DNA of 64,000 nt, taken from an uncultured Gemmatimonadaceae bacterium (GTDB lineage Bacteria > Gemmatimonadota > Gemmatimonadetes > Gemmatimonadales > Gemmatimonadaceae). The position numbers and the translations under genes are program-made. Below, in pieces: positions 1 to 64,000 of this stretch (the stretch's first letter is position 1; every line of letters starts with the position of its first letter). The stretch lies in contig CAWAGQ010000004.1 in assembly GCA_963781585.1 (NCBI GenBank), forward strand, positions 928,001 to 992,000, in the 5' to 3' direction. The notes under the pieces were generated by a model that saw only the letters and a program-made list of their open reading frames with translations, had not been told where the DNA came from and searched no databases.

Positions 1-2970
1 GGCCTCCACCGCGATGCCGCGTCCGCGCAGATACCGGCGGGTGCCGTCGGTGGCATAGAGCGTGAATCCCATCTCCTGGAACCGTCGGGCGATCGGGGTC
101 ACCGTCGGCTTGTCGGGATCGTTCACGGTGATGAAAATCGCCCCCTCGAGCGGCAAGGCGTTGTCGGCCGCCAGCTGTGCCTTGGCGAAGGCGCTCCCGA
201 ACGAATCCGAGATGCCCATCACCTCGCCGGTGGAGCGCATCTCGGGCCCCAGCAGCGGATCGAACTCGCGGAACTTGGTAAACGGGAAGACCGCCTCCTT
301 GACCGACACATACGGCGGCACGATTTCCCGGGTGAAGCCAATCGCGTCGAGCGTCTCGCCGGCCATCACCCGTGCCGCCACCGAGGCGAGCGGCACGCCG
401 ATCGCCTTCGACACGAAAGGCACGGTGCGACTGGCGCGGGGGTTCACCTCGAGCACGTACACCACGCCGTGCTTGACCGCGAACTGCACGTTGATCAGCC
501 CGACCACCCCCAGCGCCTGGGCCAGCGCCACGGTGTGCGCCTTCATCGCGTCGATATGCCGTTCCTCGATCAGATACGGCGGGAGCACACAGGCCGAGTC
601 GCCGGAGTGGATGCCGGCATCCTCGATGTGCTGCATCACGCCGCCGATCACCACGCGCGTGCCGTCGGCGATCGCGTCCACGTCGGCCTCGAACGCATCC
701 TCGAGGAACCGGTCGATCAACACCGGACGCTCCTCGCTGACCCGCGCCGCCGTCTCGAAATATCCCCGCAGCGAGGGCTCGTCGTACACGATCTGCATCG
801 CCCGGCCGCCCAGGACGTAGGAGGGGCGCACCAGCACCGGGAAGCCGATGCGGTCGGCGACGGCCGCCGCCTCGTCCACGCTGAATGCGGTGCCGTTCTC
901 CGGCTGCCGGATTCCGAGGTCCCGCGCGATCTGCTCGAACCGCTTCCGATCCTCGGCGACGTCGATCGCATCGGGCGAGGTGCCGAGGACGCGAACCCCC
1001 GCCGCCTCCAGCGGCCGGGTGAGCTTGAGCGGCGTCTGACCGCCGAGCTGCACGATCACGCCGATCGGTTGCTCGCGATGCACGATCTCGAGCACGTCCT
1101 CGAGCGTCAGCGGCTCGAAGTACAGCTTGTCGGAAACATCGTAGTCGGTCGACACTGTTTCGGGATTCGAGTTGATCATGATCGCCTCAAATCCCTGCTC
1201 CCGCAGCGCCATCACGGCCCGCACGCAACAGTAGTCGAACTCCACTCCCTGGCCGATGCGGTTCGGGCCGCTGCCCAGAATGATGATCGAGCGGCGCTCC
1301 GTGCGCGGCGCCTCGCTCTCGTCGTCGTAGCTGCTGTAGAGGTACGGCGTCGAGGACGGGAATTCTCCGGCGCAGGTATCGACCATCTTGTAGGCAGGGC
1401 GCACGCCGAGGCCCCACCGCCGCTCGCGGGCCTCGTCCTCAGTCTCGCCGCGCAGTTCAGCCATCTGTCGGTCGGAGAATCCCATTCGCTTCATCTCGCG
1501 GACCTCTTCCTCTCCCACCGCGGCCAGCGCTGCATAGGACCGCTCGGCCTCCACCAGCTCGCCGAGCTGCTCGAGGAACCACGGGTCGATAGCGGTGAGC
1601 TCGTGCAGCTGCGCCGCCGGGACGCCGGCGAGGAGCGCGCGCTTGATCTGGAAGACGCGCTCGGGGGTCGGCTGTGCCAGGGCCCCGCGCAGCGATTCCA
1701 GGGAGTCGTCCGGGAGCCGGTCGTCCGCCGCACGTTCTCCCACGACCCAGCCGGCGCGCCCGATTTCGAGGGCGCGCAGGCCCTTCTGGAACGCCTCCTT
1801 GAACGTGCGCCCGATAGCCATCGACTCACCTACGGACTTCATCTGGGTGGTGAGATGCGGGCTCACATTGGTGAACTTCTCGAACGCGAACCGGGGACAC
1901 TTCACCACGACGTAATCCAGCACCGGCTCGAACGAGGCCGGTGTGGTCCGGGTGATGTCGTTCGGGATCTCGTCCAGACGCAGTCCCACCGCGAGCATCG
2001 CCCCGATACGGGCGATCGGAAACCCGGTGGCTTTCGACGCGAGAGCCGATGACCGCGACACCCGCGGATTCATCTCGATCACCACCATCTCGCCGTTCTG
2101 CGGGCTGATGGCGAACTGGATGTTGCAGCCGCCGGCCTCGACGCCAATTTCGCGGATCACCGCGCACGCGGCATCGCGCATGACCTGGTACTCGCGATCG
2201 GTCAGCGTCATCGCCGGCGCCACGGTAATGGAGTCGCCGGTATGGATACCCATGGCGTCGAGGTTCTCGATCGAGCAGACGATCACCACGTTGTCCGCGA
2301 AGTCCCGCATCACCTCCAGCTCGAACTCCTTCCAGCCGAGCAGGCTGCGCTCGATCAACACCTGACCGACGGGCGATTCGGCGAGTCCGCGGCGCACGAT
2401 CGTCTCGTACTCCTCGCGGTTATACGCCACGCCCCCTCCCGAACCGCCCAACGTATAGGACGGCCGGATGATCGCGGGGAAGCCCGTGAATTCGGTGATC
2501 TGTTGCGCGTCTTCCCACGACCGCGCGATCCGCCCCGCAGGGACGGCGAGGCCGATCCGCTGCATGGCGGTCGCGAATTCCTCGCGATCCTCGGCCAGCC
2601 TGATGGCGCGCGCCTTGGCGCCGATCAGCTCAACCCCGTAGCGCTCCAGCACCCCGCTCTCCGCCAGGCGCATCGCGACGTTGAGTCCGGTCTGCCCGCC
2701 CATGGTGGGGAGCAGCGCGTCCGGCCGCTCGCGTGCAATCACCAGTTCCACGTACTCCGGCGTGACCGGCTCCAGGTAGGTCCGGTCCGCGATCTCCGGA
2801 TCCGTCATGATCGTCGCCGGATTGGAGTTCACGAGAACGACCTCGTACCCGAGCTCGCGCAACGCTCGTGTGGCCTGGGTGCCCGAGTAGTCGAACTCCG
2901 CCGCCTGACCGATCACGATCGGTCCCGATCCGATCACCAGAATACGGTGGAGATCAGCGCGTTTGGGCAT
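1..2970 (-). CDS. carB: Carbamoyl-phosphate synthase large subunit (3' end runs off the window)
   Basis: Missing from the ORF track because it is truncated. The reverse complement from ATG at 2970 reads [33 protein letters not shown], the canonical CarB N-terminus; later segments read [16 protein letters not shown] and [10 protein letters not shown]. Confidence 0.97.
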
Positions 2971-3082
2971 GTCCGGTCGCGCACGAGGAATCGCACCGGG
3001 CGACACAGCGCGAACTGCGCGTGCGTTCTTCACACGCGCAGTCCTCCATGGCGGGTCGCCGTCGAAGGGCTGTCACAGGCAC

Positions 3083-4039
3083 TCAGGCGTCAAGGGTCTG
3101 CATGTCCGCGCTCACCATCATCGCGACAAGCTCCGCGAAAGATACCTTCGGAGTCCACCCAAGTCTCGTGCGCGCCCGGGAAGCGTCGGCCACGCGCGCC
3201 GGTGCCTCGCCGGACCGCACCAAGCGTTCGTCGACGGTGACGTGCTCGCGATAGTCGAGCCCCACGGCCCGGAATGCGGCCTCGCAGAACTCACGCACCG
3301 TGTGCCCCTCTCCGGTCCCGATCACGAAGTCCTCCGGCGGGTCGTGCTGCTGCATGAGGTGCATCGCGCGTACATGATCGCCCGTAAATCCCCAGTCGCG
3401 GGTCACGTCCAGGTTGCCGAGGGCGAGGGTGGTCTCGAGACCCCGGGCGATGCGCGCCGCGCCCCGCGTGATCTTGCGGCTTACGAATGAGGGGTCCCGA
3501 CGCGGACTCTCGTGGTTGAACAGGATGCCTGACGCGACGCGAAGCCCCTGCGAACGCCGGTACGCCCCGGCGAGGACATGTCCGTATTGTTTGGCGATGG
3601 CGTAGGGGGATGACGGCCCCAGGGGTGACACTTCGGAGAGCGGACGGTCGGAGTCCCCGAATATTTCGCAGGAGCTCGCCTGGAACACGCGCGCCCCGGA
3701 CGCGCCAAGGCGGACGGCCTCGAGGAGGCGGGCCACCCCCAGCGCATTGGTGTCACCGACCGCAACCACGTCCTGCCATGACCGCCCCACGTGCGACGAC
3801 CCGGCGAGATTGTAGACTTCGTCGGGCCGGACCTTCCGCACCACCCGGGACAGCCCGTCCGCGTCGAGGAGCGACGCCTGGTGCAGCGCTACGCTCGTAC
3901 GAAGGGATCCCGGGAGCCGGTCCGCGGCAGCTGCGACGTCCCGGCTGGTCCCGGCCACCTCGTACGCGAGGTGCAGGAGATGCTCGGCGAGATACGTGCC
4001 GTCCTGGCCCGAGATTCCGGTGATCAGGGCTGTCGGCAT
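3083..4039 (-). CDS. gmd: GDP-mannose 4,6-dehydratase family extended SDR
   Basis: LITGISGQDG nucleotide-binding motif, YAIAK (YxxxK), GILFNHESPRR and LGNLDVTRDWG motifs. Confidence 0.88.
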   Translation of the reverse strand: MPTALITGISGQDGTYLAEHLLHLAYEVAGTSRDVAAAADRLPGSLRTSVALHQASLLDADGLSRVVRKVRPDEVYNLAGSSHVGRSWQDVVAVGDTNALGVARLLEAVRLGASGARVFQASSCEIFGDSDRPLSEVSPLGPSSPYAIAKQYGHVLAGAYRRSQGLRVASGILFNHESPRRDPSFVSRKITRGAARIARGLETTLALGNLDVTRDWGFTGDHVRAMHLMQQHDPPEDFVIGTGEGHTVREFCEAAFRAVGLDYREHVTVDERLVRSGEAPARVADASRARTRLGWTPKVSFAELVAMMVSADMQTLDA

Positions 4040-4169
4040 CGGGCGCGACGGCCGGCGGTCGCTGGAGTGGCGATGTCAGAGATTACGCGGGAATCCATTG
4101 CGATGCGAGATGAGACGGCGCGGTGAGACTGGCGCCGGGTGCGCTCCGACGCGCTCCCGGGCCGATACG

Positions 4170-4197
4170 AAAAAGGGGAGCGCCTAACGCGCTCCCC
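4170..4197 (-). terminator. Intrinsic terminator after rpmB (end of the alpha operon)
   Basis: 9-bp stem GGGGAGCGC/GCGCTCCCC with a 5-nt loop (GTTAG on the minus strand), followed by TTTTT on the minus strand. Confidence 0.85.
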
Positions 4198-4222
4198 CGT
4201 GGCCGATTGCAGGCGCGACCGA

Positions 4223-4441
4223 TCACGCCACGCGGGGGGCGCGCGGCGCCCGCTGGACCTTTCCTCCGCGAAGACACCGGGTGCACACCCGTATCCTCGT
4301 CGCCTTGCCCTCGATCAGCACCCGCGCCACCTGCAGATTGGGCCGCCAGGTGCGTCGCGTCCGATTGTTCGCGTGGGAGACGTTGTTTCCGAAGGCAACA
4401 CCCTTCCCGCAATAGAAGCACCGGCTGCGATTGATGGCCAT
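4223..4441 (-). CDS. rpmB: 50S ribosomal protein L28 (Zn-ribbon form)
   Basis: RCFYCGKGVAFGNNVSHANNRTRRTWRPNLQ...VCTRCLR. Confidence 0.97.
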   Translation of the reverse strand: MAINRSRCFYCGKGVAFGNNVSHANNRTRRTWRPNLQVARVLIEGKATRIRVCTRCLRGGKVQRAPRAPRVA

Positions 4442-4444
4442 GCC

Positions 4445-4801
4445 TCATCCCTCCATGAGCTCGATCCGGGCCATCTCCGCGCCGTCGCCCTTGCGGTGGC
4501 CGATCTTCAGAATGCGTGTGTACCCGCCCGGCCGCTTCACGAACCGCGGTCCGAGTTCCTGGAAGAGGCGGTCCGCCGCGGCGCGCTTGTGGACGTGGCG
4601 TCCCGCCATCCGGCGGTCATGCAGCGTCCCGCTCCGCGCCTTCGTGATCAGTTTCTCCACGAACGGCCGCAGCTCCTTGGCCTTGGCTTCGGTGGTCTCG
4701 ATCGCGCCATGCTCGATGAGCGAGGTGGCGAGACTCCGCATCAGGGCCAGCTTCTGTTCGCTGGTGCGGCGGAGCTGACGCCCCGCCTTGCGATGCCTCA
4801 T
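4445..4801 (-). CDS. rplQ: 50S ribosomal protein L17
   Basis: MRHRKAGRQLRR...RPGGYTRILK...GDGAEMARIEL; directly follows rpoA. Confidence 0.98.
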   Translation of the reverse strand: MRHRKAGRQLRRTSEQKLALMRSLATSLIEHGAIETTEAKAKELRPFVEKLITKARSGTLHDRRMAGRHVHKRAAADRLFQELGPRFVKRPGGYTRILKIGHRKGDGAEMARIELMEG

Positions 4802-5877
4802 AACGGCAAATCCTCCTCGTCGTCCGGAGCGTTCTCCGCGGCGCGGCTGGCCGGTGTGCCGTAATCGAGGATCCGGACGCCTTCACCGTTCTCCTCGTAC
4901 CGCATCCCGAAGGCGAGCCCCTGCTTCTCGAGCAGCGCCGCGATCTCCTGCAGCGACTTCTTGCCGAAATTCTTCACCTGCAGGATCTGGCTCTCGGTCT
5001 GGCGGACCAGATCGCCCAGTGTGCGGATGTTCGAGTTCTTGAGCGAGTTCACCGAGCGAACGGACAGATCCAGATCGTCGATCGGTGTCTTGAAGAGTTG
5101 CGCCAGCCTGGCAGCGTCGCCGGTTGCCGCATCCCCACCCACGGTGACCGCGGCCGAGGTGCTGGATCCGAAGCCAGCGAAGTACTGGAAGTGCGTCTGC
5201 GCCAGGGCCGCGGCGTAGCTCACGGCCTCCTCGGCGGAAATCGTCCCGTTGGTCTCGACGGTGAGGGTGAGCCGGTCGTAGTCCGTGCGCTGGCCCACGC
5301 GGGTCTCAGCCACCGTGAAGTTGGCGCGGCGGACCGGATTGTAGATGGCGTCGATCCGCACCACGTCCACCGGCAGCGCCTTGTCGACCACATGCTGATC
5401 CGCATCGACGTAACCACGCCCCTTGTTCACATACAGCTCGACGTTGATGTCGCGATCGTCCTGGAAGGTGAACAGATGATGGCGCGGATCGAGGATGCGC
5501 GCCGACGAGCCCTCCTCGATATCACCGGCGGTGACCGCGCCGCCAGCCGACTTGTGGATGCGCAACACCGCATCCTCGACCCCATCGGAGAGCGCCAGAA
5601 CCAGCGTCTTGAGATTACCGATGATCTGATGGACGTCTTCCACGACTCCCGCAATGGTCTGATGTTCGTGAACCACCCCGTCGATGCGGAAACCCCAGAC
5701 CGCGGCGCCGCGCAGCGACGACAGCAGGACACGCCGCATGGCATTGCCCAGTGTGTGGCCGTACCCGCGCTCGAGCGGCTGGACGCGGAATTCCGCGACG
5801 TTCGGATTGTCATCGCGCTTGTGCACTTCGACAAGCTGCGGAAGAACGAGACCCTTCAGGTCGATCGCTTGTGGCAT
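4798..5877 (-). CDS. rpoA: RNA polymerase subunit alpha
   Basis: PLERGYGHTLGNAMRRVLLSSL, RVGQRTDYDRL and alpha-CTD LDLSVRSVNSLK...KNFGKKSL. Confidence 0.99.
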   Translation of the reverse strand: MPQAIDLKGLVLPQLVEVHKRDDNPNVAEFRVQPLERGYGHTLGNAMRRVLLSSLRGAAVWGFRIDGVVHEHQTIAGVVEDVHQIIGNLKTLVLALSDGVEDAVLRIHKSAGGAVTAGDIEEGSSARILDPRHHLFTFQDDRDINVELYVNKGRGYVDADQHVVDKALPVDVVRIDAIYNPVRRANFTVAETRVGQRTDYDRLTLTVETNGTISAEEAVSYAAALAQTHFQYFAGFGSSTSAAVTVGGDAATGDAARLAQLFKTPIDDLDLSVRSVNSLKNSNIRTLGDLVRQTESQILQVKNFGKKSLQEIAALLEKQGLAFGMRYEENGEGVRILDYGTPASRAAENAPDDEEDLPL

Positions 5878-6043
5878 TTGGAAATCACCTGTGCTCGGTC
5901 ATGCCGCGGCGGCGCCGCGGCAACGCCCCACCCCGCCCCTGACGCGCGGTGGGCTCGTACGGAAGTCAGGGTCCGGACCACCTGCAAACAGACCGGGGCG
6001 GAGATCGCCAAATCGGGGCGACCATCCGGCCCACAGTCTCCGA

Positions 6044-6676
6044 CTACTTCGAATAGAGCTCCACAACCAGCTGCTCCTGCGCGGCAATCGGGATGTGGGG
6101 ACGGGTGGGACGCTCCAGCATCCGGCCGCTGAACGTGTCGCGATCGACCGCGAGCCAGGAGGGCGACGCCCCGCGCGAGGCATGCTGCATCGCCTCGATG
6201 AGGAATCCGTTCTCCCGGGCATCCGCCTTGATCCGGATCTCCTCCCCCGGCACCACGGCATAACTCGGGATATCCACGCACCGACTGTTGATCTCCACGT
6301 GCCGATGCCGGATGAGTTGACGCGCCGCTTTGCGACTCGACGCGAACCCCAAGCGATACACCATGTTATCGAGTCTGCTCTCAAGTGCTGCGAGAAGGTT
6401 GTGTCCCGTCACGCCCGGCATTTTCGAGACGTGCTCGAACATATTCCGGAACTGACGCTCGCTGAGCCCGTAGATGCGCTTGATCTTCTGCTTTTCGCGC
6501 AGCTGCTTCGCGTACTCCGAGGCCTTTCGGCGACGGGCGGTCGATTGGCCGTGCTGGCCGGGGGCGTAGGGGCGGCGTTCCACCGGGCATTTCTCGGTGA
6601 AGCACTTGGTCCCCTTCAAGAACAGCTTGGTCCCCTCCCGGCGGCACTGGCGGCAACTGGGGCCGGTATATCGCAT
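6044..6676 (-). CDS. rpsD: 30S ribosomal protein S4
   Basis: MRYTGPSCRQCRREG...QLREKQK...LESRLDNMVYRLGF; start placed at the ATG at 6676. Confidence 0.98.
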   Translation of the reverse strand: MRYTGPSCRQCRREGTKLFLKGTKCFTEKCPVERRPYAPGQHGQSTARRRKASEYAKQLREKQKIKRIYGLSERQFRNMFEHVSKMPGVTGHNLLAALESRLDNMVYRLGFASSRKAARQLIRHRHVEINSRCVDIPSYAVVPGEEIRIKADARENGFLIEAMQHASRGASPSWLAVDRDTFSGRMLERPTRPHIPIAAQEQLVVELYSK

Positions 6677-6680
6677 CCGC

Positions 6681-7058
6681 CTACACCCTCCGCCGCTTCG
6701 GGGGACGGCAGCCATTGTGCGGGATCGGGGTGACGTCCTTGATGGACTTCACCTGAAGTCCCGCCGTGGCCAGCGCCTGAATCGCGGACTCGCGCCCGCT
6801 GCCGGGGCCCTGCACACGCACGTGCACGCGCCGCACGCCCAGCGACAGCGCCTCGCGCGCTGCCTGCTCGGCGGCCACCGTGGCCGCGAAGGGCGTCGAC
6901 TTCTTCGATCCCTTGAAGCCCGCCTTCCCCGATGAACCCCAGGCGACCGTATTCCCACTCATGTCCGTGATGGTCACCGTGGTGTTGTTGAACGTCGCGC
7001 TGATGTGCGCGATGCCTTCGGCCTCGATAACCCGTTTGCTCTTCTTGCCGGTTGCCAT
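6681..7058 (-). CDS. rpsK: 30S ribosomal protein S11
   Basis: ATFNNT...[13 protein letters not shown]...[18 protein letters not shown]; start ATG at 7058. Confidence 0.98.
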
Positions 7059-7129
7059 GCGCTCGATGTCAGTGTGGTCTGCGGGGACGCCGCGCTGAGG
7101 CGGACCGCACACCCGCGGTTGGCTCTCGA

Positions 7130-7507
7130 CTACTTCGTCACCTTCTTCTTCCCTGCGATCGCGCGCCGCGGTCCCTTCTTGGTGCGCGCATTCGTGTGCG
7201 TCCGCTGACCGCGAACCGGCAGACCGCGCCGATGGCGAATCCCGCGATACGACCCGATGTCCATCAGGCGTTTGATATTCATCGCCACTTCGGTGCGCAG
7301 CGCGCCTTCCACGCGGTGATCCTTTTCGATCACCTGTCGCAGGCGGTTCACATCCGCGTCGGACAGATCGCGAATGCGGAGGTCGCTACTGACACCGGTC
7401 TTCTCGAGAATACGGCGTGCGGTGGCGCGTCCGATGCCGAAGATGTACGTGAGGCCGATCTCTACCTTTTTTTCACGCGGGAGATCGACGCCGGAAATAC
7501 GTGCCAT
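7130..7507 (-). CDS. rpsM: 30S ribosomal protein S13
   Basis: [10 protein letters not shown]...[26 protein letters not shown]. Confidence 0.99.
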
Positions 7508-7508
7508 G

Positions 7509-7625
7509 TCAGCCCTGCCGCTGCTTGTGCTTGGGGTTTCGCTTGCAGATGATGCGCGTCACGCCGTTGCGCTTGATGACGCGGCAGTGTTCGCAAATCG
7601 GTTGCACACTTGTACGAACCTTCAC
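7509..7625 (-). CDS. rpmJ: 50S ribosomal protein L36
   Basis: Below the ORF-track length cutoff. Hand translation from GTG at 7625 gives [38 protein letters not shown], with a GGAGAGG SD-like sequence upstream. Confidence 0.97.
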
Positions 7626-7670
7626 AGACCCTCTCCTTCCGCTCGACGGCGCAAATTGGCCAAGACGCTG

Positions 7671-7699
7671 AAGATACAGGGCTTGGCGCCCCTGTGCAA
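7671..7699 (-). promoter_or_regulatory. Sigma70-type promoter for the rpmJ-rpmB operon
   Basis: Minus strand TTGCAC-N17-TATCTT, with the -10 box about 45 nt upstream of the rpmJ start. Confidence 0.7.
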
Positions 7700-7728
7700 G
7701 AGACGCGCCTTCGCCGGGATCCCGGACC

Positions 7729-8448
7729 CTAGGCGCCGCCCGCAGCGGCAGCGCGACGGATCTCCGCGCGAACCCTCGTCATGGCGGCCGCGGGATCGGG
7801 TGCCCCGGTAACAGCCCGCCCGAGCACCAGGTATCGCGCTCCCCGAACGGCCGCATCGTACGGCGTCACCACCCGCTTCTGGTCGTGCGCCGCGCCCTCC
7901 GCAAAGCGGATCCCGGGGACCAGCAACGCCAGCCGGTCCCCAAACCTGTCGCGCAGCGGTTGGATCTCCTGCCCGCTGCACACGACGCCGTGCGCTCCGG
8001 CTGCCGCCGCGAGTTCTGCGAACCGCTCCACCTCGCGCGCCACGCGAGCCTCGGGCCGGGACCATGCTGCGGCCAACGCGCCATCGTCCATGGACGTGAG
8101 AACGGTGACCACCAGTACCCGGCACCGCGCTCCGGCGCCCTCGACAGCCGCCAGTACCATCTCATGCCCGCCGACGCCGTGTACGGTGATCATCGACGCG
8201 CCGATCGTCGCGCACGAGTCCGCCGCCGCGCGGACCGTATTCGGGATGTCGTGGAGCTTGAGATCGAGGAAGACCCCCTTGCCCTGTTCGCGCAGCGCGG
8301 CGACCGCACGAGGGCCCGCTGCCGTGAAGAGCTCACTGCCCACCTTGTAGAACTCGCACGCATCGCCCAGATGACGAACCATCTCCAGCGCTCGATCAAG
8401 GCCTGGCACATCCAGTGCAACGATGGGAGTCGTGCCTAGCCCTTCCAT
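7729..8448 (-). CDS. pyrF: Orotidine-5'-phosphate decarboxylase
   Basis: [29 protein letters not shown] and DQKRV motifs. Confidence 0.97.
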
Positions 8449-9374
8449 TGCAATCCCCCGGTGAGGCTCGAGATGGCATCGACCCCGTGCACCTCACACC
8501 AGGACGCGAGGTCCGCGATGATCCGCTCGGGCAGGCGCGGGTTTCGCAGCGCTGCGGTGCCGATCGCCACGCATTTCGCCCCGGCGAGAATGTACTGCAG
8601 AACGTCCACGGCCGAGGCGATTCCGCCGACCCCGATGATCGGGGCGCCGGTCGCGCGGAAGACCTTCCACGTCGCCAGCACGCCCACCGGAAGGAGGGCT
8701 GGTCCGCTCGTACCGCCCGTGCCGAATCCCAGCGCAGGCTGCCGTCGCTCCACATCGATGAGCATTCCAGGAACGGTATTCACCACCGTGATTCCGTCGG
8801 CGCCGCTCTCGAGCGCTACGGAGGCGGTCGCCGCGATGTCCACCAGCGTTGGCGACAGCTTTACGAACAGGGGGAGCCGCGTCGCTCCGCGGGCCAGCCG
8901 GACCACCTGTTCCAGCGCACGCGGGTCGGCCCCGAATTCCAGCCCACCCGCCTTGACGTTCGGGCAGCTGACATTCAGCTCGAAGCCGTCCTTGCCAGGT
9001 ACGTCATCAAGGCGAGCAACCACATGGGCGAATTCCTCTGCGGTGTCGCCCACCACGTTCACCAGGACGCGTGCGCTCCCCGCGTGCGCGGCGAGCCACG
9101 GGAGGTGCGCGGCGCGAACTTCTTCCACGCCCGGATTTGCGAGTCCAACGGCGTTCAACATGCCGCCCGCGAATTCCATCACGCGAGGAGGAGGCGCACC
9201 GGCGCGCGGAGCGGGGCTCACGGCCTTCGTCACGAGGCCACCGAGCTTTTCGATCGCGCAGACGTCGGCGAGCTCGCGGCCGTATCCGGCCGTTCCGGAT
9301 GCCAGGAAAACCGGGTTCTGGACTTCGATGCCGGCCAGCGTGACTGTGAGTCGCTGCGGCATCGCGGGCGTCAC
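8436..9374 (-). CDS. pyrD: Dihydroorotate dehydrogenase, class 1 (1B-like catalytic subunit)
   Basis: LASGT, NAVGLANPG, ELNVSCPN, KLSP and GGTSG motifs; adjacent to pyrF. Confidence 0.93.
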   Translation of the reverse strand: MTPAMPQRLTVTLAGIEVQNPVFLASGTAGYGRELADVCAIEKLGGLVTKAVSPAPRAGAPPPRVMEFAGGMLNAVGLANPGVEEVRAAHLPWLAAHAGSARVLVNVVGDTAEEFAHVVARLDDVPGKDGFELNVSCPNVKAGGLEFGADPRALEQVVRLARGATRLPLFVKLSPTLVDIAATASVALESGADGITVVNTVPGMLIDVERRQPALGFGTGGTSGPALLPVGVLATWKVFRATGAPIIGVGGIASAVDVLQYILAGAKCVAIGTAALRNPRLPERIIADLASWCEVHGVDAISSLTGGLQWKG

Positions 9375-10654
9375 GGCTCTCCGGAGCCCGCGCTCTCGCG
9401 CCGCTGCTGGTAGTGCGAGACGTAGCGTTCGGTTGCGTCGGCGATGGCGCGCGCGAGCGTCTGCTGACCCGATGCGCTGGAGAGATAGCTGGCTTCGGTG
9501 GCGTTGGTCCCGAACCCGATCTCCACCAGCACGGCCGGCATGTGGGCCGTGACCAGCACCAGGAATCCGGCCTGTTTCACGCCACGATCCTGCCCCGACG
9601 GGTGGACCTGTCCCAATCCTTCCTGAATCGTGGCGGCCAGTCGGCTCGATTCGCGCAGGTTCTCATTCTGCTCCATGTCGGCGAGGAGATACGAGAGCGG
9701 GTCGCCTGGCTCGGCATCGACTCCAACATCGTACTTCGACGCCTCGTTTTCCATCTCCTGCACACGCTTCTCGTCCTCGGTCTTGGCCTCGGAGAGAAAA
9801 TACGTCTCGAACCCGCGTGCGGCGCGAGGATTCTGCCAGTGCAGGTTGGCGGCGTTCACATGTATCGAGACGAAGACATCGGCCGCCGCGCGGTTGGCGA
9901 TGCGTCCGCGGTCGGCGAGCGCAATCAGGGTGTCGGTCGTGCGGGTCATGATCACCTTGGCCCCGCGCGCCTGCAGCAGATCGCGCACTCGTCGCGCCAC
10001 CGCGAGCGTGATGTCCGCCTCGTAGACCTTGTGGCTGGCGCCAATCGGGCCGCTCATACCCCGATCCGGTCCGCCGTGGCCCGCGTCGACGACGATCACC
10101 GGTACTAGGTCGCGGGGGCGGCTGGGCGGCGGGGGCGCGCCGCGATTCGGTGGCGTCGCGTCGGCAGGCGGGCGCCCCTTCTCTGCGGAGGGAGCTGGGG
10201 CCACGGGGGCCGCGACCGCGGATGTCGCGCTCGGGACAGCGGGCGGGACGCGACCGGTACTCGACGCGAGCCTGGCGAGCTCCCGCCGACCGGCATCGTA
10301 TCGATAGCCGGCCGCGAACCGCGGTATGACGTCGGTCACCACCCGCAGAGCGAAATACAGTGTGCCATCGACAATGAGCGGAGCCGCCCCGACCGGCACC
10401 AGTTCCGTTCCGACCCGAACGGCCGGCAGATCCAGCGTGAGGTCGAACCGCGCGCCCCCAGCTTCGATCGTGTAGCGATCGCGGCTGACCCGCGTGAGGC
10501 GCGCGCCTAACGGCGGGAGGACCTGATCGCTGCGCACGATCGGGCCCGACCGCGTCACCACGACGGGCACCGATACGGACCGATCCCCCGCCCGCACCGT
10601 GAGCGCGGCGGCAGGGACGGCAGTCTGGAAAAACGTGAGCAGTGTGATGATCAT
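9371..10654 (-). CDS. N-acetylmuramoyl-L-alanine amidase (Amidase_3) with an N-terminal domain and Pro-rich linker
   Basis: VDAGHGG, VSIHVNA, RGFETY and PAVLVEIGF zinc-amidase motifs. Confidence 0.9.
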   Translation of the reverse strand: MIITLLTFFQTAVPAAALTVRAGDRSVSVPVVVTRSGPIVRSDQVLPPLGARLTRVSRDRYTIEAGGARFDLTLDLPAVRVGTELVPVGAAPLIVDGTLYFALRVVTDVIPRFAAGYRYDAGRRELARLASSTGRVPPAVPSATSAVAAPVAPAPSAEKGRPPADATPPNRGAPPPPSRPRDLVPVIVVDAGHGGPDRGMSGPIGASHKVYEADITLAVARRVRDLLQARGAKVIMTRTTDTLIALADRGRIANRAAADVFVSIHVNAANLHWQNPRAARGFETYFLSEAKTEDEKRVQEMENEASKYDVGVDAEPGDPLSYLLADMEQNENLRESSRLAATIQEGLGQVHPSGQDRGVKQAGFLVLVTAHMPAVLVEIGFGTNATEASYLSSASGQQTLARAIADATERYVSHYQQRRESAGSGEP

Positions 10655-11145
10655 CGTCGGCGAAAAGCACGCGCCATCTCGCGCTCGGCATCGCGGCGGC
10701 GGGAATCCTCGCGCTTGTCGTGCAGCTTCTTTCCCCTGGAGAGCGCGACCGTCACCTTGGCGCGGCCGCCCCTGAAGTAGAGCTCGAGCGGAACGAGTGT
10801 GAGTCCCTGGCGCTCCACGGCGCCTATCAGCCGACGAATTTCGCGCCGGTGGAGCAACAGCTTCCGCGTGCGTGTCGGCTCATGGTTGACGTAGCCCCCG
10901 CTGCCGTACGGCGCGATGTGGCAGTTGACCAGGTACAGCTCACCGTCCCGAACAATGCCGTACGCATCCGAAATGTTCGCCCTGCCTTCGCGCAATGACT
11001 TCACCTCGGTTCCGGTCAATACGATCCCCGCTTCGAAGACCTCCAGCACATGATAGTCGTGGCGCGCGGCCTTGTTTCGGGCGATGGTCTTCTTCGACCC
11101 CACCTCGCCGCCGCTGCCGCTACCTCTCTGCTCGCTGGGTGCCAT
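10651..11145 (-). CDS. smpB: SsrA-binding protein
   Basis: IARNKAARHDY...EAGIVLTGTEVKSLR...RKLLLHRREI...GKKLHDKRE. Start placed at ATG 11145; the longer ORF only reads through the antisense of the tRNA. Confidence 0.96.
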   Translation of the reverse strand: MAPSEQRGSGSGGEVGSKKTIARNKAARHDYHVLEVFEAGIVLTGTEVKSLREGRANISDAYGIVRDGELYLVNCHIAPYGSGGYVNHEPTRTRKLLLHRREIRRLIGAVERQGLTLVPLELYFRGGRAKVTVALSRGKKLHDKREDSRRRDAEREMARAFRRR

Positions 11146-11176
11146 TGGTGTTGGAGGCGCGTGACCGGCGGATTGG

Positions 11177-11206
11177 TTGACTCGCGCAGGGAGGGACCGA
11201 TAGCTT
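11177..11206 (+). promoter_or_regulatory. Putative sigma70 promoter of tRNA-Leu
   Basis: TTGACT-N18-TAGCTT ending 10 nt before the tRNA. Confidence 0.55.
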
Positions 11207-11216
11207 CCCGGGCCCT

Positions 11217-11301
<85 letters not shown>

Positions 11302-11345
11302 CATCCCTCCGGCACGAGCGCGCTCCCGCCGGTCGCCCCGGCGGG

Positions 11346-11918
11346 TCAGGTCCGCGGTGTTCCGAATACCGCGGATGGCGGCCGGTCTTCGGGAAGCACC
11401 ACCTCTCCGAACGCGTTCCGGAGAGCGACGTTCGAAGCGCCAATGTACTGAGCGAGGATACCCCCCGCACGCTCCACGTCCCGCGGGTCGGCGTGCCGCG
11501 CTCCGCCGGCAGAGGTGAGCAGCGCACGGCCGAGTCGCGCCCCGGTCGCTTCATCCGCGCTGCGCGCCATGAGCACCTTGCGGTACGCTGCCAGCCGATC
11601 GTCGAGCTGCCGTTCCGCCGTCCGCACCATGCCCGCCGCCACGTTGCGATCCACCTTGAGCGCCTCGCGCACCTGGCGGGCCACGATCGATCCCGTACGG
11701 TCGTCAAGGGCGTCGCGCTCGGCGACCAGGAGTCCGAGCGCCCGGCGCGCATAGCGCAGCTCCCAGCGCGCGCGGTCATCATCGCCCGACGTCGCCACGC
11801 CCGAGAGCCACCGCACATCCTCATCATCGGGCTCGGCGAAGAGGGCGGCGACATAGCTGGCCGCGCCGCGACGCAATCGCCATTCCATCCGCCACGCACC
11901 GAACAGTCGGGCCGCCAT
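11346..11918 (-). CDS. Hypothetical protein, probably co-transcribed with the Rrf2 regulator
   Basis: 190-aa ORF with natural, helical-looking composition, starting 15 nt after the Rrf2 stop. Confidence 0.7.
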   Translation of the reverse strand: MAARLFGAWRMEWRLRRGAASYVAALFAEPDDEDVRWLSGVATSGDDDRARWELRYARRALGLLVAERDALDDRTGSIVARQVREALKVDRNVAAGMVRTAERQLDDRLAAYRKVLMARSADEATGARLGRALLTSAGGARHADPRDVERAGGILAQYIGASNVALRNAFGEVVLPEDRPPSAVFGTPRT

Positions 11919-11933
11919 GGCGCCGTCCCCGCC

Positions 11934-12389
11934 TCAGGCGTGCTGTGCGGGCAGGCCCACGCGCTCGCGCACCACGGACTCCTCGGCGAGAAGGTCGCTC
12001 AGTCGAATGCCCTCGAGCGTCTCGTCGATCCGCCTCTGGAGCAGCTGCCACACCGGACGGAGACTGCAACCCCGCGCCTCCGAGCAACGTTCTTCAGAAA
12101 CCGGGTGCGACACGCAAGGAAGGTCGAACGTCGAATGTTCCGACGCCGCGACCACTTCGCGCACGGAAACGTCGCCAGGCTCGCGCGCCAGCACGTAGCC
12201 TCCCCGCGCGCCCCGGGTGCTGGAAATGATGCCGGCGCGGCGCAGCCGGAGCAGGATCTGCTCGACGTAGTCCGGCGGAAGCCCCTCTTCGCTCGCAATC
12301 TCCCGGCCGGTCACGGGTCCCTCACCGTACCGGTGCGCAAGACGGACGCAGCAGATCAGTCCGTATTCGGCCCAGGTCGTGATTCGCAT
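11934..12389 (-). CDS. Rrf2-family transcriptional regulator (IscR/NsrR-like, three Cys)
   Basis: MRITTWAEYGL...YVEQILLRLRRAGIISSTRGARGGYVLAR; C-terminal LPC-x9-C-x5-C. Confidence 0.92.
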   Translation of the reverse strand: MRITTWAEYGLICCVRLAHRYGEGPVTGREIASEEGLPPDYVEQILLRLRRAGIISSTRGARGGYVLAREPGDVSVREVVAASEHSTFDLPCVSHPVSEERCSEARGCSLRPVWQLLQRRIDETLEGIRLSDLLAEESVVRERVGLPAQHA

Positions 12390-12446
12390 CGCTGGACAAT
12401 ATAAGGCCGCGCGCTGGAGCAGCGCCGTCGGCGATATGAGGACACC

Positions 12447-13889
12447 CTACGCCGGTTTTCTCCCCGGGACGCCGATGCTGGTGAGCTTTCGCAAATCCAG
12501 GACCTCATCGATCTGGTCGGCGGGCAGGATGCCCTCCCTTCTCACCAGATCCCGGATCAGGATGCCCTCCTTGACCGAGCGCTTGCTGATCTCAGCGGCC
12601 GCGGCGTAGCCGATCTGGGGAGCCAGGGCGGTGGCCAACGCCGCGGAGCGCTCCACCCAGTACTCGCACATCTCTCGATTGGCCTCGATACCGCGCACGC
12701 AACGCTCCGACAACACGCGCGTGGCGTTCGTCAGGATCCGCACGGTGAGCAGCACGTTGAACGCGATCACCGGCATCATCACGTTGAGTTCCAGCTGCCC
12801 ATGCTCCGCCGCCGTCGCGACCGTGGTATCGCATCCGAAGACCTGGAAGCACACCTGGTTCACCATCTCGGGAATGGACGGATTCACCTTGCCGGGCATG
12901 ATCGACGATCCGGGCTGCACGGCCGGCAGTTGAATCTCGTCGAGGCCGGTCCGCGGTCCCATCACCATCAATCGGAGATCGTTCATGATCTTGCTGAGGT
13001 CCAGCGCGAAGACGCGAAGGCTGGCCGAAAAAGCCGCCACGTCGCCCATGCTCTGCATCAACTGCACGCGATCGGTGCCTTCGCGCAGTTCGATCCCGGT
13101 GATCTCCCGGAGATGCCGGATCATGAGGGCGGGATACGCCGGCTCGACGGTGACGCCGGTCCCGACCGCGCTGCCACCGATGCCCAGATCGCGCAGATAG
13201 TCGGCGGTCTCCCGCACTCGCCGCATCCCGCGATCGATCGTCCCCGCATACGCCGAGAATTCCTGGCCAAGCCGGATGGGCATGGCGTCCTGCAGGTGCG
13301 TGCGCCCCGCCTTGACGATGTCGTCGAACTCGCGCCCCTTGGCGGCGAAATCGTCGCGCAGCCGGGAGAACACGCCGAGCATGGGCTCGAGCTGCGAGAG
13401 ACACGCCAGACGGATGTTGGTCGGGATCGTGTCGTTCGTGCTCTGGGCCATGTTCACGTGATCGTTCGGATGGACCGGCGTGTACTCTCCGCGGCGCCCA
13501 CCCAGCAACTCGTTCGCGCGGTTGGCGAGCACCTCGTTGACATTCATGTTGTGCGAGGTGCCGGCCCCGGCCTGATACGGGTCCACCACGAACTGATCGC
13601 GATGCTGTCCCGCCAGCACCTCGTCAGCAGCGGTCACGATCGCGTCGGCGAGCCGGGGGTCGAGGCGGCCGGTGGTCTTGTGGGTCAGCGCCGCCGCCTT
13701 CTTGATCCAGACCTGGGCGATGACGAATGGCTCGGGGGGTGCCAAGCCGCTGATCGGAAAATTCCGGACGGCGCGCAGCGTCTGGACGCCGTAGAGCGCA
13801 TCGGCGGGCACCTCGAGCGTGCCCAATGGGTCCTTTTCGGTGCGCGTGCGGCCGGTCATGCCGGCGTGCCGCGCGCGGGGCGTGGACAT
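12447..13889 (-). CDS. aspA: Aspartate ammonia-lyase (fumarase/aspartase family)
   Basis: QAGAGTSHNMNVNEV, AQSTND, GRTHLQDA and GSSIMPGKVNP. Confidence 0.85.
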   Translation of the reverse strand: MSTPRARHAGMTGRTRTEKDPLGTLEVPADALYGVQTLRAVRNFPISGLAPPEPFVIAQVWIKKAAALTHKTTGRLDPRLADAIVTAADEVLAGQHRDQFVVDPYQAGAGTSHNMNVNEVLANRANELLGGRRGEYTPVHPNDHVNMAQSTNDTIPTNIRLACLSQLEPMLGVFSRLRDDFAAKGREFDDIVKAGRTHLQDAMPIRLGQEFSAYAGTIDRGMRRVRETADYLRDLGIGGSAVGTGVTVEPAYPALMIRHLREITGIELREGTDRVQLMQSMGDVAAFSASLRVFALDLSKIMNDLRLMVMGPRTGLDEIQLPAVQPGSSIMPGKVNPSIPEMVNQVCFQVFGCDTTVATAAEHGQLELNVMMPVIAFNVLLTVRILTNATRVLSERCVRGIEANREMCEYWVERSAALATALAPQIGYAAAAEISKRSVKEGILIRDLVRREGILPADQIDEVLDLRKLTSIGVPGRKPA

Positions 13890-13946
13890 CTCGCGCCACG
13901 CCGCGCCAGCGGGACCTTGCCCCCCGGACCCGCGAAGAGCATCACA

Positions 13947-14774
13947 CTAGGGGACGGTGGGTGTCGGTACCTGAAAGAGCGAGATGACCCCGACCAGCCC
14001 GTTGTCGGCTGTGCCCAGATAGTTGGTTCGAAGGCGCGTCGCCACCACTTCTCGCGCCGAAGCCGTTGCCGCAACCCATGGCTGGTACTGGTAGCTCGGG
14101 ATTGAATCCACGCCGTTGTCGGTGTACGAACAAAGAAGCTCTCGCGTCGGCGTTCCGCCACCAGAGGGGTCGTAACGGAGCTCGAGGATGAGCGCGCTGT
14201 TGGCGTCGTGCGATGCCGTCCAGTGGAGCGGGATGGTTTCGGACCCGGCGGGCACCGGGACAGGATCGATGGTGAACGGCTCGGCGGTCTTCGCCCGGAT
14301 CGAGGTAGCCGGAAATCCGCCAACCGCTCCGGGGACCGAGACGACGATGCTGTCTCCCGGCGTGTACGGTATCTCGGCGCCGGCAGACCGCTCGTAGATG
14401 ATCTGCCCCTGTGAATTCACGTCCCGCTGAAGCGTATCGACACGGCTGCCGATTTGCGTCGTCACCGGCAACCCCGCGTCAAGGAACGTGAGGCCGGTGA
14501 AATCGTTGCTGGGCGCCGTGTACAGCGCGTCGGTGCACGAATCGAGCACCAGTTTGGCGTTCGGTACTGACGCCAGCTGACCCACGAAGAAGCGACCCAC
14601 CGGAGCGGTCACGTAGTCGCCATTCGCGTTCTTCGATGCGTCCACCGAGATGAGGCCCCAGGTGTTGTTCGTGTTGGGCGAAAGGCCGCTCTCGCATGAG
14701 GCGATGAACACCGCCGCGACCAATGGGGCAATCCAGATCCAGCGGGACGGACGTTGACGACGTGTTGAGATCAT
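13947..14774 (-). CDS. Hypothetical lipoprotein, beta-rich
   Basis: Basic N-terminus, hydrophobic stretch and IAS-C lipobox; Thr/Ser/Gly-rich mature region. Confidence 0.75.
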   Translation of the reverse strand: MISTRRQRPSRWIWIAPLVAAVFIASCESGLSPNTNNTWGLISVDASKNANGDYVTAPVGRFFVGQLASVPNAKLVLDSCTDALYTAPSNDFTGLTFLDAGLPVTTQIGSRVDTLQRDVNSQGQIIYERSAGAEIPYTPGDSIVVSVPGAVGGFPATSIRAKTAEPFTIDPVPVPAGSETIPLHWTASHDANSALILELRYDPSGGGTPTRELLCSYTDNGVDSIPSYQYQPWVAATASAREVVATRLRTNYLGTADNGLVGVISLFQVPTPTVP

Positions 14775-14986
14775 CGGATGCGGGCGGTCGAGAGAGGTGG
14801 AAGGAGGAGCTCCGGCCCATGGAACTTGAGCTATGGACTGGCCTCACCCCCCGCCGTGAGCGAGGAGTGGCACCGCGTGAAGTTTCGATCCAAGCGTGCC
14901 TTCAGGCAACCTCGGAACGCCGGGAAAAGGGACGGAATGACGCAGGGGCAGCTCCAGGGCTGCGTGTCGCGCGATGAGGCGGCCAC

Positions 14987-15628
14987 CTAACGACTCCCGG
15001 CACGGTCGAAACCGGCCAGGAAGGGGTTGGTGTCGAGCTCCTCACCGACCGTCGTGCCGGGACCATGGCCCGGCAGTACCCGAGTCGAACTGGGAAGTGC
15101 CGTGATGCTCCGCAGCGACCGGGCCAGGGCCGCAGAGTCGCCCAGGGGGAGATCCGTGCGTCCGATCGATCCGGCAAACAGGCAATCGCCCACGAACGCC
15201 ACCGTGTGGCCGTGGATGACGACATGTCCCGGTGAGTGACCCGGCGTGTGCATCACCGCGAACGTCAGGCTCCCGAGTGCGAGTCGGGTCGCAGGGAGCA
15301 GCTCGCCATCGGGCTCCGGCGGCTGTTCGATCGACAGTCCCAACGCCGCCGCCTGTGCCGCCGCGTTGCGGTAGAGCGGGAGGTCGGCGGGGTGCAGGAG
15401 CACCGGTACGTTCCACGCGCGCTTCACCGCCCCGACGGCGCCCAGATGGTCGAGGTGCGCGTGGGTGAGCCAGATCGCGGTCAGGGTGACGCCGGCGTCC
15501 TTCACCGCATCGATCAGCTGCGGCGCGTCGTCGCCCGGATCGATCAGCACCGCCAGACGGGTCTGGGGATCCGCCACCAGGTAGCAGTTTTCGTAGAACG
15601 CACCGGTGACGAACCTGTCGATCCTCAC
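14987..15628 (-). CDS. MBL-fold metallo-hydrolase (glyoxalase II/YcbL-like)
   Basis: THAHLDH, HTPGHSPG, GDCLF, GRTDLP and LPGHG. Confidence 0.92.
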   Translation of the reverse strand: MRIDRFVTGAFYENCYLVADPQTRLAVLIDPGDDAPQLIDAVKDAGVTLTAIWLTHAHLDHLGAVGAVKRAWNVPVLLHPADLPLYRNAAAQAAALGLSIEQPPEPDGELLPATRLALGSLTFAVMHTPGHSPGHVVIHGHTVAFVGDCLFAGSIGRTDLPLGDSAALARSLRSITALPSSTRVLPGHGPGTTVGEELDTNPFLAGFDRAGSR

Positions 15629-16611
15629 GACGTGCGCGAGTCGGCAGCCACCGGGAACACCGAGGTGCGAAAGCCCCGCGACGTCAGGTACTTGTCCACG
15701 GCGATGGCTGCGGTGGTCGCGTCTCCCACCGCGGTCGTGATCTGCCGGGTAAGCTGCACCCGCACGTCACCCGCCGCGAAGAGGCCGGGGATCGAGGTCT
15801 CCATGTTGGAGTCGGTGACCAGGTAACCCATCGCGTCGTGCGTCGGATGTCCGACGATGATCCCGGTATTGGGCAGGAACCCCACGAACACGAAGATTCC
15901 GGTCACCGGCAGCTCGCTCGCCTGGCCGGTTCTGGTGTTCTTCAGCGCGAGCTTGTGGACCAGGCCGTTCGCATCGCCCAGGATCTCCTCGACCACGGTG
16001 TCCCAGATGATCTCGATCTGGGGATTCTCCATCACGCGATGGCGCAGCAATCGCGACGCGCGCAACTCATCGCGCCGGTGAATCAGGAAGATCTTCTCGG
16101 CATAGCGGGTCAGGAAATCGGCTTCCTCGCAAGCGGCATCGCCACCACCCACCACCGCGATCGTCTGGCCCTTGAAGAATGCCCCGTCGCAGACGGCGCA
16201 GTACGAGACGCCCTTGCCCGCATACTCCACCTCTCCGGGAACGCCGAGCTTCACGGGCGACCCGCCCGCGGTAATGATGACCGCCGGGGCGCGATACACG
16301 GAGCCGTCATCGCACTTGCACTCGAAGCCGTCGTCGATCCGCTTGATGGCCAGTACGTTCGCGGTGCGAAACTCGGCGCCGAACTTCCGCGCGTGGCTCT
16401 CGAACTTCTGGGCCAGTTCCCACCCGAGGACACGTTCGAACCCGGGATAATCTTCGATCAGTTCGGTGTTCAGGAGCTCACCCCCGGCGGCGCCCCGTTC
16501 GATCACGGCCGTCTTGAGCATCGACCGCCCGGCGTACATTGCGGCAGTCATCCCCGCCGGACCGGCGCCTACCACGATCACATCGAAGTCGAAATCCTGT
16601 GCCACGTTCAT
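15625..16611 (-). CDS. trxB: Thioredoxin reductase
   Basis: GAGPAG, VSYCAVCDG, GGGDAA, IHRRD and FAAGDV. Confidence 0.96.
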   Translation of the reverse strand: MNVAQDFDFDVIVVGAGPAGMTAAMYAGRSMLKTAVIERGAAGGELLNTELIEDYPGFERVLGWELAQKFESHARKFGAEFRTANVLAIKRIDDGFECKCDDGSVYRAPAVIITAGGSPVKLGVPGEVEYAGKGVSYCAVCDGAFFKGQTIAVVGGGDAACEEADFLTRYAEKIFLIHRRDELRASRLLRHRVMENPQIEIIWDTVVEEILGDANGLVHKLALKNTRTGQASELPVTGIFVFVGFLPNTGIIVGHPTHDAMGYLVTDSNMETSIPGLFAAGDVRVQLTRQITTAVGDATTAAIAVDKYLTSRGFRTSVFPVAADSRTS

Positions 16612-16821
16612 CCCTCGTCTACTGGTTGGCGCCCAGCGCAGGAACGCGACCTGCCGAATCCCGGCGACCGCACCACGCGGCCGTACCGCCGGTGACGACC
16701 GGCTCCACCAGCCCTCGCCGCGTCACGATGGCAAGATGGAAATCTCGCCACGGCACTGTCGCCGTGGTATTCGCGCATGCCCCGTCCGACGAGTCCCTAC
16801 GCCCCGGTGCGGGTTCCACCA

Positions 16822-17562
16822 TTAGTGCCGCACGTGGCGACCCCCGTCTACCAGAAGGGTCTCACCGGTGACGTAGGTGGCATCGAGCAGGTAGAGAACG
16901 GCACGGGCCACGTCTTCCGGCGAGCCCCACCGCTTCAGTGGTGTGGTTTCCCGCAGCCGCTCGGAAGCAGCGGGATCCCAGCCTTCGGGCAGGAGCACGG
17001 TGCCCGGTGCCACCGCGTTCACGCGAATGCGCGGCGCGAGCACGCGGGCCAGCGCACGCGTCAGGTGGACCAGCGCAGCCTTGCTGACCCCGTGCGGGAT
17101 GTAGCCCGGCCACGTCTCGAACGCCGAAAGGTCGGCGATGTTCACGATGACGCCGCCATCGGGAAGATGGTTCGCGGCCTCCTGCGCGATCAGAAACGGT
17201 CCCCGCAGGTTGAGGTCGAGGATGGAATCCCACGACTCGGGTGTTACCTGCCCGAGCGGAGTCCGGACCATCACCGCCGCGGAATTCACGACCACGTCCA
17301 GACGCCCCATCGACGCCACCACGTCGCGGACCAGCTGCGCCGGCGCTCCCGCGTCCCCGAGGTTCGCGTGGAACAGCCGGCCATGGGCGCCCCGACGTTC
17401 CAACTCCGCCACCGTTCCCGCCGCATCGGCCTGCGAGAGGTAGTAGTGCACCGCGACGTCGTAGCCGCGCGATCCGAGCACGATGGCCAGAATCCGGCCC
17501 ACCCGTCGTCCGGCGCCAGTTACCAGCGCGACCGGCCTCGCGGCTCCGGCTGCAGGATCCAC
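16822..17562 (-). CDS. SDR oxidoreductase, pteridine reductase-like
   Basis: LVTGAGRRVG, VAVHY, VVNSA, VNIAD and VNAVAPG; start inferred at GTG 17562. Confidence 0.85.
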   Translation of the reverse strand: MDPAAGAARPVALVTGAGRRVGRILAIVLGSRGYDVAVHYYLSQADAAGTVAELERRGAHGRLFHANLGDAGAPAQLVRDVVASMGRLDVVVNSAAVMVRTPLGQVTPESWDSILDLNLRGPFLIAQEAANHLPDGGVIVNIADLSAFETWPGYIPHGVSKAALVHLTRALARVLAPRIRVNAVAPGTVLLPEGWDPAASERLRETTPLKRWGSPEDVARAVLYLLDATYVTGETLLVDGGRHVRH

Positions 17563-17573
17563 GGCGCGGCTCC

Positions 17574-18422
17574 TCAGGCGACCGAAGCCTGCGTGCGGCG
17601 GCGCGCCACGCGCTCGTCCTGCCGTTCCAGCCACTCCTCCGGCACCCGGAGCGCACCCACGACCCGGCCGGCATCCCCGCTGCCGTGCGAGTCCGATCCG
17701 CCGCTCGGGACGAGAGCGAAGTGCTGGACCAGCGCGAGCAGACGCGCGCGATCGTCGGCCGAGTGCGAGGGGTGAAGCACCTCCACCCCGTCGAGCCCGA
17801 GCGCGACGAGTGCCCCGATCCGCGCCACGGTTCCTCCGCCGCCCGGGTGCGCGAGCACGGCGATTCCGCCACAGGCGTGCACCAGCGAGATCGCTTCCCC
17901 AAGCCCCATCCGACGCTTTTCGAGAAAGGCCGGGCGCCCGGCGCCCAGGTAGCGATCGAAGGCGTCGCGCAGGTCCCGTGCCCACCCGTTCTCGACCAGC
18001 GCACGCGCCACATGCGGGCGCCCGATCGCGGCGTCAGCCGCCACCGAGAGCACATCGTCGAATGTGATCCGGACCCCGATGTCGTTCAGTCGGTGCACCA
18101 TTGCTTCGGCGCGCTGGCGGCGTGCCGCGCGGAAGGCGGCCAGCTGGCCACGCATGTCGTCGAGCCGCAACAGATGCAGGCCGAGCAGGTGCGTCTCGTC
18201 GCTCTTCTCGTACGCGCTCAGCTCGACACCCGCGATGATACGTACCCCGGCCTGTTCCCCGGCAGCCATCGCCGCTTCGATGCCGTCCACCGTGTCGTGG
18301 TCGGTGAGCGCGATGGCAGCGAGGCCGGCCGACTGTGCCGCGCGCACGACACGCTCCGGCGCCTCCGTGCCGTCGGAAGCCGTGGAATGCAGATGCAGGT
18401 CAACGCACCGCGCGTGCGCCAT
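17574..18422 (-). CDS. PHP-domain phosphoesterase (TrpH/YciV-like)
   Basis: DLHLHSTASDG, LTDHD, GRPHVA, LAHP and GGSDSHG. Confidence 0.92.
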   Translation of the reverse strand: MAHARCVDLHLHSTASDGTEAPERVVRAAQSAGLAAIALTDHDTVDGIEAAMAAGEQAGVRIIAGVELSAYEKSDETHLLGLHLLRLDDMRGQLAAFRAARRQRAEAMVHRLNDIGVRITFDDVLSVAADAAIGRPHVARALVENGWARDLRDAFDRYLGAGRPAFLEKRRMGLGEAISLVHACGGIAVLAHPGGGGTVARIGALVALGLDGVEVLHPSHSADDRARLLALVQHFALVPSGGSDSHGSGDAGRVVGALRVPEEWLERQDERVARRRTQASVA

Positions 18423-18440
18423 CGGAGCGGCGATCTGCGG

Positions 18441-18707
18441 CTACCCGGTGTAGCCCACTTCGGGCGAGGTGAAACTCGGCTGCGACTGGTGGAACAGCCG
18501 GAGCAGGTCCTCGTCAGGCAGCTCGGCGAGCGATTGCTCCCGGGAACGCGTCCCCACCGGGCTATATCGCGTGACCCGCAGCTCGCGGTCGTTGCCCGAT
18601 CCCGCAACGAAGATCAGGCCGAATTCGTCGCGGTCGTATTGGGTGATGTAGCCGGAAGGAAACACGCGCCAGGTTCTGCCGTCGACTTCGAGCGAACGCG
18701 TAGGCAT
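18441..18707 (-). CDS. Small hypothetical protein
   Basis: MPTRSLEVDGRTWRVFPSG...; fills the gap in a co-oriented run and has natural composition. Confidence 0.7.
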   Translation of the reverse strand: MPTRSLEVDGRTWRVFPSGYITQYDRDEFGLIFVAGSGNDRELRVTRYSPVGTRSREQSLAELPDEDLLRLFHQSQPSFTSPEVGYTG

Positions 18708-18747
18708 GCTCAGCACCGCTCCACGTGGGAGGAAACCCGAGCTCCGG

Positions 18748-20094
18748 TCAGAATCCGGCCTCGGGAATGGTCTCGAGTTGCTGCTTCACGAACCCCAGGA
18801 ACCGGTCGGCGTCGGCGCCATCCACGATCCGATGGTCGAACGACAGGAAGAAATGCGCGCACGTCCGGATGGCGATGACGTCGTCTCCGTCCACCCCCTT
18901 CATCACCTTCGGTCGCTTCTCGATGGCACCGGTACCGAGAATCGCCACCGTGGGCTGTGGAATGACCGGCGTACCCATGACAGAGCCGAAGACCCCCGGG
19001 TTCGTGATCGAGAACGTGGCGTCCTGCACCTCTTCGGGCTTCAGGCCCTTGGCCCGCGCCCGCGTCGCCAGGTCGTTCAGGGCGCGGGTCAATCCGGCGA
19101 GCGACAGGTTGTCCGCATCCTTGATCACGGGAACGATCAGGCCCCAGTCGACGGCGACGGCGACGCCGATGTTGTAGCGCTTGCGATAGACGACGTCGGT
19201 GCCGCGCACCGCGGCGTTGACGACGGGATAGGTTCGCAAACCGGCGACCACGGCCTGAATCACGAACGGCAGGTAGGTGAGCTTGTCGCCGTGCGCGTCG
19301 AATTCGGGCCTGAGCCGATCACGCACCCGCGCCACGCGTGTGAGGTCGACCTCGAAGACGGTGGTGACGTGGGCCGAGGTGTGCTTGGAGTAGACCATGT
19401 GGCCCGCGGTCAGCCGGCGGATCCTGCTCATCGGCTCGACCACGTCACCGGGCCATGCTTGCACGGTTGGTGGCTGGTAGTCGAATCCGGCCGGCGCATA
19501 CATCGACGCCGGCGGCGCGGGCGCGGCGGCTGCACCGGAGTCGATGAACGCGAGGATGTCCTTCTTGGTGACCCGACCGGCGACGCCCGAGCCGGTCAGC
19601 CCTGCCAATTCGATGCCGTGCTCCGCGGCGATGCGGCGAACCAGGGGGGATGACCGCGTGCGAATCCGCTCCTCGAAGGAGCCAGGGGTGGTGGGTGGAT
19701 GCGGTGGAACGCTTTGGGATGCAGTGGCGCGGTGGGGGAGAGGGGAGGGTTCGGGCGTAGATTCTTTCATCGGGGGGGCCCCCCCGGTCGCGGTTCGCGC
19801 TGGCACCGCAGATGCCGCCCCCACCCCCCCGCCCTCGCTCACCACACCTGCGCCGTCGCTCTCGATCCGAGCCACGACGGTCTCCACCGGCACCGTCTGC
19901 CCCTCTCTTACCAGAATCTCCACCAGCACTCCGGCATTCGGTGCCGGAATCTCGGCATCCACCTTGTCCGTGGAGATCTCGAACATCGGCTCATCACGCA
20001 GGACGCTTTCCCCGACCTTCTTCAGCCACCGGGACAAGGTCCCTTCGGCGATCGATTCCCCCATCTGCGGCATCAGAACGTCGATTCGCGGCAC
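18748..20094 (-). CDS. 2-oxoacid dehydrogenase E2 (dihydrolipoamide acyltransferase)
   Basis: Lipoyl domain MPQMGESIAEGT...EISTDKVDAEIP, E3-binding SPLVRRIA...GRVTKKDI and catalytic DHRIVDG; start GTG 20094. Confidence 0.93.
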   Translation of the reverse strand: MPRIDVLMPQMGESIAEGTLSRWLKKVGESVLRDEPMFEISTDKVDAEIPAPNAGVLVEILVREGQTVPVETVVARIESDGAGVVSEGGGVGAASAVPARTATGGAPPMKESTPEPSPLPHRATASQSVPPHPPTTPGSFEERIRTRSSPLVRRIAAEHGIELAGLTGSGVAGRVTKKDILAFIDSGAAAAPAPPASMYAPAGFDYQPPTVQAWPGDVVEPMSRIRRLTAGHMVYSKHTSAHVTTVFEVDLTRVARVRDRLRPEFDAHGDKLTYLPFVIQAVVAGLRTYPVVNAAVRGTDVVYRKRYNIGVAVAVDWGLIVPVIKDADNLSLAGLTRALNDLATRARAKGLKPEEVQDATFSITNPGVFGSVMGTPVIPQPTVAILGTGAIEKRPKVMKGVDGDDVIAIRTCAHFFLSFDHRIVDGADADRFLGFVKQQLETIPEAGF

Positions 20095-20108
20095 CGTATC
20101 GCCCTCAC

Positions 20109-20408
20109 TCAGGATTGCGTCGTCGTATCGCGGCGGCGTAGCCGCCGGAGAACCAGGATCGGCAACGAAACCGCCCCCAGCACCGCGCCCACCCACCAGT
20201 AAACATACCAGTTGCAGATTGGGAGCCCCTCGCAGGAGGGGCTGCGCCGGGCCCCTTCGACCAGTCTGCCGATGAGAACCGCAACCATGCCCCCGCTGAA
20301 CATGCCGGCAACCGTGGTGAAGCACCCGATCGCGACGTTCCGCGAACGCGGGGCCCCCTGCACCGCATCGCCGCCAGTGCGCCCCACTCCCGGCCTGCCC
20401 TCAGCCAC
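20109..20408 (-). CDS. Small hypothetical membrane protein with two TM segments (start uncertain)
   Basis: Two hydrophobic helices flanking SPSCEGLPICNW, and a basic C-terminal tail. Confidence 0.6.
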   Translation of the reverse strand: MAEGRPGVGRTGGDAVQGAPRSRNVAIGCFTTVAGMFSGGMVAVLIGRLVEGARRSPSCEGLPICNWYVYWWVGAVLGAVSLPILVLRRLRRRDTTTQS

Positions 20409-20511
20409 CGCACCCTTCCCCGCTGCCGACGGGTTCCCGCAACATCTCGGCGCCTGACGACGAAGACCGCGGTGCCGCGACCTCGCCCGGAGGCGGCCCG
20501 GCCGGCGCCAT

Positions 20512-20823
20512 TCAGTACGCCGCCTCCAACCGGTGCGACGGTTCGGTGCGCCGATGCAGCTGCACAAAGAAGCGCTTCACGTTCCGGTCAAGTCGGCTCT
20601 CGCCAATCTGATCGGTGTCGACCTCCACGAAGGCATAGTGACCCCCTTCCGGCTTGACTGTCATACGCGCCTTCGCCACCACCTCCGGCATCCCGACGAC
20701 ACCCGCAAATGTCCGCGACCGTCCCGAGCTGGCCACCATCTGCAGACCGAGTCTCGTAAAGAACTCGTCAGCGGCTTCGACGACCTCCACCGGTGTCAAC
20801 GACGTGCGAAAAAAGTGCCGCAT
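20512..20823 (-). CDS. Hypothetical protein
   Basis: 103-aa ORF with an AGGAG SD upstream; starts 6 nt after the previous gene's stop. Confidence 0.75.
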   Translation of the reverse strand: MRHFFRTSLTPVEVVEAADEFFTRLGLQMVASSGRSRTFAGVVGMPEVVAKARMTVKPEGGHYAFVEVDTDQIGESRLDRNVKRFFVQLHRRTEPSHRLEAAY

Positions 20824-20829
20824 GACTCC

Positions 20830-21261
20830 TCATGGTTTGGACTTCACGTCCGGACGCTCCGGAAAGACGTCCTGCATCCAGTCCACGCGCTGGAGCACCT
20901 GCGTTGAGTCCCGTCGGAACTGGACCGCCACCGCCCATTCGCCATTCGTGATGAAACTCAGCGTACCGTAGTAGGTCCCCAGCTCCTCACCGGGGAGAAG
21001 CGCGTCCCAGACGTTCACGTTGTCATGACTGGTCGCGAAGATGCGCCCTTCCCCGCCCTCGATCGGCTGACCGGTCTTGCTGTCGCGTACCACGACCTTG
21101 TACTTGATGGGCTCGCGCGCGTGCGGCGGCACGGGGTCGGAGATGACGCGGTACTTCATGTCCTCCGACTCGAGACGGATCGAGAGATCCGGCGCCTCCG
21201 GCGTGCACACCGCCACGACCGGCATCAGCAGGAGCACGGCCAGCCACACCCGACTCCTCAC
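20830..21261 (-). CDS. Secreted or membrane-anchored protein, possibly YtkA/FixH-like Ig fold
   Basis: GTG overlaps the ino1 stop (GTGA); signal-like N-terminus; GQPIEG...GTYYGTLSF...GEWAVAV pattern. Confidence 0.65.
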   Translation of the reverse strand: MRSRVWLAVLLLMPVVAVCTPEAPDLSIRLESEDMKYRVISDPVPPHAREPIKYKVVVRDSKTGQPIEGGEGRIFATSHDNVNVWDALLPGEELGTYYGTLSFITNGEWAVAVQFRRDSTQVLQRVDWMQDVFPERPDVKSKP

Positions 21262-22589
21262 CACCCGTAGTACTCCAGCCCGAGGTGGGTGATCTGCTCC
21301 TCGCCCATCAGATGACGCAGCGTGTTTTTGAGCTTCGTCTGCTGAATGAACAGATCGTGCTCCGGCTGAAGGCCGGGCGCGGCCATCGGACTCTTGAAAT
21401 AGAAAGACAGCCATTCCTGAATCCCCTTCATGCCCGCGCGCTGCGCGAAATCCGAGAAGAGCGCCAGATCGAGCACGATCGGCGCCGCCAGAATCGAGTC
21501 CCGACACAGAAAGTTAATCTTGATCTGCATCGGATAGCCCATCCAGCCGAAGATGTCGATGTTGTCCCAGCCTTCCTTATTGTCGCCGCGCGGCGGGTAG
21601 TAGTTGATGCGCACGACGTGAGAAAAGTGCGCGTACAGCTCCGGATACAGGTCGGGCTGCAGGATCGTATGCAGCACACTGAGCTTCGACTCCTCCTTGG
21701 TCTTGAACGACGCCGGATCGTCCAGCACCTCACCGTCCCGATTGCCGAGGATGTTGGTCGAATACCAGCCGGCGAGGCCGAGCATCCGCGCCTTGAGGGC
21801 CGGCGAGATCACCGTCTTGAGCCAGGTCTGCCCGGTCTTGAAATCCTTGCCCGAGATGGGGACGCTGTGGTCGTTCGCGAGCTGCATCAGGGCCGGCGTG
21901 TCCACCGCCAGATTCGGCGCCCCATTCGCGAACGGCACCCCTTCCATGATCGCGGCCCACGCGTACAGCATCGACGGCGCTACCGCATCGTCGTTGCGCT
22001 CCATCGCGCGTTCGAACTGTTCGACGGTGGCGTGCGGCGCACCGGCCTTGATGTACGCTTCGGTCGACGCGCACCACACCATCACCATGCGGTCCACACC
22101 ATTGCGTGACTTGAACTCACGGATGTCCTGCCGCAGTTGCTCGGCGAGGTCGCGCTTGGTCTTGCCTTGCTTGCAGTTCGTCCCGCTGATCCGTGTCACG
22201 TAGCGTGAATCGAACACCGCCGGCATGGGTCGCACGGATCGCAGGAATTCCGCTACCGGCTCCACGTGCCGTTCCTCGAGCACCCCCGCCTTTCGCGCCG
22301 CGGTGTAGGCATCATCCGGAATGGGATCCCAGGCCCCGAACACCAGATCGTCAAGCGATGCCAAGGGGACGAAGTCCTTGATAAGCGGTGAGCGATGCTC
22401 GGTCCGTCGCCCGAGACGGATGGTCGCCATCTGCGTGAGCGAGCCGATGGGACTCGACAAGCCGCGCCGGATGCTCTCGACCCCCGCGATGAAGGTCGTG
22501 GCAACAGCGCCGAGCCCTGGCGTCAGAACGCCGAGCTTGCCGGCCGGTGGACGTATCGTCACACGAGGTGTCGCGGAAGAGGCCGGCAC
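21258..22589 (-). CDS. ino1: myo-inositol-1-phosphate synthase
   Basis: GLGAVATT, WCASTE, FANGAP, GKDFKTGQT, NILGNRDG, SKLSV, GDNKEGWD and CRDSILAAP. Confidence 0.93.
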   Translation of the reverse strand: MPASSATPRVTIRPPAGKLGVLTPGLGAVATTFIAGVESIRRGLSSPIGSLTQMATIRLGRRTEHRSPLIKDFVPLASLDDLVFGAWDPIPDDAYTAARKAGVLEERHVEPVAEFLRSVRPMPAVFDSRYVTRISGTNCKQGKTKRDLAEQLRQDIREFKSRNGVDRMVMVWCASTEAYIKAGAPHATVEQFERAMERNDDAVAPSMLYAWAAIMEGVPFANGAPNLAVDTPALMQLANDHSVPISGKDFKTGQTWLKTVISPALKARMLGLAGWYSTNILGNRDGEVLDDPASFKTKEESKLSVLHTILQPDLYPELYAHFSHVVRINYYPPRGDNKEGWDNIDIFGWMGYPMQIKINFLCRDSILAAPIVLDLALFSDFAQRAGMKGIQEWLSFYFKSPMAAPGLQPEHDLFIQQTKLKNTLRHLMGEEQITHLGLEYYGW

Positions 22590-22622
22590 GCTAGGGGATC
22601 TCCAGAAATCTCGCGAATGTCG

Positions 22623-23378
22623 TCAGTGAGCCACGTCGAGTCGCCGCACGAACGTGCGGCTCTCGGGTTTGCGTATCGTCACGCTTCCCACCGGATCCCG
22701 TTCGCCGCGCTGGCCCAGGCGCTCGGGGTCCGTCCCCCCGCGACCGGAAGGCGGCGTGGTGGCGCGATACACGAACGCGATCCGCTGCACGGCCGTGATC
22801 CACGCCGTTACGGAGAGCACCACGCAGATCGAGATCAGCACCCAACCGCTGAGCGCGAGGCCGAAGAATGCCTGCGGTGCTGACAGCAGGATGATGCGGC
22901 CCGGTCGCTGAAGGATGCCCACCTTGGCGTCGATGCCCAGGCTCTCGGCTCGGGCACGGGTATACGAGGTCAGAAAGGATCCGACGATCCCGAGGAGCAG
23001 CACCGCAACCATGGGAGTCGACATGTACGCCGGAAACCCCAGAAGTGCGTCCCTCCGGGAGAAGAAGACGCACAGCCCGCCCAGAATGGCGCCGTCGGCC
23101 AGGCGGTCCAGCGTCGAATCGTAGAACGCACCGAATACGCTCTCGCGACCCGTGCGTCGCGCTACCTGGCCGTCCACGACATCGAACAGGGCGGTGAATC
23201 CCAGGACGTATCCGGCCACCCGGATGTGTCCGGTGGCGTAGATCGCCCCCGCAGCGACGCAGCACAGCGTCCCGACGGTCGTGATCGCGTTCGGATTGAC
23301 CTTCCTTGCCACCATCCAGTCAACTATGGGCGCAATGAGCCAGAAATAGCCGCGCTTGACCTGTTCCCAGAGGCGCAT
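22623..23378 (-). CDS. CDP-alcohol phosphatidyltransferase, likely phosphatidylinositol-phosphate synthase
   Basis: NPNAIT, DVVDGQVARRTGRESVFGAFYDSTLDR signature and SYTRARAE; directly upstream of ino1. Confidence 0.85.
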   Translation of the reverse strand: MRLWEQVKRGYFWLIAPIVDWMVARKVNPNAITTVGTLCCVAAGAIYATGHIRVAGYVLGFTALFDVVDGQVARRTGRESVFGAFYDSTLDRLADGAILGGLCVFFSRRDALLGFPAYMSTPMVAVLLLGIVGSFLTSYTRARAESLGIDAKVGILQRPGRIILLSAPQAFFGLALSGWVLISICVVLSVTAWITAVQRIAFVYRATTPPSGRGGTDPERLGQRGERDPVGSVTIRKPESRTFVRRLDVAH

Positions 23379-23454
23379 CAGATGCGAAAAGACCCTGGTT
23401 GGATGGGTGGCGGAGTGCCGGGTGACGAGGGCGGGGATTTTCTGCAAGCCTCTG

Positions 23455-23483
23455 AAACTACGCCGGTTAGTAGCCGGTCACAA
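23455..23483 (-). promoter_or_regulatory. Putative sigma70 promoter for the phosphotransferase-ino1 unit
   Basis: Minus strand TTGTGA-N17-TAGTTT. Confidence 0.5.
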
Positions 23484-23720
23484 CCCTCGTCAGGTGAACC
23501 GAATGGCCGACCGTCGGCACCCGACGGCTGGCCATTCCGGGAGGCTTCCTGCACGCGCAGGGCGAAGACCATTGCGCGACCGCGCTACACGTCTCACCAT
23601 GCCGACTTGTACCACGCTACCTTAGTTCAGGCAGGCCGCGCGCCCACTCATCGTGGAACCGGCGGCACCGCGACACAATCCGGTGACTCATTTGCCGGCA
23701 CGTTCCACGAAAGGAAGACG

Positions 23721-24950
23721 ATGATGCACTCGACATGCGGCGCTTCAGGCACGAGGCTCCTTGCGGCTGCGACCGCTGGGCTCGCGTTGCTTGCACCCGG
23801 ACTCGGAGCCCAACCGGCGCTGCCGGAGGGTGGTGCGGCACCGCACGTCATCGCCTCCGGTTCGAACGCGGCGGACGTGGCCCGGCTCGGGGATTCGGTG
23901 CGGGCCATCCTCACGCTCGGTGTGCGCGACTCGGCGTTTCCCGGCGCGGTCGCCATCGTGGGCACGCGCGACGGCATTCTCACCGAGACCGCCGTTGGCC
24001 ATCTCGACTGGGATCCGTCACCGGTGCCTGATGAGCATACTCTCTGGGATCTGGCCTCGCTCACGAAGGTCGTAGCGCTGACCAGCGTGGTGATGCAGCT
24101 CGTGGAGGCGCACCGGCTGGACCTCGATGCGCCCGTCCAGAAGTACCTGCCGGAGTGGACCGGAAAGTACAAGAGCCGCGTGACGGTCCGGCACCTGCTC
24201 ACGCATTCGTCCGGACTGCCGGCCTGGCGCCCGTTGTACAAGGAGGCTGCGTCTCCGGCCCAAGCGCTCCAGCTGGCGATCGAGACGCCGCTCGACACCG
24301 CCCCGGGCGTGAGGATGGTGTACAGCGACATCGGCGCCATCCTGCTGGGGCAGATCGTCGTCCGGATCACGCACGAACCGTTCGATCAGTATGTCTCCGA
24401 GCACGTCCTGCAACCGCTCGGGATGCACGAGACGATGTTCCGACCGCCGCCGGACTTGCGCGCGCGCGCCGCCCCCACCGAAGTGGATCCCTGGCGGCAA
24501 CGCCACCTGCAGGGGGAGGTCCACGACGAAAACGCCTACGCGTTAGGCGGTGTCTCGTCGCATGCCGGATTGTTCAGCACGGCCGGCGACCTGACCCGGT
24601 TCGCCCGGATGTACCTGAACGGGGGCACGCTCGACGGCACCCGCGTTGTCTCGCCCGAGACGATCGCCCGATTCACCGCGGTGCAGGATCGCGCTTTCTC
24701 CAACCGGGCCCTGGGATGGGAAACGCCGTCGGGCTCGAACTCCGCCGGGCACTTCATGTCGTCCACCGCATTTGGCCACACCGGATTCACCGGCACGTCA
24801 CTGTGGATTGATCCGCAACGGGGTGTTTTCGTCCTCCTGCTCACCAATCGGGTGGACCCTACACGGCAACGCACGGGTATCGCGGGCGTCCGCACCCGGG
24901 TCGCCGACGCCGCGATGGCCGTCGTCACGCATATGCTGGGGAGTCGCTGA
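23721..24950 (+). CDS. Secreted serine hydrolase, beta-lactamase/AmiE-like family
   Basis: Signal peptide, ASLTK (SxxK), LLTHSSG, YSDIG, GEVHDENA and FGHTGFTGT. Confidence 0.88.
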   Translation: MMHSTCGASGTRLLAAATAGLALLAPGLGAQPALPEGGAAPHVIASGSNAADVARLGDSVRAILTLGVRDSAFPGAVAIVGTRDGILTETAVGHLDWDPSPVPDEHTLWDLASLTKVVALTSVVMQLVEAHRLDLDAPVQKYLPEWTGKYKSRVTVRHLLTHSSGLPAWRPLYKEAASPAQALQLAIETPLDTAPGVRMVYSDIGAILLGQIVVRITHEPFDQYVSEHVLQPLGMHETMFRPPPDLRARAAPTEVDPWRQRHLQGEVHDENAYALGGVSSHAGLFSTAGDLTRFARMYLNGGTLDGTRVVSPETIARFTAVQDRAFSNRALGWETPSGSNSAGHFMSSTAFGHTGFTGTSLWIDPQRGVFVLLLTNRVDPTRQRTGIAGVRTRVADAAMAVVTHMLGSR

Positions 24951-25060
24951 AGCGTCTCGACGTTTGCGATGGTGGTGACGCTGGATATCGGTGCCGTCGG
25001 TGCGGGCACCGGGAGCCCTGCCGGCCTTTTAACGGCTTGCCACGCATGAACTAAGCGCGC

Positions 25061-25089
25061 TTGTACGGATCAATCCGAGGCGCTATCAT
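25061..25089 (+). promoter_or_regulatory. Sigma70-type promoter upstream of the iscA-like gene
   Basis: TTGTAC-N17-TATCAT, followed by a short hairpin and a GAGGAGG SD. Confidence 0.7.
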
Positions 25090-25133
25090 TCGACTTACCC
25101 TGTCGCAATTGGCGACAAGCGAGGAGGTATTCA

Positions 25134-25490
25134 GTGAGCACGGTTCAGCAGCCCCAGCTTGCGGTGGTCGTCTCCGGCGCGGCAACCACCGAAGTCAAGA
25201 AATTCATGGATGCCGAGGGTGTGTCGGCCGACGTCGGTGGCCTGCGCGTCAGCGTCCAGCCTGGCGGGTGCAGCGGTTTCAAGTACGCGCTTTTGATCGA
25301 AGACCAGCCGGCGGACGACGACTACGTCCTGCAGCAGGAAGGGTTCCGGTTGTTCGTGGATCCGTTTTCGGCGCAGTATCTCGACAACGTGACCATCGAC
25401 TACGTGACGTCCATGCAGGGTTCGGGCTTCACGTTCAAGAACCCGAACGCCACTGGCGGGTGCGGCTGCGGGCACTCCTTCAGCGCCTGA
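25134..25490 (+). CDS. A-type Fe-S carrier (HesB/IscA/ErpA family)
   Basis: GGCSGFKY and NPNATGGCGCGHSF. Confidence 0.95.
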   Translation: MSTVQQPQLAVVVSGAATTEVKKFMDAEGVSADVGGLRVSVQPGGCSGFKYALLIEDQPADDDYVLQQEGFRLFVDPFSAQYLDNVTIDYVTSMQGSGFTFKNPNATGGCGCGHSFSA

Positions 25491-25502
25491 ACCGACGCAC
25501 CA

Positions 25503-27446
25503 ATGACATCGCGGGCACCGGGCGTTCTGGACGCCGGCGCCGAGCGTGAGGCCCGTGCTCTGCAATCGAGTCGCGGGCCTCTTCATTTGTCACCGCGCGA
25601 CGCGACCTCCCGCGAGCGCATCCGCACTGTCGTCGTGGATGACTACGCGGACATGGCGCGGGTGGTCGCCGGCCGCGTCGCTCAGCTGATTCGCGAGCGC
25701 GCCGAAGCGAACGAATCGGTCGTACTCGGGCTGGCCACAGGTTCCACGCCCATCGGCGTGTATCGCGAGCTGATCCGGATGCACGAGCAGGAGAACCTCA
25801 GCTTTCGCAATGTCACCACGTTCAACCTGGATGAGTACTACCCGATGGATCGGGAGAGCGTGCACTCCTACCATCGGTTCATGTGGGAGAACCTCTTCGC
25901 GCGGATCGACATCGATCCGCGACGCGTGCATCTCCCCGACGGTGGCGTTCCCCGTGAGGCGCTGCTCGAACAGACCCGCCAGTATGAAGAGGCGATCGAG
26001 CGCGCCGGCGGCATCGACTTCCAGATCCTCGGAATCGGCCGCACCGGACACGTCGGATTCAACGAACCCGGGTCCGGCGCTGAAAGCCGGACCCGCGTGG
26101 TCACGCTCGACGCGGTCACGCGCCGCGATGCGGCGGCGGATTTCTTCGGCGAGGACAATGTCCCGCGTGAAGCGATCACGATCGGGATCGCGACGATTCT
26201 CGCGGCCCGCGAGATCGCGATTCTCGCCACGGGTGAACACAAGGCGGCCATCGTCCGGCGCGCAGTGGAGGGCGACGTGGACATGGAAGTCGCCGCCACC
26301 TTTCTGCAGCGCCATCAGAACACCACGTTCTACGTCGACCGCGCCGCGGCCGCCGATCTCACCCGCATTGCGACGCCGTGGCTGGTGGATGAAGTTCGCT
26401 GGACCGACCAGCTCGCGGTGCGGGCCGTGGCCTGGCTGAGCCGGGTCGCGGGCAAGGGCATGCTGAAGCTCACGCAAGGCGACTACGCGGAGCACCGGCT
26501 CTCGTCGCTGGTGGCCGCGTACGGCAGCCCCGGCGACGTGAACGGCAAGGTGTTCAACCTCCTCGGTGCCAAGATCCGTGGGAAATCGAAGCTGCCTCGC
26601 GGGAAGCGCATGCTCGTATTCTCCCCCCACCCCGACGATGACGTGATCTCCATGGGCGGTGCATTGCGCAAGTTGATCGAGAACCGCAATGACATCACCG
26701 TGGCATACATGACGAGCGGCAACATCGCCGTCTTCGATCACGATGTGCGGCGGTACGTGGATTTTCTGGTGCGTCTCGCGCGCGAGAGCGCGATCGGGGC
26801 CGAAGCGACGCTCGCGTTGCGCGACCGGGTGCAGACCTTTCTGGCCCGCAAGCGGCCGGGGGACGTGGATCTGGCCGAGATTCAGGTCATCAAGCGTGTG
26901 ATCCGCGAGACCGAAGCGGTGGCCGCCATTGAGACGCTGGGTCTTTCCGGCGCCAATGCCCGATTCCTCAACCTTCCGTTCTACCAGACCGGCAAGGTGC
27001 GGAAGGATCCGGTCGGTCCGGCCGATGTCGCGATCGTGACGGCCCTCCTGCGCGACCAGCGTCCCGAGATCGTTTTCGTCGCGGGCGATCTCTCCGATCC
27101 ACACGGCACGCACCGGATGTGCAAGGAAGCGATCGAACAGGCGTTAGGCGGGCTGGGTGACGATGCAGGGTTCGCGAAACCCGAGGTCTGGCTGTACCGG
27201 GGCGCGTGGCAGGAGTGGCCGCTCACCGAGGCGACCTGGCTCGTTCCCCTGTCACAGGAAGAACTCCGCGTGAAGATCGAGGCGATCTTCAAGCACCAGT
27301 CGCAGAAGGACTCGGCGCCGTTTCCCGGACAGGACGACCGCGAGTTCTGGCAGCGGGTCGAGGCCCGGAACAAGGAGAGCGCGGCGATGCTCGACCGGCT
27401 CGGACTGGCGGAATACTTCGCGCTGGAAGCCTATGTCGTGGCCTGA
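25503..27446 (+). CDS. nagB: Glucosamine-6-phosphate deaminase, long form with a C-terminal PIG-L deacetylase-like domain
   Basis: GLATGSTP, FNLDEYY, GIGRTGHVGFNEPGS, then FSPHPDDDVISMGG and DPHGTH. Confidence 0.93.
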   Translation: MTSRAPGVLDAGAEREARALQSSRGPLHLSPRDATSRERIRTVVVDDYADMARVVAGRVAQLIRERAEANESVVLGLATGSTPIGVYRELIRMHEQENLSFRNVTTFNLDEYYPMDRESVHSYHRFMWENLFARIDIDPRRVHLPDGGVPREALLEQTRQYEEAIERAGGIDFQILGIGRTGHVGFNEPGSGAESRTRVVTLDAVTRRDAAADFFGEDNVPREAITIGIATILAAREIAILATGEHKAAIVRRAVEGDVDMEVAATFLQRHQNTTFYVDRAAAADLTRIATPWLVDEVRWTDQLAVRAVAWLSRVAGKGMLKLTQGDYAEHRLSSLVAAYGSPGDVNGKVFNLLGAKIRGKSKLPRGKRMLVFSPHPDDDVISMGGALRKLIENRNDITVAYMTSGNIAVFDHDVRRYVDFLVRLARESAIGAEATLALRDRVQTFLARKRPGDVDLAEIQVIKRVIRETEAVAAIETLGLSGANARFLNLPFYQTGKVRKDPVGPADVAIVTALLRDQRPEIVFVAGDLSDPHGTHRMCKEAIEQALGGLGDDAGFAKPEVWLYRGAWQEWPLTEATWLVPLSQEELRVKIEAIFKHQSQKDSAPFPGQDDREFWQRVEARNKESAAMLDRLGLAEYFALEAYVVA

Positions 27447-27461
27447 AGCGGGCGGCGCCAG

Positions 27462-28982
27462 GTGACCTCCCGCTTCACCGCATTCGACGCCGTCGTGCTG
27501 CTCGTCTACATGGTGGGCACCACGCTGCTGGGCGTCTGGCTCGGCCGCGGGCGGAAGAGCGCGCGCGACTACTTCGTGGCCAGCCACCAGATTCCGTGGT
27601 GGGCCGTGCTCTTCTCGGTGGTCGCGACCGAAACCAGCGCGCTTACGTTCATCAGCATTCCGGGGCTGGCCTATACCGGAGATATGACGTTTCTCCAGAT
27701 CGCGGCTGGCTATCTGGTGGGACGCGTGGTAGTCGCGGCGGTGCTGCTGCCGCGCTACTTCCGGGGCGACCTGGTGACGGCCTACGCGCTGCTCGAGCGA
27801 CGCTTCGGCGTGGTGGCGCGCCGCTTCGCGTCGGTGACCTTCATGGCGACCCGCGCATTCGGCGACTCGGTCCGCGTGTTCGCGACCGCCATTCCGGTCG
27901 CCCTCATCATCGGACCGATAATGCCCGCGGCGCGCGTCACCCCGCTCGCCATCCTCCTGCTCGGCGTGTTCACGCTGATCTACACGTACTACGGCGGTAT
28001 GCGTGCCGTCGTGTGGACCGACGTGCTGCAGACCGGCGTCTACCTCCTGGGTGGCGTGTCCGCGTTGGTGCTCATCGGACATGGGGTGACCGGGGGTTGG
28101 AGCGGCATTCTTGCAAACGCCGGCGCCGCCGGGAAACTGCGGGTGTTCGACCTCTATGCCGGCGTGGATCGCGCGCAAACGTTGTGGGCGGGACTCATCG
28201 GCGGCGCGTTCCTGTCCATGGCCTCGCACGGCACCGACCAGCTGATCGTGCAACGTCTGCTGTCATCGTCGGATCTGCGCGACGCGCGACGCGCGCTGGT
28301 GGGGAGCGGCGTCGCCGTCATCGTGCAGTTCGCGCTCTTCCTGGTGATCGGCGTCGGGCTGCACGAGTACTACCACGGTCGCGCGTTCGCGCGGCCCGAC
28401 GAAATCTTCCCCACGTTCATCATTGACGTCATGCCGCCGGGGCTCACCGGTCTGGTGGTCGCGGCGATCCTCGCCGCTGCCATGAGCACGGTCTCCGGCT
28501 CCCTCAACTCGCTGTCCGCCGCGACCACCCACGATATCTTCCTGCCGATCACCGGGCGCCGTGAGGACGAGCAGTCCCTGTACCGCGTCGGCCGCCTGTT
28601 CACGGTTTTCTGGGCGATCGTGCTGATCGGAGGGGCGCTCCTGTATCGCGCACAGGGCACGCCGGTGGTGGTCGTGGCCCTGTCGATCGCTTCGTTCACC
28701 TATGGAGGCTTGTTAGGCGGCTTCGCGCTCGGCGTGACGTGGCGGCGGGCCGTGCAGCGGGACGCCGTCACCGGCATGGCGGTGGGCATCGCCGCCATGA
28801 CGCTGGTGGTGTTCGCCCCGCAGATTTCCGCGGCATACCCGTCGCTGGCCCGCTCGCTGGGCCCCTTGGCGCGCATCGCGTGGCCCTGGTACGTTCTCAT
28901 CGGCACCACCATCACCATGGCGGTCGGAATTCTCTCTTCGCTCACCCATCCGGCGCCCGCCGCGGCGCAGACCGCGCCATGA
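27462..28982 (+). CDS. Sodium:solute symporter (SSS family)
   Basis: Many TM helices; SVVATETSALTFISIPG, GGMRAVVWTD, GTDQLIVQR and AAAMST. Confidence 0.92.
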   Translation: MTSRFTAFDAVVLLVYMVGTTLLGVWLGRGRKSARDYFVASHQIPWWAVLFSVVATETSALTFISIPGLAYTGDMTFLQIAAGYLVGRVVVAAVLLPRYFRGDLVTAYALLERRFGVVARRFASVTFMATRAFGDSVRVFATAIPVALIIGPIMPAARVTPLAILLLGVFTLIYTYYGGMRAVVWTDVLQTGVYLLGGVSALVLIGHGVTGGWSGILANAGAAGKLRVFDLYAGVDRAQTLWAGLIGGAFLSMASHGTDQLIVQRLLSSSDLRDARRALVGSGVAVIVQFALFLVIGVGLHEYYHGRAFARPDEIFPTFIIDVMPPGLTGLVVAAILAAAMSTVSGSLNSLSAATTHDIFLPITGRREDEQSLYRVGRLFTVFWAIVLIGGALLYRAQGTPVVVVALSIASFTYGGLLGGFALGVTWRRAVQRDAVTGMAVGIAAMTLVVFAPQISAAYPSLARSLGPLARIAWPWYVLIGTTITMAVGILSSLTHPAPAAAQTAP

Positions 28983-29914
28983 GCACCTTCGTGATCGGCG
29001 TGGACGGCGGCGGCTCGCATACCCGCGTGCTGGTTTCCGACGACGCCGGGCAGGAGCTGTCGACGGCGGAAGGCGAAGGAAGCGCGGTGCGTCCGGGCGA
29101 TGCCTCCCGCTCGGCGGGCATCATCGTTCAGGCCATTCAGCGCGCCCTGGCGCAGGCCTCGCTCCGCGCCGGTCCCGCACGGATCGCCTGCGTGGGCGTG
29201 GCGGGCGTGGGCCGCGCCGGAGAGCGCGATGCCCTCGCCGACTCCCTCGACGAGGCTGGTGTGGCGAACGAGGTCCTGGTGCTTCCCGATGCGATAATCG
29301 CGCTGGAGGACGCCTTCGGACCGGATGCAGGAGTGCTGTTGTTGTCAGGAACCGGCTCGGTCGCGTTTGCACGAGGGCCAACCGGGACGGTAGCCCGGTG
29401 TGGAGGGTGGGGGCCCGTCTGCGGCGACGAGGGCAGCGGCGCCTGGATCGGACGACAGGCTCTCGGCGTGGTCACCGCCGCCGATGACGGGAGGGAACCC
29501 GAGACGAGCCTCACTGGCCCCCTCCTCTCGGCCGCGGGAGTAGAGCACGTGGACGAACTCATCGCCTGGGCATCGAGCGCCACACCCGCCGACCTCGCGC
29601 TGCTCGCTCCGACGGTGCTGGAGGTGGCTGCAACGGGTGATCTGCGCGCGAACTCGGTCGTCACGATGGCCGTGGAAGAGCTGGGGCTTCACGTGCGCGC
29701 GCTGGCACGCCGGCTCTTTCTCGATGAGCGCGCCGCGTTCCCACTCGCCCTCAGCGGCGGCCTGCTGGCACGTGGTACGCTGCTGCGGAAACGCGTCGAG
29801 CACCGCCTGAAATCGCTCACTCCGGGCGCGCAGCTCCATCCCGCCGACGTGGTGCCGGTTCGCGGGGCGGTCAAGTATGCGCTCCGCCAGGGGCGTTCCA
29901 CCGTCGCCGGGTGA
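28979..29914 (+). CDS. BadF/BadG/BcrA/BcrD-type kinase (GlcNAc/MurNAc kinase-like)
   Basis: IGVDGGGSHT, LSGTGS and GGWGPVCGDEGSG; ATGA overlap with the SSS gene. Confidence 0.88.
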   Translation: MSTFVIGVDGGGSHTRVLVSDDAGQELSTAEGEGSAVRPGDASRSAGIIVQAIQRALAQASLRAGPARIACVGVAGVGRAGERDALADSLDEAGVANEVLVLPDAIIALEDAFGPDAGVLLLSGTGSVAFARGPTGTVARCGGWGPVCGDEGSGAWIGRQALGVVTAADDGREPETSLTGPLLSAAGVEHVDELIAWASSATPADLALLAPTVLEVAATGDLRANSVVTMAVEELGLHVRALARRLFLDERAAFPLALSGGLLARGTLLRKRVEHRLKSLTPGAQLHPADVVPVRGAVKYALRQGRSTVAG

Positions 29915-29967
29915 GGCGCGAATCTGCGAGTGTGCCCTGGGTAGTTGGGGTAACTCGGCAGAATCGC

Positions 29968-30126
29968 GGTCAGAGTCGAATTATTGCCGGCGATTTGGGT
30001 CAGAGTCGACTGCGCCCTGATTGCGGCGCCGATGCCCCTTTCCAACCACCAGCAGAATGGCGCGGCAAGGAATTGGGGCAAGAAAGGGGATCAGACTCCA
30101 ATTCCCGGGAATTGGAGTCTGACCCC
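29968..30126. repeat. Cluster of REP-like repeats including a perfect 32-bp palindrome
   Basis: GGTCAGAGTCGAATT (29968), GGGTCAGAGTCGAC (29997) and TCAGACTCCAATTCCC|GGGAATTGGAGTCTGA (30091-30122), lying between convergent genes. Confidence 0.75.
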
Positions 30127-30134
30127 AATGTCGG

Positions 30135-31493
30135 TCAGGCCGGCGCAGGGCTCTCGTCGCGGCCCGCCATATCCAGCCCTTCGGCCGTCGGGATCATGCC
30201 GGGATTCCACACTTTCTCGCTCCGGGCCACGAATGCGGTGGCGGTAAGATCGCCGCAGACATTGACCGTGGTACGGGTCATGTCGAGGATACGATCGATG
30301 CCCAGGATTATCGCGATCCCTTCCGGTGGCACACCGAACATCGCGAGAATACCGACCAGCAGGGGAATCGAACCGCCCGGGACTCCCGCCGCCCCGACCG
30401 CCGTCAGCACCGCCATGATCATGACGACGATCATCTGTCCCAGGTTGAGGTTGATGCCGAACACCTGGCACAGGAAGATCACCGTCATGCCTTCGTAGAG
30501 TGCGGTTCCGTTCATGCACATCGTGCTCCCCAGTGGGAGCACGAACCCGGCGATGTTGACCGGTATGCCGAGGTTCTGCTCGGCGGTGGCAATCGCGGTG
30601 GGGAGTGTCGCGCTGCTTGAACTGGTGGAGAACGCGGTGACCAGTGCCGACCGGATGCGCGAGAAGAAACGCAGCGGCGACATGCCGACCAGGAACCGCA
30701 CGATCGCCGAGAGGTTGATCACCACATGCAGAATGAGCGCGCCGAGGACCGCAATGACGTAGCCGGCCAGCGGCTTGAGGAGATGGAATCCGAACCGCGA
30801 CGTCACGCCGAAGATCAACCCGGTCACGCCGTAGGGCGCCAGCCGCATGGCGATCTCGACGATCTTGATCACCACGTCGTTCAACGCCTCCAGCACGCCG
30901 ATCATCGGCTTCGCGCGCTCTTCCTTGATCAGGGTCAGCGCCGCGCCGAACATGATTCCGAAGAAGATGATGCCGAGCATGTCGAGATCGGCCGCCGACT
31001 TGACCGGATTCCGGGTGACGATGTTGACGAGCGTCTGGATCCCGAAGTTGGTGTTCTGCGAGGCCTGCACGGTGGTCGACGCGTCGCTCGCGTAGGTCCG
31101 GAGGAGCTCCTGCCGAATCGCGGGATCGAGACTCGCGCCGGGGTGAATGAGGGAAACGAGAATGAGACCGAGCGTCGCGGCCAGCACGGTCGACGCGAGG
31201 AAGTAGCCGATCGCCTTGAGGCCGACCCGCCCGATGCGGCGGATGTCGCCCAGTCCCGCCACCCCGAGCGAGATCGACGCGAAGACGAGCGGGATGACGA
31301 TCATGAACAGGAGCCGGAGGAATATCTGTCCCACCGGTCCCGCCAGATACTTGTTGACCCACTCCACCAGCGGATGCGCTCCGCCGAGCGTCTGATTCGC
31401 GAGGGTGCCAAGCACGGCTCCGACCAGGAGACCCAGCAGGATCTTCGTGTGGAGCTTCATCCCCTTGCCGGAAGAACCAATTGGTTCGGACAT
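30135..31493 (-). CDS. Dicarboxylate/amino acid:cation symporter (GltP/DAACS family)
   Basis: FLRLLFMIVIPLVF, AFSTSSSSATLP, CMNGTALY, GAAGVPG and IDRILDMTRTTVNVCGD. Confidence 0.93.
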   Translation of the reverse strand: MSEPIGSSGKGMKLHTKILLGLLVGAVLGTLANQTLGGAHPLVEWVNKYLAGPVGQIFLRLLFMIVIPLVFASISLGVAGLGDIRRIGRVGLKAIGYFLASTVLAATLGLILVSLIHPGASLDPAIRQELLRTYASDASTTVQASQNTNFGIQTLVNIVTRNPVKSAADLDMLGIIFFGIMFGAALTLIKEERAKPMIGVLEALNDVVIKIVEIAMRLAPYGVTGLIFGVTSRFGFHLLKPLAGYVIAVLGALILHVVINLSAIVRFLVGMSPLRFFSRIRSALVTAFSTSSSSATLPTAIATAEQNLGIPVNIAGFVLPLGSTMCMNGTALYEGMTVIFLCQVFGINLNLGQMIVVMIMAVLTAVGAAGVPGGSIPLLVGILAMFGVPPEGIAIILGIDRILDMTRTTVNVCGDLTATAFVARSEKVWNPGMIPTAEGLDMAGRDESPAPA

Positions 31494-31641
31494 GGCGAGC
31501 GGTCAGTGGGCGGAGGTCAGGCCGTGAGCAGTGCAGCGTTGGTGGAGGGCGACAAGTCCGACCTCCGGGGGATCTCTTCCCGAGTGCCGTGCCGCGAATG
31601 GCGGCCGACGCCCGGGCGTCGGCCGCCAATGCGCGGCGCGC

Positions 31642-33195
31642 TCACGACGTCCCGCCCGACGGGCGGCCGTGCCGGAGCACGGAGTGCTTGTAGCCGTACG
31701 TGAAATAGAGCACCAGCCCCACCGCCAGCCAGATACCGAAGCGGATCCAGGTCACCCTCGGCAACTGGACCATCAGGTAGAAGCAGGCGAGAATGGAAAT
31801 CACCGGGGTGACGGGCACCCACGGCACGCGGAACGGACGCTTCCGGGACGGGTCGGTGCGGCGGAGAATGATCACGCCGGCGGAGACCAGCACGAACGCG
31901 AACAGCGTGCCGATGTTCGTGAGGTCCACGACCTCGGCGATGTTGGCGAACGCGGCGAACACCGCCACGAATACGCCGGTCAGGATGGTGCCCACGTATG
32001 GCGTGCGGAAGCGCGGGTGCACGCGCGCCATCACCGGCGGGAGCAGGCCATCGCGCGCCATGGAGAAGAAGATGCGTGGCTGCCCGAGCTGGAAGACCAG
32101 GAGCACGCTGCCCATCGCGATCACCGCGCCCAGCGCGATGATGAACCGCGACGCATTGAGCAGGGCCGGCGGACCGTTGGCGAACTGCAGTGCGGTGATC
32201 ATCGGCTCCGGCGTCCCCAGCTGGCGCCACGGTGCGATTCCCGTCAGTACCGCCGCCAGCGCGATGTACAGGACGGTGCAGACGATCAGACTCATTACGA
32301 TGCCGAACGGCATGTCCTTCGCCGGATTCTTCGTCTCCTCGGCCGCGGTCGACACCGCATCGAATCCGATGTAGGCGAAGAAGATGATCGCGGCGGCCGC
32401 GCTGACGCCGGCCGCGCCGTTAGGAGCGAATCCGCCAGTGGCGGGATTGGTCCAGTTCCCCGGGTGGATCAGGAAGGCACCGACCGCCAGGAAGAACAGG
32501 ATGATCCCCACCTTCAGGACCACCATCGCGGTGTTGGTGTTTGCCGATTCCTTGATCCCGATGACCAGCAGGATCGTGATCAGGAAAACGACCGCCGCCG
32601 CGGGCAGGTTGACGATGAACGGGATGCCCAGGAGGTGTGGGGCGGTGGTCCACGCCGACCCGAGAAACTGCATACTCGCGTCGGCGCCGCCGGCGGTCAC
32701 GGCGTTGAAGGCGTCGTGGGCAGAGCGGTAGTCGGTGACCAGCCAGGCCGGAAGGCTGAGGCCGAAGTGGCTGATCAGCTCGAGGAAATGCCCCGACCAC
32801 CCGATCGCCACGCCGATATTGCCGACCGCGTACTCGATGATCAGGTCCCAGCCGATGATCCACGCCACCAGCTCGCCCAGCGATGCATACGAATACGTGT
32901 ACGCCGAGCCGGAGACCGGCACCATCGCCGCGAACTCGGCGTAGCAGAGCGCGGCGAACCCGCAGGCCACCGCGGTGAGCAGGAACGACAGCACGATCGC
33001 CGGGCCGGCACCAGGCCGCGCAGCGTCACCGACGATCGCAGTCCCGGTGGTGGCGAAGATCCCCGCCCCGATGGTCGCGCCGACACCCAGCGCGGTGAGC
33101 TGCCACTTGCCCAACGTCCGTTTCAGCCCGCCGCTGTGCGCTATGTCGGCCTCGAAATCGGCAACCGACTTGCGCGCGAAGAGATCGTTGGCCAC
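31642..33195 (-). CDS. APC-family amino acid permease
   Basis: GATIGAGIF, CYAEFAAMVPVSGSAYTY, FFAYIGFDAV and RDGLLP. Confidence 0.93.
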   Translation of the reverse strand: MANDLFARKSVADFEADIAHSGGLKRTLGKWQLTALGVGATIGAGIFATTGTAIVGDAARPGAGPAIVLSFLLTAVACGFAALCYAEFAAMVPVSGSAYTYSYASLGELVAWIIGWDLIIEYAVGNIGVAIGWSGHFLELISHFGLSLPAWLVTDYRSAHDAFNAVTAGGADASMQFLGSAWTTAPHLLGIPFIVNLPAAAVVFLITILLVIGIKESANTNTAMVVLKVGIILFFLAVGAFLIHPGNWTNPATGGFAPNGAAGVSAAAAIIFFAYIGFDAVSTAAEETKNPAKDMPFGIVMSLIVCTVLYIALAAVLTGIAPWRQLGTPEPMITALQFANGPPALLNASRFIIALGAVIAMGSVLLVFQLGQPRIFFSMARDGLLPPVMARVHPRFRTPYVGTILTGVFVAVFAAFANIAEVVDLTNIGTLFAFVLVSAGVIILRRTDPSRKRPFRVPWVPVTPVISILACFYLMVQLPRVTWIRFGIWLAVGLVLYFTYGYKHSVLRHGRPSGGTS

Positions 33196-33215
33196 CGATC
33201 ACCCTCCCCGGTGCA

Positions 33216-35780
33216 TCACGCCGTCACCCGCCCCGACCCCGCCGCAACGCCGCCCGGCGCGGGCTCGGCCTCGATGCGCATTCCGTAGAACGAGCGGACG
33301 ACGAACCCGATGGATATGGCGAAGAAGACCAGCGCCAGCGCATGGCTCAACACGTGTCCCCGCTCAGCCGCCAGATACACGCCCAGCTCCACGGCAAGCA
33401 GGCCGAACAGCGTGGTGAACTTGATTACCGGATTCATGGCGACCGACGAGGTGTCCTTGAACGGATCACCAACCGTGTCGCCGACCACCGTCGCGTCGTG
33501 GAGGTCGGTGCCCTTCAGCTTCAACTCGGTCTCGACGACCTTCTTGGCGTTGTCCCAGGCGCCCCCGGCGTTCGCCATGAAGATCGCCTGGAACAGGCCG
33601 AACAGCGCGATCGAAATCAGGTAACCGATGAAGAAGAACGGCTCGGCGAACGCAAACGCGAGCGTGGCGAAGAAGACGGCCAGGAAGATGTTGAACATCC
33701 CCTTTTGCGCGTACTGGGTGCAGATCTCCACCACCTTTCGCGAATCTTCCACCGACGCCTTGGTCACCCCTTCCAGGCGGATGTTGCGCTTGATGAATGA
33801 CACGGCCCGGTAGGCCCCGGTCGTCACCGCCTGGATCGACGCGCCGGTGAACCAGTAGATCATCGCGCCCCCGGTGATGAGTCCCAGCAGGAAAGGCGGG
33901 TGGAGGATGGACAGATTCGCCATCCCCTCGGTGAGGCCCTTGGTGAGCGCCATGATGATCGAGAAGATCATGGTGGTGGCGCCCACGACCGCTGTACCGA
34001 TGAGCACCGGCTTGGCCGTTGCCTTGAAGGTGTTGCCGGCGCCGTCGTTCTCCTCGAGCATCTCCTTGGCGACGGTGAAATCCGGGGTGAAATGGAAGTC
34101 GCGTCTGATCTCTTCGGCCACGCCCGGAATCGCCTCGATGGTGGACAACTCGTAGATCGACTGCGCGTTGTCCGTCACCGGCCCGTAGCTGTCCACCGCG
34201 ATCGTCACCGGTCCCATACCGAGAAAGCCGAACGCGACCAGGCCGAACGCGAACACCGCCGGCGCTTTCATGATGCCGCTGCTCAGGTCTCCTGTACTGA
34301 CGAAATACGCGATCGCCATCAGCCCCATGATCGCCATTCCCAGCCAGTAGGCAGAGAAGTTGCCCGCCACCAGTCCGGACAGGATGTTGAGCGACGCCCC
34401 GCCCTCCCGCGACGAGGTCACCACTTCACGCACGTGACGCGACTTCATGGACGTGAAGACCTTCACCATCTCCGGGATGATCGCCCCGGCCAGCGTGCCG
34501 CAGGTGATGACCAGCGACAGCTGCCACCAGAGCGCGCTGTTACCACCGAGGGTAGGGAGCGCGAACTTCGAGACCACGAACGTGAGCAGTACCGACACGA
34601 TCGAGGTGAGCCAGACGAGCTGCGTGAGCGGCGCCTCGAAATTCATCTTCCCCATGGAGCCGCCGTAGCGTGCCTTCGCGAGGCTGTCGTTGATCACGTA
34701 CGACAGGCCCGACGCGAGGATCATCATGATTCGCATCAGGAAGATCCACACCAGCAGCTGCGCCTGTACCGTGGTGTCCGGCACCGCCAGCACGATGAAG
34801 GAGATCAGCGCCACCCCGGTGACGCCGTAGGTCTCGAAACCGTCGGCCGTCGGGCCCACCGAGTCGCCGGCGTTGTCGCCGGTGCAATCCGCGATCACCC
34901 CCGGATTGCGGGCGTCGTCCTCCTTGATCTTGAAGACGACCTTCATGAGATCCGACCCGATGTCCGCGATCTTGGTGAAGATCCCGCCCGCAATACGGAG
35001 CGCGGAGGCGCCGAGCGATTCTCCTATCGCAAATCCGAGGAAGCAGGCCCCCGCCACCGACGTGGGAATGAACAGGAGGATGCCAAGCATGAACAGCAGC
35101 TCGACCGAGATGAGCATCATCCCGACGCTCATTCCGGCGCGCAACGGGATTGCGTAAACCGGGAAGGCCTTCCCTTCCAGGCTGGCGAAGGCGGTGCGTG
35201 AATTGGCAAGGGTATTGATCCGGATGCCGTACCAGGCAACCGAATAGCTGCCGAGCATCCCGATGAGACTGAAGAGGAGAATGATCAGGATCTTGGGAAG
35301 CGCGAGCCCGGTCACCTCGAAGTAGACGACGATGATCGCGCCAATGAAGGCGAAGAGGATCAGCAAAAACTTCCCCTGCTGCAGCAGATACGTCTTGCAG
35401 GTCTGGAAGATCAGCTCCGAGACTTCGGCCATGGAGCCGTGCACCGGCAGGTGCTTCACGCCGGAATAGGTGAAGGCGCCGAACAGCAGTCCGAGCACGC
35501 ACACGATCAGCCCGTAGAGCAGGATCCCGTGTCCCGTCATCCCGAGGAAGTTGCCTTGCCTGAGGTCGGGGAGCACGAGGTTGACCTCTCCCCCTGGCCG
35601 CTCCGCCTGAGCCGCGGCGGACGGTTGCTGCAGCACCGCCGCTGTCGCGGCCGCAACCGGGGTGGTCGTCCCCTGCTGTGCATGCGCATTCGGCACGAAG
35701 AGCGAAGCGGTCGCGCCCACGAACGTCACGGCCACAAGACACGGAACGACCCGTCGAAACCACCGATTCATCGTCATCAT
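33216..35780 (-). CDS. hppA: Membrane-bound ion-translocating pyrophosphatase, K+-independent type
   Basis: GGIFTKIADIGSDL, EDDARNPGVIADCTGDNAGD, DSYGPVTDNA, GNTFKA and GDTVGDPFKDTS. Confidence 0.95.
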   Translation of the reverse strand: MMTMNRWFRRVVPCLVAVTFVGATASLFVPNAHAQQGTTTPVAAATAAVLQQPSAAAQAERPGGEVNLVLPDLRQGNFLGMTGHGILLYGLIVCVLGLLFGAFTYSGVKHLPVHGSMAEVSELIFQTCKTYLLQQGKFLLILFAFIGAIIVVYFEVTGLALPKILIILLFSLIGMLGSYSVAWYGIRINTLANSRTAFASLEGKAFPVYAIPLRAGMSVGMMLISVELLFMLGILLFIPTSVAGACFLGFAIGESLGASALRIAGGIFTKIADIGSDLMKVVFKIKEDDARNPGVIADCTGDNAGDSVGPTADGFETYGVTGVALISFIVLAVPDTTVQAQLLVWIFLMRIMMILASGLSYVINDSLAKARYGGSMGKMNFEAPLTQLVWLTSIVSVLLTFVVSKFALPTLGGNSALWWQLSLVITCGTLAGAIIPEMVKVFTSMKSRHVREVVTSSREGGASLNILSGLVAGNFSAYWLGMAIMGLMAIAYFVSTGDLSSGIMKAPAVFAFGLVAFGFLGMGPVTIAVDSYGPVTDNAQSIYELSTIEAIPGVAEEIRRDFHFTPDFTVAKEMLEENDGAGNTFKATAKPVLIGTAVVGATTMIFSIIMALTKGLTEGMANLSILHPPFLLGLITGGAMIYWFTGASIQAVTTGAYRAVSFIKRNIRLEGVTKASVEDSRKVVEICTQYAQKGMFNIFLAVFFATLAFAFAEPFFFIGYLISIALFGLFQAIFMANAGGAWDNAKKVVETELKLKGTDLHDATVVGDTVGDPFKDTSSVAMNPVIKFTTLFGLLAVELGVYLAAERGHVLSHALALVFFAISIGFVVRSFYGMRIEAEPAPGGVAAGSGRVTA

Positions 35781-35952
35781 TCTCCGAGAGATAGAACCAC
35801 GACCCAGCGCGGCGCGCTCGACATCGCCGGCGGGCAGAGGAAGTCAGCACACGGTTGTGGAGCGTCGGTCAGAGCGGCCACGCTGCTGTGAGAAACCGGG
35901 TCGTGCTGGCGAGGGTAGGTCACCGGCGGGCGGGACAGCCGGGACCGGGCAC

Positions 35953-35983
35953 AAAAAATCCGGCGACAAGTTATCCTCGCCGG
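35953..35983 (-). terminator. Intrinsic terminator downstream of the TonB-like gene
   Basis: Minus strand CCGGCGA-N10-TCGCCGG followed by ATTTTTT. Confidence 0.7.
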
Positions 35984-36016
35984 CGCCATCTTGCCAGACC
36001 TTTGCAGCCGTTGGCT

Positions 36017-36850
36017 TTACATCGCCTCAGCCGTCACGATCGCGATCGCCGTAATGGGTCGTCCGTCCAGACGTACCGCCGGGCGAAAACGGATCTCCAG
36101 CAGCATTTCCTTGATCCGGCGATTGTAGCCGGCGTCCCGCGACGGACTGAAGTCCAGCAACTTCGCATTCCCGAGAGTATCCACCTCGAATCGGGCCACC
36201 ATGCGGTACGGGCGCACCTTCGAGGGAATCGGCAGCGGAAGGATCGGCAGTGCCACCACACTCGGTGGATAGATGGTGTCCGATCCACCGCCGGTACCGG
36301 GCCCGTTCCCTGACCCTCGACCCGTTCCCACGCCCGATCCGACCCCTCCACCCCTTCCCGGCCCAGTCCCCGACGTGCCGTCCGTGCCCGTGCCGCCTGT
36401 CGCCGCCCCCGAGATGGAGTCGAGAACAGCCATCGGTGCGGGCACCGAGGGCGGAATGGGAGCCGGCTCGGGTTGCTTCACCTCGGGCGGCAGCTTCTTG
36501 ACCTCGACCGGCTTCTTCACCGGTTCAGGTTCTGGACGCTTTTGCTGGGGGATCGAGAGCTGAAGGTACCGGAGGCGCTCGCGCGCCTTGAGCTCCGGGA
36601 TCCCGCCGCCGCGGTTTCCACCGCCACCGCCCCCCGAGGGTCCGGCCCCTCCGGCGCCCAGGGGCGTCGGGGCGGCGAGGCGCGAGATGACCAGAGTGGG
36701 GGCAAGAACGAGTAGGATGATCAGGACATGGAGCAGCACCGAGGCGACCGTAGCTCGCGCCCGAGGTTCTCCGCGCAGCGGGATCCCGATTGGCGGCCGG
36801 TAGGGTGGCCTCGATAGCGTGCCTGTGTCAGGCGGCTGCGGCTGCGTCAT
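36017..36850 (-). CDS. TonB/TolA-like protein (TM anchor, Pro/Gly-rich linker, degenerate TonB_C)
   Basis: ASVLLHVLII anchor (SxxxH), PEPEP/KKP linker, Gly-rich tract and C-terminal RFRPAVRLDGRP; an alternative GTG start lies at 36892. Confidence 0.7.
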   Translation of the reverse strand: MTQPQPPDTGTLSRPPYRPPIGIPLRGEPRARATVASVLLHVLIILLVLAPTLVISRLAAPTPLGAGGAGPSGGGGGGNRGGGIPELKARERLRYLQLSIPQQKRPEPEPVKKPVEVKKLPPEVKQPEPAPIPPSVPAPMAVLDSISGAATGGTGTDGTSGTGPGRGGGVGSGVGTGRGSGNGPGTGGGSDTIYPPSVVALPILPLPIPSKVRPYRMVARFEVDTLGNAKLLDFSPSRDAGYNRRIKEMLLEIRFRPAVRLDGRPITAIAIVTAEAM

Positions 36851-36915
36851 GTGGGGGAGTGGGTGCTGGACGAAGACGGTTGGCGTCTTCACGGCGGCAC
36901 ACCACGGAAAATAGT

Positions 36916-36948
36916 ACGGCGGGTGAACCCTGAAGGTTCACCCGCCGT
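36916..36948 (-). terminator. Strong hairpin, probable terminator after the second exbD
   Basis: Perfect 14-bp stem ACGGCGGGTGAACC/GGTTCACCCGCCGT, followed by ACTATTTT on the minus strand. Confidence 0.7.
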
Positions 36949-36982
36949 GGATGGGGCGGCAGCTTCGGCGTTCGCCGCGCCG

Positions 36983-37396
36983 CTACTCGGTGGACTTGGG
37001 AGGCACGCCAATCACCTTCACGCCGGCGCCGCGCGCCACGTCCATCGCCCAGATCACGTCCTGATATTTCACCGCCGGATCGCCCTTCACGAACATGATC
37101 TTGTCGGGCCGTGGGTCGTAGATCTCCTTGAGCTTCCCGGGGAGCTCATCCTTCGTGTACGCCGTCTTGTTCACTGCGAACTGGCCGCCGGGCAGCACCT
37201 CGAGCACGATCTGCTGATTGTTTTGCTGATCCTTCTGCTGCGGCGCGTCCGGATCGGGCAACTGCAGATCGATGGCGCGCCGGAGCATGGGCTGGATGAC
37301 CATGAAGATGATCAGCAGCACCAGCAGCACGTCGATCATTGGCACGACATTGGGCTCGTTCTTGAGGCCCTGAGCCCCCATCGACATTCCGGCCAT
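36983..37396 (-). CDS. exbD: ExbD/TolR family protein
   Basis: PNVVPMIDVLLVLLIIFMV and KGDPAVKYQDV. Confidence 0.92.
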   Translation of the reverse strand: MAGMSMGAQGLKNEPNVVPMIDVLLVLLIIFMVIQPMLRRAIDLQLPDPDAPQQKDQQNNQQIVLEVLPGGQFAVNKTAYTKDELPGKLKEIYDPRPDKIMFVKGDPAVKYQDVIWAMDVARGAGVKVIGVPPKSTE

Positions 37397-37414
37397 TTAT
37401 CGAGTTCTCCGTCG

Positions 37415-37888
37415 TTATGGCTTCTTGGTTCCCTTTTCCTTGTCGGCCAGCGGATCGTCACCCACCACCGTCGAGACGGTGCCCGGGATCTGGTCGGCAA
37501 TGGCGCCCACCACCCGCACCCCGTTCTTCGACGCGAGGTCCATCGCATCGATCACCGCCGAGTACGGCAGGTCCTTGTCCGCCTTGACGTACAACACGTG
37601 GTCGTCGCGGTTGGCGTAGATCCGCTTGAGGGTCTCGCCGAGTGTGTCTTCCGCAATCGGCCGCTTGTTCAGGTAGAACTTGCCATCCTTGTCGATGCCG
37701 AGCACCTGGTCCGCGTCTTCCTCCGGATGGCCCTTCAGGTTCTGGCCCTGGGGAGGAATGGCGGTGAAGCCCGCCGCCAGTGCGGGGGTCACGACCATGA
37801 AGATGATCAGGAGCACCAGCATGACGTCGATCATGGGCACGACGTTAGGCTCCGCCTTCACGCCGCCGATTCCGACTGCCATTCCCAT
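37415..37888 (-). CDS. exbD: ExbD/TolR family protein
   Basis: PNVVPMIDVMLVLLIIFMV and KADKDLPY. Confidence 0.92.
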   Translation of the reverse strand: MGMAVGIGGVKAEPNVVPMIDVMLVLLIIFMVVTPALAAGFTAIPPQGQNLKGHPEEDADQVLGIDKDGKFYLNKRPIAEDTLGETLKRIYANRDDHVLYVKADKDLPYSAVIDAMDLASKNGVRVVGAIADQIPGTVSTVVGDDPLADKEKGTKKP

Positions 37889-37925
37889 GGGAGAAGTCCG
37901 TTAAGAGTGTGCGCTGATGAGTCGG

Positions 37926-38663
37926 TTACGAGGAGATCGGGCCGCCGGCCGAGGCCTGCGTGTTGAACTCGCGGGTGAAGCGCGAGCGGCCGAACTCTCC
38001 GGACACGCCCTTGATGAGATAGTCGATCATTTCCTTGGACGTGTACGTCATCTCGGCCGTCAGGTTGTCGACCTTGGTGGTGAAGTAGTTGTAGAACCAC
38101 ACCGCCGGGATGGCCACGATCAGTCCGAATCCGGTTGCGATCAGGGCCTCGGCGATACCGGCGGCGATGGCGGTGATACCACCGGAGCCGGAACGGGCCA
38201 TGCCGTTGAACGCGTTGATGATGCCGAACACCGTGCCGAGCAGGCCGACGAACGGAGCCGTTGCGCCCACCGTGGCAAGAACGGCAAGGCCGCGTTTCAA
38301 CTGCACCAGTTCCATGAGCATCTCACGTTCCACCGCGCGTTCCGCCGTGTTGATGTCGGACACGGTAATCGAACCGTCCATGATGAGCGGTTTCACCTCG
38401 CCCAGCGCACCGCCCAGCACCCGCGCGACGTGCGACTTCTTGTAGCCCTCGGCGAGCTTGATGGCCTCGGTGAGGTTGTCCTCTTCCAGGAACTGCGAGA
38501 ATTCAGGCGCAAACTTGACCGTTTCCTTCTGCGCCTTGCGGAGGTTCCACCACTTCCCGATGGCCACCGAGAGTGACCACACCGACATGAAGAGAAGGAT
38601 GGCCCACAGGAGTTTTCCGAAGATCGGTGTCTTGGCCCAAATCTCGGCAAGTGAAATGTTCAT
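37926..38663 (-). CDS. exbB: MotA/TolQ/ExbB proton channel protein
   Basis: LATVGATAPFVGLLGTVFGI and GIAEALIATGFGLIVAIPA. Confidence 0.93.
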   Translation of the reverse strand: MNISLAEIWAKTPIFGKLLWAILLFMSVWSLSVAIGKWWNLRKAQKETVKFAPEFSQFLEEDNLTEAIKLAEGYKKSHVARVLGGALGEVKPLIMDGSITVSDINTAERAVEREMLMELVQLKRGLAVLATVGATAPFVGLLGTVFGIINAFNGMARSGSGGITAIAAGIAEALIATGFGLIVAIPAVWFYNYFTTKVDNLTAEMTYTSKEMIDYLIKGVSGEFGRSRFTREFNTQASAGGPISS

Positions 38664-38705
38664 AACGCGCGGACCCCGGCGATGTGAAGGTGAGAGAGAG
38701 CGCTC

Positions 38706-39407
38706 TTAACGACTGATCGTGAACGTGAACGGCTGCTGCACGAGCTGCTTGACTTTTCTCCCGCCCACTTCGGCCGGGATGAATCGCATGCGCGGGAGCG
38801 CCTGGCGCACCGCGTTGGTGAACTGCTCGTTCGAGCTCCGCAGGACCTTGAACGAGGCCGGCTCGGCCCGCCCCGTCGTGTCGACCACGAAGGTCGCGAG
38901 CACTTCGCCTTCGATGCCGGCCTGGCGCAGAATATCCGGATACTGGGGAGTTCCGGATCCCGGAGCCGTCATGACCGGCTTCTCGACCTGGAACTCGAAG
39001 TAGGTCTGATCCTCGTGGACCTCGACCTTCTTCTCCGTCCCTTTCGCGAAACCGCCCTGCTGACCCTTCCCCGTGAAGTCGGCTTCGTTGGTCACTGCGC
39101 GCGTGAGGTCGATGTCGGGAAGGACGTTCGGAATCTCGACCGGCGCGGTGATCGTCTGGAATCCCTTCGGCGGGGGCGGCACCGCAGCAATCTCGGGCGG
39201 TGGCGGCTCCTTCGGCTTCGGCGGCTCGGCCTTCTTCACCTGCACGAAGTCGACCTTCTCTTCCTTTGGCTTCTCGTCTTCCTGCGCTGCATTCGCAGTG
39301 GCGTAGATCGCCAGCGCAATCAGTCCGTAATGCATCACGAACGAGAAAACCGTGCTGCCAACCTTCCGTTGCCCTTTCCTTCTCGACTCGACCAGGTTGT
39401 TGAACAT
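38706..39407 (-). CDS. tonB: Energy transducer TonB
   Basis: SFVMH anchor, Pro-rich linker and PQYPDILRQAGIEGEVLATFVVDTTGR...RFIPA. Confidence 0.92.
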   Translation of the reverse strand: MFNNLVESRRKGQRKVGSTVFSFVMHYGLIALAIYATANAAQEDEKPKEEKVDFVQVKKAEPPKPKEPPPPEIAAVPPPPKGFQTITAPVEIPNVLPDIDLTRAVTNEADFTGKGQQGGFAKGTEKKVEVHEDQTYFEFQVEKPVMTAPGSGTPQYPDILRQAGIEGEVLATFVVDTTGRAEPASFKVLRSSNEQFTNAVRQALPRMRFIPAEVGGRKVKQLVQQPFTFTISR

Positions 39408-39723
39408 AACCCTCGTCCGGAGCGGTAAGACGTTGGTGTTCGCAGACTCGCCATCATTTTACAGCCGGATCCTGAAGGGGGAATGGCGGGAAGATTAAGA
39501 TTCGATGAAATCCGTAGCGCCCGGGCCCCCTTCAAGGCGCTGCCATTCTGCAACCTGAGCGGAGCCGGCGAAAGGGGGGATCTGCCGAAGCTCAACCGTG
39601 GTGAACCGGGCCGTGGCGGCACCGGATACCCCTATCGAATCCGGTCGGCAAAGCCCGCCGACGAAGCTGAACGCGGGCCGCCCACCGCTGAGAGCTGATC
39701 GCTGACGGCCTGGTGCGCGCGAC

Positions 39724-41211
39724 CTATCCCGTCGCGCGAAGTTCCGGTGACTCGCCGGCCGCCTCCGCCGCGGCGACCACGTCCGGCGGAGCCACGGGCA
39801 GCGTGACGGTGAACGTGCTGCCCCGGTGCAGCCGGGACTGGACGGTCATCGCGCCGCCGTGTGCCTGGGCGATCCACTGGCCGATGGCCAGCCCAAGGCC
39901 ATAGCCGCCGCGCTCGCCGCTGCGCGAACGGGCTCGATCGGCCCGCCAGAAGCGCTCGAAGACGTGGGGAAGGTCCACCGCCGAAATCCCGATTCCTGTG
40001 TCACGCACGCTGAACTCCACCTCCCCAGCGGTGCGCGTGAGGGAGATCTCCACCTGGCCGCCGGTTGGCGTGTACTTGAGCGCATTGGTAACCAGATTCA
40101 GGAACAGCTGGCGCAGACGGCTCAGATCGCCCATCACCGTCGCATCCTCCAGCACCGGGACCGCTACCCGTACGCCGGCGGCCTCCGCGAGGAGGTGAGC
40201 GGTCTCCACGACGTCGTGCACGAGGGGCTCGAGCCGCAGCGGTTCCCGATGCAGATCGAACCGGCCCTCGTCGGCGCGCGCCAGCATCAGCAGGCTTTCC
40301 ACCAGGTCCGCCATTCTCGCGGTTTCCTGCAGGGCCTCCTCCAGCGCCTCCAGTTGCTCCTCGCCATTGGCGGTGGCGTGCATCGCGTGTTCCACGTCAG
40401 CGCGCAATACCGTGAGCGGCGTCTTGAGCTCGTGGCTCGCATCGGCGGTGAAGCGCCGCAAGGCCGCGAAGGACTTCTCCAGGCGAGCGATCATCGAATT
40501 GAGCTGGAGCGTGAGACGGGTCAACTCGTCGTCTTCCGACACCAGCGGCAGGCGTCGATGCAGGCTGCGCCCGTCCGTAATGGCCGTGACCTCGCTGGTA
40601 ATGGTCTCGAGCGGCCGCAGGGCCCGATCGGCGATGACGTAGGCCCCACCGATCGAGACGCCGAGCAGGAGCGGGAGAACGACCAGCACCGCCCCGAGGA
40701 GCTGCAGTGCCGAGGACACGATTGATGGCGCGTCGGCGCCGGAGATCACACGAAGCTCGCCGTAGAACGCGTTCGGCTGCTTGCTCTCCACCAGCACGTA
40801 GGCGTGGTCCACCAGATTGACGACGGCCGAGGGGGCACCGTCGTGCAGAGCCTGGATCGCGTCGTCCACATCGACGCTGTCGGCATAGGACAAGCCGCCA
40901 GCCTGTGGCGACTCGTAGAGGATGTACCCGTCCTTGTTGAGCACGAGCAGGAAACCGGGCAGCATCTGCAGCAGGTCGGTGGTGTTCCGCTGAAACCCGC
41001 TGCTGAACTCCTGCTTGGGAGTAACCGTGATGGCTGAGACGGTGCGACGCAGGACGCCTACCGCGAGATCGCCGCGCAGCTTGGCTCGCGCCTCGGCATC
41101 GCGGTATTGCGAGGCGTTGTGCGCGGCGAACACGGCGACCCCGAACACCGCCAGCGTCGCGCACATCGCGGTGGCGTATCTGGTGGTAAGCCGGGTTCGA
41201 AGTGAAGCCAT
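39724..41211 (-). CDS. Membrane sensor histidine kinase (HAMP-HisKA-HATPase)
   Basis: Two TM segments, ADASHELKTPLT, NLVTNALKY, DTGIGI, FERFWR and GLGLAI; start placed at ATG 41211. Confidence 0.93.
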   Translation of the reverse strand: MASLRTRLTTRYATAMCATLAVFGVAVFAAHNASQYRDAEARAKLRGDLAVGVLRRTVSAITVTPKQEFSSGFQRNTTDLLQMLPGFLLVLNKDGYILYESPQAGGLSYADSVDVDDAIQALHDGAPSAVVNLVDHAYVLVESKQPNAFYGELRVISGADAPSIVSSALQLLGAVLVVLPLLLGVSIGGAYVIADRALRPLETITSEVTAITDGRSLHRRLPLVSEDDELTRLTLQLNSMIARLEKSFAALRRFTADASHELKTPLTVLRADVEHAMHATANGEEQLEALEEALQETARMADLVESLLMLARADEGRFDLHREPLRLEPLVHDVVETAHLLAEAAGVRVAVPVLEDATVMGDLSRLRQLFLNLVTNALKYTPTGGQVEISLTRTAGEVEFSVRDTGIGISAVDLPHVFERFWRADRARSRSGERGGYGLGLAIGQWIAQAHGGAMTVQSRLHRGSTFTVTLPVAPPDVVAAAEAAGESPELRATG

Positions 41212-41321
41212 TTGCCAATCCGATGAGTGGGCAGCGCCGGGCTGCGGAGGAAGAAACGGGTTGCCGAAGCTCTGCCACTGATAGAACCAGAGCAGGAGGA
41301 TGCCCGCTTCCGGCACCGGAC

Positions 41322-41990
41322 CTAGCCCCTGATCACGTACCCCGCCCCTCGCACCGTGGTAATCAGCCTCTTCTGGCGCCCCGTGTCGACCTTCTTGCGC
41401 AGGTGATTGATCACGACATCCACAACGTTGGTGCGGGGGTCGAAGTGATACCCCCAGGCGTATTCGGTGATCAGGGTGCGGCTCATGACCCGGCCGGCAT
41501 GCCGCATGAGGTATTCGAGCACCGAGAACTCCTTCGGGGTCAGTTCGATCGGCTCGCCGCTTCGCTGCACGGCGCGCGTATCCCGGTTCAGCTCGAGATC
41601 ACCCACCCGCAGCTCGCGGGTGGCCAATGCGCGTGGCCGCCGAGACAGGGCCTCGACGCGCGCCAGCAGTTCATCGAACGCGAACGGCTTCGTCACGTAA
41701 TCGTCGGCCCCCGCACGAAGCGTCTGTACTTTCGAGTCCACCGCGTCCTGCGCCGTCAGCACCATGACCGGCTTCTCGAACCCCTTGGCGCGAATCGACC
41801 GGAGCACGTCCATTCCCGACTTCTTCGGGAGCCGCATGTCGAGGATCACCAGGTCGAACGTGTCGGTGGCGGCCAGGCGTTCGCCGCTTTCGCCATCAGT
41901 CGACAGCTCGACGCGATACCCCTGCTGCTCCAGACCTCTCTTGACGAAGCTGCCGACCGTTGGATCGTCTTCGATGACGAGGACGTTCAT
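41322..41990 (-). CDS. OmpR/CusR-type response regulator
   Basis: VIEDD, LDMRLP, GADDYVTKPF, LTPKEF and TVRGAGY. Confidence 0.95.
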   Translation of the reverse strand: MNVLVIEDDPTVGSFVKRGLEQQGYRVELSTDGESGERLAATDTFDLVILDMRLPKKSGMDVLRSIRAKGFEKPVMVLTAQDAVDSKVQTLRAGADDYVTKPFAFDELLARVEALSRRPRALATRELRVGDLELNRDTRAVQRSGEPIELTPKEFSVLEYLMRHAGRVMSRTLITEYAWGYHFDPRTNVVDVVINHLRKKVDTGRQKRLITTVRGAGYVIRG

Positions 41991-42635
41991 TCACTGGGGG
42001 CTGCGTGGAGCCGGCCGCACTAAGCCGAATTCCCGGATCTTCCGGTACAGGGTCTTTGAGGATATCCCGAGAATGCTGGCGGCGCGACCCTGATGCCAGC
42101 CGACGGCCTCCAGCACCCGCCGAATGTGGTCCCGTTCGACGTGTTCGAGCGGGACAAGTGTCGGTTCGCCACCGCCGTTTCCTGCCGACACCGTTGAAGG
42201 GTCCCCCGGCCGGATCCCGTCGTGGTCGGAGTGGTGCGCCGCCTTCGAGCGCATGAGGTGGCGGCGCTCGCCGGCACGACGGACGACCAGTTCCAGTTCA
42301 GCGAGCGGGCAGGGCTTGGACAGGACGTCGTAGGCACCCAGCTGAACCGCGCTGAGTGCCATCGCATGCGTGCGGCTGCCCGTCAGGACGATCACCTCCG
42401 GAGGGTCCGGCTGAGCGCGCACGCGCCGCAGTACCTCCAGCCCATCGACCTCCGGCATGAAAATGTCGAGCACGACCACATCGAACTGCTCTTCGGCCAG
42501 CCGGCCGATTGTTGAGCGCCCGTCGTGCGCCACGCAAACCCGATAGCCGCACGACTCCAGATGGTCGGCCAGAACGCGCGCCAGCGGCGCCTCGTCCTCG
42601 GCGATGAACACCCGAATCCGATCGTCGCCTGTCAT
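41991..42635 (-). CDS. Response regulator with REC plus Fis-type HTH and no AAA+ domain
   Basis: REC domain (AEDE, LDIFMP, LTG, KP), a short linker, then LEHVERDHIRRVL...AASILGISSKTLYRKI. Confidence 0.88.
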   Translation of the reverse strand: MTGDDRIRVFIAEDEAPLARVLADHLESCGYRVCVAHDGRSTIGRLAEEQFDVVVLDIFMPEVDGLEVLRRVRAQPDPPEVIVLTGSRTHAMALSAVQLGAYDVLSKPCPLAELELVVRRAGERRHLMRSKAAHHSDHDGIRPGDPSTVSAGNGGGEPTLVPLEHVERDHIRRVLEAVGWHQGRAASILGISSKTLYRKIREFGLVRPAPRSPQ

Positions 42636-44179
42636 GCCACTGCCGCGATGCCGGGCAGGATGATCCGGAACGTGCTGCCGGCACCCACCGCACTGTCGAC
42701 TTCGATGCGCCCGCCATGGTCCGCGATGATGCCGTAGCAGATCGACAGACCCAGGCCCGTTCCCCGGCCCGGCGGCTTGGTCGAGTAGAACGGCTCGAAG
42801 ATCTTGGGAAGGTCGATACGCGCGATGCCATGCCCTTCGTCCACAACCTCGGCGATCACGCCCTCGGACTCAGACAGGCCGCGACGCGTACGGATCGTCA
42901 CGTGCCCCGCATCGCTCATCGAATCGACGCCATTGATGAGCAGCGCCATGAACACCTGCACCAGCTGTTCGGCATTCGCGTTCACGTTGTCGATGCCGGC
43001 ATCGAGCAGCATGTGCATCTGGACCTTCTTGAAGCGGGCGTGATGCTTCACCAGGAAGACCGTCTGCTCGATGACCGCGTTCACATCAGTGACCTCCTTC
43101 CTGGCGGACTTCGGGCGCGAGAAGTCGAGCACGCCGTCCACGATGTGCTTGCAGCGGTCCACCTCGTTGTCGATAATGCGAAGGAATTCCGACGTCTGCG
43201 CGGGAACCTCGCACCCCTGCTTGCGCAGATCGTCGAGGCGCAGGGTGAGACTCTCGGCGCAGGCGGCGATCGTCGCCAGCGGATTGTTGATCTCGTGCAT
43301 GATGCCGGCGGCAAGCTGCCCGATTGCCGCGAGCTTCTCGGACTGGGCGAAGCGCTCCTGGGCCGCGGTCCAGTCGGTGATGTCCTCACCGATCGAAATG
43401 ACATGGGTGATGGCCCCGTCGTTCACCCGCATCGGGATCTTCGTGATGCGATAGGTGCGAACCTGGCCGCTCGCTTCCGACTCGATGTTGAACTGCTGGA
43501 TGCGACCCGTGCGGAAGACGTCGTCGAAGTCTTTCCGCAGCGTCTCCCGCGACTGCCGGTACAGGATCTCGAAGATGGTCTTCCCAAGCGCATCGTCGCG
43601 TGCGACCCCCTGGATTCCGGTCTCGCGATTCCGATTCCACGCCTGCACCCGGTACTCGCCGTCGATGACGTAAAGGCCGACCGGGAGCGAGTCGATGATC
43701 TTCTGCGTGAATCGGCGTTCCGAATCGATCTGACGGGTCCGCAGCCCGACCTCTTCGCTCAGCTGGTGAAGTTGTTCAGCGTGAGCGAGCGCGGGCGCGA
43801 GCAGGGTTCCGATGATGCCGAAGAGTTGCCGGGACGCGGGTTCGAACACACCGGACAGACGAAGCACGATCGCGCCAAGGCGCCGGTTGCCGGACTCGAG
43901 GGGGCACAGATGCGCGCCGGCCTGGTCCGTCGCCTCCGAGTCAACGAGAGCCTGCACCGCCGTCGCGTCGATCTGCGCCTCGCCCGACAGCGACGCGCAG
44001 ACCAGGCCCGAGGCGCCGTACAACCACAAGCTGCACTCGTCCGCGGAGAAGGCGCTGCGGGTGACATCGAGGATGCTGCGGGCCTTGTGCACCACATCTT
44101 CGTCGGAGGCGACGTGGGAGGCGATGTCGGCAAGAACCGTGAGGGGAGGCGGCGTCGCCGCCGCGAGAGTGGCATTCAT
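42632..44179 (-). CDS. Cytoplasmic GAF-like/PAS NtrB-type histidine kinase
   Basis: PAS (IIDSLPVGLYVID...WNR), SEKLAAIGQLAAGIMHEINNPL and IFEPFYSTKPPGRGTGLGL; start placed at ATG 44179. Confidence 0.92.
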   Translation of the reverse strand: MNATLAAATPPPLTVLADIASHVASDEDVVHKARSILDVTRSAFSADECSLWLYGASGLVCASLSGEAQIDATAVQALVDSEATDQAGAHLCPLESGNRRLGAIVLRLSGVFEPASRQLFGIIGTLLAPALAHAEQLHQLSEEVGLRTRQIDSERRFTQKIIDSLPVGLYVIDGEYRVQAWNRNRETGIQGVARDDALGKTIFEILYRQSRETLRKDFDDVFRTGRIQQFNIESEASGQVRTYRITKIPMRVNDGAITHVISIGEDITDWTAAQERFAQSEKLAAIGQLAAGIMHEINNPLATIAACAESLTLRLDDLRKQGCEVPAQTSEFLRIIDNEVDRCKHIVDGVLDFSRPKSARKEVTDVNAVIEQTVFLVKHHARFKKVQMHMLLDAGIDNVNANAEQLVQVFMALLINGVDSMSDAGHVTIRTRRGLSESEGVIAEVVDEGHGIARIDLPKIFEPFYSTKPPGRGTGLGLSICYGIIADHGGRIEVDSAVGAGSTFRIILPGIAAVA

Positions 44180-44349
44180 GTCCGGAGGATTGGAGACCGC
44201 CCCCGAGACGAGGGGGGTTCGGACAGAATGACCGGTCAGGCACCGTCCAAGTAACGCCGGGCGGCGTTCAGCGGCAGGCGGGGTGGAGCCGCCGTCACTG
44301 CGCCCGGGTCGGTGCTCCTGAATACGTGCCAGGTAGGACCGACGGCGAG

Positions 44350-44422
44350 TGGAGCGGACCGGGATCGAACCGGTGACCCCCTGCTTGCAAAGCAGGTGCT
44401 CTCCCAACTGAGCTACCGCCCC
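44350..44422 (-). tRNA. tRNA-Ala(UGC), CCA not encoded
   Basis: GGGGCGGTAGCTCAGTTGGGAGAGCACCTGCTTTGCAAGCAGGGGGTCACCGGTTCGATCCCGGTCCGCTCCA. Confidence 0.97.
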
Positions 44423-44441
44423 GAATGTCTTGCGAATGCCA

Positions 44442-44469
44442 AACTTAGCGACGCACGAGGTCGCATCAA
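44442..44469 (-). promoter_or_regulatory. Putative promoter of tRNA-Ala
   Basis: Minus strand TTGATG-N16-TAAGTT, ending 19 nt upstream of the tRNA. Confidence 0.5.
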
Positions 44470-44751
44470 AGCGCGTCGCGCACTTGCGCTGCGCTTGCTC
44501 CGGCTGAGAGTCGGCTCGCTCCGAGCGCGGACCGGACGAGCGCCTCGCCCGCTCTCGCATCGAGCGGTCTCCAGCTCTGATCGCTCTCTTGTCGGCTCTC
44601 CCCCCACCTGCATGAGGTGAGAGGCGCTACTCCGTACTCGCTCGTGCGGCTACCATTCCGATTGCAGGCCATGAGTCATTGGCCATAGGTGCCAAGGGCC
44701 ACGAAAGGCAGGCCAGCGGCCGAAGCGTAGACACCGACGAGCGGAGACAGG

Positions 44752-45210
44752 ATGACGGAATCGGCCATGCACATGACGGTGCGCTGCCAGTTCTGCGACA
44801 CGTGGAATCGCGTGGATGCCGCCCGGGCCCAGGATCGCCCGAAATGCGGCAGCTGCAGCCGCCCGATCCTCCTCGATCGCCCGTGGATCCTGCATGCCGA
44901 CACGTACGAGCGGACACTCCGCGAGACCGAGGTCCCGGTGCTCGTCGACTTCTACGCGGACTGGTGTGGCCCGTGCAAGATGATGGCGCCGTTCGTCGAC
45001 CAGCTTGCGGCGAAGCACCAGGGGAAGGCCCTCATCGCGAAGCTCAACACCGACTACGCCCAGGAGATCTCCAGCGGACTCGGCATCCGCGGGATTCCGA
45101 CCACGATCGTCTTCCGCGGCGGCGCCGAAGCGAGCAGGCACACGGGAGCGGTGCGGCTTCCGGAGCTCGAGGATCTGCTGAGCCGGGCGGCGGCGGGCGC
45201 GGCGGCGTAG
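44752..45210 (+). CDS. trxC: Thioredoxin 2-like protein with an N-terminal zinc finger
   Basis: CQFC...CGSC zinc finger, VDFYADWCGPC and IRGIPT. Confidence 0.88.
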   Translation: MTESAMHMTVRCQFCDTWNRVDAARAQDRPKCGSCSRPILLDRPWILHADTYERTLRETEVPVLVDFYADWCGPCKMMAPFVDQLAAKHQGKALIAKLNTDYAQEISSGLGIRGIPTTIVFRGGAEASRHTGAVRLPELEDLLSRAAAGAAA

Positions 45211-45220
45211 TCCGCCTCTC

Positions 45221-46552
45221 CTACTCGTGCGCCGGCAGCGGCTCCATGGTCTTCGGGTCCACCGGCACCTGCACTTCGTCGCGATACAGCGATGTCATCA
45301 TGAAGACGCGCATGCGCGGAAAGGCGTCCATGAAGGAGAGGTAGCAGTACCCCCAGATACCGAGATAACCCAGGAAGATCCCGATCTCCCAGACGCCAAT
45401 GGGCACCGTGGGCCGCGTCTGCAGATATAGCGTCGGATAAATCTCCAGGTACCGGTGCAGCCAGTTGCCGACCAGGCTCCCCACCGCGAACAGGGCCATC
45501 GTGGGAGTAAAGATCTTGGGGAACCGGCCCAGCAGCCCGAAAAACGGCAGCACGAACATGAGCAGCCCCACCGCTACGGTCAGGGATGTCCACGGCGCGA
45601 TCAGCAGCTTGTGGAAGAAGTGCGTCTCCTCGCCCGTGTTCCCGTACCAGATCACCAGCAGCTGGCCGAAGCTGATGTAGCCCCAGAACGCCGTGAAGGC
45701 GAACGCAAGCTTGCCGATATCATGGAAGTGGGTCTCGGTGATGATGTGGCCGGCGCCCAGAAAGCGCCGCCAGAGTCGCACCAGGAGGGACAGGACCATG
45801 ATCGCTTCGAGCCAGCCGCCGATGAAGAAGATCCATCCGTACATCGTGCTCTGGAATTGCGGATCCACCGACATCGACAAATCCCACGACAGCACCACCC
45901 AGCCGAGGCCGAAGGCGAGCGTGAGGTAGACGGCGAGCTTGCCCAGGATGGAATGCGTGGAGTGGAGCTCGCGCCGCTCCTCACCGAACCCGGCGCGCAT
46001 GCGCGCACGCAATCCTTTCGCCCAGTTCGCGCCCCATTCCGGCAGGATGCCGACGTCGAGACGAACGGACCGGTACACGAACCAGACGCTCAGGAACGTG
46101 ATGAGTCCGAAGATCACAATGGCGCGGATCGACCAGAACGTGGGATCGAGCCACGTCTGCTTCTCCGGCTGCGGCGGCGGTGCGTGGACCCACGGAAAGA
46201 TGTGGCCCTTCCCGATGAAGATCGTGAGAAGAAGCATCACGAACGCGACCGGCAGAAACGCCACATAGCCTTCCGCGAACCTCACCACCGCGCGGGACCA
46301 CCGGGCGGTCGTGATCCGTTGCACGGCGGCCAGAACCACCCCCGCCGACGAGATCGCGGTGAAGAAGAGCCAGTTCACGTGCCAGGCTTGCCACGCGCGA
46401 TCCTGGCCGGTCGCTGCGCCGATGACGAAGACGAGCATTCCCACGAGCGCCAGCAGAAGACTGATCCGCTTGAGGCGTGGGGAGATCGCCTCGCGCTGGA
46501 TGACTTCGGCGATCTCTTCGCGGGTCGGCGCAACGGCGATGTGATCGCTCAC
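45221..46552 (-). CDS. actF: Alternative complex III subunit ActF
   Basis: Polytopic NrfD-like membrane protein with DLSMSVDPQFQSTMYG, HDIGKL and QLLVIWYGN; last gene of the act operon. Confidence 0.85.
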   Translation of the reverse strand: MSDHIAVAPTREEIAEVIQREAISPRLKRISLLLALVGMLVFVIGAATGQDRAWQAWHVNWLFFTAISSAGVVLAAVQRITTARWSRAVVRFAEGYVAFLPVAFVMLLLTIFIGKGHIFPWVHAPPPQPEKQTWLDPTFWSIRAIVIFGLITFLSVWFVYRSVRLDVGILPEWGANWAKGLRARMRAGFGEERRELHSTHSILGKLAVYLTLAFGLGWVVLSWDLSMSVDPQFQSTMYGWIFFIGGWLEAIMVLSLLVRLWRRFLGAGHIITETHFHDIGKLAFAFTAFWGYISFGQLLVIWYGNTGEETHFFHKLLIAPWTSLTVAVGLLMFVLPFFGLLGRFPKIFTPTMALFAVGSLVGNWLHRYLEIYPTLYLQTRPTVPIGVWEIGIFLGYLGIWGYCYLSFMDAFPRMRVFMMTSLYRDEVQVPVDPKTMEPLPAHE

Positions 46553-47259
46553 TGACCACCTCCGGAGCGCGAACGTCCCGCGCTGTCGGTGCGCGTGGTC
46601 GGCGTCCCGGCCGGTACCGGCGGCGACGGCATCGCGAATGGCGCGGGGTGCGTGGGGCCGAGTCGCGTGGGGCCCGGAAGCTTGTCACCCGTCACCCCGG
46701 GCGGCGCCAGCGGCCCGACCTCGAACGGCACACCGGACACCTTCCCCTGCAGCGCGCGGAGGTAGTTGACCACGTCCCAGCGGTCCATCTCCTCAATGCG
46801 GTTGTAGCTCGGCATGAAGACCCCGCCGTTCCGGATCTTCCCGAAGATGTAGCCGTCGGTGCGATTCCTGGTGATGTCGAGCATCAGCGACGGCGCCGGA
46901 TAGCCGTATTTGGTGACGGTACCGGTACCATCTCCCTTTGCCCCGTGACACGGCATGCAGTTGATCGTGAAATACTTCCGCCCGTTGGCGAGCGACTGTT
47001 CGGTGACCGGTGTGGGGTTGGGGATGGCGGCCATGGAGTCGAGGGTGGCCACCGAGATCCCGTAGGAGACGGCAAACGCCGGGACGGCGGTGCCGGTCCT
47101 CGGCACCGAGCCCTGGGGACTTCCCCGCACTACCATGCTGTCCGGGCGAAGGGACTCCCAGGTGACGACGCTGGGTTGCCGCTTGAAGTCGCTGAACCAC
47201 TCGCACGCGCCTAACGGCAGGAGCAGCGCGACCACCAGCACCCGCGGCTCAACTCTCAC
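46549..47259 (-). CDS. actE: Alternative complex III monoheme cytochrome c lipoprotein ActE
   Basis: LGA-C lipobox, a single CMPCH and distal MPSY. Confidence 0.87.
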   Translation of the reverse strand: MRVEPRVLVVALLLPLGACEWFSDFKRQPSVVTWESLRPDSMVVRGSPQGSVPRTGTAVPAFAVSYGISVATLDSMAAIPNPTPVTEQSLANGRKYFTINCMPCHGAKGDGTGTVTKYGYPAPSLMLDITRNRTDGYIFGKIRNGGVFMPSYNRIEEMDRWDVVNYLRALQGKVSGVPFEVGPLAPPGVTGDKLPGPTRLGPTHPAPFAMPSPPVPAGTPTTRTDSAGRSRSGGGQ

Positions 47260-47752
47260 CGCGCACCTCCGCCGCCCCGTGCTCGCGCAGCGTCGATTCC
47301 GCTTCCTTCAACCGTTCGGGCGGCGCCTCGACATAGATCCCGAAGTCGGCGCCCGTGAAGCGCGGATCGAAGCCGATGGTGGTGGTGATCTTCGGAACGC
47401 GCGAGTAGATGAACATCGCGGCCACGGTCGCCAGCGATCCGATCAGCACCATCAACTCGAATCCAATGATTGTGAACGGGATCCACGACACGACCGGCTT
47501 GCCCCCCACGACCAGCGCCCAGTAGTCCGACGTCCAGGCGGCCACCCAGTAGCCGAAGCTGACCCCGAGGAGTCCGCCGACCAGCGTGAAACGCCGCACC
47601 TTGCTGCGCGGTGCCTGCACCGCGTGTTCGATCTCGTGGCGCGGCGTGGGCGTGTAGACCGTGAATCGCCGGAAGTCGCGCTTCTTCAACGCCTCAATGG
47701 CGTCCACCGCCGCGTCGAGTTCGTGGAAGACGGCGACCAGCCCTTGGGTCAT
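47249..47752 (-). CDS. actD: Alternative complex III subunit ActD (DUF3341-like)
   Basis: MTQGLVAVF...YTPTP...VGGKP...IGFELMVL...DPRFT; TGATG coupling with actC. Confidence 0.87.
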   Translation of the reverse strand: MTQGLVAVFHELDAAVDAIEALKKRDFRRFTVYTPTPRHEIEHAVQAPRSKVRRFTLVGGLLGVSFGYWVAAWTSDYWALVVGGKPVVSWIPFTIIGFELMVLIGSLATVAAMFIYSRVPKITTTIGFDPRFTGADFGIYVEAPPERLKEAESTLREHGAAEVRGES

Positions 47753-49197
47753 CAGTCGCGCTCCCCCGGAGTCTCGGCCGCAAAGTCCAGGTGACGCCCG
47801 GTCACGTCCACCACGTCCGCGCGCGGGGCCCGCATCCGGAGGCGCGGCGGCACCAGCTCCTTCACCTCGGCAATCGCGATCACCGGCAGGTTCCGGATGA
47901 AGAGCAGGAACCACATGAAGAACCAGCCGAAGCTGCCCACCAGGATCGACACATCCACCCAGCTCGGGATGTAGTTGGTCCACTGCCACGGCTCGAATTC
48001 GTGCGACAGCGACGGCACGATGATCACGAACCGCTCGAACCACATGCCGAGGTTGATGAACAGCGACAGGATCCAGAGCCAGCTCGGGTTGCGCCGCAGC
48101 TTCTGCGAAAACAGCGACAGCGGGAAGATCACGTTGCAGGTCAGCATGATCCACGCCGCCCACCACCACTGGCCGAACACCCGGTTCCAGAAGTACGCCT
48201 GCTCGTACTGGCTGCCGCTGTACCAGGCGATGAAGAACTCGATCAGATACGCGCTCCCCACCACCAGCGACGTGAACAGCGTCATCTTGGCGGCGGCGTC
48301 GAGGGCGTTCACGGTCACGATGTGCTGCAGCCGGAAGAACTTCCGGATCGGAATGATGATCGTGAACACCATGCCGAGCCCGGAGAAGATCGCGCCGGCC
48401 ACGAAGTACGGCGGAAAGATCGTGGTGTGCCATCCCGGCACCAGCGCCATCGCGAAGTCGAACGACACCACCGAGTGCACCGACAGGACCAGGGGGGTCG
48501 AGAAGGCGGCCAGGAACAGGTACATCCGCGCGAAGTGCCGCCACTCCGGCTCCGAGTTGCGCCAGCCTAACGAGAGCACCGCCAGGATGCGCTTGCGGAC
48601 CGGATTGGTGGCGCGGTCGCGCAGCACCGCCAGATCGGGCACCAGACCGACGTAGAGGAACGTGGCCGACACCGTCAGGTAGGTCGAGATCGCGAACACG
48701 TCCCACACCAGGGGGCTCTTGAAGTTCGGCCAGATCAGCCGCCAGTGCGGATACGGTACCAGCCAGAAGAACTTCCACGGCCGGCCGATGTGGATGATCG
48801 GAAACAGGCCCGCGGTCATGACCGCGAATACCGTCATCGCTTCCGCGCACCGGTAGATCGTGGTGCGGAAGCCGGCGCGGAACAGGAACAGGATCGCCGA
48901 GATCAGCGTCCCCGCGTGTCCGATACCGATCCAGAATACGAAGCTGATGATGTACACCGCCCACATCACCGGCGGCTCGTAGCCGGCGTTGCCCAGCCCC
49001 CAGTAGATCTGGTACATCCACGCGCCGGCGCCCCAGAGGAAGCAGACCACCGCGACCCCGAGCAGGATGAACCAGCCACCGGTCGGACTGAGGGTCCCCG
49101 CGATCTCGCGGTCGACCTGCTCGTAGTCGCGAACCGCGGGAAGCGGGACGTTCGCGGTGGCGACGTTGGGCCGAATCGGTTCGGCGACCGTGGCCAT
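47752..49197 (-). CDS. actC: Alternative complex III quinol-binding subunit ActC (NrfD family)
   Basis: FVFWIGIGHAGTLISAIL, HIGRPW, NFKSPLVWD, SVHSVVSFDFA, GWHTTIFPPYFVAGAIFSG and GMWFERF. Confidence 0.93.
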   Translation of the reverse strand: MATVAEPIRPNVATANVPLPAVRDYEQVDREIAGTLSPTGGWFILLGVAVVCFLWGAGAWMYQIYWGLGNAGYEPPVMWAVYIISFVFWIGIGHAGTLISAILFLFRAGFRTTIYRCAEAMTVFAVMTAGLFPIIHIGRPWKFFWLVPYPHWRLIWPNFKSPLVWDVFAISTYLTVSATFLYVGLVPDLAVLRDRATNPVRKRILAVLSLGWRNSEPEWRHFARMYLFLAAFSTPLVLSVHSVVSFDFAMALVPGWHTTIFPPYFVAGAIFSGLGMVFTIIIPIRKFFRLQHIVTVNALDAAAKMTLFTSLVVGSAYLIEFFIAWYSGSQYEQAYFWNRVFGQWWWAAWIMLTCNVIFPLSLFSQKLRRNPSWLWILSLFINLGMWFERFVIIVPSLSHEFEPWQWTNYIPSWVDVSILVGSFGWFFMWFLLFIRNLPVIAIAEVKELVPPRLRMRAPRADVVDVTGRHLDFAAETPGERD

Positions 49198-52100
49198 CAG
49201 CGGGCGCCTCCGGCCGGTTCGGGATGATTCACCTTTCGCAGGTAGACCACCGCGGTGAACGTGTTGAGTTCCTCGAAGACGTGATAGGCGCGCTGGTCCT
49301 CCACCTGCCTGGCCACCGTCCACGTCTCGTCAGCGGCGTCACCGAACACGATCGCGCGCGACGGACAGGCCGCGGCACACGACGTGGTGAACTCGTCAGG
49401 CCGCAGGTCGCGGTTCTCGAGCTTGGCGAGACTCTCGGCTTCCCGGATGCGCTGCACGCAGAACGTGCACTTCTCCATCACGCCCTTGCCGCGCACCGTG
49501 ACGTCGGGATTGAGCTGGAGGTTGAGGGGATACGGGAACGCATACTGGCGGCGCGCCGGTTCCCCATACCCGAACCAGTTGAAGTAGCGCACCTTGTACG
49601 GACAACCGTTCGAGCAGTAGCGCGTGCCCACGCATCGGTTGTAGACCTGGACGTTCAGACCGTCGGGCGAGTGGTACGTCGCATACACGGGACAGACCGG
49701 CTCGCACGGCGCGTTGCCGCACTGCTGGCAGAGCATCGGCACGAATCGTGTCTCGAACTCGGCGCCGCCCTCCTCGCCGCCCTCGAAGTATCGCTCGAGG
49801 CGAATCCAGGTCATCTCGCGACCCTTCAGGATGTTCGCGCCCGGCGTCGCGTCCCAGCCGCTGGCGTCCTCGCTCGTGGTCGGGCGCAGCGCCCTCCCCT
49901 GCCATCGCGCCCCCACGGTCGGGATGTTGTTCTCGGCGGAACACGCCACGAGACAGGCGGAGCAGCCGGTGCACCGGGCGAGGTCGATCGTCATTGCCCA
50001 GCGCCGGCGGGTCATCCCGCTCCAGTGGTCCGGCGCGTACATGCCCTTGTTGTTCGACGACTGGCTCCCGAGGTTGCCTTCGGCGTCGTTGGCGACCGGC
50101 GCCCGCAGACCCGGCAGGAATTCGTGTGACGCGTCTCCCGGGAGCTGCGGCTCCTCACGCCGCGGGATCTGGCCGGACGCGAGTTGCGCCGCGGTCACCG
50201 CCTGGGCGATGCCGCGCCCATGCTGGCGCGCCGATCCCTCGGTGGTGACCAGAGGCGAGTTCCCATCGGCCTTCGCCACCCGCGCCCGTACCTGGGTGAG
50301 CGCCAGCTGGCCGGCCGCGTTCCAGCTCGCGCCTAACGCATCGAGCGGATTGACGCCGATGCCCTGGGCGTATCGGCCGTACGAGGTGTGGCCACGACCG
50401 AGGGCCACTGCGACCGTATCTGCGCGCACGCCAAGATAGACGTAGGCTGGCGCCGTGATGCTGCCGGCCGGGGTGGTGACCGTCAGGTGGTCGCCGTTCT
50501 CGACACCGAGTCGCGCGGCCGCCGACGGATGGATCTCGATCCACGATTGCCACGAGATCTTGGTGACCGGATCGGCCAGCTCCTGCAGCCAGGGCTTGTT
50601 CCCGCCGGCACCGGTGCCCAGCACGGGGGACGGGTAGGCGACCAGGAAGAAGTCGCCGTCGCCGGTAATGGCCGGCGTGGCTGCCGTCGCGAGCGCCGGC
50701 TGATGCGCCGCATCCCGGGCGATCGCACTCCCGTGGCCCAGCCCGCTCTCCAGCGCCTGGGTGAAGCCCCCCATCCCCGTGGGATAGTGCGCCAGCAGCC
50801 ACTCGCGATACGTCTTCCACGGGAATCGCGCCGACTGCGACGGGTCGCCTCCAGCCAACTGGAGCAACACGTCGGCCGCGGCGCGGGTATCGAACACCCG
50901 CTCCATCACCGGCTGTTGGAGTGCCAGCGTCCCGTGCACCGGCTCGGCGTCACCCCACGCTTCCAGCGGGTGATCGTCAGGCAGGATCAGGTCGCACTGC
51001 TCGCTCGTCTCGTCGGGATAGCTCGAGAACGACACCTTGAACGGGACCTGGTCCATCGCGGCCGCGAACTGCAGCGAGCGCGGCGCGTCGAATACCGGAT
51101 TGGCGCCCCGCACGAACAGCAGTTCCACCTGGTTGCCGTTCATCTCGCGGGTGAGCTCGGCCAGCGCCATGCTGCCGCCGACGCCGCCGAACGTCGTGAT
51201 TGCCTCGGCGGGCTTGATCGTGGCGCCCACGTTCCCGGCCGCCTTGTTGATCCGAGCGACGGTCTGTGCGACCAGGTGCGCGTCGGGCGTCGAGACGCCC
51301 GAGACCACCAGGCTCGGTTTGGCAGCGACGAGTTCGCCGGCCAGGCGCTGGAGCTGCGCTTCGGCGACGCCGCTGGCATCGGCGGCATCCTTGAACGAAC
51401 CCCCGCCGCCTAACGAGGCGAGCAGGGCACCGGCGATCGCGCCCTCGCTGCCGGGCTTGCAGGCGAGCCACTCGTCGGCGTTGAGACCGGTGAGCGAACG
51501 CCGGGGACCGATATAAACGAATCGCGGCGCGTTCTGCAGGCGCGCCCGGGCCTGTGCGAAGTCGAGCTGCTGGGGCACATTCGCTCCCCAGGTCTCGAGA
51601 AAGTCCGCGCCGAACGACACGATCAGACGCGCCGCCCCGAAATCGAGCGCCGGCCACAGCGCTCCGTATTCCTGCGCATTCACGGCGCGGGCGACGAGAT
51701 CCGCCTCGCTGTCGACCACCAGATGGCCGCCGAAGCCGAACCCCGCCATCCACTGATCGATGAACGCGGGAAAGCTGCCCGCCTCGTGGCGCGAGAGAAA
51801 TCGAACCGCGCGACGCGACCGGACAGCGCGCAGGCGATCGCCGAGCAGCTGCAGCGCCGCGTCCCACGTGGTCGGTGACAGGCGACCGGCCTGGCGCAGC
51901 ATCGGCCCGCGGAACCGGTCGGGATTGTACAACCCCTGCAGCGCCGCCTGACCCCGCGCGCAGAGCGCGCCGCGATTCACCGGATGCTCGGGATTCCCCT
52001 CGAGCTTGATCGCGCGCCCATCGCGCACCTCGGCCACCACCCCGCACCCGGCCGAACATTCCCGGCACAGCGTGCTGTAGTACGTGGACACGCCCGGCAC

Positions 52101-52229
52101 CGTGTGATCCGGCGACATGAGGTAGGGCACGAGCTTCTCGACCTGCTCCTGATAGCAGCCCACGGCGGTGGTGGCCGCGCCGGCCGCGCCGAGGACTTTG
52201 AGAAACTCGCGTCTCCGCACTCCGCTCAT
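49197..52229 (-). CDS. actB: Alternative complex III subunit ActB (molybdopterin-oxidoreductase-like domain fused to a 4Fe-4S domain)
   Basis: Tat motif RRREFLK, IKLEGNPEHP, and C-terminal CTGCSAC, CQQCGNAPCEPVCP, CVGTRYC and EKCTFC. Confidence 0.93.
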   Translation of the reverse strand: MSGVRRREFLKVLGAAGAATTAVGCYQEQVEKLVPYLMSPDHTVPGVSTYYSTLCRECSAGCGVVAEVRDGRAIKLEGNPEHPVNRGALCARGQAALQGLYNPDRFRGPMLRQAGRLSPTTWDAALQLLGDRLRAVRSRRAVRFLSRHEAGSFPAFIDQWMAGFGFGGHLVVDSEADLVARAVNAQEYGALWPALDFGAARLIVSFGADFLETWGANVPQQLDFAQARARLQNAPRFVYIGPRRSLTGLNADEWLACKPGSEGAIAGALLASLGGGGSFKDAADASGVAEAQLQRLAGELVAAKPSLVVSGVSTPDAHLVAQTVARINKAAGNVGATIKPAEAITTFGGVGGSMALAELTREMNGNQVELLFVRGANPVFDAPRSLQFAAAMDQVPFKVSFSSYPDETSEQCDLILPDDHPLEAWGDAEPVHGTLALQQPVMERVFDTRAAADVLLQLAGGDPSQSARFPWKTYREWLLAHYPTGMGGFTQALESGLGHGSAIARDAAHQPALATAATPAITGDGDFFLVAYPSPVLGTGAGGNKPWLQELADPVTKISWQSWIEIHPSAAARLGVENGDHLTVTTPAGSITAPAYVYLGVRADTVAVALGRGHTSYGRYAQGIGVNPLDALGASWNAAGQLALTQVRARVAKADGNSPLVTTEGSARQHGRGIAQAVTAAQLASGQIPRREEPQLPGDASHEFLPGLRAPVANDAEGNLGSQSSNNKGMYAPDHWSGMTRRRWAMTIDLARCTGCSACLVACSAENNIPTVGARWQGRALRPTTSEDASGWDATPGANILKGREMTWIRLERYFEGGEEGGAEFETRFVPMLCQQCGNAPCEPVCPVYATYHSPDGLNVQVYNRCVGTRYCSNGCPYKVRYFNWFGYGEPARRQYAFPYPLNLQLNPDVTVRGKGVMEKCTFCVQRIREAESLAKLENRDLRPDEFTTSCAAACPSRAIVFGDAADETWTVARQVEDQRAYHVFEELNTFTAVVYLRKVNHPEPAGGAR

Positions 52230-52236
52230 GCGCGCC

Positions 52237-52881
52237 TCAGAAGTGACAGACGGAACAGTCGTATCGCGCCTTCTTCACCGGCACCGCTTCATCGGCCGCG
52301 GTCGGTGTCACACCCGCCGCGCGCAGCCCGTCGGCCAGACTGTAGCCATTGACGTGGCACTTGACGCACCAGCCCATGTTCAGCGAGGAGAACTGGTACA
52401 CGCGCATCATGGTCTGGATGGGGCCGTGACAGGTCTGGCACGTCACGCCGGCATTCACGTGCCGCATGTGCGGGAAGTGCACGTACTCGGGCAGCTTGTG
52501 GATCCTGATCCACGGAATGCGCTGCCACTTGTCCGGTTGATTCGCCGGCGCGAAGCGCAACAGCTGCGCCAGCCCGGGGCTGCTCTGCACCGGCGTCCCG
52601 CGCCCCATCTGCAGCTGCGCCGCCGAGTTGACGAGGTTGTGGCAGCCCATGCACGTGCTCACGGCCGGGAGGCCGGGATCGGGCGACTTGTACGCGGCGT
52701 AGTGGCAGTAGATGCAGTTGATGCCCAGCACCTGGACGTGCCGGGGGTGCGGGAAATCAACCGGTTGGAGCGGCGCGAAGCCCTGGGAGGAAGAGGCACC
52801 GCTGTAGGCCGATAGACCTAACGCGGCTATCGCAATCGCGAAGAACGCAGGGACCAGCACCCACGTTCGCCGGCTTCTCAT
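52237..52881 (-). CDS. actA: Alternative complex III pentaheme cytochrome c ActA
   Basis: N-terminal TM and five CxxCH motifs (CIYCH, CMGCH, CQTCH, CVKCH, CSVCH); start ATG 52881. Confidence 0.92.
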   Translation of the reverse strand: MRSRRTWVLVPAFFAIAIAALGLSAYSGASSSQGFAPLQPVDFPHPRHVQVLGINCIYCHYAAYKSPDPGLPAVSTCMGCHNLVNSAAQLQMGRGTPVQSSPGLAQLLRFAPANQPDKWQRIPWIRIHKLPEYVHFPHMRHVNAGVTCQTCHGPIQTMMRVYQFSSLNMGWCVKCHVNGYSLADGLRAAGVTPTAADEAVPVKKARYDCSVCHF

Positions 52882-52927
52882 CGACAGAGCACGATGGAGG
52901 ATGAAGGAGGGAGAGGGTGCTGGCGCC

Positions 52928-52945
52928 TTGTGAACAATTTCACAA
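52928..52945. promoter_or_regulatory. Rex-type operator upstream of actA
   Basis: TTGTGAA-CAAT-TTCACAA is an exact match to TTGTGAA-N4-TTCACAA, 46 nt upstream of actA. Confidence 0.75.
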
Positions 52946-53110
52946 GTTCGGAATTCAGCGGCGAAAAATGACGGAGTGTCACCTGACACGCAAGAGAGAG
53001 GATCGGTGCCCATTCGCCGCGCCATTCCTCGGGCGGCCACGGTCGCGAAATACGCGCACATCCAGCACGCACGCCGCGATCACGCGCCGCAGAATCAGCG
53101 CACGGCTGCG

Positions 53111-53899
53111 CTAGCTCAGCTCGAGTTGGCCCAGCTGAACCGGGCGCAGCGCATCCGGCAGCAACGCGAGATTCGCCCGCGGCGTCTGCGCCAGTCGGAG
53201 GGGCCATCCGCTGCCGTAGACGAAGTGGCGCGCTCCGACCGAGCGCAGCAAATGGGCGAAGTCGTCTTCGGGCGGTCCCCAGATCCAGCTGATGTCCCAG
53301 CACACCCGGTCGCGCTCCTCAGCGGTGAGGCCCCAGTGCACCTCCTCGATCAGCCCGCGCCCGGCCGCCGTGACAACGAGGCGCGCCCCCGTGCCGGCGC
53401 GTGCCAGTTCGCGAATCGTCGTGCCGGACAGGTCCGGTGCAACATCGATCGCGTGGCGCTGTCGCGCGTCCTCGAACCGCACGGTCAGGAGGACGGCCAA
53501 CCGGTACTGCGCGGCGGCGGCGGCAAGCTCGACCATCGCCGCATGGCCCGGAGCCAGCCCACACGTCTGCGGATATATTCGAATCGCCCGCGCGCCGAGG
53601 TCCACCGCGCGCTGGAGTGCGTCGCGCCATCCCGGCCAGTCGGGACGAATCGCGGGCGCCGCCAGCAGCCGATCGCGGTGGGGAGCAAGCGCCGACACGA
53701 GCGCGGCGTTCCCGGCGGCCGGGTCCCGATAGAACGCGGCCGGGAGGTATCCCACCCAGGCGCGTTGCACGCCCTCCCGATCCAGCACCCTAACGAGCGC
53801 ATCCGGATCGGGGTGCGGGACATGGCGGAACGGATACGGTCCGATGAACGTGTTGACGTCGAGCGGAATGCCGGCGCCTGACGCCGACGCTCCGGTCAC
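53111..53899 (-). CDS. Amidohydrolase_2-fold protein lacking the HxH metal motif
   Basis: LDVNTFIGPYPFR where DxHxH is expected; AIRIYP and FVYGSGWP; GTGA overlap with the upstream amidohydrolase. Confidence 0.75.
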   Translation of the reverse strand: MTGASASGAGIPLDVNTFIGPYPFRHVPHPDPDALVRVLDREGVQRAWVGYLPAAFYRDPAAGNAALVSALAPHRDRLLAAPAIRPDWPGWRDALQRAVDLGARAIRIYPQTCGLAPGHAAMVELAAAAAQYRLAVLLTVRFEDARQRHAIDVAPDLSGTTIRELARAGTGARLVVTAAGRGLIEEVHWGLTAEERDRVCWDISWIWGPPEDDFAHLLRSVGARHFVYGSGWPLRLAQTPRANLALLPDALRPVQLGQLELS

Positions 53900-54804
53900 C
53901 TGCCGGCTCCGCTCGCGGCGCCGGCCACTGTCGGTTCGCGCGGATCGGACCGCGCCGCTCCGATCCCCGGGAAGGCCGCCGCCGGAAAGATCCGGAGCGC
54001 GTTCCGCCACCGGATGGCGGCGAGGTCATCCTGCCCAAGCCCGATCTCCGCCAGCGCCCACAGCTTCGCGAGTCCGGTCTCCAGGGTCACGTCGGCGCCC
54101 CACAGCAGGCGGCCGCAGCCCACCGCCTCGATGGCGGCGTCCAGCATCCCACGATCGACCCCGCTGCCGGACAGATCGAGATACACGTTAGGCACGGCGC
54201 GGACCGCGGCCAGTGTGTGCGCATAGTCCCCCCCGCCACCAAGATGAGCCAGGATCAGCGCCGCGCGCGGATGCCTCCGCGCCAGCTCGGCCACCTCGAC
54301 GCCGTCCGAGCAATCCTGTCCGGCCACGCTGGGAAACCGTCGCTGCCACACGTGCTGGAGGATCGGCAGGCCGCGCACCGCGGCGAATTCGGCGATCGGA
54401 TCAACCACCCGATCGTTGGCCCGGCGCGCCGCCGCCAGCTTGATCCCCACCGCGCCTGACGCGAGACACCGCTCCAGCTCGGCGATCGCCGCCGGACCGT
54501 CGTTGGGGTTGACCGCCGCATACGTCCGCACCCGGTCGGGCCACGCCCGCTGGAGAGCCAGCATCTCGTCGTTCCCGCGCACGGTGTCGTCCAGCGACTG
54601 GAAGTACACGGGCGAGGTCGCACCCCAGCTTCCAAGAATCGACGAAACGTGCCAGGTGACGCCGATGCGCTCGCCGGCGCGCAGTCGGGCGTCGTTCAGC
54701 TCGCGCCAGTTGGCGCGCCCGCACCCCGCGTAGTAGAAGTGTGCGTGGACGTCGATGAGCGGGGCCGAGCCGCCCAACGGGGCGCCCGCACCGCGCACCG
54801 TCAC
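53896..54804 (-). CDS. Amidohydrolase_2 family metal-dependent hydrolase
   Basis: IDVHAH, GIKL, PILQH, ILAHLGGG, VYLDLSGS and LLWGAD. Confidence 0.87.
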   Translation of the reverse strand: MTVRGAGAPLGGSAPLIDVHAHFYYAGCGRANWRELNDARLRAGERIGVTWHVSSILGSWGATSPVYFQSLDDTVRGNDEMLALQRAWPDRVRTYAAVNPNDGPAAIAELERCLASGAVGIKLAAARRANDRVVDPIAEFAAVRGLPILQHVWQRRFPSVAGQDCSDGVEVAELARRHPRAALILAHLGGGGDYAHTLAAVRAVPNVYLDLSGSGVDRGMLDAAIEAVGCGRLLWGADVTLETGLAKLWALAEIGLGQDDLAAIRWRNALRIFPAAAFPGIGAARSDPREPTVAGAASGAGR

Positions 54805-56168
54805 GCGCGCTCCTTCATCTCATCCACCAGCGCGACGCAGGCCGAGCTGGCCGCCCGCTCGATCTCCACCAGGATCTCGTCCTCCCCGTGCGCGAGCGCC
54901 GCGTAGTTGTAGGCCCCTCGCTTGAACAGCACGCCCTCCCGCACCGCCAGCTCGAGAAAGCGGCGCTCCCATCGCGAATCGTCGAACCGCAACAGCCACA
55001 TCGGGTCGATGCCGGCCACCTCGACACCGGACAGTCCGCTCGCCTGCACCGCGCCGACCAGGCTCTCCCGCATCCGTGAACCGATCTGCCATAACGAGTC
55101 GCAGACGTCCTGCTGCTCGTACGAATCCAGCACCGCACCGACCGCCGCCAGGGCTATCGCTTCACCGGCCAGGGTGGAGGAGATCCACGTGGACTCCGCT
55201 GCCTCCATGATCGCCGCGCGTCCAACCACCGCGGCAATCGGGTAGCCGTTCGACATCGCTTTGCCGAACGTCGCCAGGTCGGGCTGCACTGAGGCGTACT
55301 CCTGGTAGCCGCCTGGCCGCAGCCGGAATCCCGTCTTCATCTCGTCGAAGACCAGCACCGCGCCCAGTTCGTCGCACAGGCGTCGCGCGGCGGCCACCCA
55401 TTCCCCCGACGGCAGCCGCTCGATGACCGGCTCGAGCACCACCGCCGCCAGCTCGCCGCCCGCCGCCCGGCAGGCCCGGTCGAGCGCGCCGACGTCATCG
55501 AACGGAACGGCGTCGAAATCCGCGTGCGCCGCCGCCGGAATCCCGAGGCCGCTGCTCCACCAGTCGAGCCAGCCGAAATATCCGCAGCCGACGACCTGGG
55601 ACCGCGACGTCGCCGCGCGGGCAAGCCGGACTGCCGCCGCGACCGCTTCGGCGCCGCTCTTCAGGAAGCGCACCTGCTCCGCGCACGGAATCACATCGCA
55701 GAGCCGTTCGGCGATCTCCACTTCGCCCGTGTGCGCCAACCCGCCGACGTGTCCGCTTGCGGCGGCGGTGACCACCGCGCGCGTGATCGTCTCGTCGCCG
55801 TAGCCGATCGCCACCGAACCGAGCGCCATGGTGCAATCGAGCAGGCGGGACTCCGATGGCGTGAGGAGATAACAGCCGTTGGCGCGTACGAAATGTGTCG
55901 GCCCCTCCTCGTTCCCTTCGCCATAGAGGGCCGCGGCGCGCTTGCTCCCGGTGGACGAGCTCCCCGGGATGACGTCGCGCGCACGGTCGCGCCACGAGCG
56001 CTCGACGGCCTCCATGTCGAAGTCCTGCTCGGGAAGCAGCCCGCTCTCATCGATTGCGCTCTCGTCCACGGCGCTCTCGTCGTCGGCGCCCGCGGGTTCG
56101 CTCGTCCCGGGTTCCACATCGGGCGGGCTATCCGGATCGCGCTTGCGGAAGAAGCGGCCGAGGGGCAT
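54801..56168 (-). CDS. Class III PLP aminotransferase (GSA aminomutase-like) with an acidic N-terminal extension
   Basis: RFLKSGAEA, VLEPV, VFDEMKTGFR, ATFGKAMSNGYP and SSTLAG. Confidence 0.88.
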   Translation of the reverse strand: MPLGRFFRKRDPDSPPDVEPGTSEPAGADDESAVDESAIDESGLLPEQDFDMEAVERSWRDRARDVIPGSSSTGSKRAAALYGEGNEEGPTHFVRANGCYLLTPSESRLLDCTMALGSVAIGYGDETITRAVVTAAASGHVGGLAHTGEVEIAERLCDVIPCAEQVRFLKSGAEAVAAAVRLARAATSRSQVVGCGYFGWLDWWSSGLGIPAAAHADFDAVPFDDVGALDRACRAAGGELAAVVLEPVIERLPSGEWVAAARRLCDELGAVLVFDEMKTGFRLRPGGYQEYASVQPDLATFGKAMSNGYPIAAVVGRAAIMEAAESTWISSTLAGEAIALAAVGAVLDSYEQQDVCDSLWQIGSRMRESLVGAVQASGLSGVEVAGIDPMWLLRFDDSRWERRFLELAVREGVLFKRGAYNYAALAHGEDEILVEIERAASSACVALVDEMKERA

Positions 56169-56231
56169 GGCGGAAAGTAATGCCCCGCCGCGCAGGCCGC
56201 CGGGCGCCTGCGTCGGCCGGCCGCGCGCCGC

Positions 56232-57011
56232 CTACTCGTCCGCGGCCCGTGGGCCGATGGACCCGCGGGAGCCGCGCAGCCGCCGGATGTACTTCACGAC
56301 CTCGATCGCCATCGCGCGGAGGAGCGAGAGTTCGCGGGCGTTCGGTTCCGCGCGCCAGCCGAGCGACCGGAAAGACCGAAGGACGCGGTCGCGGTTTCGG
56401 GTCTTGAAGAAGTCGATGGCGTCGAGCGCCCGCTCGGCGTCCTGGAAGTAGCGCTCCATTGCCTCGGCGGTGGGGGGCGGGGCGTCCTTGCGCGGGGGGC
56501 GGCGAGGGCGGGTGGCGTCGCCGGCCGCGACGTGGAGTTCGTAGAGCCCGACCATGACCGCCTGCGCCAGATTCAGCGATGCGTGGGCGGTGGTGGGAAT
56601 GACCACGTGGAGCGCCGCCCGGTCGAGCGCTTCGTTAGGCAGACCGCGGTCCTCGCGCCCGAACACGATGGCCACCGGACCGGTGCCGGCCGCCGCGAGC
56701 AATCGCTCGGCGGCCGGGCGCGGGCCGGTCACTGCCCATTTCGCCGCCCGGCGCCGGGCCGTGAACGCCGCCACCAGCACGCAGTCCGCCACCGCCGCCT
56801 GCAGGGTGTCGAAGATCCGCGTGCGACCGACGACATCCAGAGTATCGTGCGCGATGCCCTGAATCCGGCGCACGTCGAACTCGGCGGGGCGAACCAGCCG
56901 GAGTTCCGGCACACCCATGTTCTTCATCGCCCGCATGGTGGCCGCGATGTTGAGCAGGTCCTGCGTTTCGTGCAGCACGACCCGCACGTCCGCCAGCGCC
57001 GAACGGCTCAT
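56232..57011 (-). CDS. trmJ: TrmJ/LasT-family SPOUT RNA methyltransferase
   Basis: VVLHETQDLLNIAATMRAMKNMG, VFGREDRGL and SLNLAQAV; start ATG 57011. Confidence 0.85.
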   Translation of the reverse strand: MSRSALADVRVVLHETQDLLNIAATMRAMKNMGVPELRLVRPAEFDVRRIQGIAHDTLDVVGRTRIFDTLQAAVADCVLVAAFTARRRAAKWAVTGPRPAAERLLAAAGTGPVAIVFGREDRGLPNEALDRAALHVVIPTTAHASLNLAQAVMVGLYELHVAAGDATRPRRPPRKDAPPPTAEAMERYFQDAERALDAIDFFKTRNRDRVLRSFRSLGWRAEPNARELSLLRAMAIEVVKYIRRLRGSRGSIGPRAADE

Positions 57012-59890
57012 GACGCAACCCGCGCCGCCAGATACCGCGCCGGATCCTGGCGGTCTCCACGCAGGTACACCCACTCCCCCGCCCCGCCGCTCAGAACCAA
57101 CTGGCCGCGCCGTCGCTCGCGGCCGGCGATGGTCTCGTTCACGATCACGTCCACCCCGAATGCCTCGCTGTTGTCGGCGCCGACATCGGCGCGCGCCACC
57201 CGCACCAGCAGATCGAAGCCCAAGGGGGTGGCGCGCCACGAGGCGTCGAGCGGGGCCCGGCCTCCTTCGGCAATTCGTTCGGTGACGCGCACGTGCTCGC
57301 CGCCGGGTTCGGGAACCAGGATCCACGTGTGGTGCGGCACGGCCCCCACGCGCTCCCGGCCACCCAGGTACAACTGGACGCCATCACTGTTGATGTCCGG
57401 GTGCTCGTTGTCGAGCGGATTGTCGGCCCGGGCCGGCCCGAAAGAGGGGACGTGATTGCGCACGCTGACCTCGATGAACAGGTCGGTGGCGGTCGCGCCT
57501 AACGAAAGAAGCGCCTCGGGCGATCCGGCCTCCTCCCAGCTCGCCTCCGACCGCCGGTACGCCTCGCTCGCCAGCCGGATGCGCAGGGGGCTGCCCTGCC
57601 CGGCGGTAGGAGGCCTCTCGGTAAGCTCACCCACCCGCCGTGGTGCCGATGTCAGCCGGGGAATCACGAGAGGGCGCCGGTCGGGCACGGTTCCCTCACC
57701 CGGCACCGTGGTTCCCGGAACCGCGAATGTCCCCGACGGTACCGGCCAACCCTCGAACGCAGGCGACCCCGCCGGCGGCGGCGCGGAGGCGCGTGCCCCG
57801 CCAAGCCAGCGCGTGACCGGGCCGGCGGCCCCGACCATCTCCACCCGCCAGTGGTCGGCCTGACGCTGATGCACGTCCCTCCGCCCGCCGGAGAGGCCCA
57901 CCGTCATGGTATCTCCATCGCGCCGCGCATCGAGCACCGCATCGCGCCAGGCCCACACGCTCCCGATCGTGCCTGACGAGCCGAACGCGCGCACAAGGTG
58001 AAAGCGCCGCGGCGGGCTGCCGGGCGGTCCGGGCGCCGTCGCGCGCCACCACTCGTGCGGCGCGTCCGCGAATACCCAGCCGCGCACACCGTTCGCGGCA
58101 AGCGCGAGACGCGGGCACAACCCGGCACACTCGGCCTCCCGCAGGAGGATGAAACCGTCCTCGACGTCGGCGCCGCCGGGAAGCTCGGCGGCCCGCCAAA
58201 CCACGTCGTCGCCCGGGGACGCAGTGCCGGGCCGGACCGCGCCAACGCCGTCGGCCTCGGTTGCCACATGCCAGGGCAGATCGATCGCCACGTCGCGCAC
58301 CGCCGACCAGGAGACGACGTCAACGAGGTAGTCCGCCATCGCCACCACGCTGCGCCTGACGAGCACTCCGGGCGCGATCTCGGCGCTGGCATCGATCCAT
58401 CCCGCGTCGCCCTTCTCGTCCCATGCCAGCAACGCGCCGTTCACGCGCTCCTGGGAGCGGGCGTCGGCCAGCGGGGCGTTGTGCGCCAGCGTGCTCCGAT
58501 ACCAGTGCAACGATGGATCGACGTAGGATCCCGTTCCTACATCCTCGAGCACCCGCGTACCGCGGTCCACCAGCCACAGATTCAACCGGTCGGGATGGCC
58601 GTGACCGCCGCCACCATGTCCGTAGTCGAGCGCAACGTAGGTCCGCGCGTCGCCGCGACGCAGCACGCCGAACCCCTGGCCCTCGAGCAGCACCGATGCG
58701 GCCGGCGGCGCCGCGCGGCTTCCGACCGTCTCGAGCGCGAACAGGAGCGATTTCCACCCCAGATCGGTCCGGGTCAGGCGTCCCCCAGGAACGTTACGTT
58801 CGGCTTCGGCCGTCGAGCACCACCGTGCTGTCTCGGCTGGTGGCACGCGATCGTCATAGAGCTCCCGCAGCGCCTACTGAAGCCGCGCCTCGTCGGGACG
58901 GCGCGCCAGGCCGAGTTCGCACGATTCGGCGATACGCCATTGGCGGAGCGACACCCGGTAGGGCGAATCGCGCCGCGATGGCAGCGTGAGGTCGGGCAAC
59001 GCCGTCAGAAATGGCGTCACGAACCCTTCGTCGAATCGCCGCACGAGCGCCGGGGCGATGGTGGTACCGCGCGCGGTCGCCATCGTCGCGAGATACCAGA
59101 GGCCGCGATGCGCGAACAGATGATAGTTCTCACCTTCATACCACGTCCCGTCGTCCAGCAACCCGTGGGCCAGCAGCGCGGTCAGCCCGCCCGGTCCGTC
59201 CATCGCGCGGTCCGTGACTCCCGGTCTTCCCAGAAGCGTCCCCGCCGCTGCCAGCGCGGCGCTGTTCCATACCTGGCGATTGGACAGGCCCTCGTTGTAC
59301 GACGCAATCAGGGTTGCGCTCGGTTCGATCACCCGATCGCGTACCACGCCGCCTAACGCCGTCCGCTCTCCCGACACCTCCAGCATGTCCACCGCGACAC
59401 TCACCTGCAGAAGCCAGATCGATTCCAGGTAGGTGCTGAAAAACGGGCGCGTCGGACCCAGCACGTTGTCCCGGTTCGGATACCCGAGGTACCGCTCGGC
59501 CAGGCGCTCGAGGATCTTTTCCGCCAGCGCCCGGTACCGGTCGGCGCCGTTCACCGCCCACAACACCGCCGCCTGCGCACCACGCTCCGCCAGCCAGAGC
59601 TGATAGTTCATGACCCACCAGCGGAAGTGCGTATCGTCTTCGTAGTCCGTGCCGCACTGCGGGCAGCGGTGGCGATGCGGCTGGCCCGGATCGAATGCCA
59701 GGAGCGTTCCGTCCCGTGGGCACCGGCCTCCGCCGCGCGTGAGCCTGGCCTTCTCCGCCGGAACGTAGATTTCGCCACCGGTCGACAGCCGATCCAGGTC
59801 GCCGCCCAGCGATGCAGCGAGCGGGGCGAGCGCGCCGTTCGACACCCCGCGACGACGCTCGACAGCCGAACGACCGAGAAGCATCGTCAC
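57008..59890 (-). pseudogene. Heparinase II/III (alginate-lyase-like) gene interrupted by one in-frame TAG at 58874-58876
   Basis: ORFs 58874..59890 and 57008..58846 share a frame (RLQ*ALRELYDDRVPP). Motifs WYEGENYH, GHGHPDRLN and YRSTLAHN are present. Confidence 0.8.
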
Positions 59891-61500
59891 GGCTCAGGCC
59901 GCGTGGTGTCGCTGCGAACGCGCCACTCCGACAGTGTCGGCAGTTCGCCGCGAAGATCCATCCGGATTCCGGCCAGTCGGCGCGTGACGCCCTGCACGCC
60001 GCGCGCGTGGTACACCCACGACACCGGCACATCCCGAGCGAGCTCCCGCTGCACCGCCCGCCAGGCGTCGGCCACCTCCAACTCGCTGACCGCGGTCGCC
60101 GCGCGCTCGAACAAGGAGTCCAGTCTCGGCGTGTGGAACCCGGAGTAGTCGAGCGCGCTGCCAGCGAGTCGCGACGAGAACATCGCCGCCAGGTGGGAGA
60201 GCGTCAGGTCGCCGGGAATCCCGGTAATCAGGGCGTCAAATCGTTTCGGCGTCGCCCGCGCCGCCGCGAGAAAGGCGCCCAGCTCCATCTGCCGGATCTC
60301 CATCGTGATGCCGTGGTCGCGCAGGTCCGCCTGAATGAGTTGCTCGATCGCGTTGTCGCCGGTGCCGACTGTGAGGAGCGTGAACTGCAGCGGCTTGCCG
60401 GCCCGCTCGCGAATACCCGTCCCCGACCGCGTCCATCCGGACGCATCCAGCAGCGAATCCGCCTGCGCGGTCGACGCACGATCGATGGGAATCGCGTAGG
60501 GATGTCCGTTCGGGACCGCGGCAACAGCGGCGGTGGCGAATCCCGCCAGCGCCGCGTCGATCACGCGCTGCCGGTCGATCAGCGCGTCGATCGCCCGGCG
60601 CACGCGGATATCCGTGAACGGGGCGCTCGCGACGTTGAACACGATGGCGGTGGAGACCGTGGACGGATAGGTGATGATGCGCAGCGAAGGATCATCGGCG
60701 ACCAGTGACGCCATGGCCGGCGCGATACCGGCGACGTCGAGATCGCCGCTCACCAGTCCGGCGAACTTGGTAGTCGGCTCGTCCACCACCGCGATAACCA
60801 GACGCTGGACATGCGCCGGCCCGCCGAGCGCGACGGGAAAGTCGGCAACGCGATCGAAGACCCAACGGCGTCCCGCAGCACGCTCCACGAACCGGAACGG
60901 ACCGTTCCCCACCGGCGCGAAACCAAAAGCCGCCCGGCGCAACTCGCCGTGCGGAATGGAATCGAGCAGATGCGCTGGCGCGATCGGCAATTCGCACAGT
61001 ACTTCGGGGAATCCGGGAGGCGCCTGACGGAAGTGCAGTTGCACCATTGAGTCCCCGACCGCCTCCACCTCCGACATTGCCCCCAACTCGGCCGCGCGCG
61101 CAAAGCCGGTTTGCGGGTCCCGCGCGGCCTCGAGCGTGAACGCCACGTCGCGCGCCGTCGTGGGCTCGCCGTCATGCCATCGCAATCCGCGATAGAGATC
61201 GAGGGTCAGCGTGCGCTTGTCCGGGGACCAGGCCCATGCCCGTGCGAAGTACGGTCGGGGCTGGAGCCCGGAGTCCAGTTGGGCGAGAGTGACGAACAGC
61301 GCGTATCGCTGGATCTGGCGCGCCAGAGGGTGAATCGTCACCAGCGGGTTCGCGGACTCGAGATCGGCGCCGGACGCATAGACGACGACGTCCGGTGCGC
61401 GCGCCGGCGTGCACGCGGCGAGCGCGATGCCGCACGCCAGCAGAATCGGTCGTGCGCTCTTCGCGCGCAGCCCCTCGCTCCAAGTGCGACGTCGCGGCAT
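59887..61500 (-). CDS. ABC transporter substrate-binding lipoprotein, family 5 (Opp/Dpp-like); start uncertain
   Basis: LAA-C lipobox, LRWHDGEPTTARDVAFT, PVGNGPFRF and DIRVRRAI. Confidence 0.9.
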   Translation of the reverse strand: MPRRRTWSEGLRAKSARPILLACGIALAACTPARAPDVVVYASGADLESANPLVTIHPLARQIQRYALFVTLAQLDSGLQPRPYFARAWAWSPDKRTLTLDLYRGLRWHDGEPTTARDVAFTLEAARDPQTGFARAAELGAMSEVEAVGDSMVQLHFRQAPPGFPEVLCELPIAPAHLLDSIPHGELRRAAFGFAPVGNGPFRFVERAAGRRWVFDRVADFPVALGGPAHVQRLVIAVVDEPTTKFAGLVSGDLDVAGIAPAMASLVADDPSLRIITYPSTVSTAIVFNVASAPFTDIRVRRAIDALIDRQRVIDAALAGFATAAVAAVPNGHPYAIPIDRASTAQADSLLDASGWTRSGTGIRERAGKPLQFTLLTVGTGDNAIEQLIQADLRDHGITMEIRQMELGAFLAAARATPKRFDALITGIPGDLTLSHLAAMFSSRLAGSALDYSGFHTPRLDSLFERAATAVSELEVADAWRAVQRELARDVPVSWVYHARGVQGVTRRLAGIRMDLRGELPTLSEWRVRSDTTRPEP

Positions 61501-61509
61501 TATCACGCT

Positions 61510-62490
61510 GTGCGCTACGTGGTTCGCCGGGGACTCGCCGCGGTTCTGCTCATCTGGCTCGTCGTCACGCTCACGTTCGTCCTGGTGCGCGCGGCGCCGG
61601 GTGACGCCGCCGATCTGCTCGTACCCCCCGGTGCGTCCCCCGAAGTCGTCGCGCGCACCCGCGCGCAGCTGGGACTCGATCGCCCGGTCGTGGTGCAATA
61701 TGCCAGATGGCTGGGGGATCTTCTCAAGGGCGACCTGGGTGAGAGTTTTGCCCGACACGAGCCGGTAACCGCCGTGCTGCGCCAGGCGCTCCCCGTTTCG
61801 GTCTGGCTTGGCGCGTCGTCGCTGGCGCTGACCTTTCTGGTCGGTGTGGCCGTGGGCGCGGTGCAGGCGTCGCGCCGCGGACGCTGGCTCGATGGCGTGC
61901 TGACCGGTCTGACCACCGCGGTCTACTCGGCGCCGAGCTACTGGCTCGCCCTCGCCGCCGTGGCGGTTTTCACCTACGGCATGGCGAAGCTCGGCGCGCC
62001 ATCGTGGCTCCGCCTGCCGGCGTTCGGCGTCACAAGCCCGGCCGGCGGCGCCCGTGGCGCGGCGGCCGTGGCGGATCTGCTCCGGCACTCCGTGCTTCCG
62101 GTGAGCGTGCTTGCGGCGATCGGCGCCGCCGGCATCGCTCGCTATGCGCGCAGCGCGTTTCTCGACCTGACCCGCGCCGAGTGGGTGCGGACGGCACGAG
62201 CCAAGGGTCTGTCAGAGCAGCGGGTCTTTTCGCGCCACCTCCTCGCCAACGCGCTCCCCCCGCTCCTGATCCTCGTCACGCTGTCGCTGCCGGGCGTGGT
62301 CGCCGGTTCGGTCTTCGTCGAGAGCATCTTCGCATGGCCGGGGATGGGTCGGACCATGATCGTGGCCATTTCGGCCCGCGACATGCCCGTGGTACTGGGG
62401 GTGACGCTCGTGTACGCGACCATCGTCATCGTCGCCAACGGCGCCTCCGATCTGCTGCTCCGGATGGTGGATCCGAGGCGGCGCACGTGA
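61510..62490 (+). CDS. ABC transporter permease (DppB/OppB-like)
   Basis: APGDAA, LGLDRP, GDLGES, EWVRTARAKGL and VESIFAWPGMG; start GTG 61510. Confidence 0.92.
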   Translation: MRYVVRRGLAAVLLIWLVVTLTFVLVRAAPGDAADLLVPPGASPEVVARTRAQLGLDRPVVVQYARWLGDLLKGDLGESFARHEPVTAVLRQALPVSVWLGASSLALTFLVGVAVGAVQASRRGRWLDGVLTGLTTAVYSAPSYWLALAAVAVFTYGMAKLGAPSWLRLPAFGVTSPAGGARGAAAVADLLRHSVLPVSVLAAIGAAGIARYARSAFLDLTRAEWVRTARAKGLSEQRVFSRHLLANALPPLLILVTLSLPGVVAGSVFVESIFAWPGMGRTMIVAISARDMPVVLGVTLVYATIVIVANGASDLLLRMVDPRRRT

Positions 62491-63332
62491 GGTCATCGGC
62501 AAGGTTCTCTCTGCTGGGCCTCCTGGTGCTGGCCAGCGCGGTCGCCGTGGTGCCGCTGTTGGCGCCCCAGGATCCGCTGGCCATCGCCGACGTGCTGAGG
62601 GTGCGCCTCCTGCCACCGGGAAGTACGGACGCCGGCGGCCACTTTCACCTGCTGGGTACCGATGGGCTGGGACGGGACCTCTTCGTGCGCATGATGCTGG
62701 CGGGACGCCTGTCTCTGGCCGTCGGCGTCTTCGGGTCGGTGTTTGCCGGCTGTGCCGGGACAGTGCTCGGCGCGCTCGCGGGTTGGTGGACCGGCCTGTT
62801 CGATCGAATCGCGATGGCGGTCACCGACGCACTGCTGGCGTTGCCGCGGCTGGTGCTGCTCCTGCTCTGCGCCGCGCTGTGGAAGCCCGGCACCGGCACG
62901 GTACTGGTGGTCCTGGCGGCCACCGGGTGGATGGGGGTCGCGCGCCTGGTCCGGGCCGACGTGCAGGGGGCGCGGGTGCGGCCGTACGTCGACGCGGCCC
63001 AGGCCCTTGGCGTCCCGCCCCTGAGGCTCCTCGCGCGCCATATCGTGCCTAACGCACTGGGCGCGGCGATCGTCGCCACCACGCTGGGAGTGGGCAACGC
63101 GATTCTCCTCGAGAGCGGGCTCGCGTTCCTCGGACTCGGGGTCCAGCCGCCGCACCCGAGCTGGGGGAACATGATTGCCGGTGGCCGCGATCTGATCGTC
63201 ACGGCGCCCTGGGTAGCCATCACACCCGGCGTCGCGCTCATCCTCACGGTCCTTGCGTGCACGTTGCTGGGAGACGCCCTGCGCGATCGGCTGGCGGGGG
63301 AAACGTCGGTCTCGCTCCGCGAACGGGCCTGA
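62487..63332 (+). CDS. ABC transporter permease (DppC/OppC-like)
   Basis: HLLGTDGLGRD, YVDAAQALG, HIVPN and ESGLAFLGLG...PSWG; GTGA overlap with the previous gene. Confidence 0.92.
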   Translation: MRSSARFSLLGLLVLASAVAVVPLLAPQDPLAIADVLRVRLLPPGSTDAGGHFHLLGTDGLGRDLFVRMMLAGRLSLAVGVFGSVFAGCAGTVLGALAGWWTGLFDRIAMAVTDALLALPRLVLLLLCAALWKPGTGTVLVVLAATGWMGVARLVRADVQGARVRPYVDAAQALGVPPLRLLARHIVPNALGAAIVATTLGVGNAILLESGLAFLGLGVQPPHPSWGNMIAGGRDLIVTAPWVAITPGVALILTVLACTLLGDALRDRLAGETSVSLRERA

Positions 63333-63457
63333 CTCCGGCCGGCCAATGGAGCGCGCCGCCCGCGGGCCGCCGTTTCCAGACCGGCTCGTCGCTGCACCCC
63401 GCCGTCCGACGATTTCGGCGCAGCGGGACGCCGCACCGATGCCGAAGCGCCGTTCTC

Positions 63458-64000
63458 TCACCGCACGAGAATCGTCACCACGCCGCGCGGGGGCGCCTCG
63501 AACGCGATCACGCCGTTTCGGACGGCCAGTGCGCCTAACGGCGTCTCGTCCAGCCTCGACAGCCGCGCCTCCCGCGCGCCCGGAACCCGCCAGGCACCCG
63601 GTACCGCGTCGTCGAACAGATTCAGGCAGCGCAACACGATCCACTCGCCGTCGTCACTCTCCTTGATGGAACAGCAGGAGAGCCCCCGTCCGACCAATTG
63701 CGCCCCTTCCACGATGCCCGGCGGACTGAGTGCGGTACGCCAGGTATTGCCCGTGAGCGGCAGGAGCACGTCGTCTGCCACGTGGTCGATCTGCGAGATC
63801 ATGCCCGGCCGGCGCGGCCCGTGTGGCATCACGGCAAGCAGGGCCTCGAATCGACCGGGAGCCTGGGCCTCCGGCGTCTCCTCCGGCCAGCCCGCGTGAC
63901 CGGGGCGCTCCGCCAGACTCGCCCGCGACAGGTCGCCCACGGCACGCAGCAGCGTGATGAATGCGTCTCCGGCCAGGGTTGTTTCGTATTCGGCCAATCC
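63458..64000 (-). CDS. C-terminal part of a GH38 alpha-mannosidase-like protein (5' end outside the window)
   Basis: ITLLRAVGDLSR...TPEAQ...IKESDDGEWIVLRCLN...RLDETP. Confidence 0.75.
   Translation of the reverse strand, partial: GLAEYETTLAGDAFITLLRAVGDLSRASLAERPGHAGWPEETPEAQAPGRFEALLAVMPHGPRRPGMISQIDHVADDVLLPLTGNTWRTALSPPGIVEGAQLVGRGLSCCSIKESDDGEWIVLRCLNLFDDAVPGAWRVPGAREARLSRLDETPLGALAVRNGVIAFEAPPRGVVTILVR

Follow-up and report, generated by a model that had tools for sequence, protein, structure and literature searches.

A 64-kb stretch of DNA from an uncultured Gemmatimonadaceae bacterium (64,000 nucleotides, hereafter the window) raised the question of what a short word, GTTAGG (complement CCTAAC), does there that it should override codon usage. 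Recounting reproduced exactly the figures of the first-pass annotation: 20 copies, 7 on the plus and 13 on the minus strand, 15 of them extending to the 8-mer CGTTAGGC. TTAG and CTAA occurred 26 times in sum (estimated before as about 26), of which 20 were inside GTTAGG. The tally of frames was also exact, with 12 sense xxG-TTA-GGN, 5 antisense CCT-AAC, 1 GTT-AGG, 1 across a TAG stop and 1 in the hairpin loop of the rpmB terminator. The positions reported earlier indicated the right places, but their starts mixed 8-mer and 6-mer and were up to 1 nucleotide off. The 20 copies are as follows, each being CGTTAGGC unless stated otherwise; L numbers denote related loci.

4182..4189, minus strand: intergenic, the 5-nt loop of a hairpin with a T-run 3' of rpmB
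10505..10512, minus strand: amidase gene, sense CCG-TTA-GGC (Pro-Leu-Gly)
14986..14991, minus strand: GTTAGG, 8-mer CGTTAGGT (one-off, position 8); its TAG serves an MBL-fold gene as stop codon
24541..24548, plus strand: PBP4B-like gene, sense GCG-TTA-GGC
27142..27149, plus strand: nagB-like gene, sense GCG-TTA-GGC
28712..28717, plus strand: GTTAGG, 8-mer TGTTAGGC (one-off, position 1); solute:sodium symporter gene, sense TTG-TTA-GGC
32419..32424, plus strand: GTTAGG, 8-mer CGTTAGGA; APC transporter gene, antisense CCT-AAC
37843..37850, plus strand: exbD2, antisense CCT-AAC-GTC (Pro-Asn-Val)
47209..47216, minus strand: ACIII cytochrome c subunit gene (actE-like), sense CCG-TTA-GGC
48565..48572, minus strand: actC-like gene, sense TCG-TTA-GGC
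50331..50338, minus strand: actB-like gene, sense GCG-TTA-GGC
51408..51415, minus strand: actB-like gene, sense TCG-TTA-GGC; the Leu codon is GTG, CTG or GTC in orthologues
52817..52822, minus strand: GTTAGG, 8-mer CGTTAGGT; actA-like gene, sense GCG-TTA-GGT; common to L011, L016 and L064
53789..53794, minus strand: GTTAGG, 8-mer CGTTAGGG; sense GTT-AGG (Val-Arg), GTG/GTC-CGC in orthologues
54186..54193, plus strand: amidohydrolase-like gene, antisense CCT-AAC-GTG; site also filled in L009, L014, L027, L038 and L064
56633..56640, plus strand: trmJ, antisense CCT-AAC-GAA
57497..57504, minus strand: sense TCG-TTA-GGC; common to L011
59351..59358, minus strand: sense GCG-TTA-GGC; CTG/CTC-GGN or other residues in orthologues
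63047..63054, minus strand: oppC-like permease gene (on plus), antisense CCT-AAC-GCA
63533..63540, minus strand: sense CCG-TTA-GGC

These numbers were far above expectation. Dinucleotide shuffles gave a mean of 6.13 GTTAGG (maximum 13, with 0/100 shuffles reaching 20) and of 0.78 CGTTAGGC (maximum 3). The expected number of CGTTAGGC under Markov models of orders 0, 1, 2, 3 and 4 was 2.43, 0.91, 0.38, 0.41 and 3.9, respectively, the first value agreeing with the 2–3 copies estimated previously from base composition. By the order-2 model CGTTAGGC ranked first among the over-represented 8-mers of the window (z = 23.9). Orders 5 and 6 yielded 14.5 and 15.2 copies, because their 6- and 7-mer counts are the motif itself. 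A codon-preserving shuffle of 56 genes, one of them out of frame, left the proteins and the overall codon usage unchanged, with TTA still at its motif-inflated number; it gave 0.63 copies (sd 0.81, maximum 5) versus 14 observed in genes, and 0/1000 shuffles reached 14. The over-representation suggested by the first-pass annotation is real.

It was found that CGTCAGGC, which differs at position 4 (C-form), was also enriched, with 12 copies across the window; its 11 copies inside genes compared with 4.26 in the codon-preserving shuffle (4/1000 shuffles reach it). Because both forms are enriched, the full motif is CGTYAGGC, with T or C at position 4. The original definition, (C)GTTAGG(C), stood for the T-form but was incomplete, as the base at position 4 depends on the lineage. 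The C-form copies are:

3527..3534, minus strand
15263..15270, plus strand
18512..18519, plus strand
20452..20459, minus strand
49394..49401, plus strand
50975..50982, plus strand
53876..53883, minus strand
54454..54461, minus strand
57858..57865, minus strand
57971..57978, minus strand
58354..58361, minus strand
61022..61029, minus strand

Spacing of the 27 CGTYAGGC in the window was uneven (CV 1.17, with 0.95 under random placement; p = 0.10 in the direction of clustering), and 17 of them fell in 48–64 kb. The word was absent from the ribosomal-protein coding sequences of the window, and no inverted motif pair was observed there. Flanking stems of ≥4 bp accompanied 4.7% of motif copies versus 3.2% of controls, and no inverted-pair terminators were seen.

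The comparison covered 64 kb of the source genome, about 20 kb per relative and two plasmids. Of 27 related high-GC lineages, 16 carried CGTYAGGC and 11 lacked it. The pooled carriers (the window and 15 loci, 16 in all; 351 kb) contained 94 T-form and 120 C-form copies, versus 1 and 6, respectively, in 196 kb of non-carrier high-GC relatives; ten copies lay within 7.1 kb of L030. Some lineages used T at position 4, others C and others both, the C-form being the sole form in L012 and in L006/L007, and a second motif, CGTTATGC(GC), was found in L038/L002, which represent one lineage. These dialects shift by one base (T/C at position 4, G/T at position 6), and presence, absence and dialect differ between closely related genera. 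A patchy set of high-GC Gemmatimonadaceae has CGTYAGGC as its genome-wide signature word. The earlier proposal of a lineage-specific, frame- and strand-independent signal at the DNA level is supported. The motif had not been recognised as described, and we likewise found no description of CGTYAGGC in print.

Inspection of codon choice showed where the word acts. In the 16 carriers, xCG-TTA-GGC was used at 40 of 225 [SPTA]-Leu-Gly sites (18%), antisense G-CCT-AAC-G at 21 of 56 compatible Pro-Asn sites (38%) and antisense G-CCT-GAC-G at 38 of 152 Pro-Asp sites; the corresponding values in non-carriers were 0/125, 1/24 and 0/67. In carriers, sense and antisense copies numbered 87 and 84, and once normalised by coding opportunity the antisense use was at least as high as the sense use. 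The motif overrides the strongly disfavoured codons TTA, CTA and AGG. It had been considered whether TTA is equally common outside the motif; it is not, as 12 of the 18 TTA codons of curated window genes fall inside it. The word therefore acts on double-stranded DNA, on both strands and in every permitting frame, largely via synonymous recoding into rare codons.

In alignments of orthologues, most motif sites were confined to a single genome or pair of sisters and differed by substitution rather than insertion, the orthologues retaining Leu-Gly as CTC/CTG-GGN, two substitutions off. The synonymous intermediate CGTTGGGC occurred at 137 per Mb versus 5 per Mb in non-carriers. All eight motif positions are specified, and the flanks are not conserved. 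Sites are gained and lost quickly through synonymous two-step recoding, and the turnover is directional. Conservation at synonymous sites was a check suggested in the first-pass annotation. Sister genomes, in overlapping and non-independent pairs, retained motif sites at a higher rate than ordinary 8-mers, in 45/101 site comparisons versus a background 8-mer identity of 13 to 45% for the same pairs; the pair L030/L032 kept sites no better than background (4/11 versus 41%).

A complete replicon was available in the 1.1-Mb plasmid 1 of cultured Gemmatirosa kalamazoonensis KBS708, which has a clear GC-skew minimum and maximum. It carried 778 copies of the word (0.70 per kb), along its whole length, with between 13 and 34 copies in each 25 kb. 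GTTAGG contained 916 of 1084 TTAG, and the motif contained 328 of 384 TTA codons and occupied 273 of 1116 sense Leu-Gly and 154 of 285 antisense Pro-Asn sites. The spacing CV was 0.85 to 0.88 versus 1.00 ± 0.04 at random (0/500 random sets as low), and gaps below 250 bp numbered 63 versus 108 expected. A 6-kb stretch within a tandem duplication had no copy. At 810–856 kb, 84 full-length attC-like elements were detected, with two more near 881 kb, and the array adjoins an integron integrase gene (TIGR02249, 423 bits, cut-off 265). The commonest attC start was GCCTAACG (26/84) and the commonest end CGTTAGGC (28/84), both being perfect in 11; at least 84 attC sites thus have CGTTAGGC as their consensus R''/R' end (R box). 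Outside the attC sites this 46-kb array was nearly devoid of the motif, 36.4 kb of cassette interior containing 2 copies (0.055 per kb) versus 0.68 per kb elsewhere. A word that acts at the DNA level on both strands, turns over quickly, forms dialects and is nearly absent from cassettes implies that some directional force on it must operate.

We tentatively favour reading CGTYAGGC as a signature of self DNA comparable to DUS, USS and HIP1 that most likely relates to DNA uptake or recombination. A putative sequence-specific DNA-binding protein with fast-evolving specificity would read the word as a self-DNA tag, and the most likely driving force would be a preference for conspecific DNA bearing the tag during uptake and/or recombination. 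Molecular drive, whether or not joined by selection, would then let alleles with the word displace those without it. Such an account is established for Neisseriaceae DUS and Pasteurellaceae USS and is now argued for cyanobacterial HIP1. In favour of the self-DNA signature are over-representation on the DUS/USS/HIP1 rather than the Chi scale, both-strand use, lack of polarity, directional turnover, dialects, even spacing, the near absence from cassettes, and retention of sites between sisters above ordinary 8-mers. Against it count the 11 of 27 lineages without the word, which is patchier than the family-wide DUS/USS, the lack of inverted-pair terminators, the uneven spacing in the window and L030/L032 at background; moreover, the literature searches brought up no account of Gemmatimonadota being naturally competent. 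Selection for another function read from double-stranded DNA would give the same sequence statistics.

Like DUS/USS, the word is short and non-palindromic, exceeds its expected frequency tens to hundreds of times, occupies both strands as well as gene interiors, where the frames used specify common peptides, and is missing from mobile or unshared genes. USS are spaced more evenly than random, as is the word on plasmid 1. PMC2817400 indicates that uptake sequences are missing from genes without homologues in relatives, which the motif-poor cassettes and the bare 6-kb stretch parallel, and that their frames correlate most strongly with preferred-codon use, whereas the word here overrides disfavoured codons. 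DUS come in lineage dialects (PMC3630211). In contrast to DUS/USS, the word belongs to another phylum, has another sequence of only 8 bp and no flanking motif, and forms none of the inverted-pair terminators typical of Neisseria DUS. HIP1 (GCGATCGC) is likewise a hyper-abundant octamer, described in PMC5861425 as 15- to 300-fold over-represented, conserved above background, non-randomly spaced and debated in function for decades; a role as uptake recognition sequence is now proposed for it (PMC13756078 and bioRxiv 10.1101/2024.09.10.611283). HIP1 differs in being a palindrome conserved phylum-wide and read by two methylases, whereas the present word is non-palindromic, outside the reported m6A methylome of KBS708 and patchy within one family.

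The word might instead be a tyrosine-recombinase half-site, the R box of IntI or of a Xer-like relative, its abundance being caused by or co-evolving with the recombinase and integron. The identity with the attC consensus end beside an integrase would fit, as would the near lack of the word in cassette interiors, if stray R boxes harm cassettes. The T-form also fits the canonical attC core, GTTRRRY, and CGTTATGC(GC) presumably resembles a Xer binding arm. It was estimated that a random 7-mer fits the core with a probability of about 0.2%. However, allowing for the many motif families that might have been matched, a coincidence has a chance of perhaps 5 to 10%, and attC elements hold only 55 of the 778 plasmid copies. 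The dispersed copies are single and mostly in genes, and they lack a partner core, hairpin and attC flanks (information ≤0.35 bit per position). The C-form GTCAGGC breaks the GTT triplet, yet some lineages have only this form. IntI is not known to generate sites for itself through point substitution, and harm would be expected from a recombination-active site every 1.4 kb within genes. The first-pass remark that GTTAGGC is the common attC core gave a real lead in KBS708 but did not explain the window, where no attC-like pair was present and, as in 79 related loci, an attC-model search gave no match. We consider the half-site origin unlikely; under the self-DNA signature, the identity with the R box is left as a coincidence or secondary effect.

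A binding site for a nucleoid-associated or chromosome-organising protein, kept by selection at many evenly spread places, is equally doubtful. Xu, Lawrence and Durand gave this explanation for HIP1, as argued in PMC5861425. It accords with the strand symmetry, the whole-replicon spread, the even spacing and the sites kept by sister genomes, but shifts of presence and dialect between close genera would be odd for a core architectural protein, individual sites turn over fast, the integron array is nearly bare outside attC, and no candidate protein is known. Sites of the SlmA/Noc/MatP type, which had been suggested, are palindromic and regionally confined and do not match a non-palindromic, evenly spread word.

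Elhai is said to have proposed, for HIP sequences, a methyltransferase acting with biased mismatch repair, and the word could have been made and maintained likewise. Patchiness and one-base specificity shifts are typical of methyltransferases and restriction systems. The modification would have to be 5-methylcytosine, which SMRT sequencing of the date of the KBS708 methylome detects poorly. Two methylases read HIP1, according to PMC13756078. For KBS708 only RGATCY, ATGCAC and CCAGN7TCA were reported (PMC3974934), so the adenine of the word is not m6A, and the m6A (and probably m4C) modification envisaged before is unlikely. The word is also non-palindromic, Vsr-like T:G repair would drive one position only of the eight specified, and the C-to-T one-off TGTTAGGC was enriched rather than depleted (77 copies versus 0 in non-carriers). 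We rate this origin as quite unlikely.

A polar signal for recombination like Chi (RecBCD/AddAB) or for segregation like KOPS (FtsK), both of which are also over-represented octamers read by DNA-processing machines, was rejected as highly improbable. The window density of CGTTAGGC, 1 per 4.3 kb, is similar to the Chi density of E. coli, and 10/15 CGTTAGGC and 18/27 CGTYAGGC lie on the window strand with 88% of the coding sequence and positive GC skew. But Chi and KOPS are strongly leading-strand skewed and only few-fold over-represented, far less than the word. The strand-skew check on plasmid 1 gave a leading-strand share of 404/778 (52%), or 363/693 without the tandem duplication and integron (p = 0.22), stable for any terminus set between 0.33 and 0.53 Mb. 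Carrier loci had 117 plus and 97 minus copies (p = 0.19), though plus carries 80 to 100% of the coding sequence in these loci, and antisense use was not below sense use. Finally, an origin without any signal, in composition, in codon or dipeptide usage or in repeated mobile elements, was rejected with hardly any doubt. Only the order-5 and order-6 models, which contain the motif's own 6-/7-mers, reproduce the count; against such an origin stand the lower-order models and shuffles, the 0/125 identical Leu-Gly peptides so encoded in non-carriers, the unconserved flanks, and orthologues with substitutions rather than insertions.

The observation of the first-pass annotation was therefore confirmed and its overall interpretation partly supported. 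Some soil Gemmatimonadaceae have hundreds of copies of the word too many in their genomes, even at the price of using rare codons, much like the "uptake sequences" that mark own DNA in a few other bacteria.

The hexamer GTTAGG/CCTAAC was found 20 times in the window, 7 times on the + strand and 13 times on the − strand, at the same places where the first-pass annotation had counted it, whereas dinucleotide-preserving shuffles gave a mean of 6.13 copies and never more than 13. As had also been reported there, 15 copies were the full octamer CGTTAGGC (shuffle mean 0.78, largest 3), and 20 of the 26 TTAG and CTAA tetramers lay within GTTAGG. CGTTAGGC was the top over-represented 8-mer of the window under an order-2 model (z = 23.9), ranks 2–5 being overlapping shifts of it, and Markov models of orders 0–3 predicted only 2.43, 0.91, 0.38 and 0.41 copies. 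It had been proposed that a match to a high-order Markov expectation would speak against the motif; models of orders 5 and 6 did reproduce the count, but artefactually, because their 6- and 7-mer tables are the motif itself. In a synonymous-codon shuffle, which preserves all proteins and total codon usage (1 of the 56 genes was shuffled out of frame), CGTTAGGC was observed 14 times in genes against 0.63 expected, and none of 1000 shuffles reached 14. The variant CGTCAGGC was observed 11 times against 4.26 expected (4/1000). We refer to the octamer as the word, CGTYAGGC, with CGTTAGGC as its T-form and CGTCAGGC as its C-form.

By tallying frames in window genes curated via family matches, the earlier assignment was reproduced exactly: 12 copies were sense TTA-GGN, 5 antisense CCT-AAC and 1 GTT-AGG, one spanned the TAG stop of an MBL-fold gene, and one formed the pentaloop of a hairpin followed by a T-run 3' of rpmB. 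Two of the 20 copies were intergenic. TTA was scarce outside the motif, which contained 12 of the 18 TTA codons in the curated window genes; the other leucines were CTG (913) or CTC (698). The terminator copy suggested a hairpin-loop element, but stems of at least 4 bp flanked 4.7% of 214 copies versus 3.2% of 12,905 control sites, and this candidate was rejected. A few intergenic copies did lie in hairpin loops, and many copies scored by script as non-coding were actually in genes missed by the crude caller. A longer motif was likewise rejected: whether 101 or 778 copies were compared, the flanks were uninformative except for a weak purine at position 9 and, in some lineages, a T at −2.

The window (GC 64 to 71%) carries carB, the ribosomal-protein/rpoA cluster, pyrF/pyrD, the alternative complex III operon, TonB/ExbBD and other housekeeping genes. 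rpmB (L28) directly follows rplQ, the last gene of the rpsM-rpsK-rpsD-rpoA-rplQ cluster (4223–7507, − strand); the word is absent from all of these highly expressed genes, its sole copy there being in the terminator loop. Neither form occurred across ∼9 kb at 38000–47000 (tonB, histidine-kinase, response-regulator and thioredoxin genes), whose genes had counterparts in 1 to 16 related loci versus 59 to 79 for the alternative complex III genes. This fits less widely shared genes being word-poor, and loss of synteny could equally explain the low counts. The adjacent genes for myo-inositol-1-phosphate synthase and phosphatidylinositol-phosphate synthase (21258–23447, − strand) imply inositol phospholipid synthesis in this bacterium. 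No genes for competence machinery or a cognate receptor, such as a ComP minor pilin, were found in the 64-kb window.

The distribution of the word was followed around the ActB gene. From a genome contig collection, 497 ActB relatives were confirmed and the best 80 were kept, giving 79 loci (1.16 Mb, denoted by L numbers), in which genes were called with a crude GC3-based caller made for this analysis. All of these best 80 of 497 were from Gemmatimonadota, mostly Gemmatimonadaceae MAGs, with 57 to 78% identity. The loci are mutually homologous, with one neighbourhood per relative, so that counts across them are non-independent. CGTTAGGC was abundant in some of the 79 loci (10 copies in the 7.1 kb of L030, 10 in L032, 13 in L038 and 12 in L002) and absent from most. 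De novo 8-mer ranking, clade by clade, demonstrated that CGTCAGGC was hyper-abundant as well, and the lineages differed in the form that they used:

Copies of the two forms of the word by lineage
L012: 26 C-form in 23 kb, 0 T-form
L006/L007: 17 C-form, 0 T-form
L011/L016/L064: 29 C-form, 7 T-form
L003: 14 C-form, 8 T-form
Window: 12 C-form, 15 T-form
L038/L002: 8 C-form, 25 T-form
L030/L032: 1 C-form, 20 T-form

Pooled carriers (351 kb; threshold roughly ≥0.3 CGTYAGGC per kb) contained 94 T-forms and 120 C-forms, and non-carrier high-GC relatives (196 kb) 1 and 6, respectively. In the single-gene ActB tree (FastTree; 72 of 80 rows, 8 loci with fragments <850 aa being omitted), the word was carried by 16 of the 27 rows of the high-GC part, carriers and non-carriers being interleaved. 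The lower-GC clade (45 rows) showed no enrichment of the word. L040, with GC of 0.54 and from an otherwise motif-free clade, had 3 copies of CGTTAGGC, and all its GTTAGG hexamers were full octamers (3/3), which may reflect either chance or a weak carrier.

Several other repeated words were noticed in these loci. The sister loci L038 and L002 each contained 5 copies of CGTTATGC, usually followed by GC and nearly absent elsewhere (for example at L038:10261 and L002:10261, in ActB-sense orientation); relative to the main word it is changed at position 6, and it presumably resembles a Xer recombinase binding arm. L006 and L007, whose lineage otherwise uses the C-form only, had 4 copies of CGTTAGGA per locus and 5 to 6 GGAATTAGGA-like words over both loci together; these may represent another dialect or a small repeat. 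The TCAGGTAT words of L018 and L019 were rejected as a dialect, because those of L018 belonged to tandem heptamer arrays (13 of 15 matches) and L019 had two isolated copies. In L018, a Gemmatimonadetes MAG locus, TCAGGTA arrays of 3 to 6 units, unrelated to the octamer, were present at four places:

L018:2391–2420 and L018:11289–11330, + strand, TCAGGTA tandem arrays
L018, about 367–390 and 9284–9310, reverse strand, TCAGGTA tandem arrays

CCAGTTGA and other 8-mers were over-represented when the low-GC clade was pooled; they occurred in nearly all 44 homologous loci, most likely as a result of shared conserved coding sequence.

For each reading frame, the peptide contexts able to encode the word synonymously were counted, and then those that did so, in carriers and in non-carrier high-GC relatives:

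Compatible codon sites occupied by the word
[SPTA]-Leu-Gly as xCG-TTA-GGC: carriers 40/225, non-carriers 0/125
[SPTA]-Ser-Gly as xCG-TCA-GGC: carriers 18/187, non-carriers 0/110
Val-Arg as C-GTT-AGG-C: carriers 11/184, non-carriers 0/91
Val-Arg as C-GTC-AGG-C: carriers 18/184, non-carriers 0/91
Pro-Asn as G-CCT-AAC-G (antisense): carriers 21/56, non-carriers 1/24
Pro-Asp as G-CCT-GAC-G (antisense): carriers 38/152, non-carriers 0/67
Leu-Thr as GC-CTA-ACG (antisense): carriers 9/142, non-carriers 0/63
Leu-Thr as GC-CTG-ACG (antisense): carriers 16/142, non-carriers 1/63

These frames held 87 sense and 84 antisense copies. A signal at the RNA or translation level, with the rare TTA codon as a regulator, was rejected because the antisense frames were used equally or more per opportunity. 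The word is thus a DNA-level, strand-symmetric signal, and the double-stranded DNA word is itself the target of a directional force. Across carrier loci the strands were used 117:97 (p = 0.19), though 80 to 100% of the coding sequence lies on one strand; orientation apparently differs between clades, and the counts are non-independent owing to sites shared by descent. The direction of replication in the loci was taken from gene-strand bias alone, and minority-strand genes were too scarce for a strand-bias test (25 kb vs 230 kb).

Where position 4 is synonymous, L038/L002 took T against codon preference (GTT-AGG 9 vs GTC-AGG 2, at 30 sites), and L011/L016/L064 took C (GTT-AGG 0 vs GTC-AGG 6, at 35 sites; CTG-ACG 8 vs CTA-ACG 0, at 26 sites), while still writing TTA at Leu-Gly sites (6/36). 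This choice indicates that the dialects reflect genuine preferences and do not follow from amino-acid content. The specificity with which the word is read changes between sister lineages.

Codon alignments anchored on window proteins revealed that most motif sites were confined to one genome or sister pair. At these sites, orthologues had the same peptide written in common codons, with an amino-acid change at some sites. For example, Ala-Leu-Gly in a hemL-like gene was GCG-TTA-GGC in L038, the leucine being CTC, CTT or CTG in 11 further high-GC loci; Thr-Leu-Gly in ActB was ACG-TTA-GGC in L030 versus ACG-CTC-GGC in its sister L032. The T- and C-forms also swapped at the same site. Among 101 aligned motif sites in ten sister-pair comparisons (overlapping and hence non-independent), 45 were identical in the partner; for ordinary 8-mer windows of the same pairs, the identical fraction was 13 to 45%. 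L030/L032 was an exception (4/11 versus a background of 41%).

A cultured carrier, Gemmatirosa kalamazoonensis KBS708, allowed a whole replicon to be analysed. Its plasmid 1 (NZ_CP007129.1; 1,106,233 bp, GC 72.7%) contained 778 copies of CGTTAGGC (404 on +, 374 on −; 0.70 per kb), by far the leading 8-mer, and 132 of the C-form; the first 50 kb of plasmid 2 had 20 copies of the word. On plasmid 1, 916 of 1084 TTAG tetramers were within GTTAGG, the word occupied 273 of 1116 Leu-Gly and 154 of 285 Pro-Asn contexts, and 328 of 384 TTA codons were inside it. The commonest one-off variants were transitions, namely CGTTGGGC (151), CGTCAGGC (132) and TGTTAGGC (77); CGTTGGGC is a synonymous step between CTG and TTA, and TGTTAGGC is the closest fit possible after a codon ending in TG. 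The density was 0.59 per kb in coding and 1.18 per kb in non-coding DNA, as divided by a caller that found 672 genes versus 1,026 in the genome paper (PMC3974934).

The cumulative GC skew of plasmid 1 had a minimum near 1.0 to 1.025 Mb, likely the replication origin region, and a broad maximum at 0.33 to 0.53 Mb. The longest word-free stretch (1,021,207–1,032,068, 10.9 kb) lay at this minimum. A Chi/KOPS-type signal had been among the options of the first-pass annotation, which had suggested a check of strand skew; no leading-strand skew switching at origin and terminus was found. The leading strand held 404 of 778 copies, or 363 of 693 (p = 0.22) after exclusion of the integron and one copy of a tandem duplication, and the latter share stayed at 52 to 53% with the terminus anywhere in 0.33–0.53 Mb. 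The duplication (∼40 kb exactly identical, offset 53,060 bp) corresponds to the '53-kb tandem repeat region' named in the genome paper (PMC3974934). Together with the 117:97 ratio in carrier loci, the 52% leading-strand share excludes a polar signal of the Chi/KOPS type. The spacing was evener than random, with a CV of 0.88 (0.85 after the exclusions) versus 1.00 ± 0.04, none of 500 random sets being as low; 77 gaps were shorter than 250 bp versus 125 expected (63 versus 108 after the exclusions). Such evenness was looked for in the window but seen only on the 1.1 Mb replicon.

Some further features of plasmid 1 were noted. GGACTGAA/TTCAGTCC were also strongly over-represented (120 copies, 18-fold), as were ATTCGTTA and AATCGTTG (68 each); the latter two are apparently part of attC elements (integron cassette recombination sites), because the conserved attC right end contains both. 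An FtsH homologue was split, through a frameshift or a sequencing error, into two overlapping ORFs, one matching the family's N-terminal part and the other its C-terminal part (L096:4521–6751, − strand; L096 and L097 are pieces of plasmid 1). When the plasmid collection was searched with a response-regulator protein, no Gemmatimonadota were among the matches listed.

GCCTAAC and GTTAGGC were paired 40 to 160 bp apart on plasmid 1 in that order 24 times, about 12 of them in an integron array, and in reverse order 5 times. An attC profile built from ten such pairs gave 89 matches, on plasmid 1 only and on a single strand, of which 84 were full length (about 97 bp). The elements were mostly 400 to 900 bp apart at 810–856 kb, and two or three more lay at 879–882 kb. 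The integrase gene intI adjoins the last element at the high-coordinate end and is transcribed towards the array; at the low-coordinate end, intI was looked for and was absent. The attC array with the adjoining integrase makes up a complete, large sedentary integron:

L096:10267 to L097:6167 (with intI, NZ_CP007129.1 810,267–857,786), one strand, integron array
NZ_CP007129.1 856,827–857,786 (L097:6827–7786), − strand, integron integrase (TIGR02249, 423 bits, cut-off 265)

The ends of the attC elements were variable, the commonest being GCCTAACG (26/84) at one end and CGTTAGGC (28/84) at the other, with both perfect in 11 elements. Only 55 of the 778 copies of the word were within attC elements. 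Thus the dispersed word equals the consensus R box (attC end) of the resident integron, yet it is not composed of attC sites. The 36.4 kb between the elements contained 2 copies (0.055 per kb) versus 0.68 per kb elsewhere on the replicon; the force spares mobile cassette DNA. The remark in the first-pass annotation that GTTAGGC is a common attC core failed as an explanation of the window, which had no core pairs, attC-model matches or integrase, and held in that the octamer is shared with the attC ends of plasmid 1. Indeed, the profile had no match in the window, the 79 related loci or the 50 kb of plasmid 2. The identity may be relevant to where the word came from or to what reads it.

To our knowledge, the well-known hyper-abundant signature words of bacteria are only the uptake sequences of Neisseriaceae (DUS) and Pasteurellaceae (USS) and the cyanobacterial HIP1. 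The word resembles DUS and USS in being massively over-represented on both strands with no replication polarity, in placing its in-gene copies in frames for common peptides (Leu-Gly, Pro-Asn/Asp) while being scarce in mobile cassettes, and in having dialects in related lineages (T-form, C-form or both; CGTTATGC in L038/L002). Hallmarks of uptake sequences were taken from PMC2817400 and PMC3630211, and the former names common-peptide frames and absence from unshared genes among their traits. HIP1 went without an explanation for a long time and has now been proposed as an uptake recognition sequence (PMC13756078). Unlike HIP-type words, CGTYAGGC is not its own reverse complement and hence no palindrome. 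In the literature covered, which lay outside subscription journals, no description of the word was found: the papers listed for the sequence string were unrelated judging by title and abstract, Gemmatimonas with 'uptake sequence' gave nothing, Gemmatimonad with GTTAGG or CCTAAC gave microbiome papers only, and a survey (PMC5217627) had no match for the terms looked up.

We tentatively favour the reading that the word tags self DNA and is recognised during uptake and/or recombination, although this has somewhat less than an even chance. It is suggested by how strongly the word is enriched, by its strand symmetry, the frames it occupies, its dialects and even spacing, and its absence from unshared DNA, together with the HIP1 proposal, and the genome data behind it are 64 kb of the window genome, one neighbourhood per relative, plasmid 1 as a whole and 50 kb of plasmid 2. 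A half-site of IntI or a Xer-type recombinase is an unlikely alternative. The canonical attC core is GTTRRRY, which the T-form fits; the C-form core GTCAGGC, the sole form in L012 and L006/L007, does not fit this consensus, and the inverse core/core hairpin pair, 50–150 bp apart in an array beside intI, occurs only in the plasmid 1 array and not in the window. That a nucleoid protein binds the word, which selection then maintains at evenly spread sites, is improbable to a similar degree. A 5mC methylase with biased repair seems slightly less probable again. The SMRT methylome of KBS708 comprised three m6A motifs only, RGATCY, ATGCAC and CCAGN7TCA, and did not mention the word (PMC3974934). This argues against m6A, but not against 5mC, at the word. 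Restriction-modification targets are usually avoided in the host genome, whereas the word was enriched 20- to 40-fold. A Chi/KOPS signal is effectively refuted by the strand counts, and a compositional artefact, in view of the shuffles, even more clearly so.

The self-DNA tag and the integron might also be mechanistically linked, which we regard as a speculative and rather unlikely extension: an attC R box would have become the self-DNA recognition word and have been driven into every resident gene. On such a course, no repeated word would once have been commoner than the R box in a genome with an array of at least 80 cassettes; a self-recognising DNA-binding machine, be it an uptake receptor or the recombinase itself (IntI or a Xer-like enzyme), would have adopted it; and the word would then have been driven into resident genes, the mobile cassettes remaining free. 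If true, the word would be the first signature of the uptake type outside Proteobacteria and Cyanobacteria, and integrons would for the first time be functionally tied to a genome-wide signature sequence.

DUS, USS and HIP1 each shaped ideas of self-recognition in gene exchange, and the word is a fourth such sequence, in the little-studied soil phylum Gemmatimonadota. With dialects that switch between sisters, a growable strain with a methylome, and identity with the integron cassette ends of that strain, the system is tractable for studying the origin of such words, their readers, and whether molecular drive alone forces 20 to 50% of compatible codon sites into rare codons. The word is a practical marker of resident versus recently acquired DNA in these genomes. 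It may also aid the binning of Gemmatimonadaceae contigs, and may be required for efficient genetic transformation.
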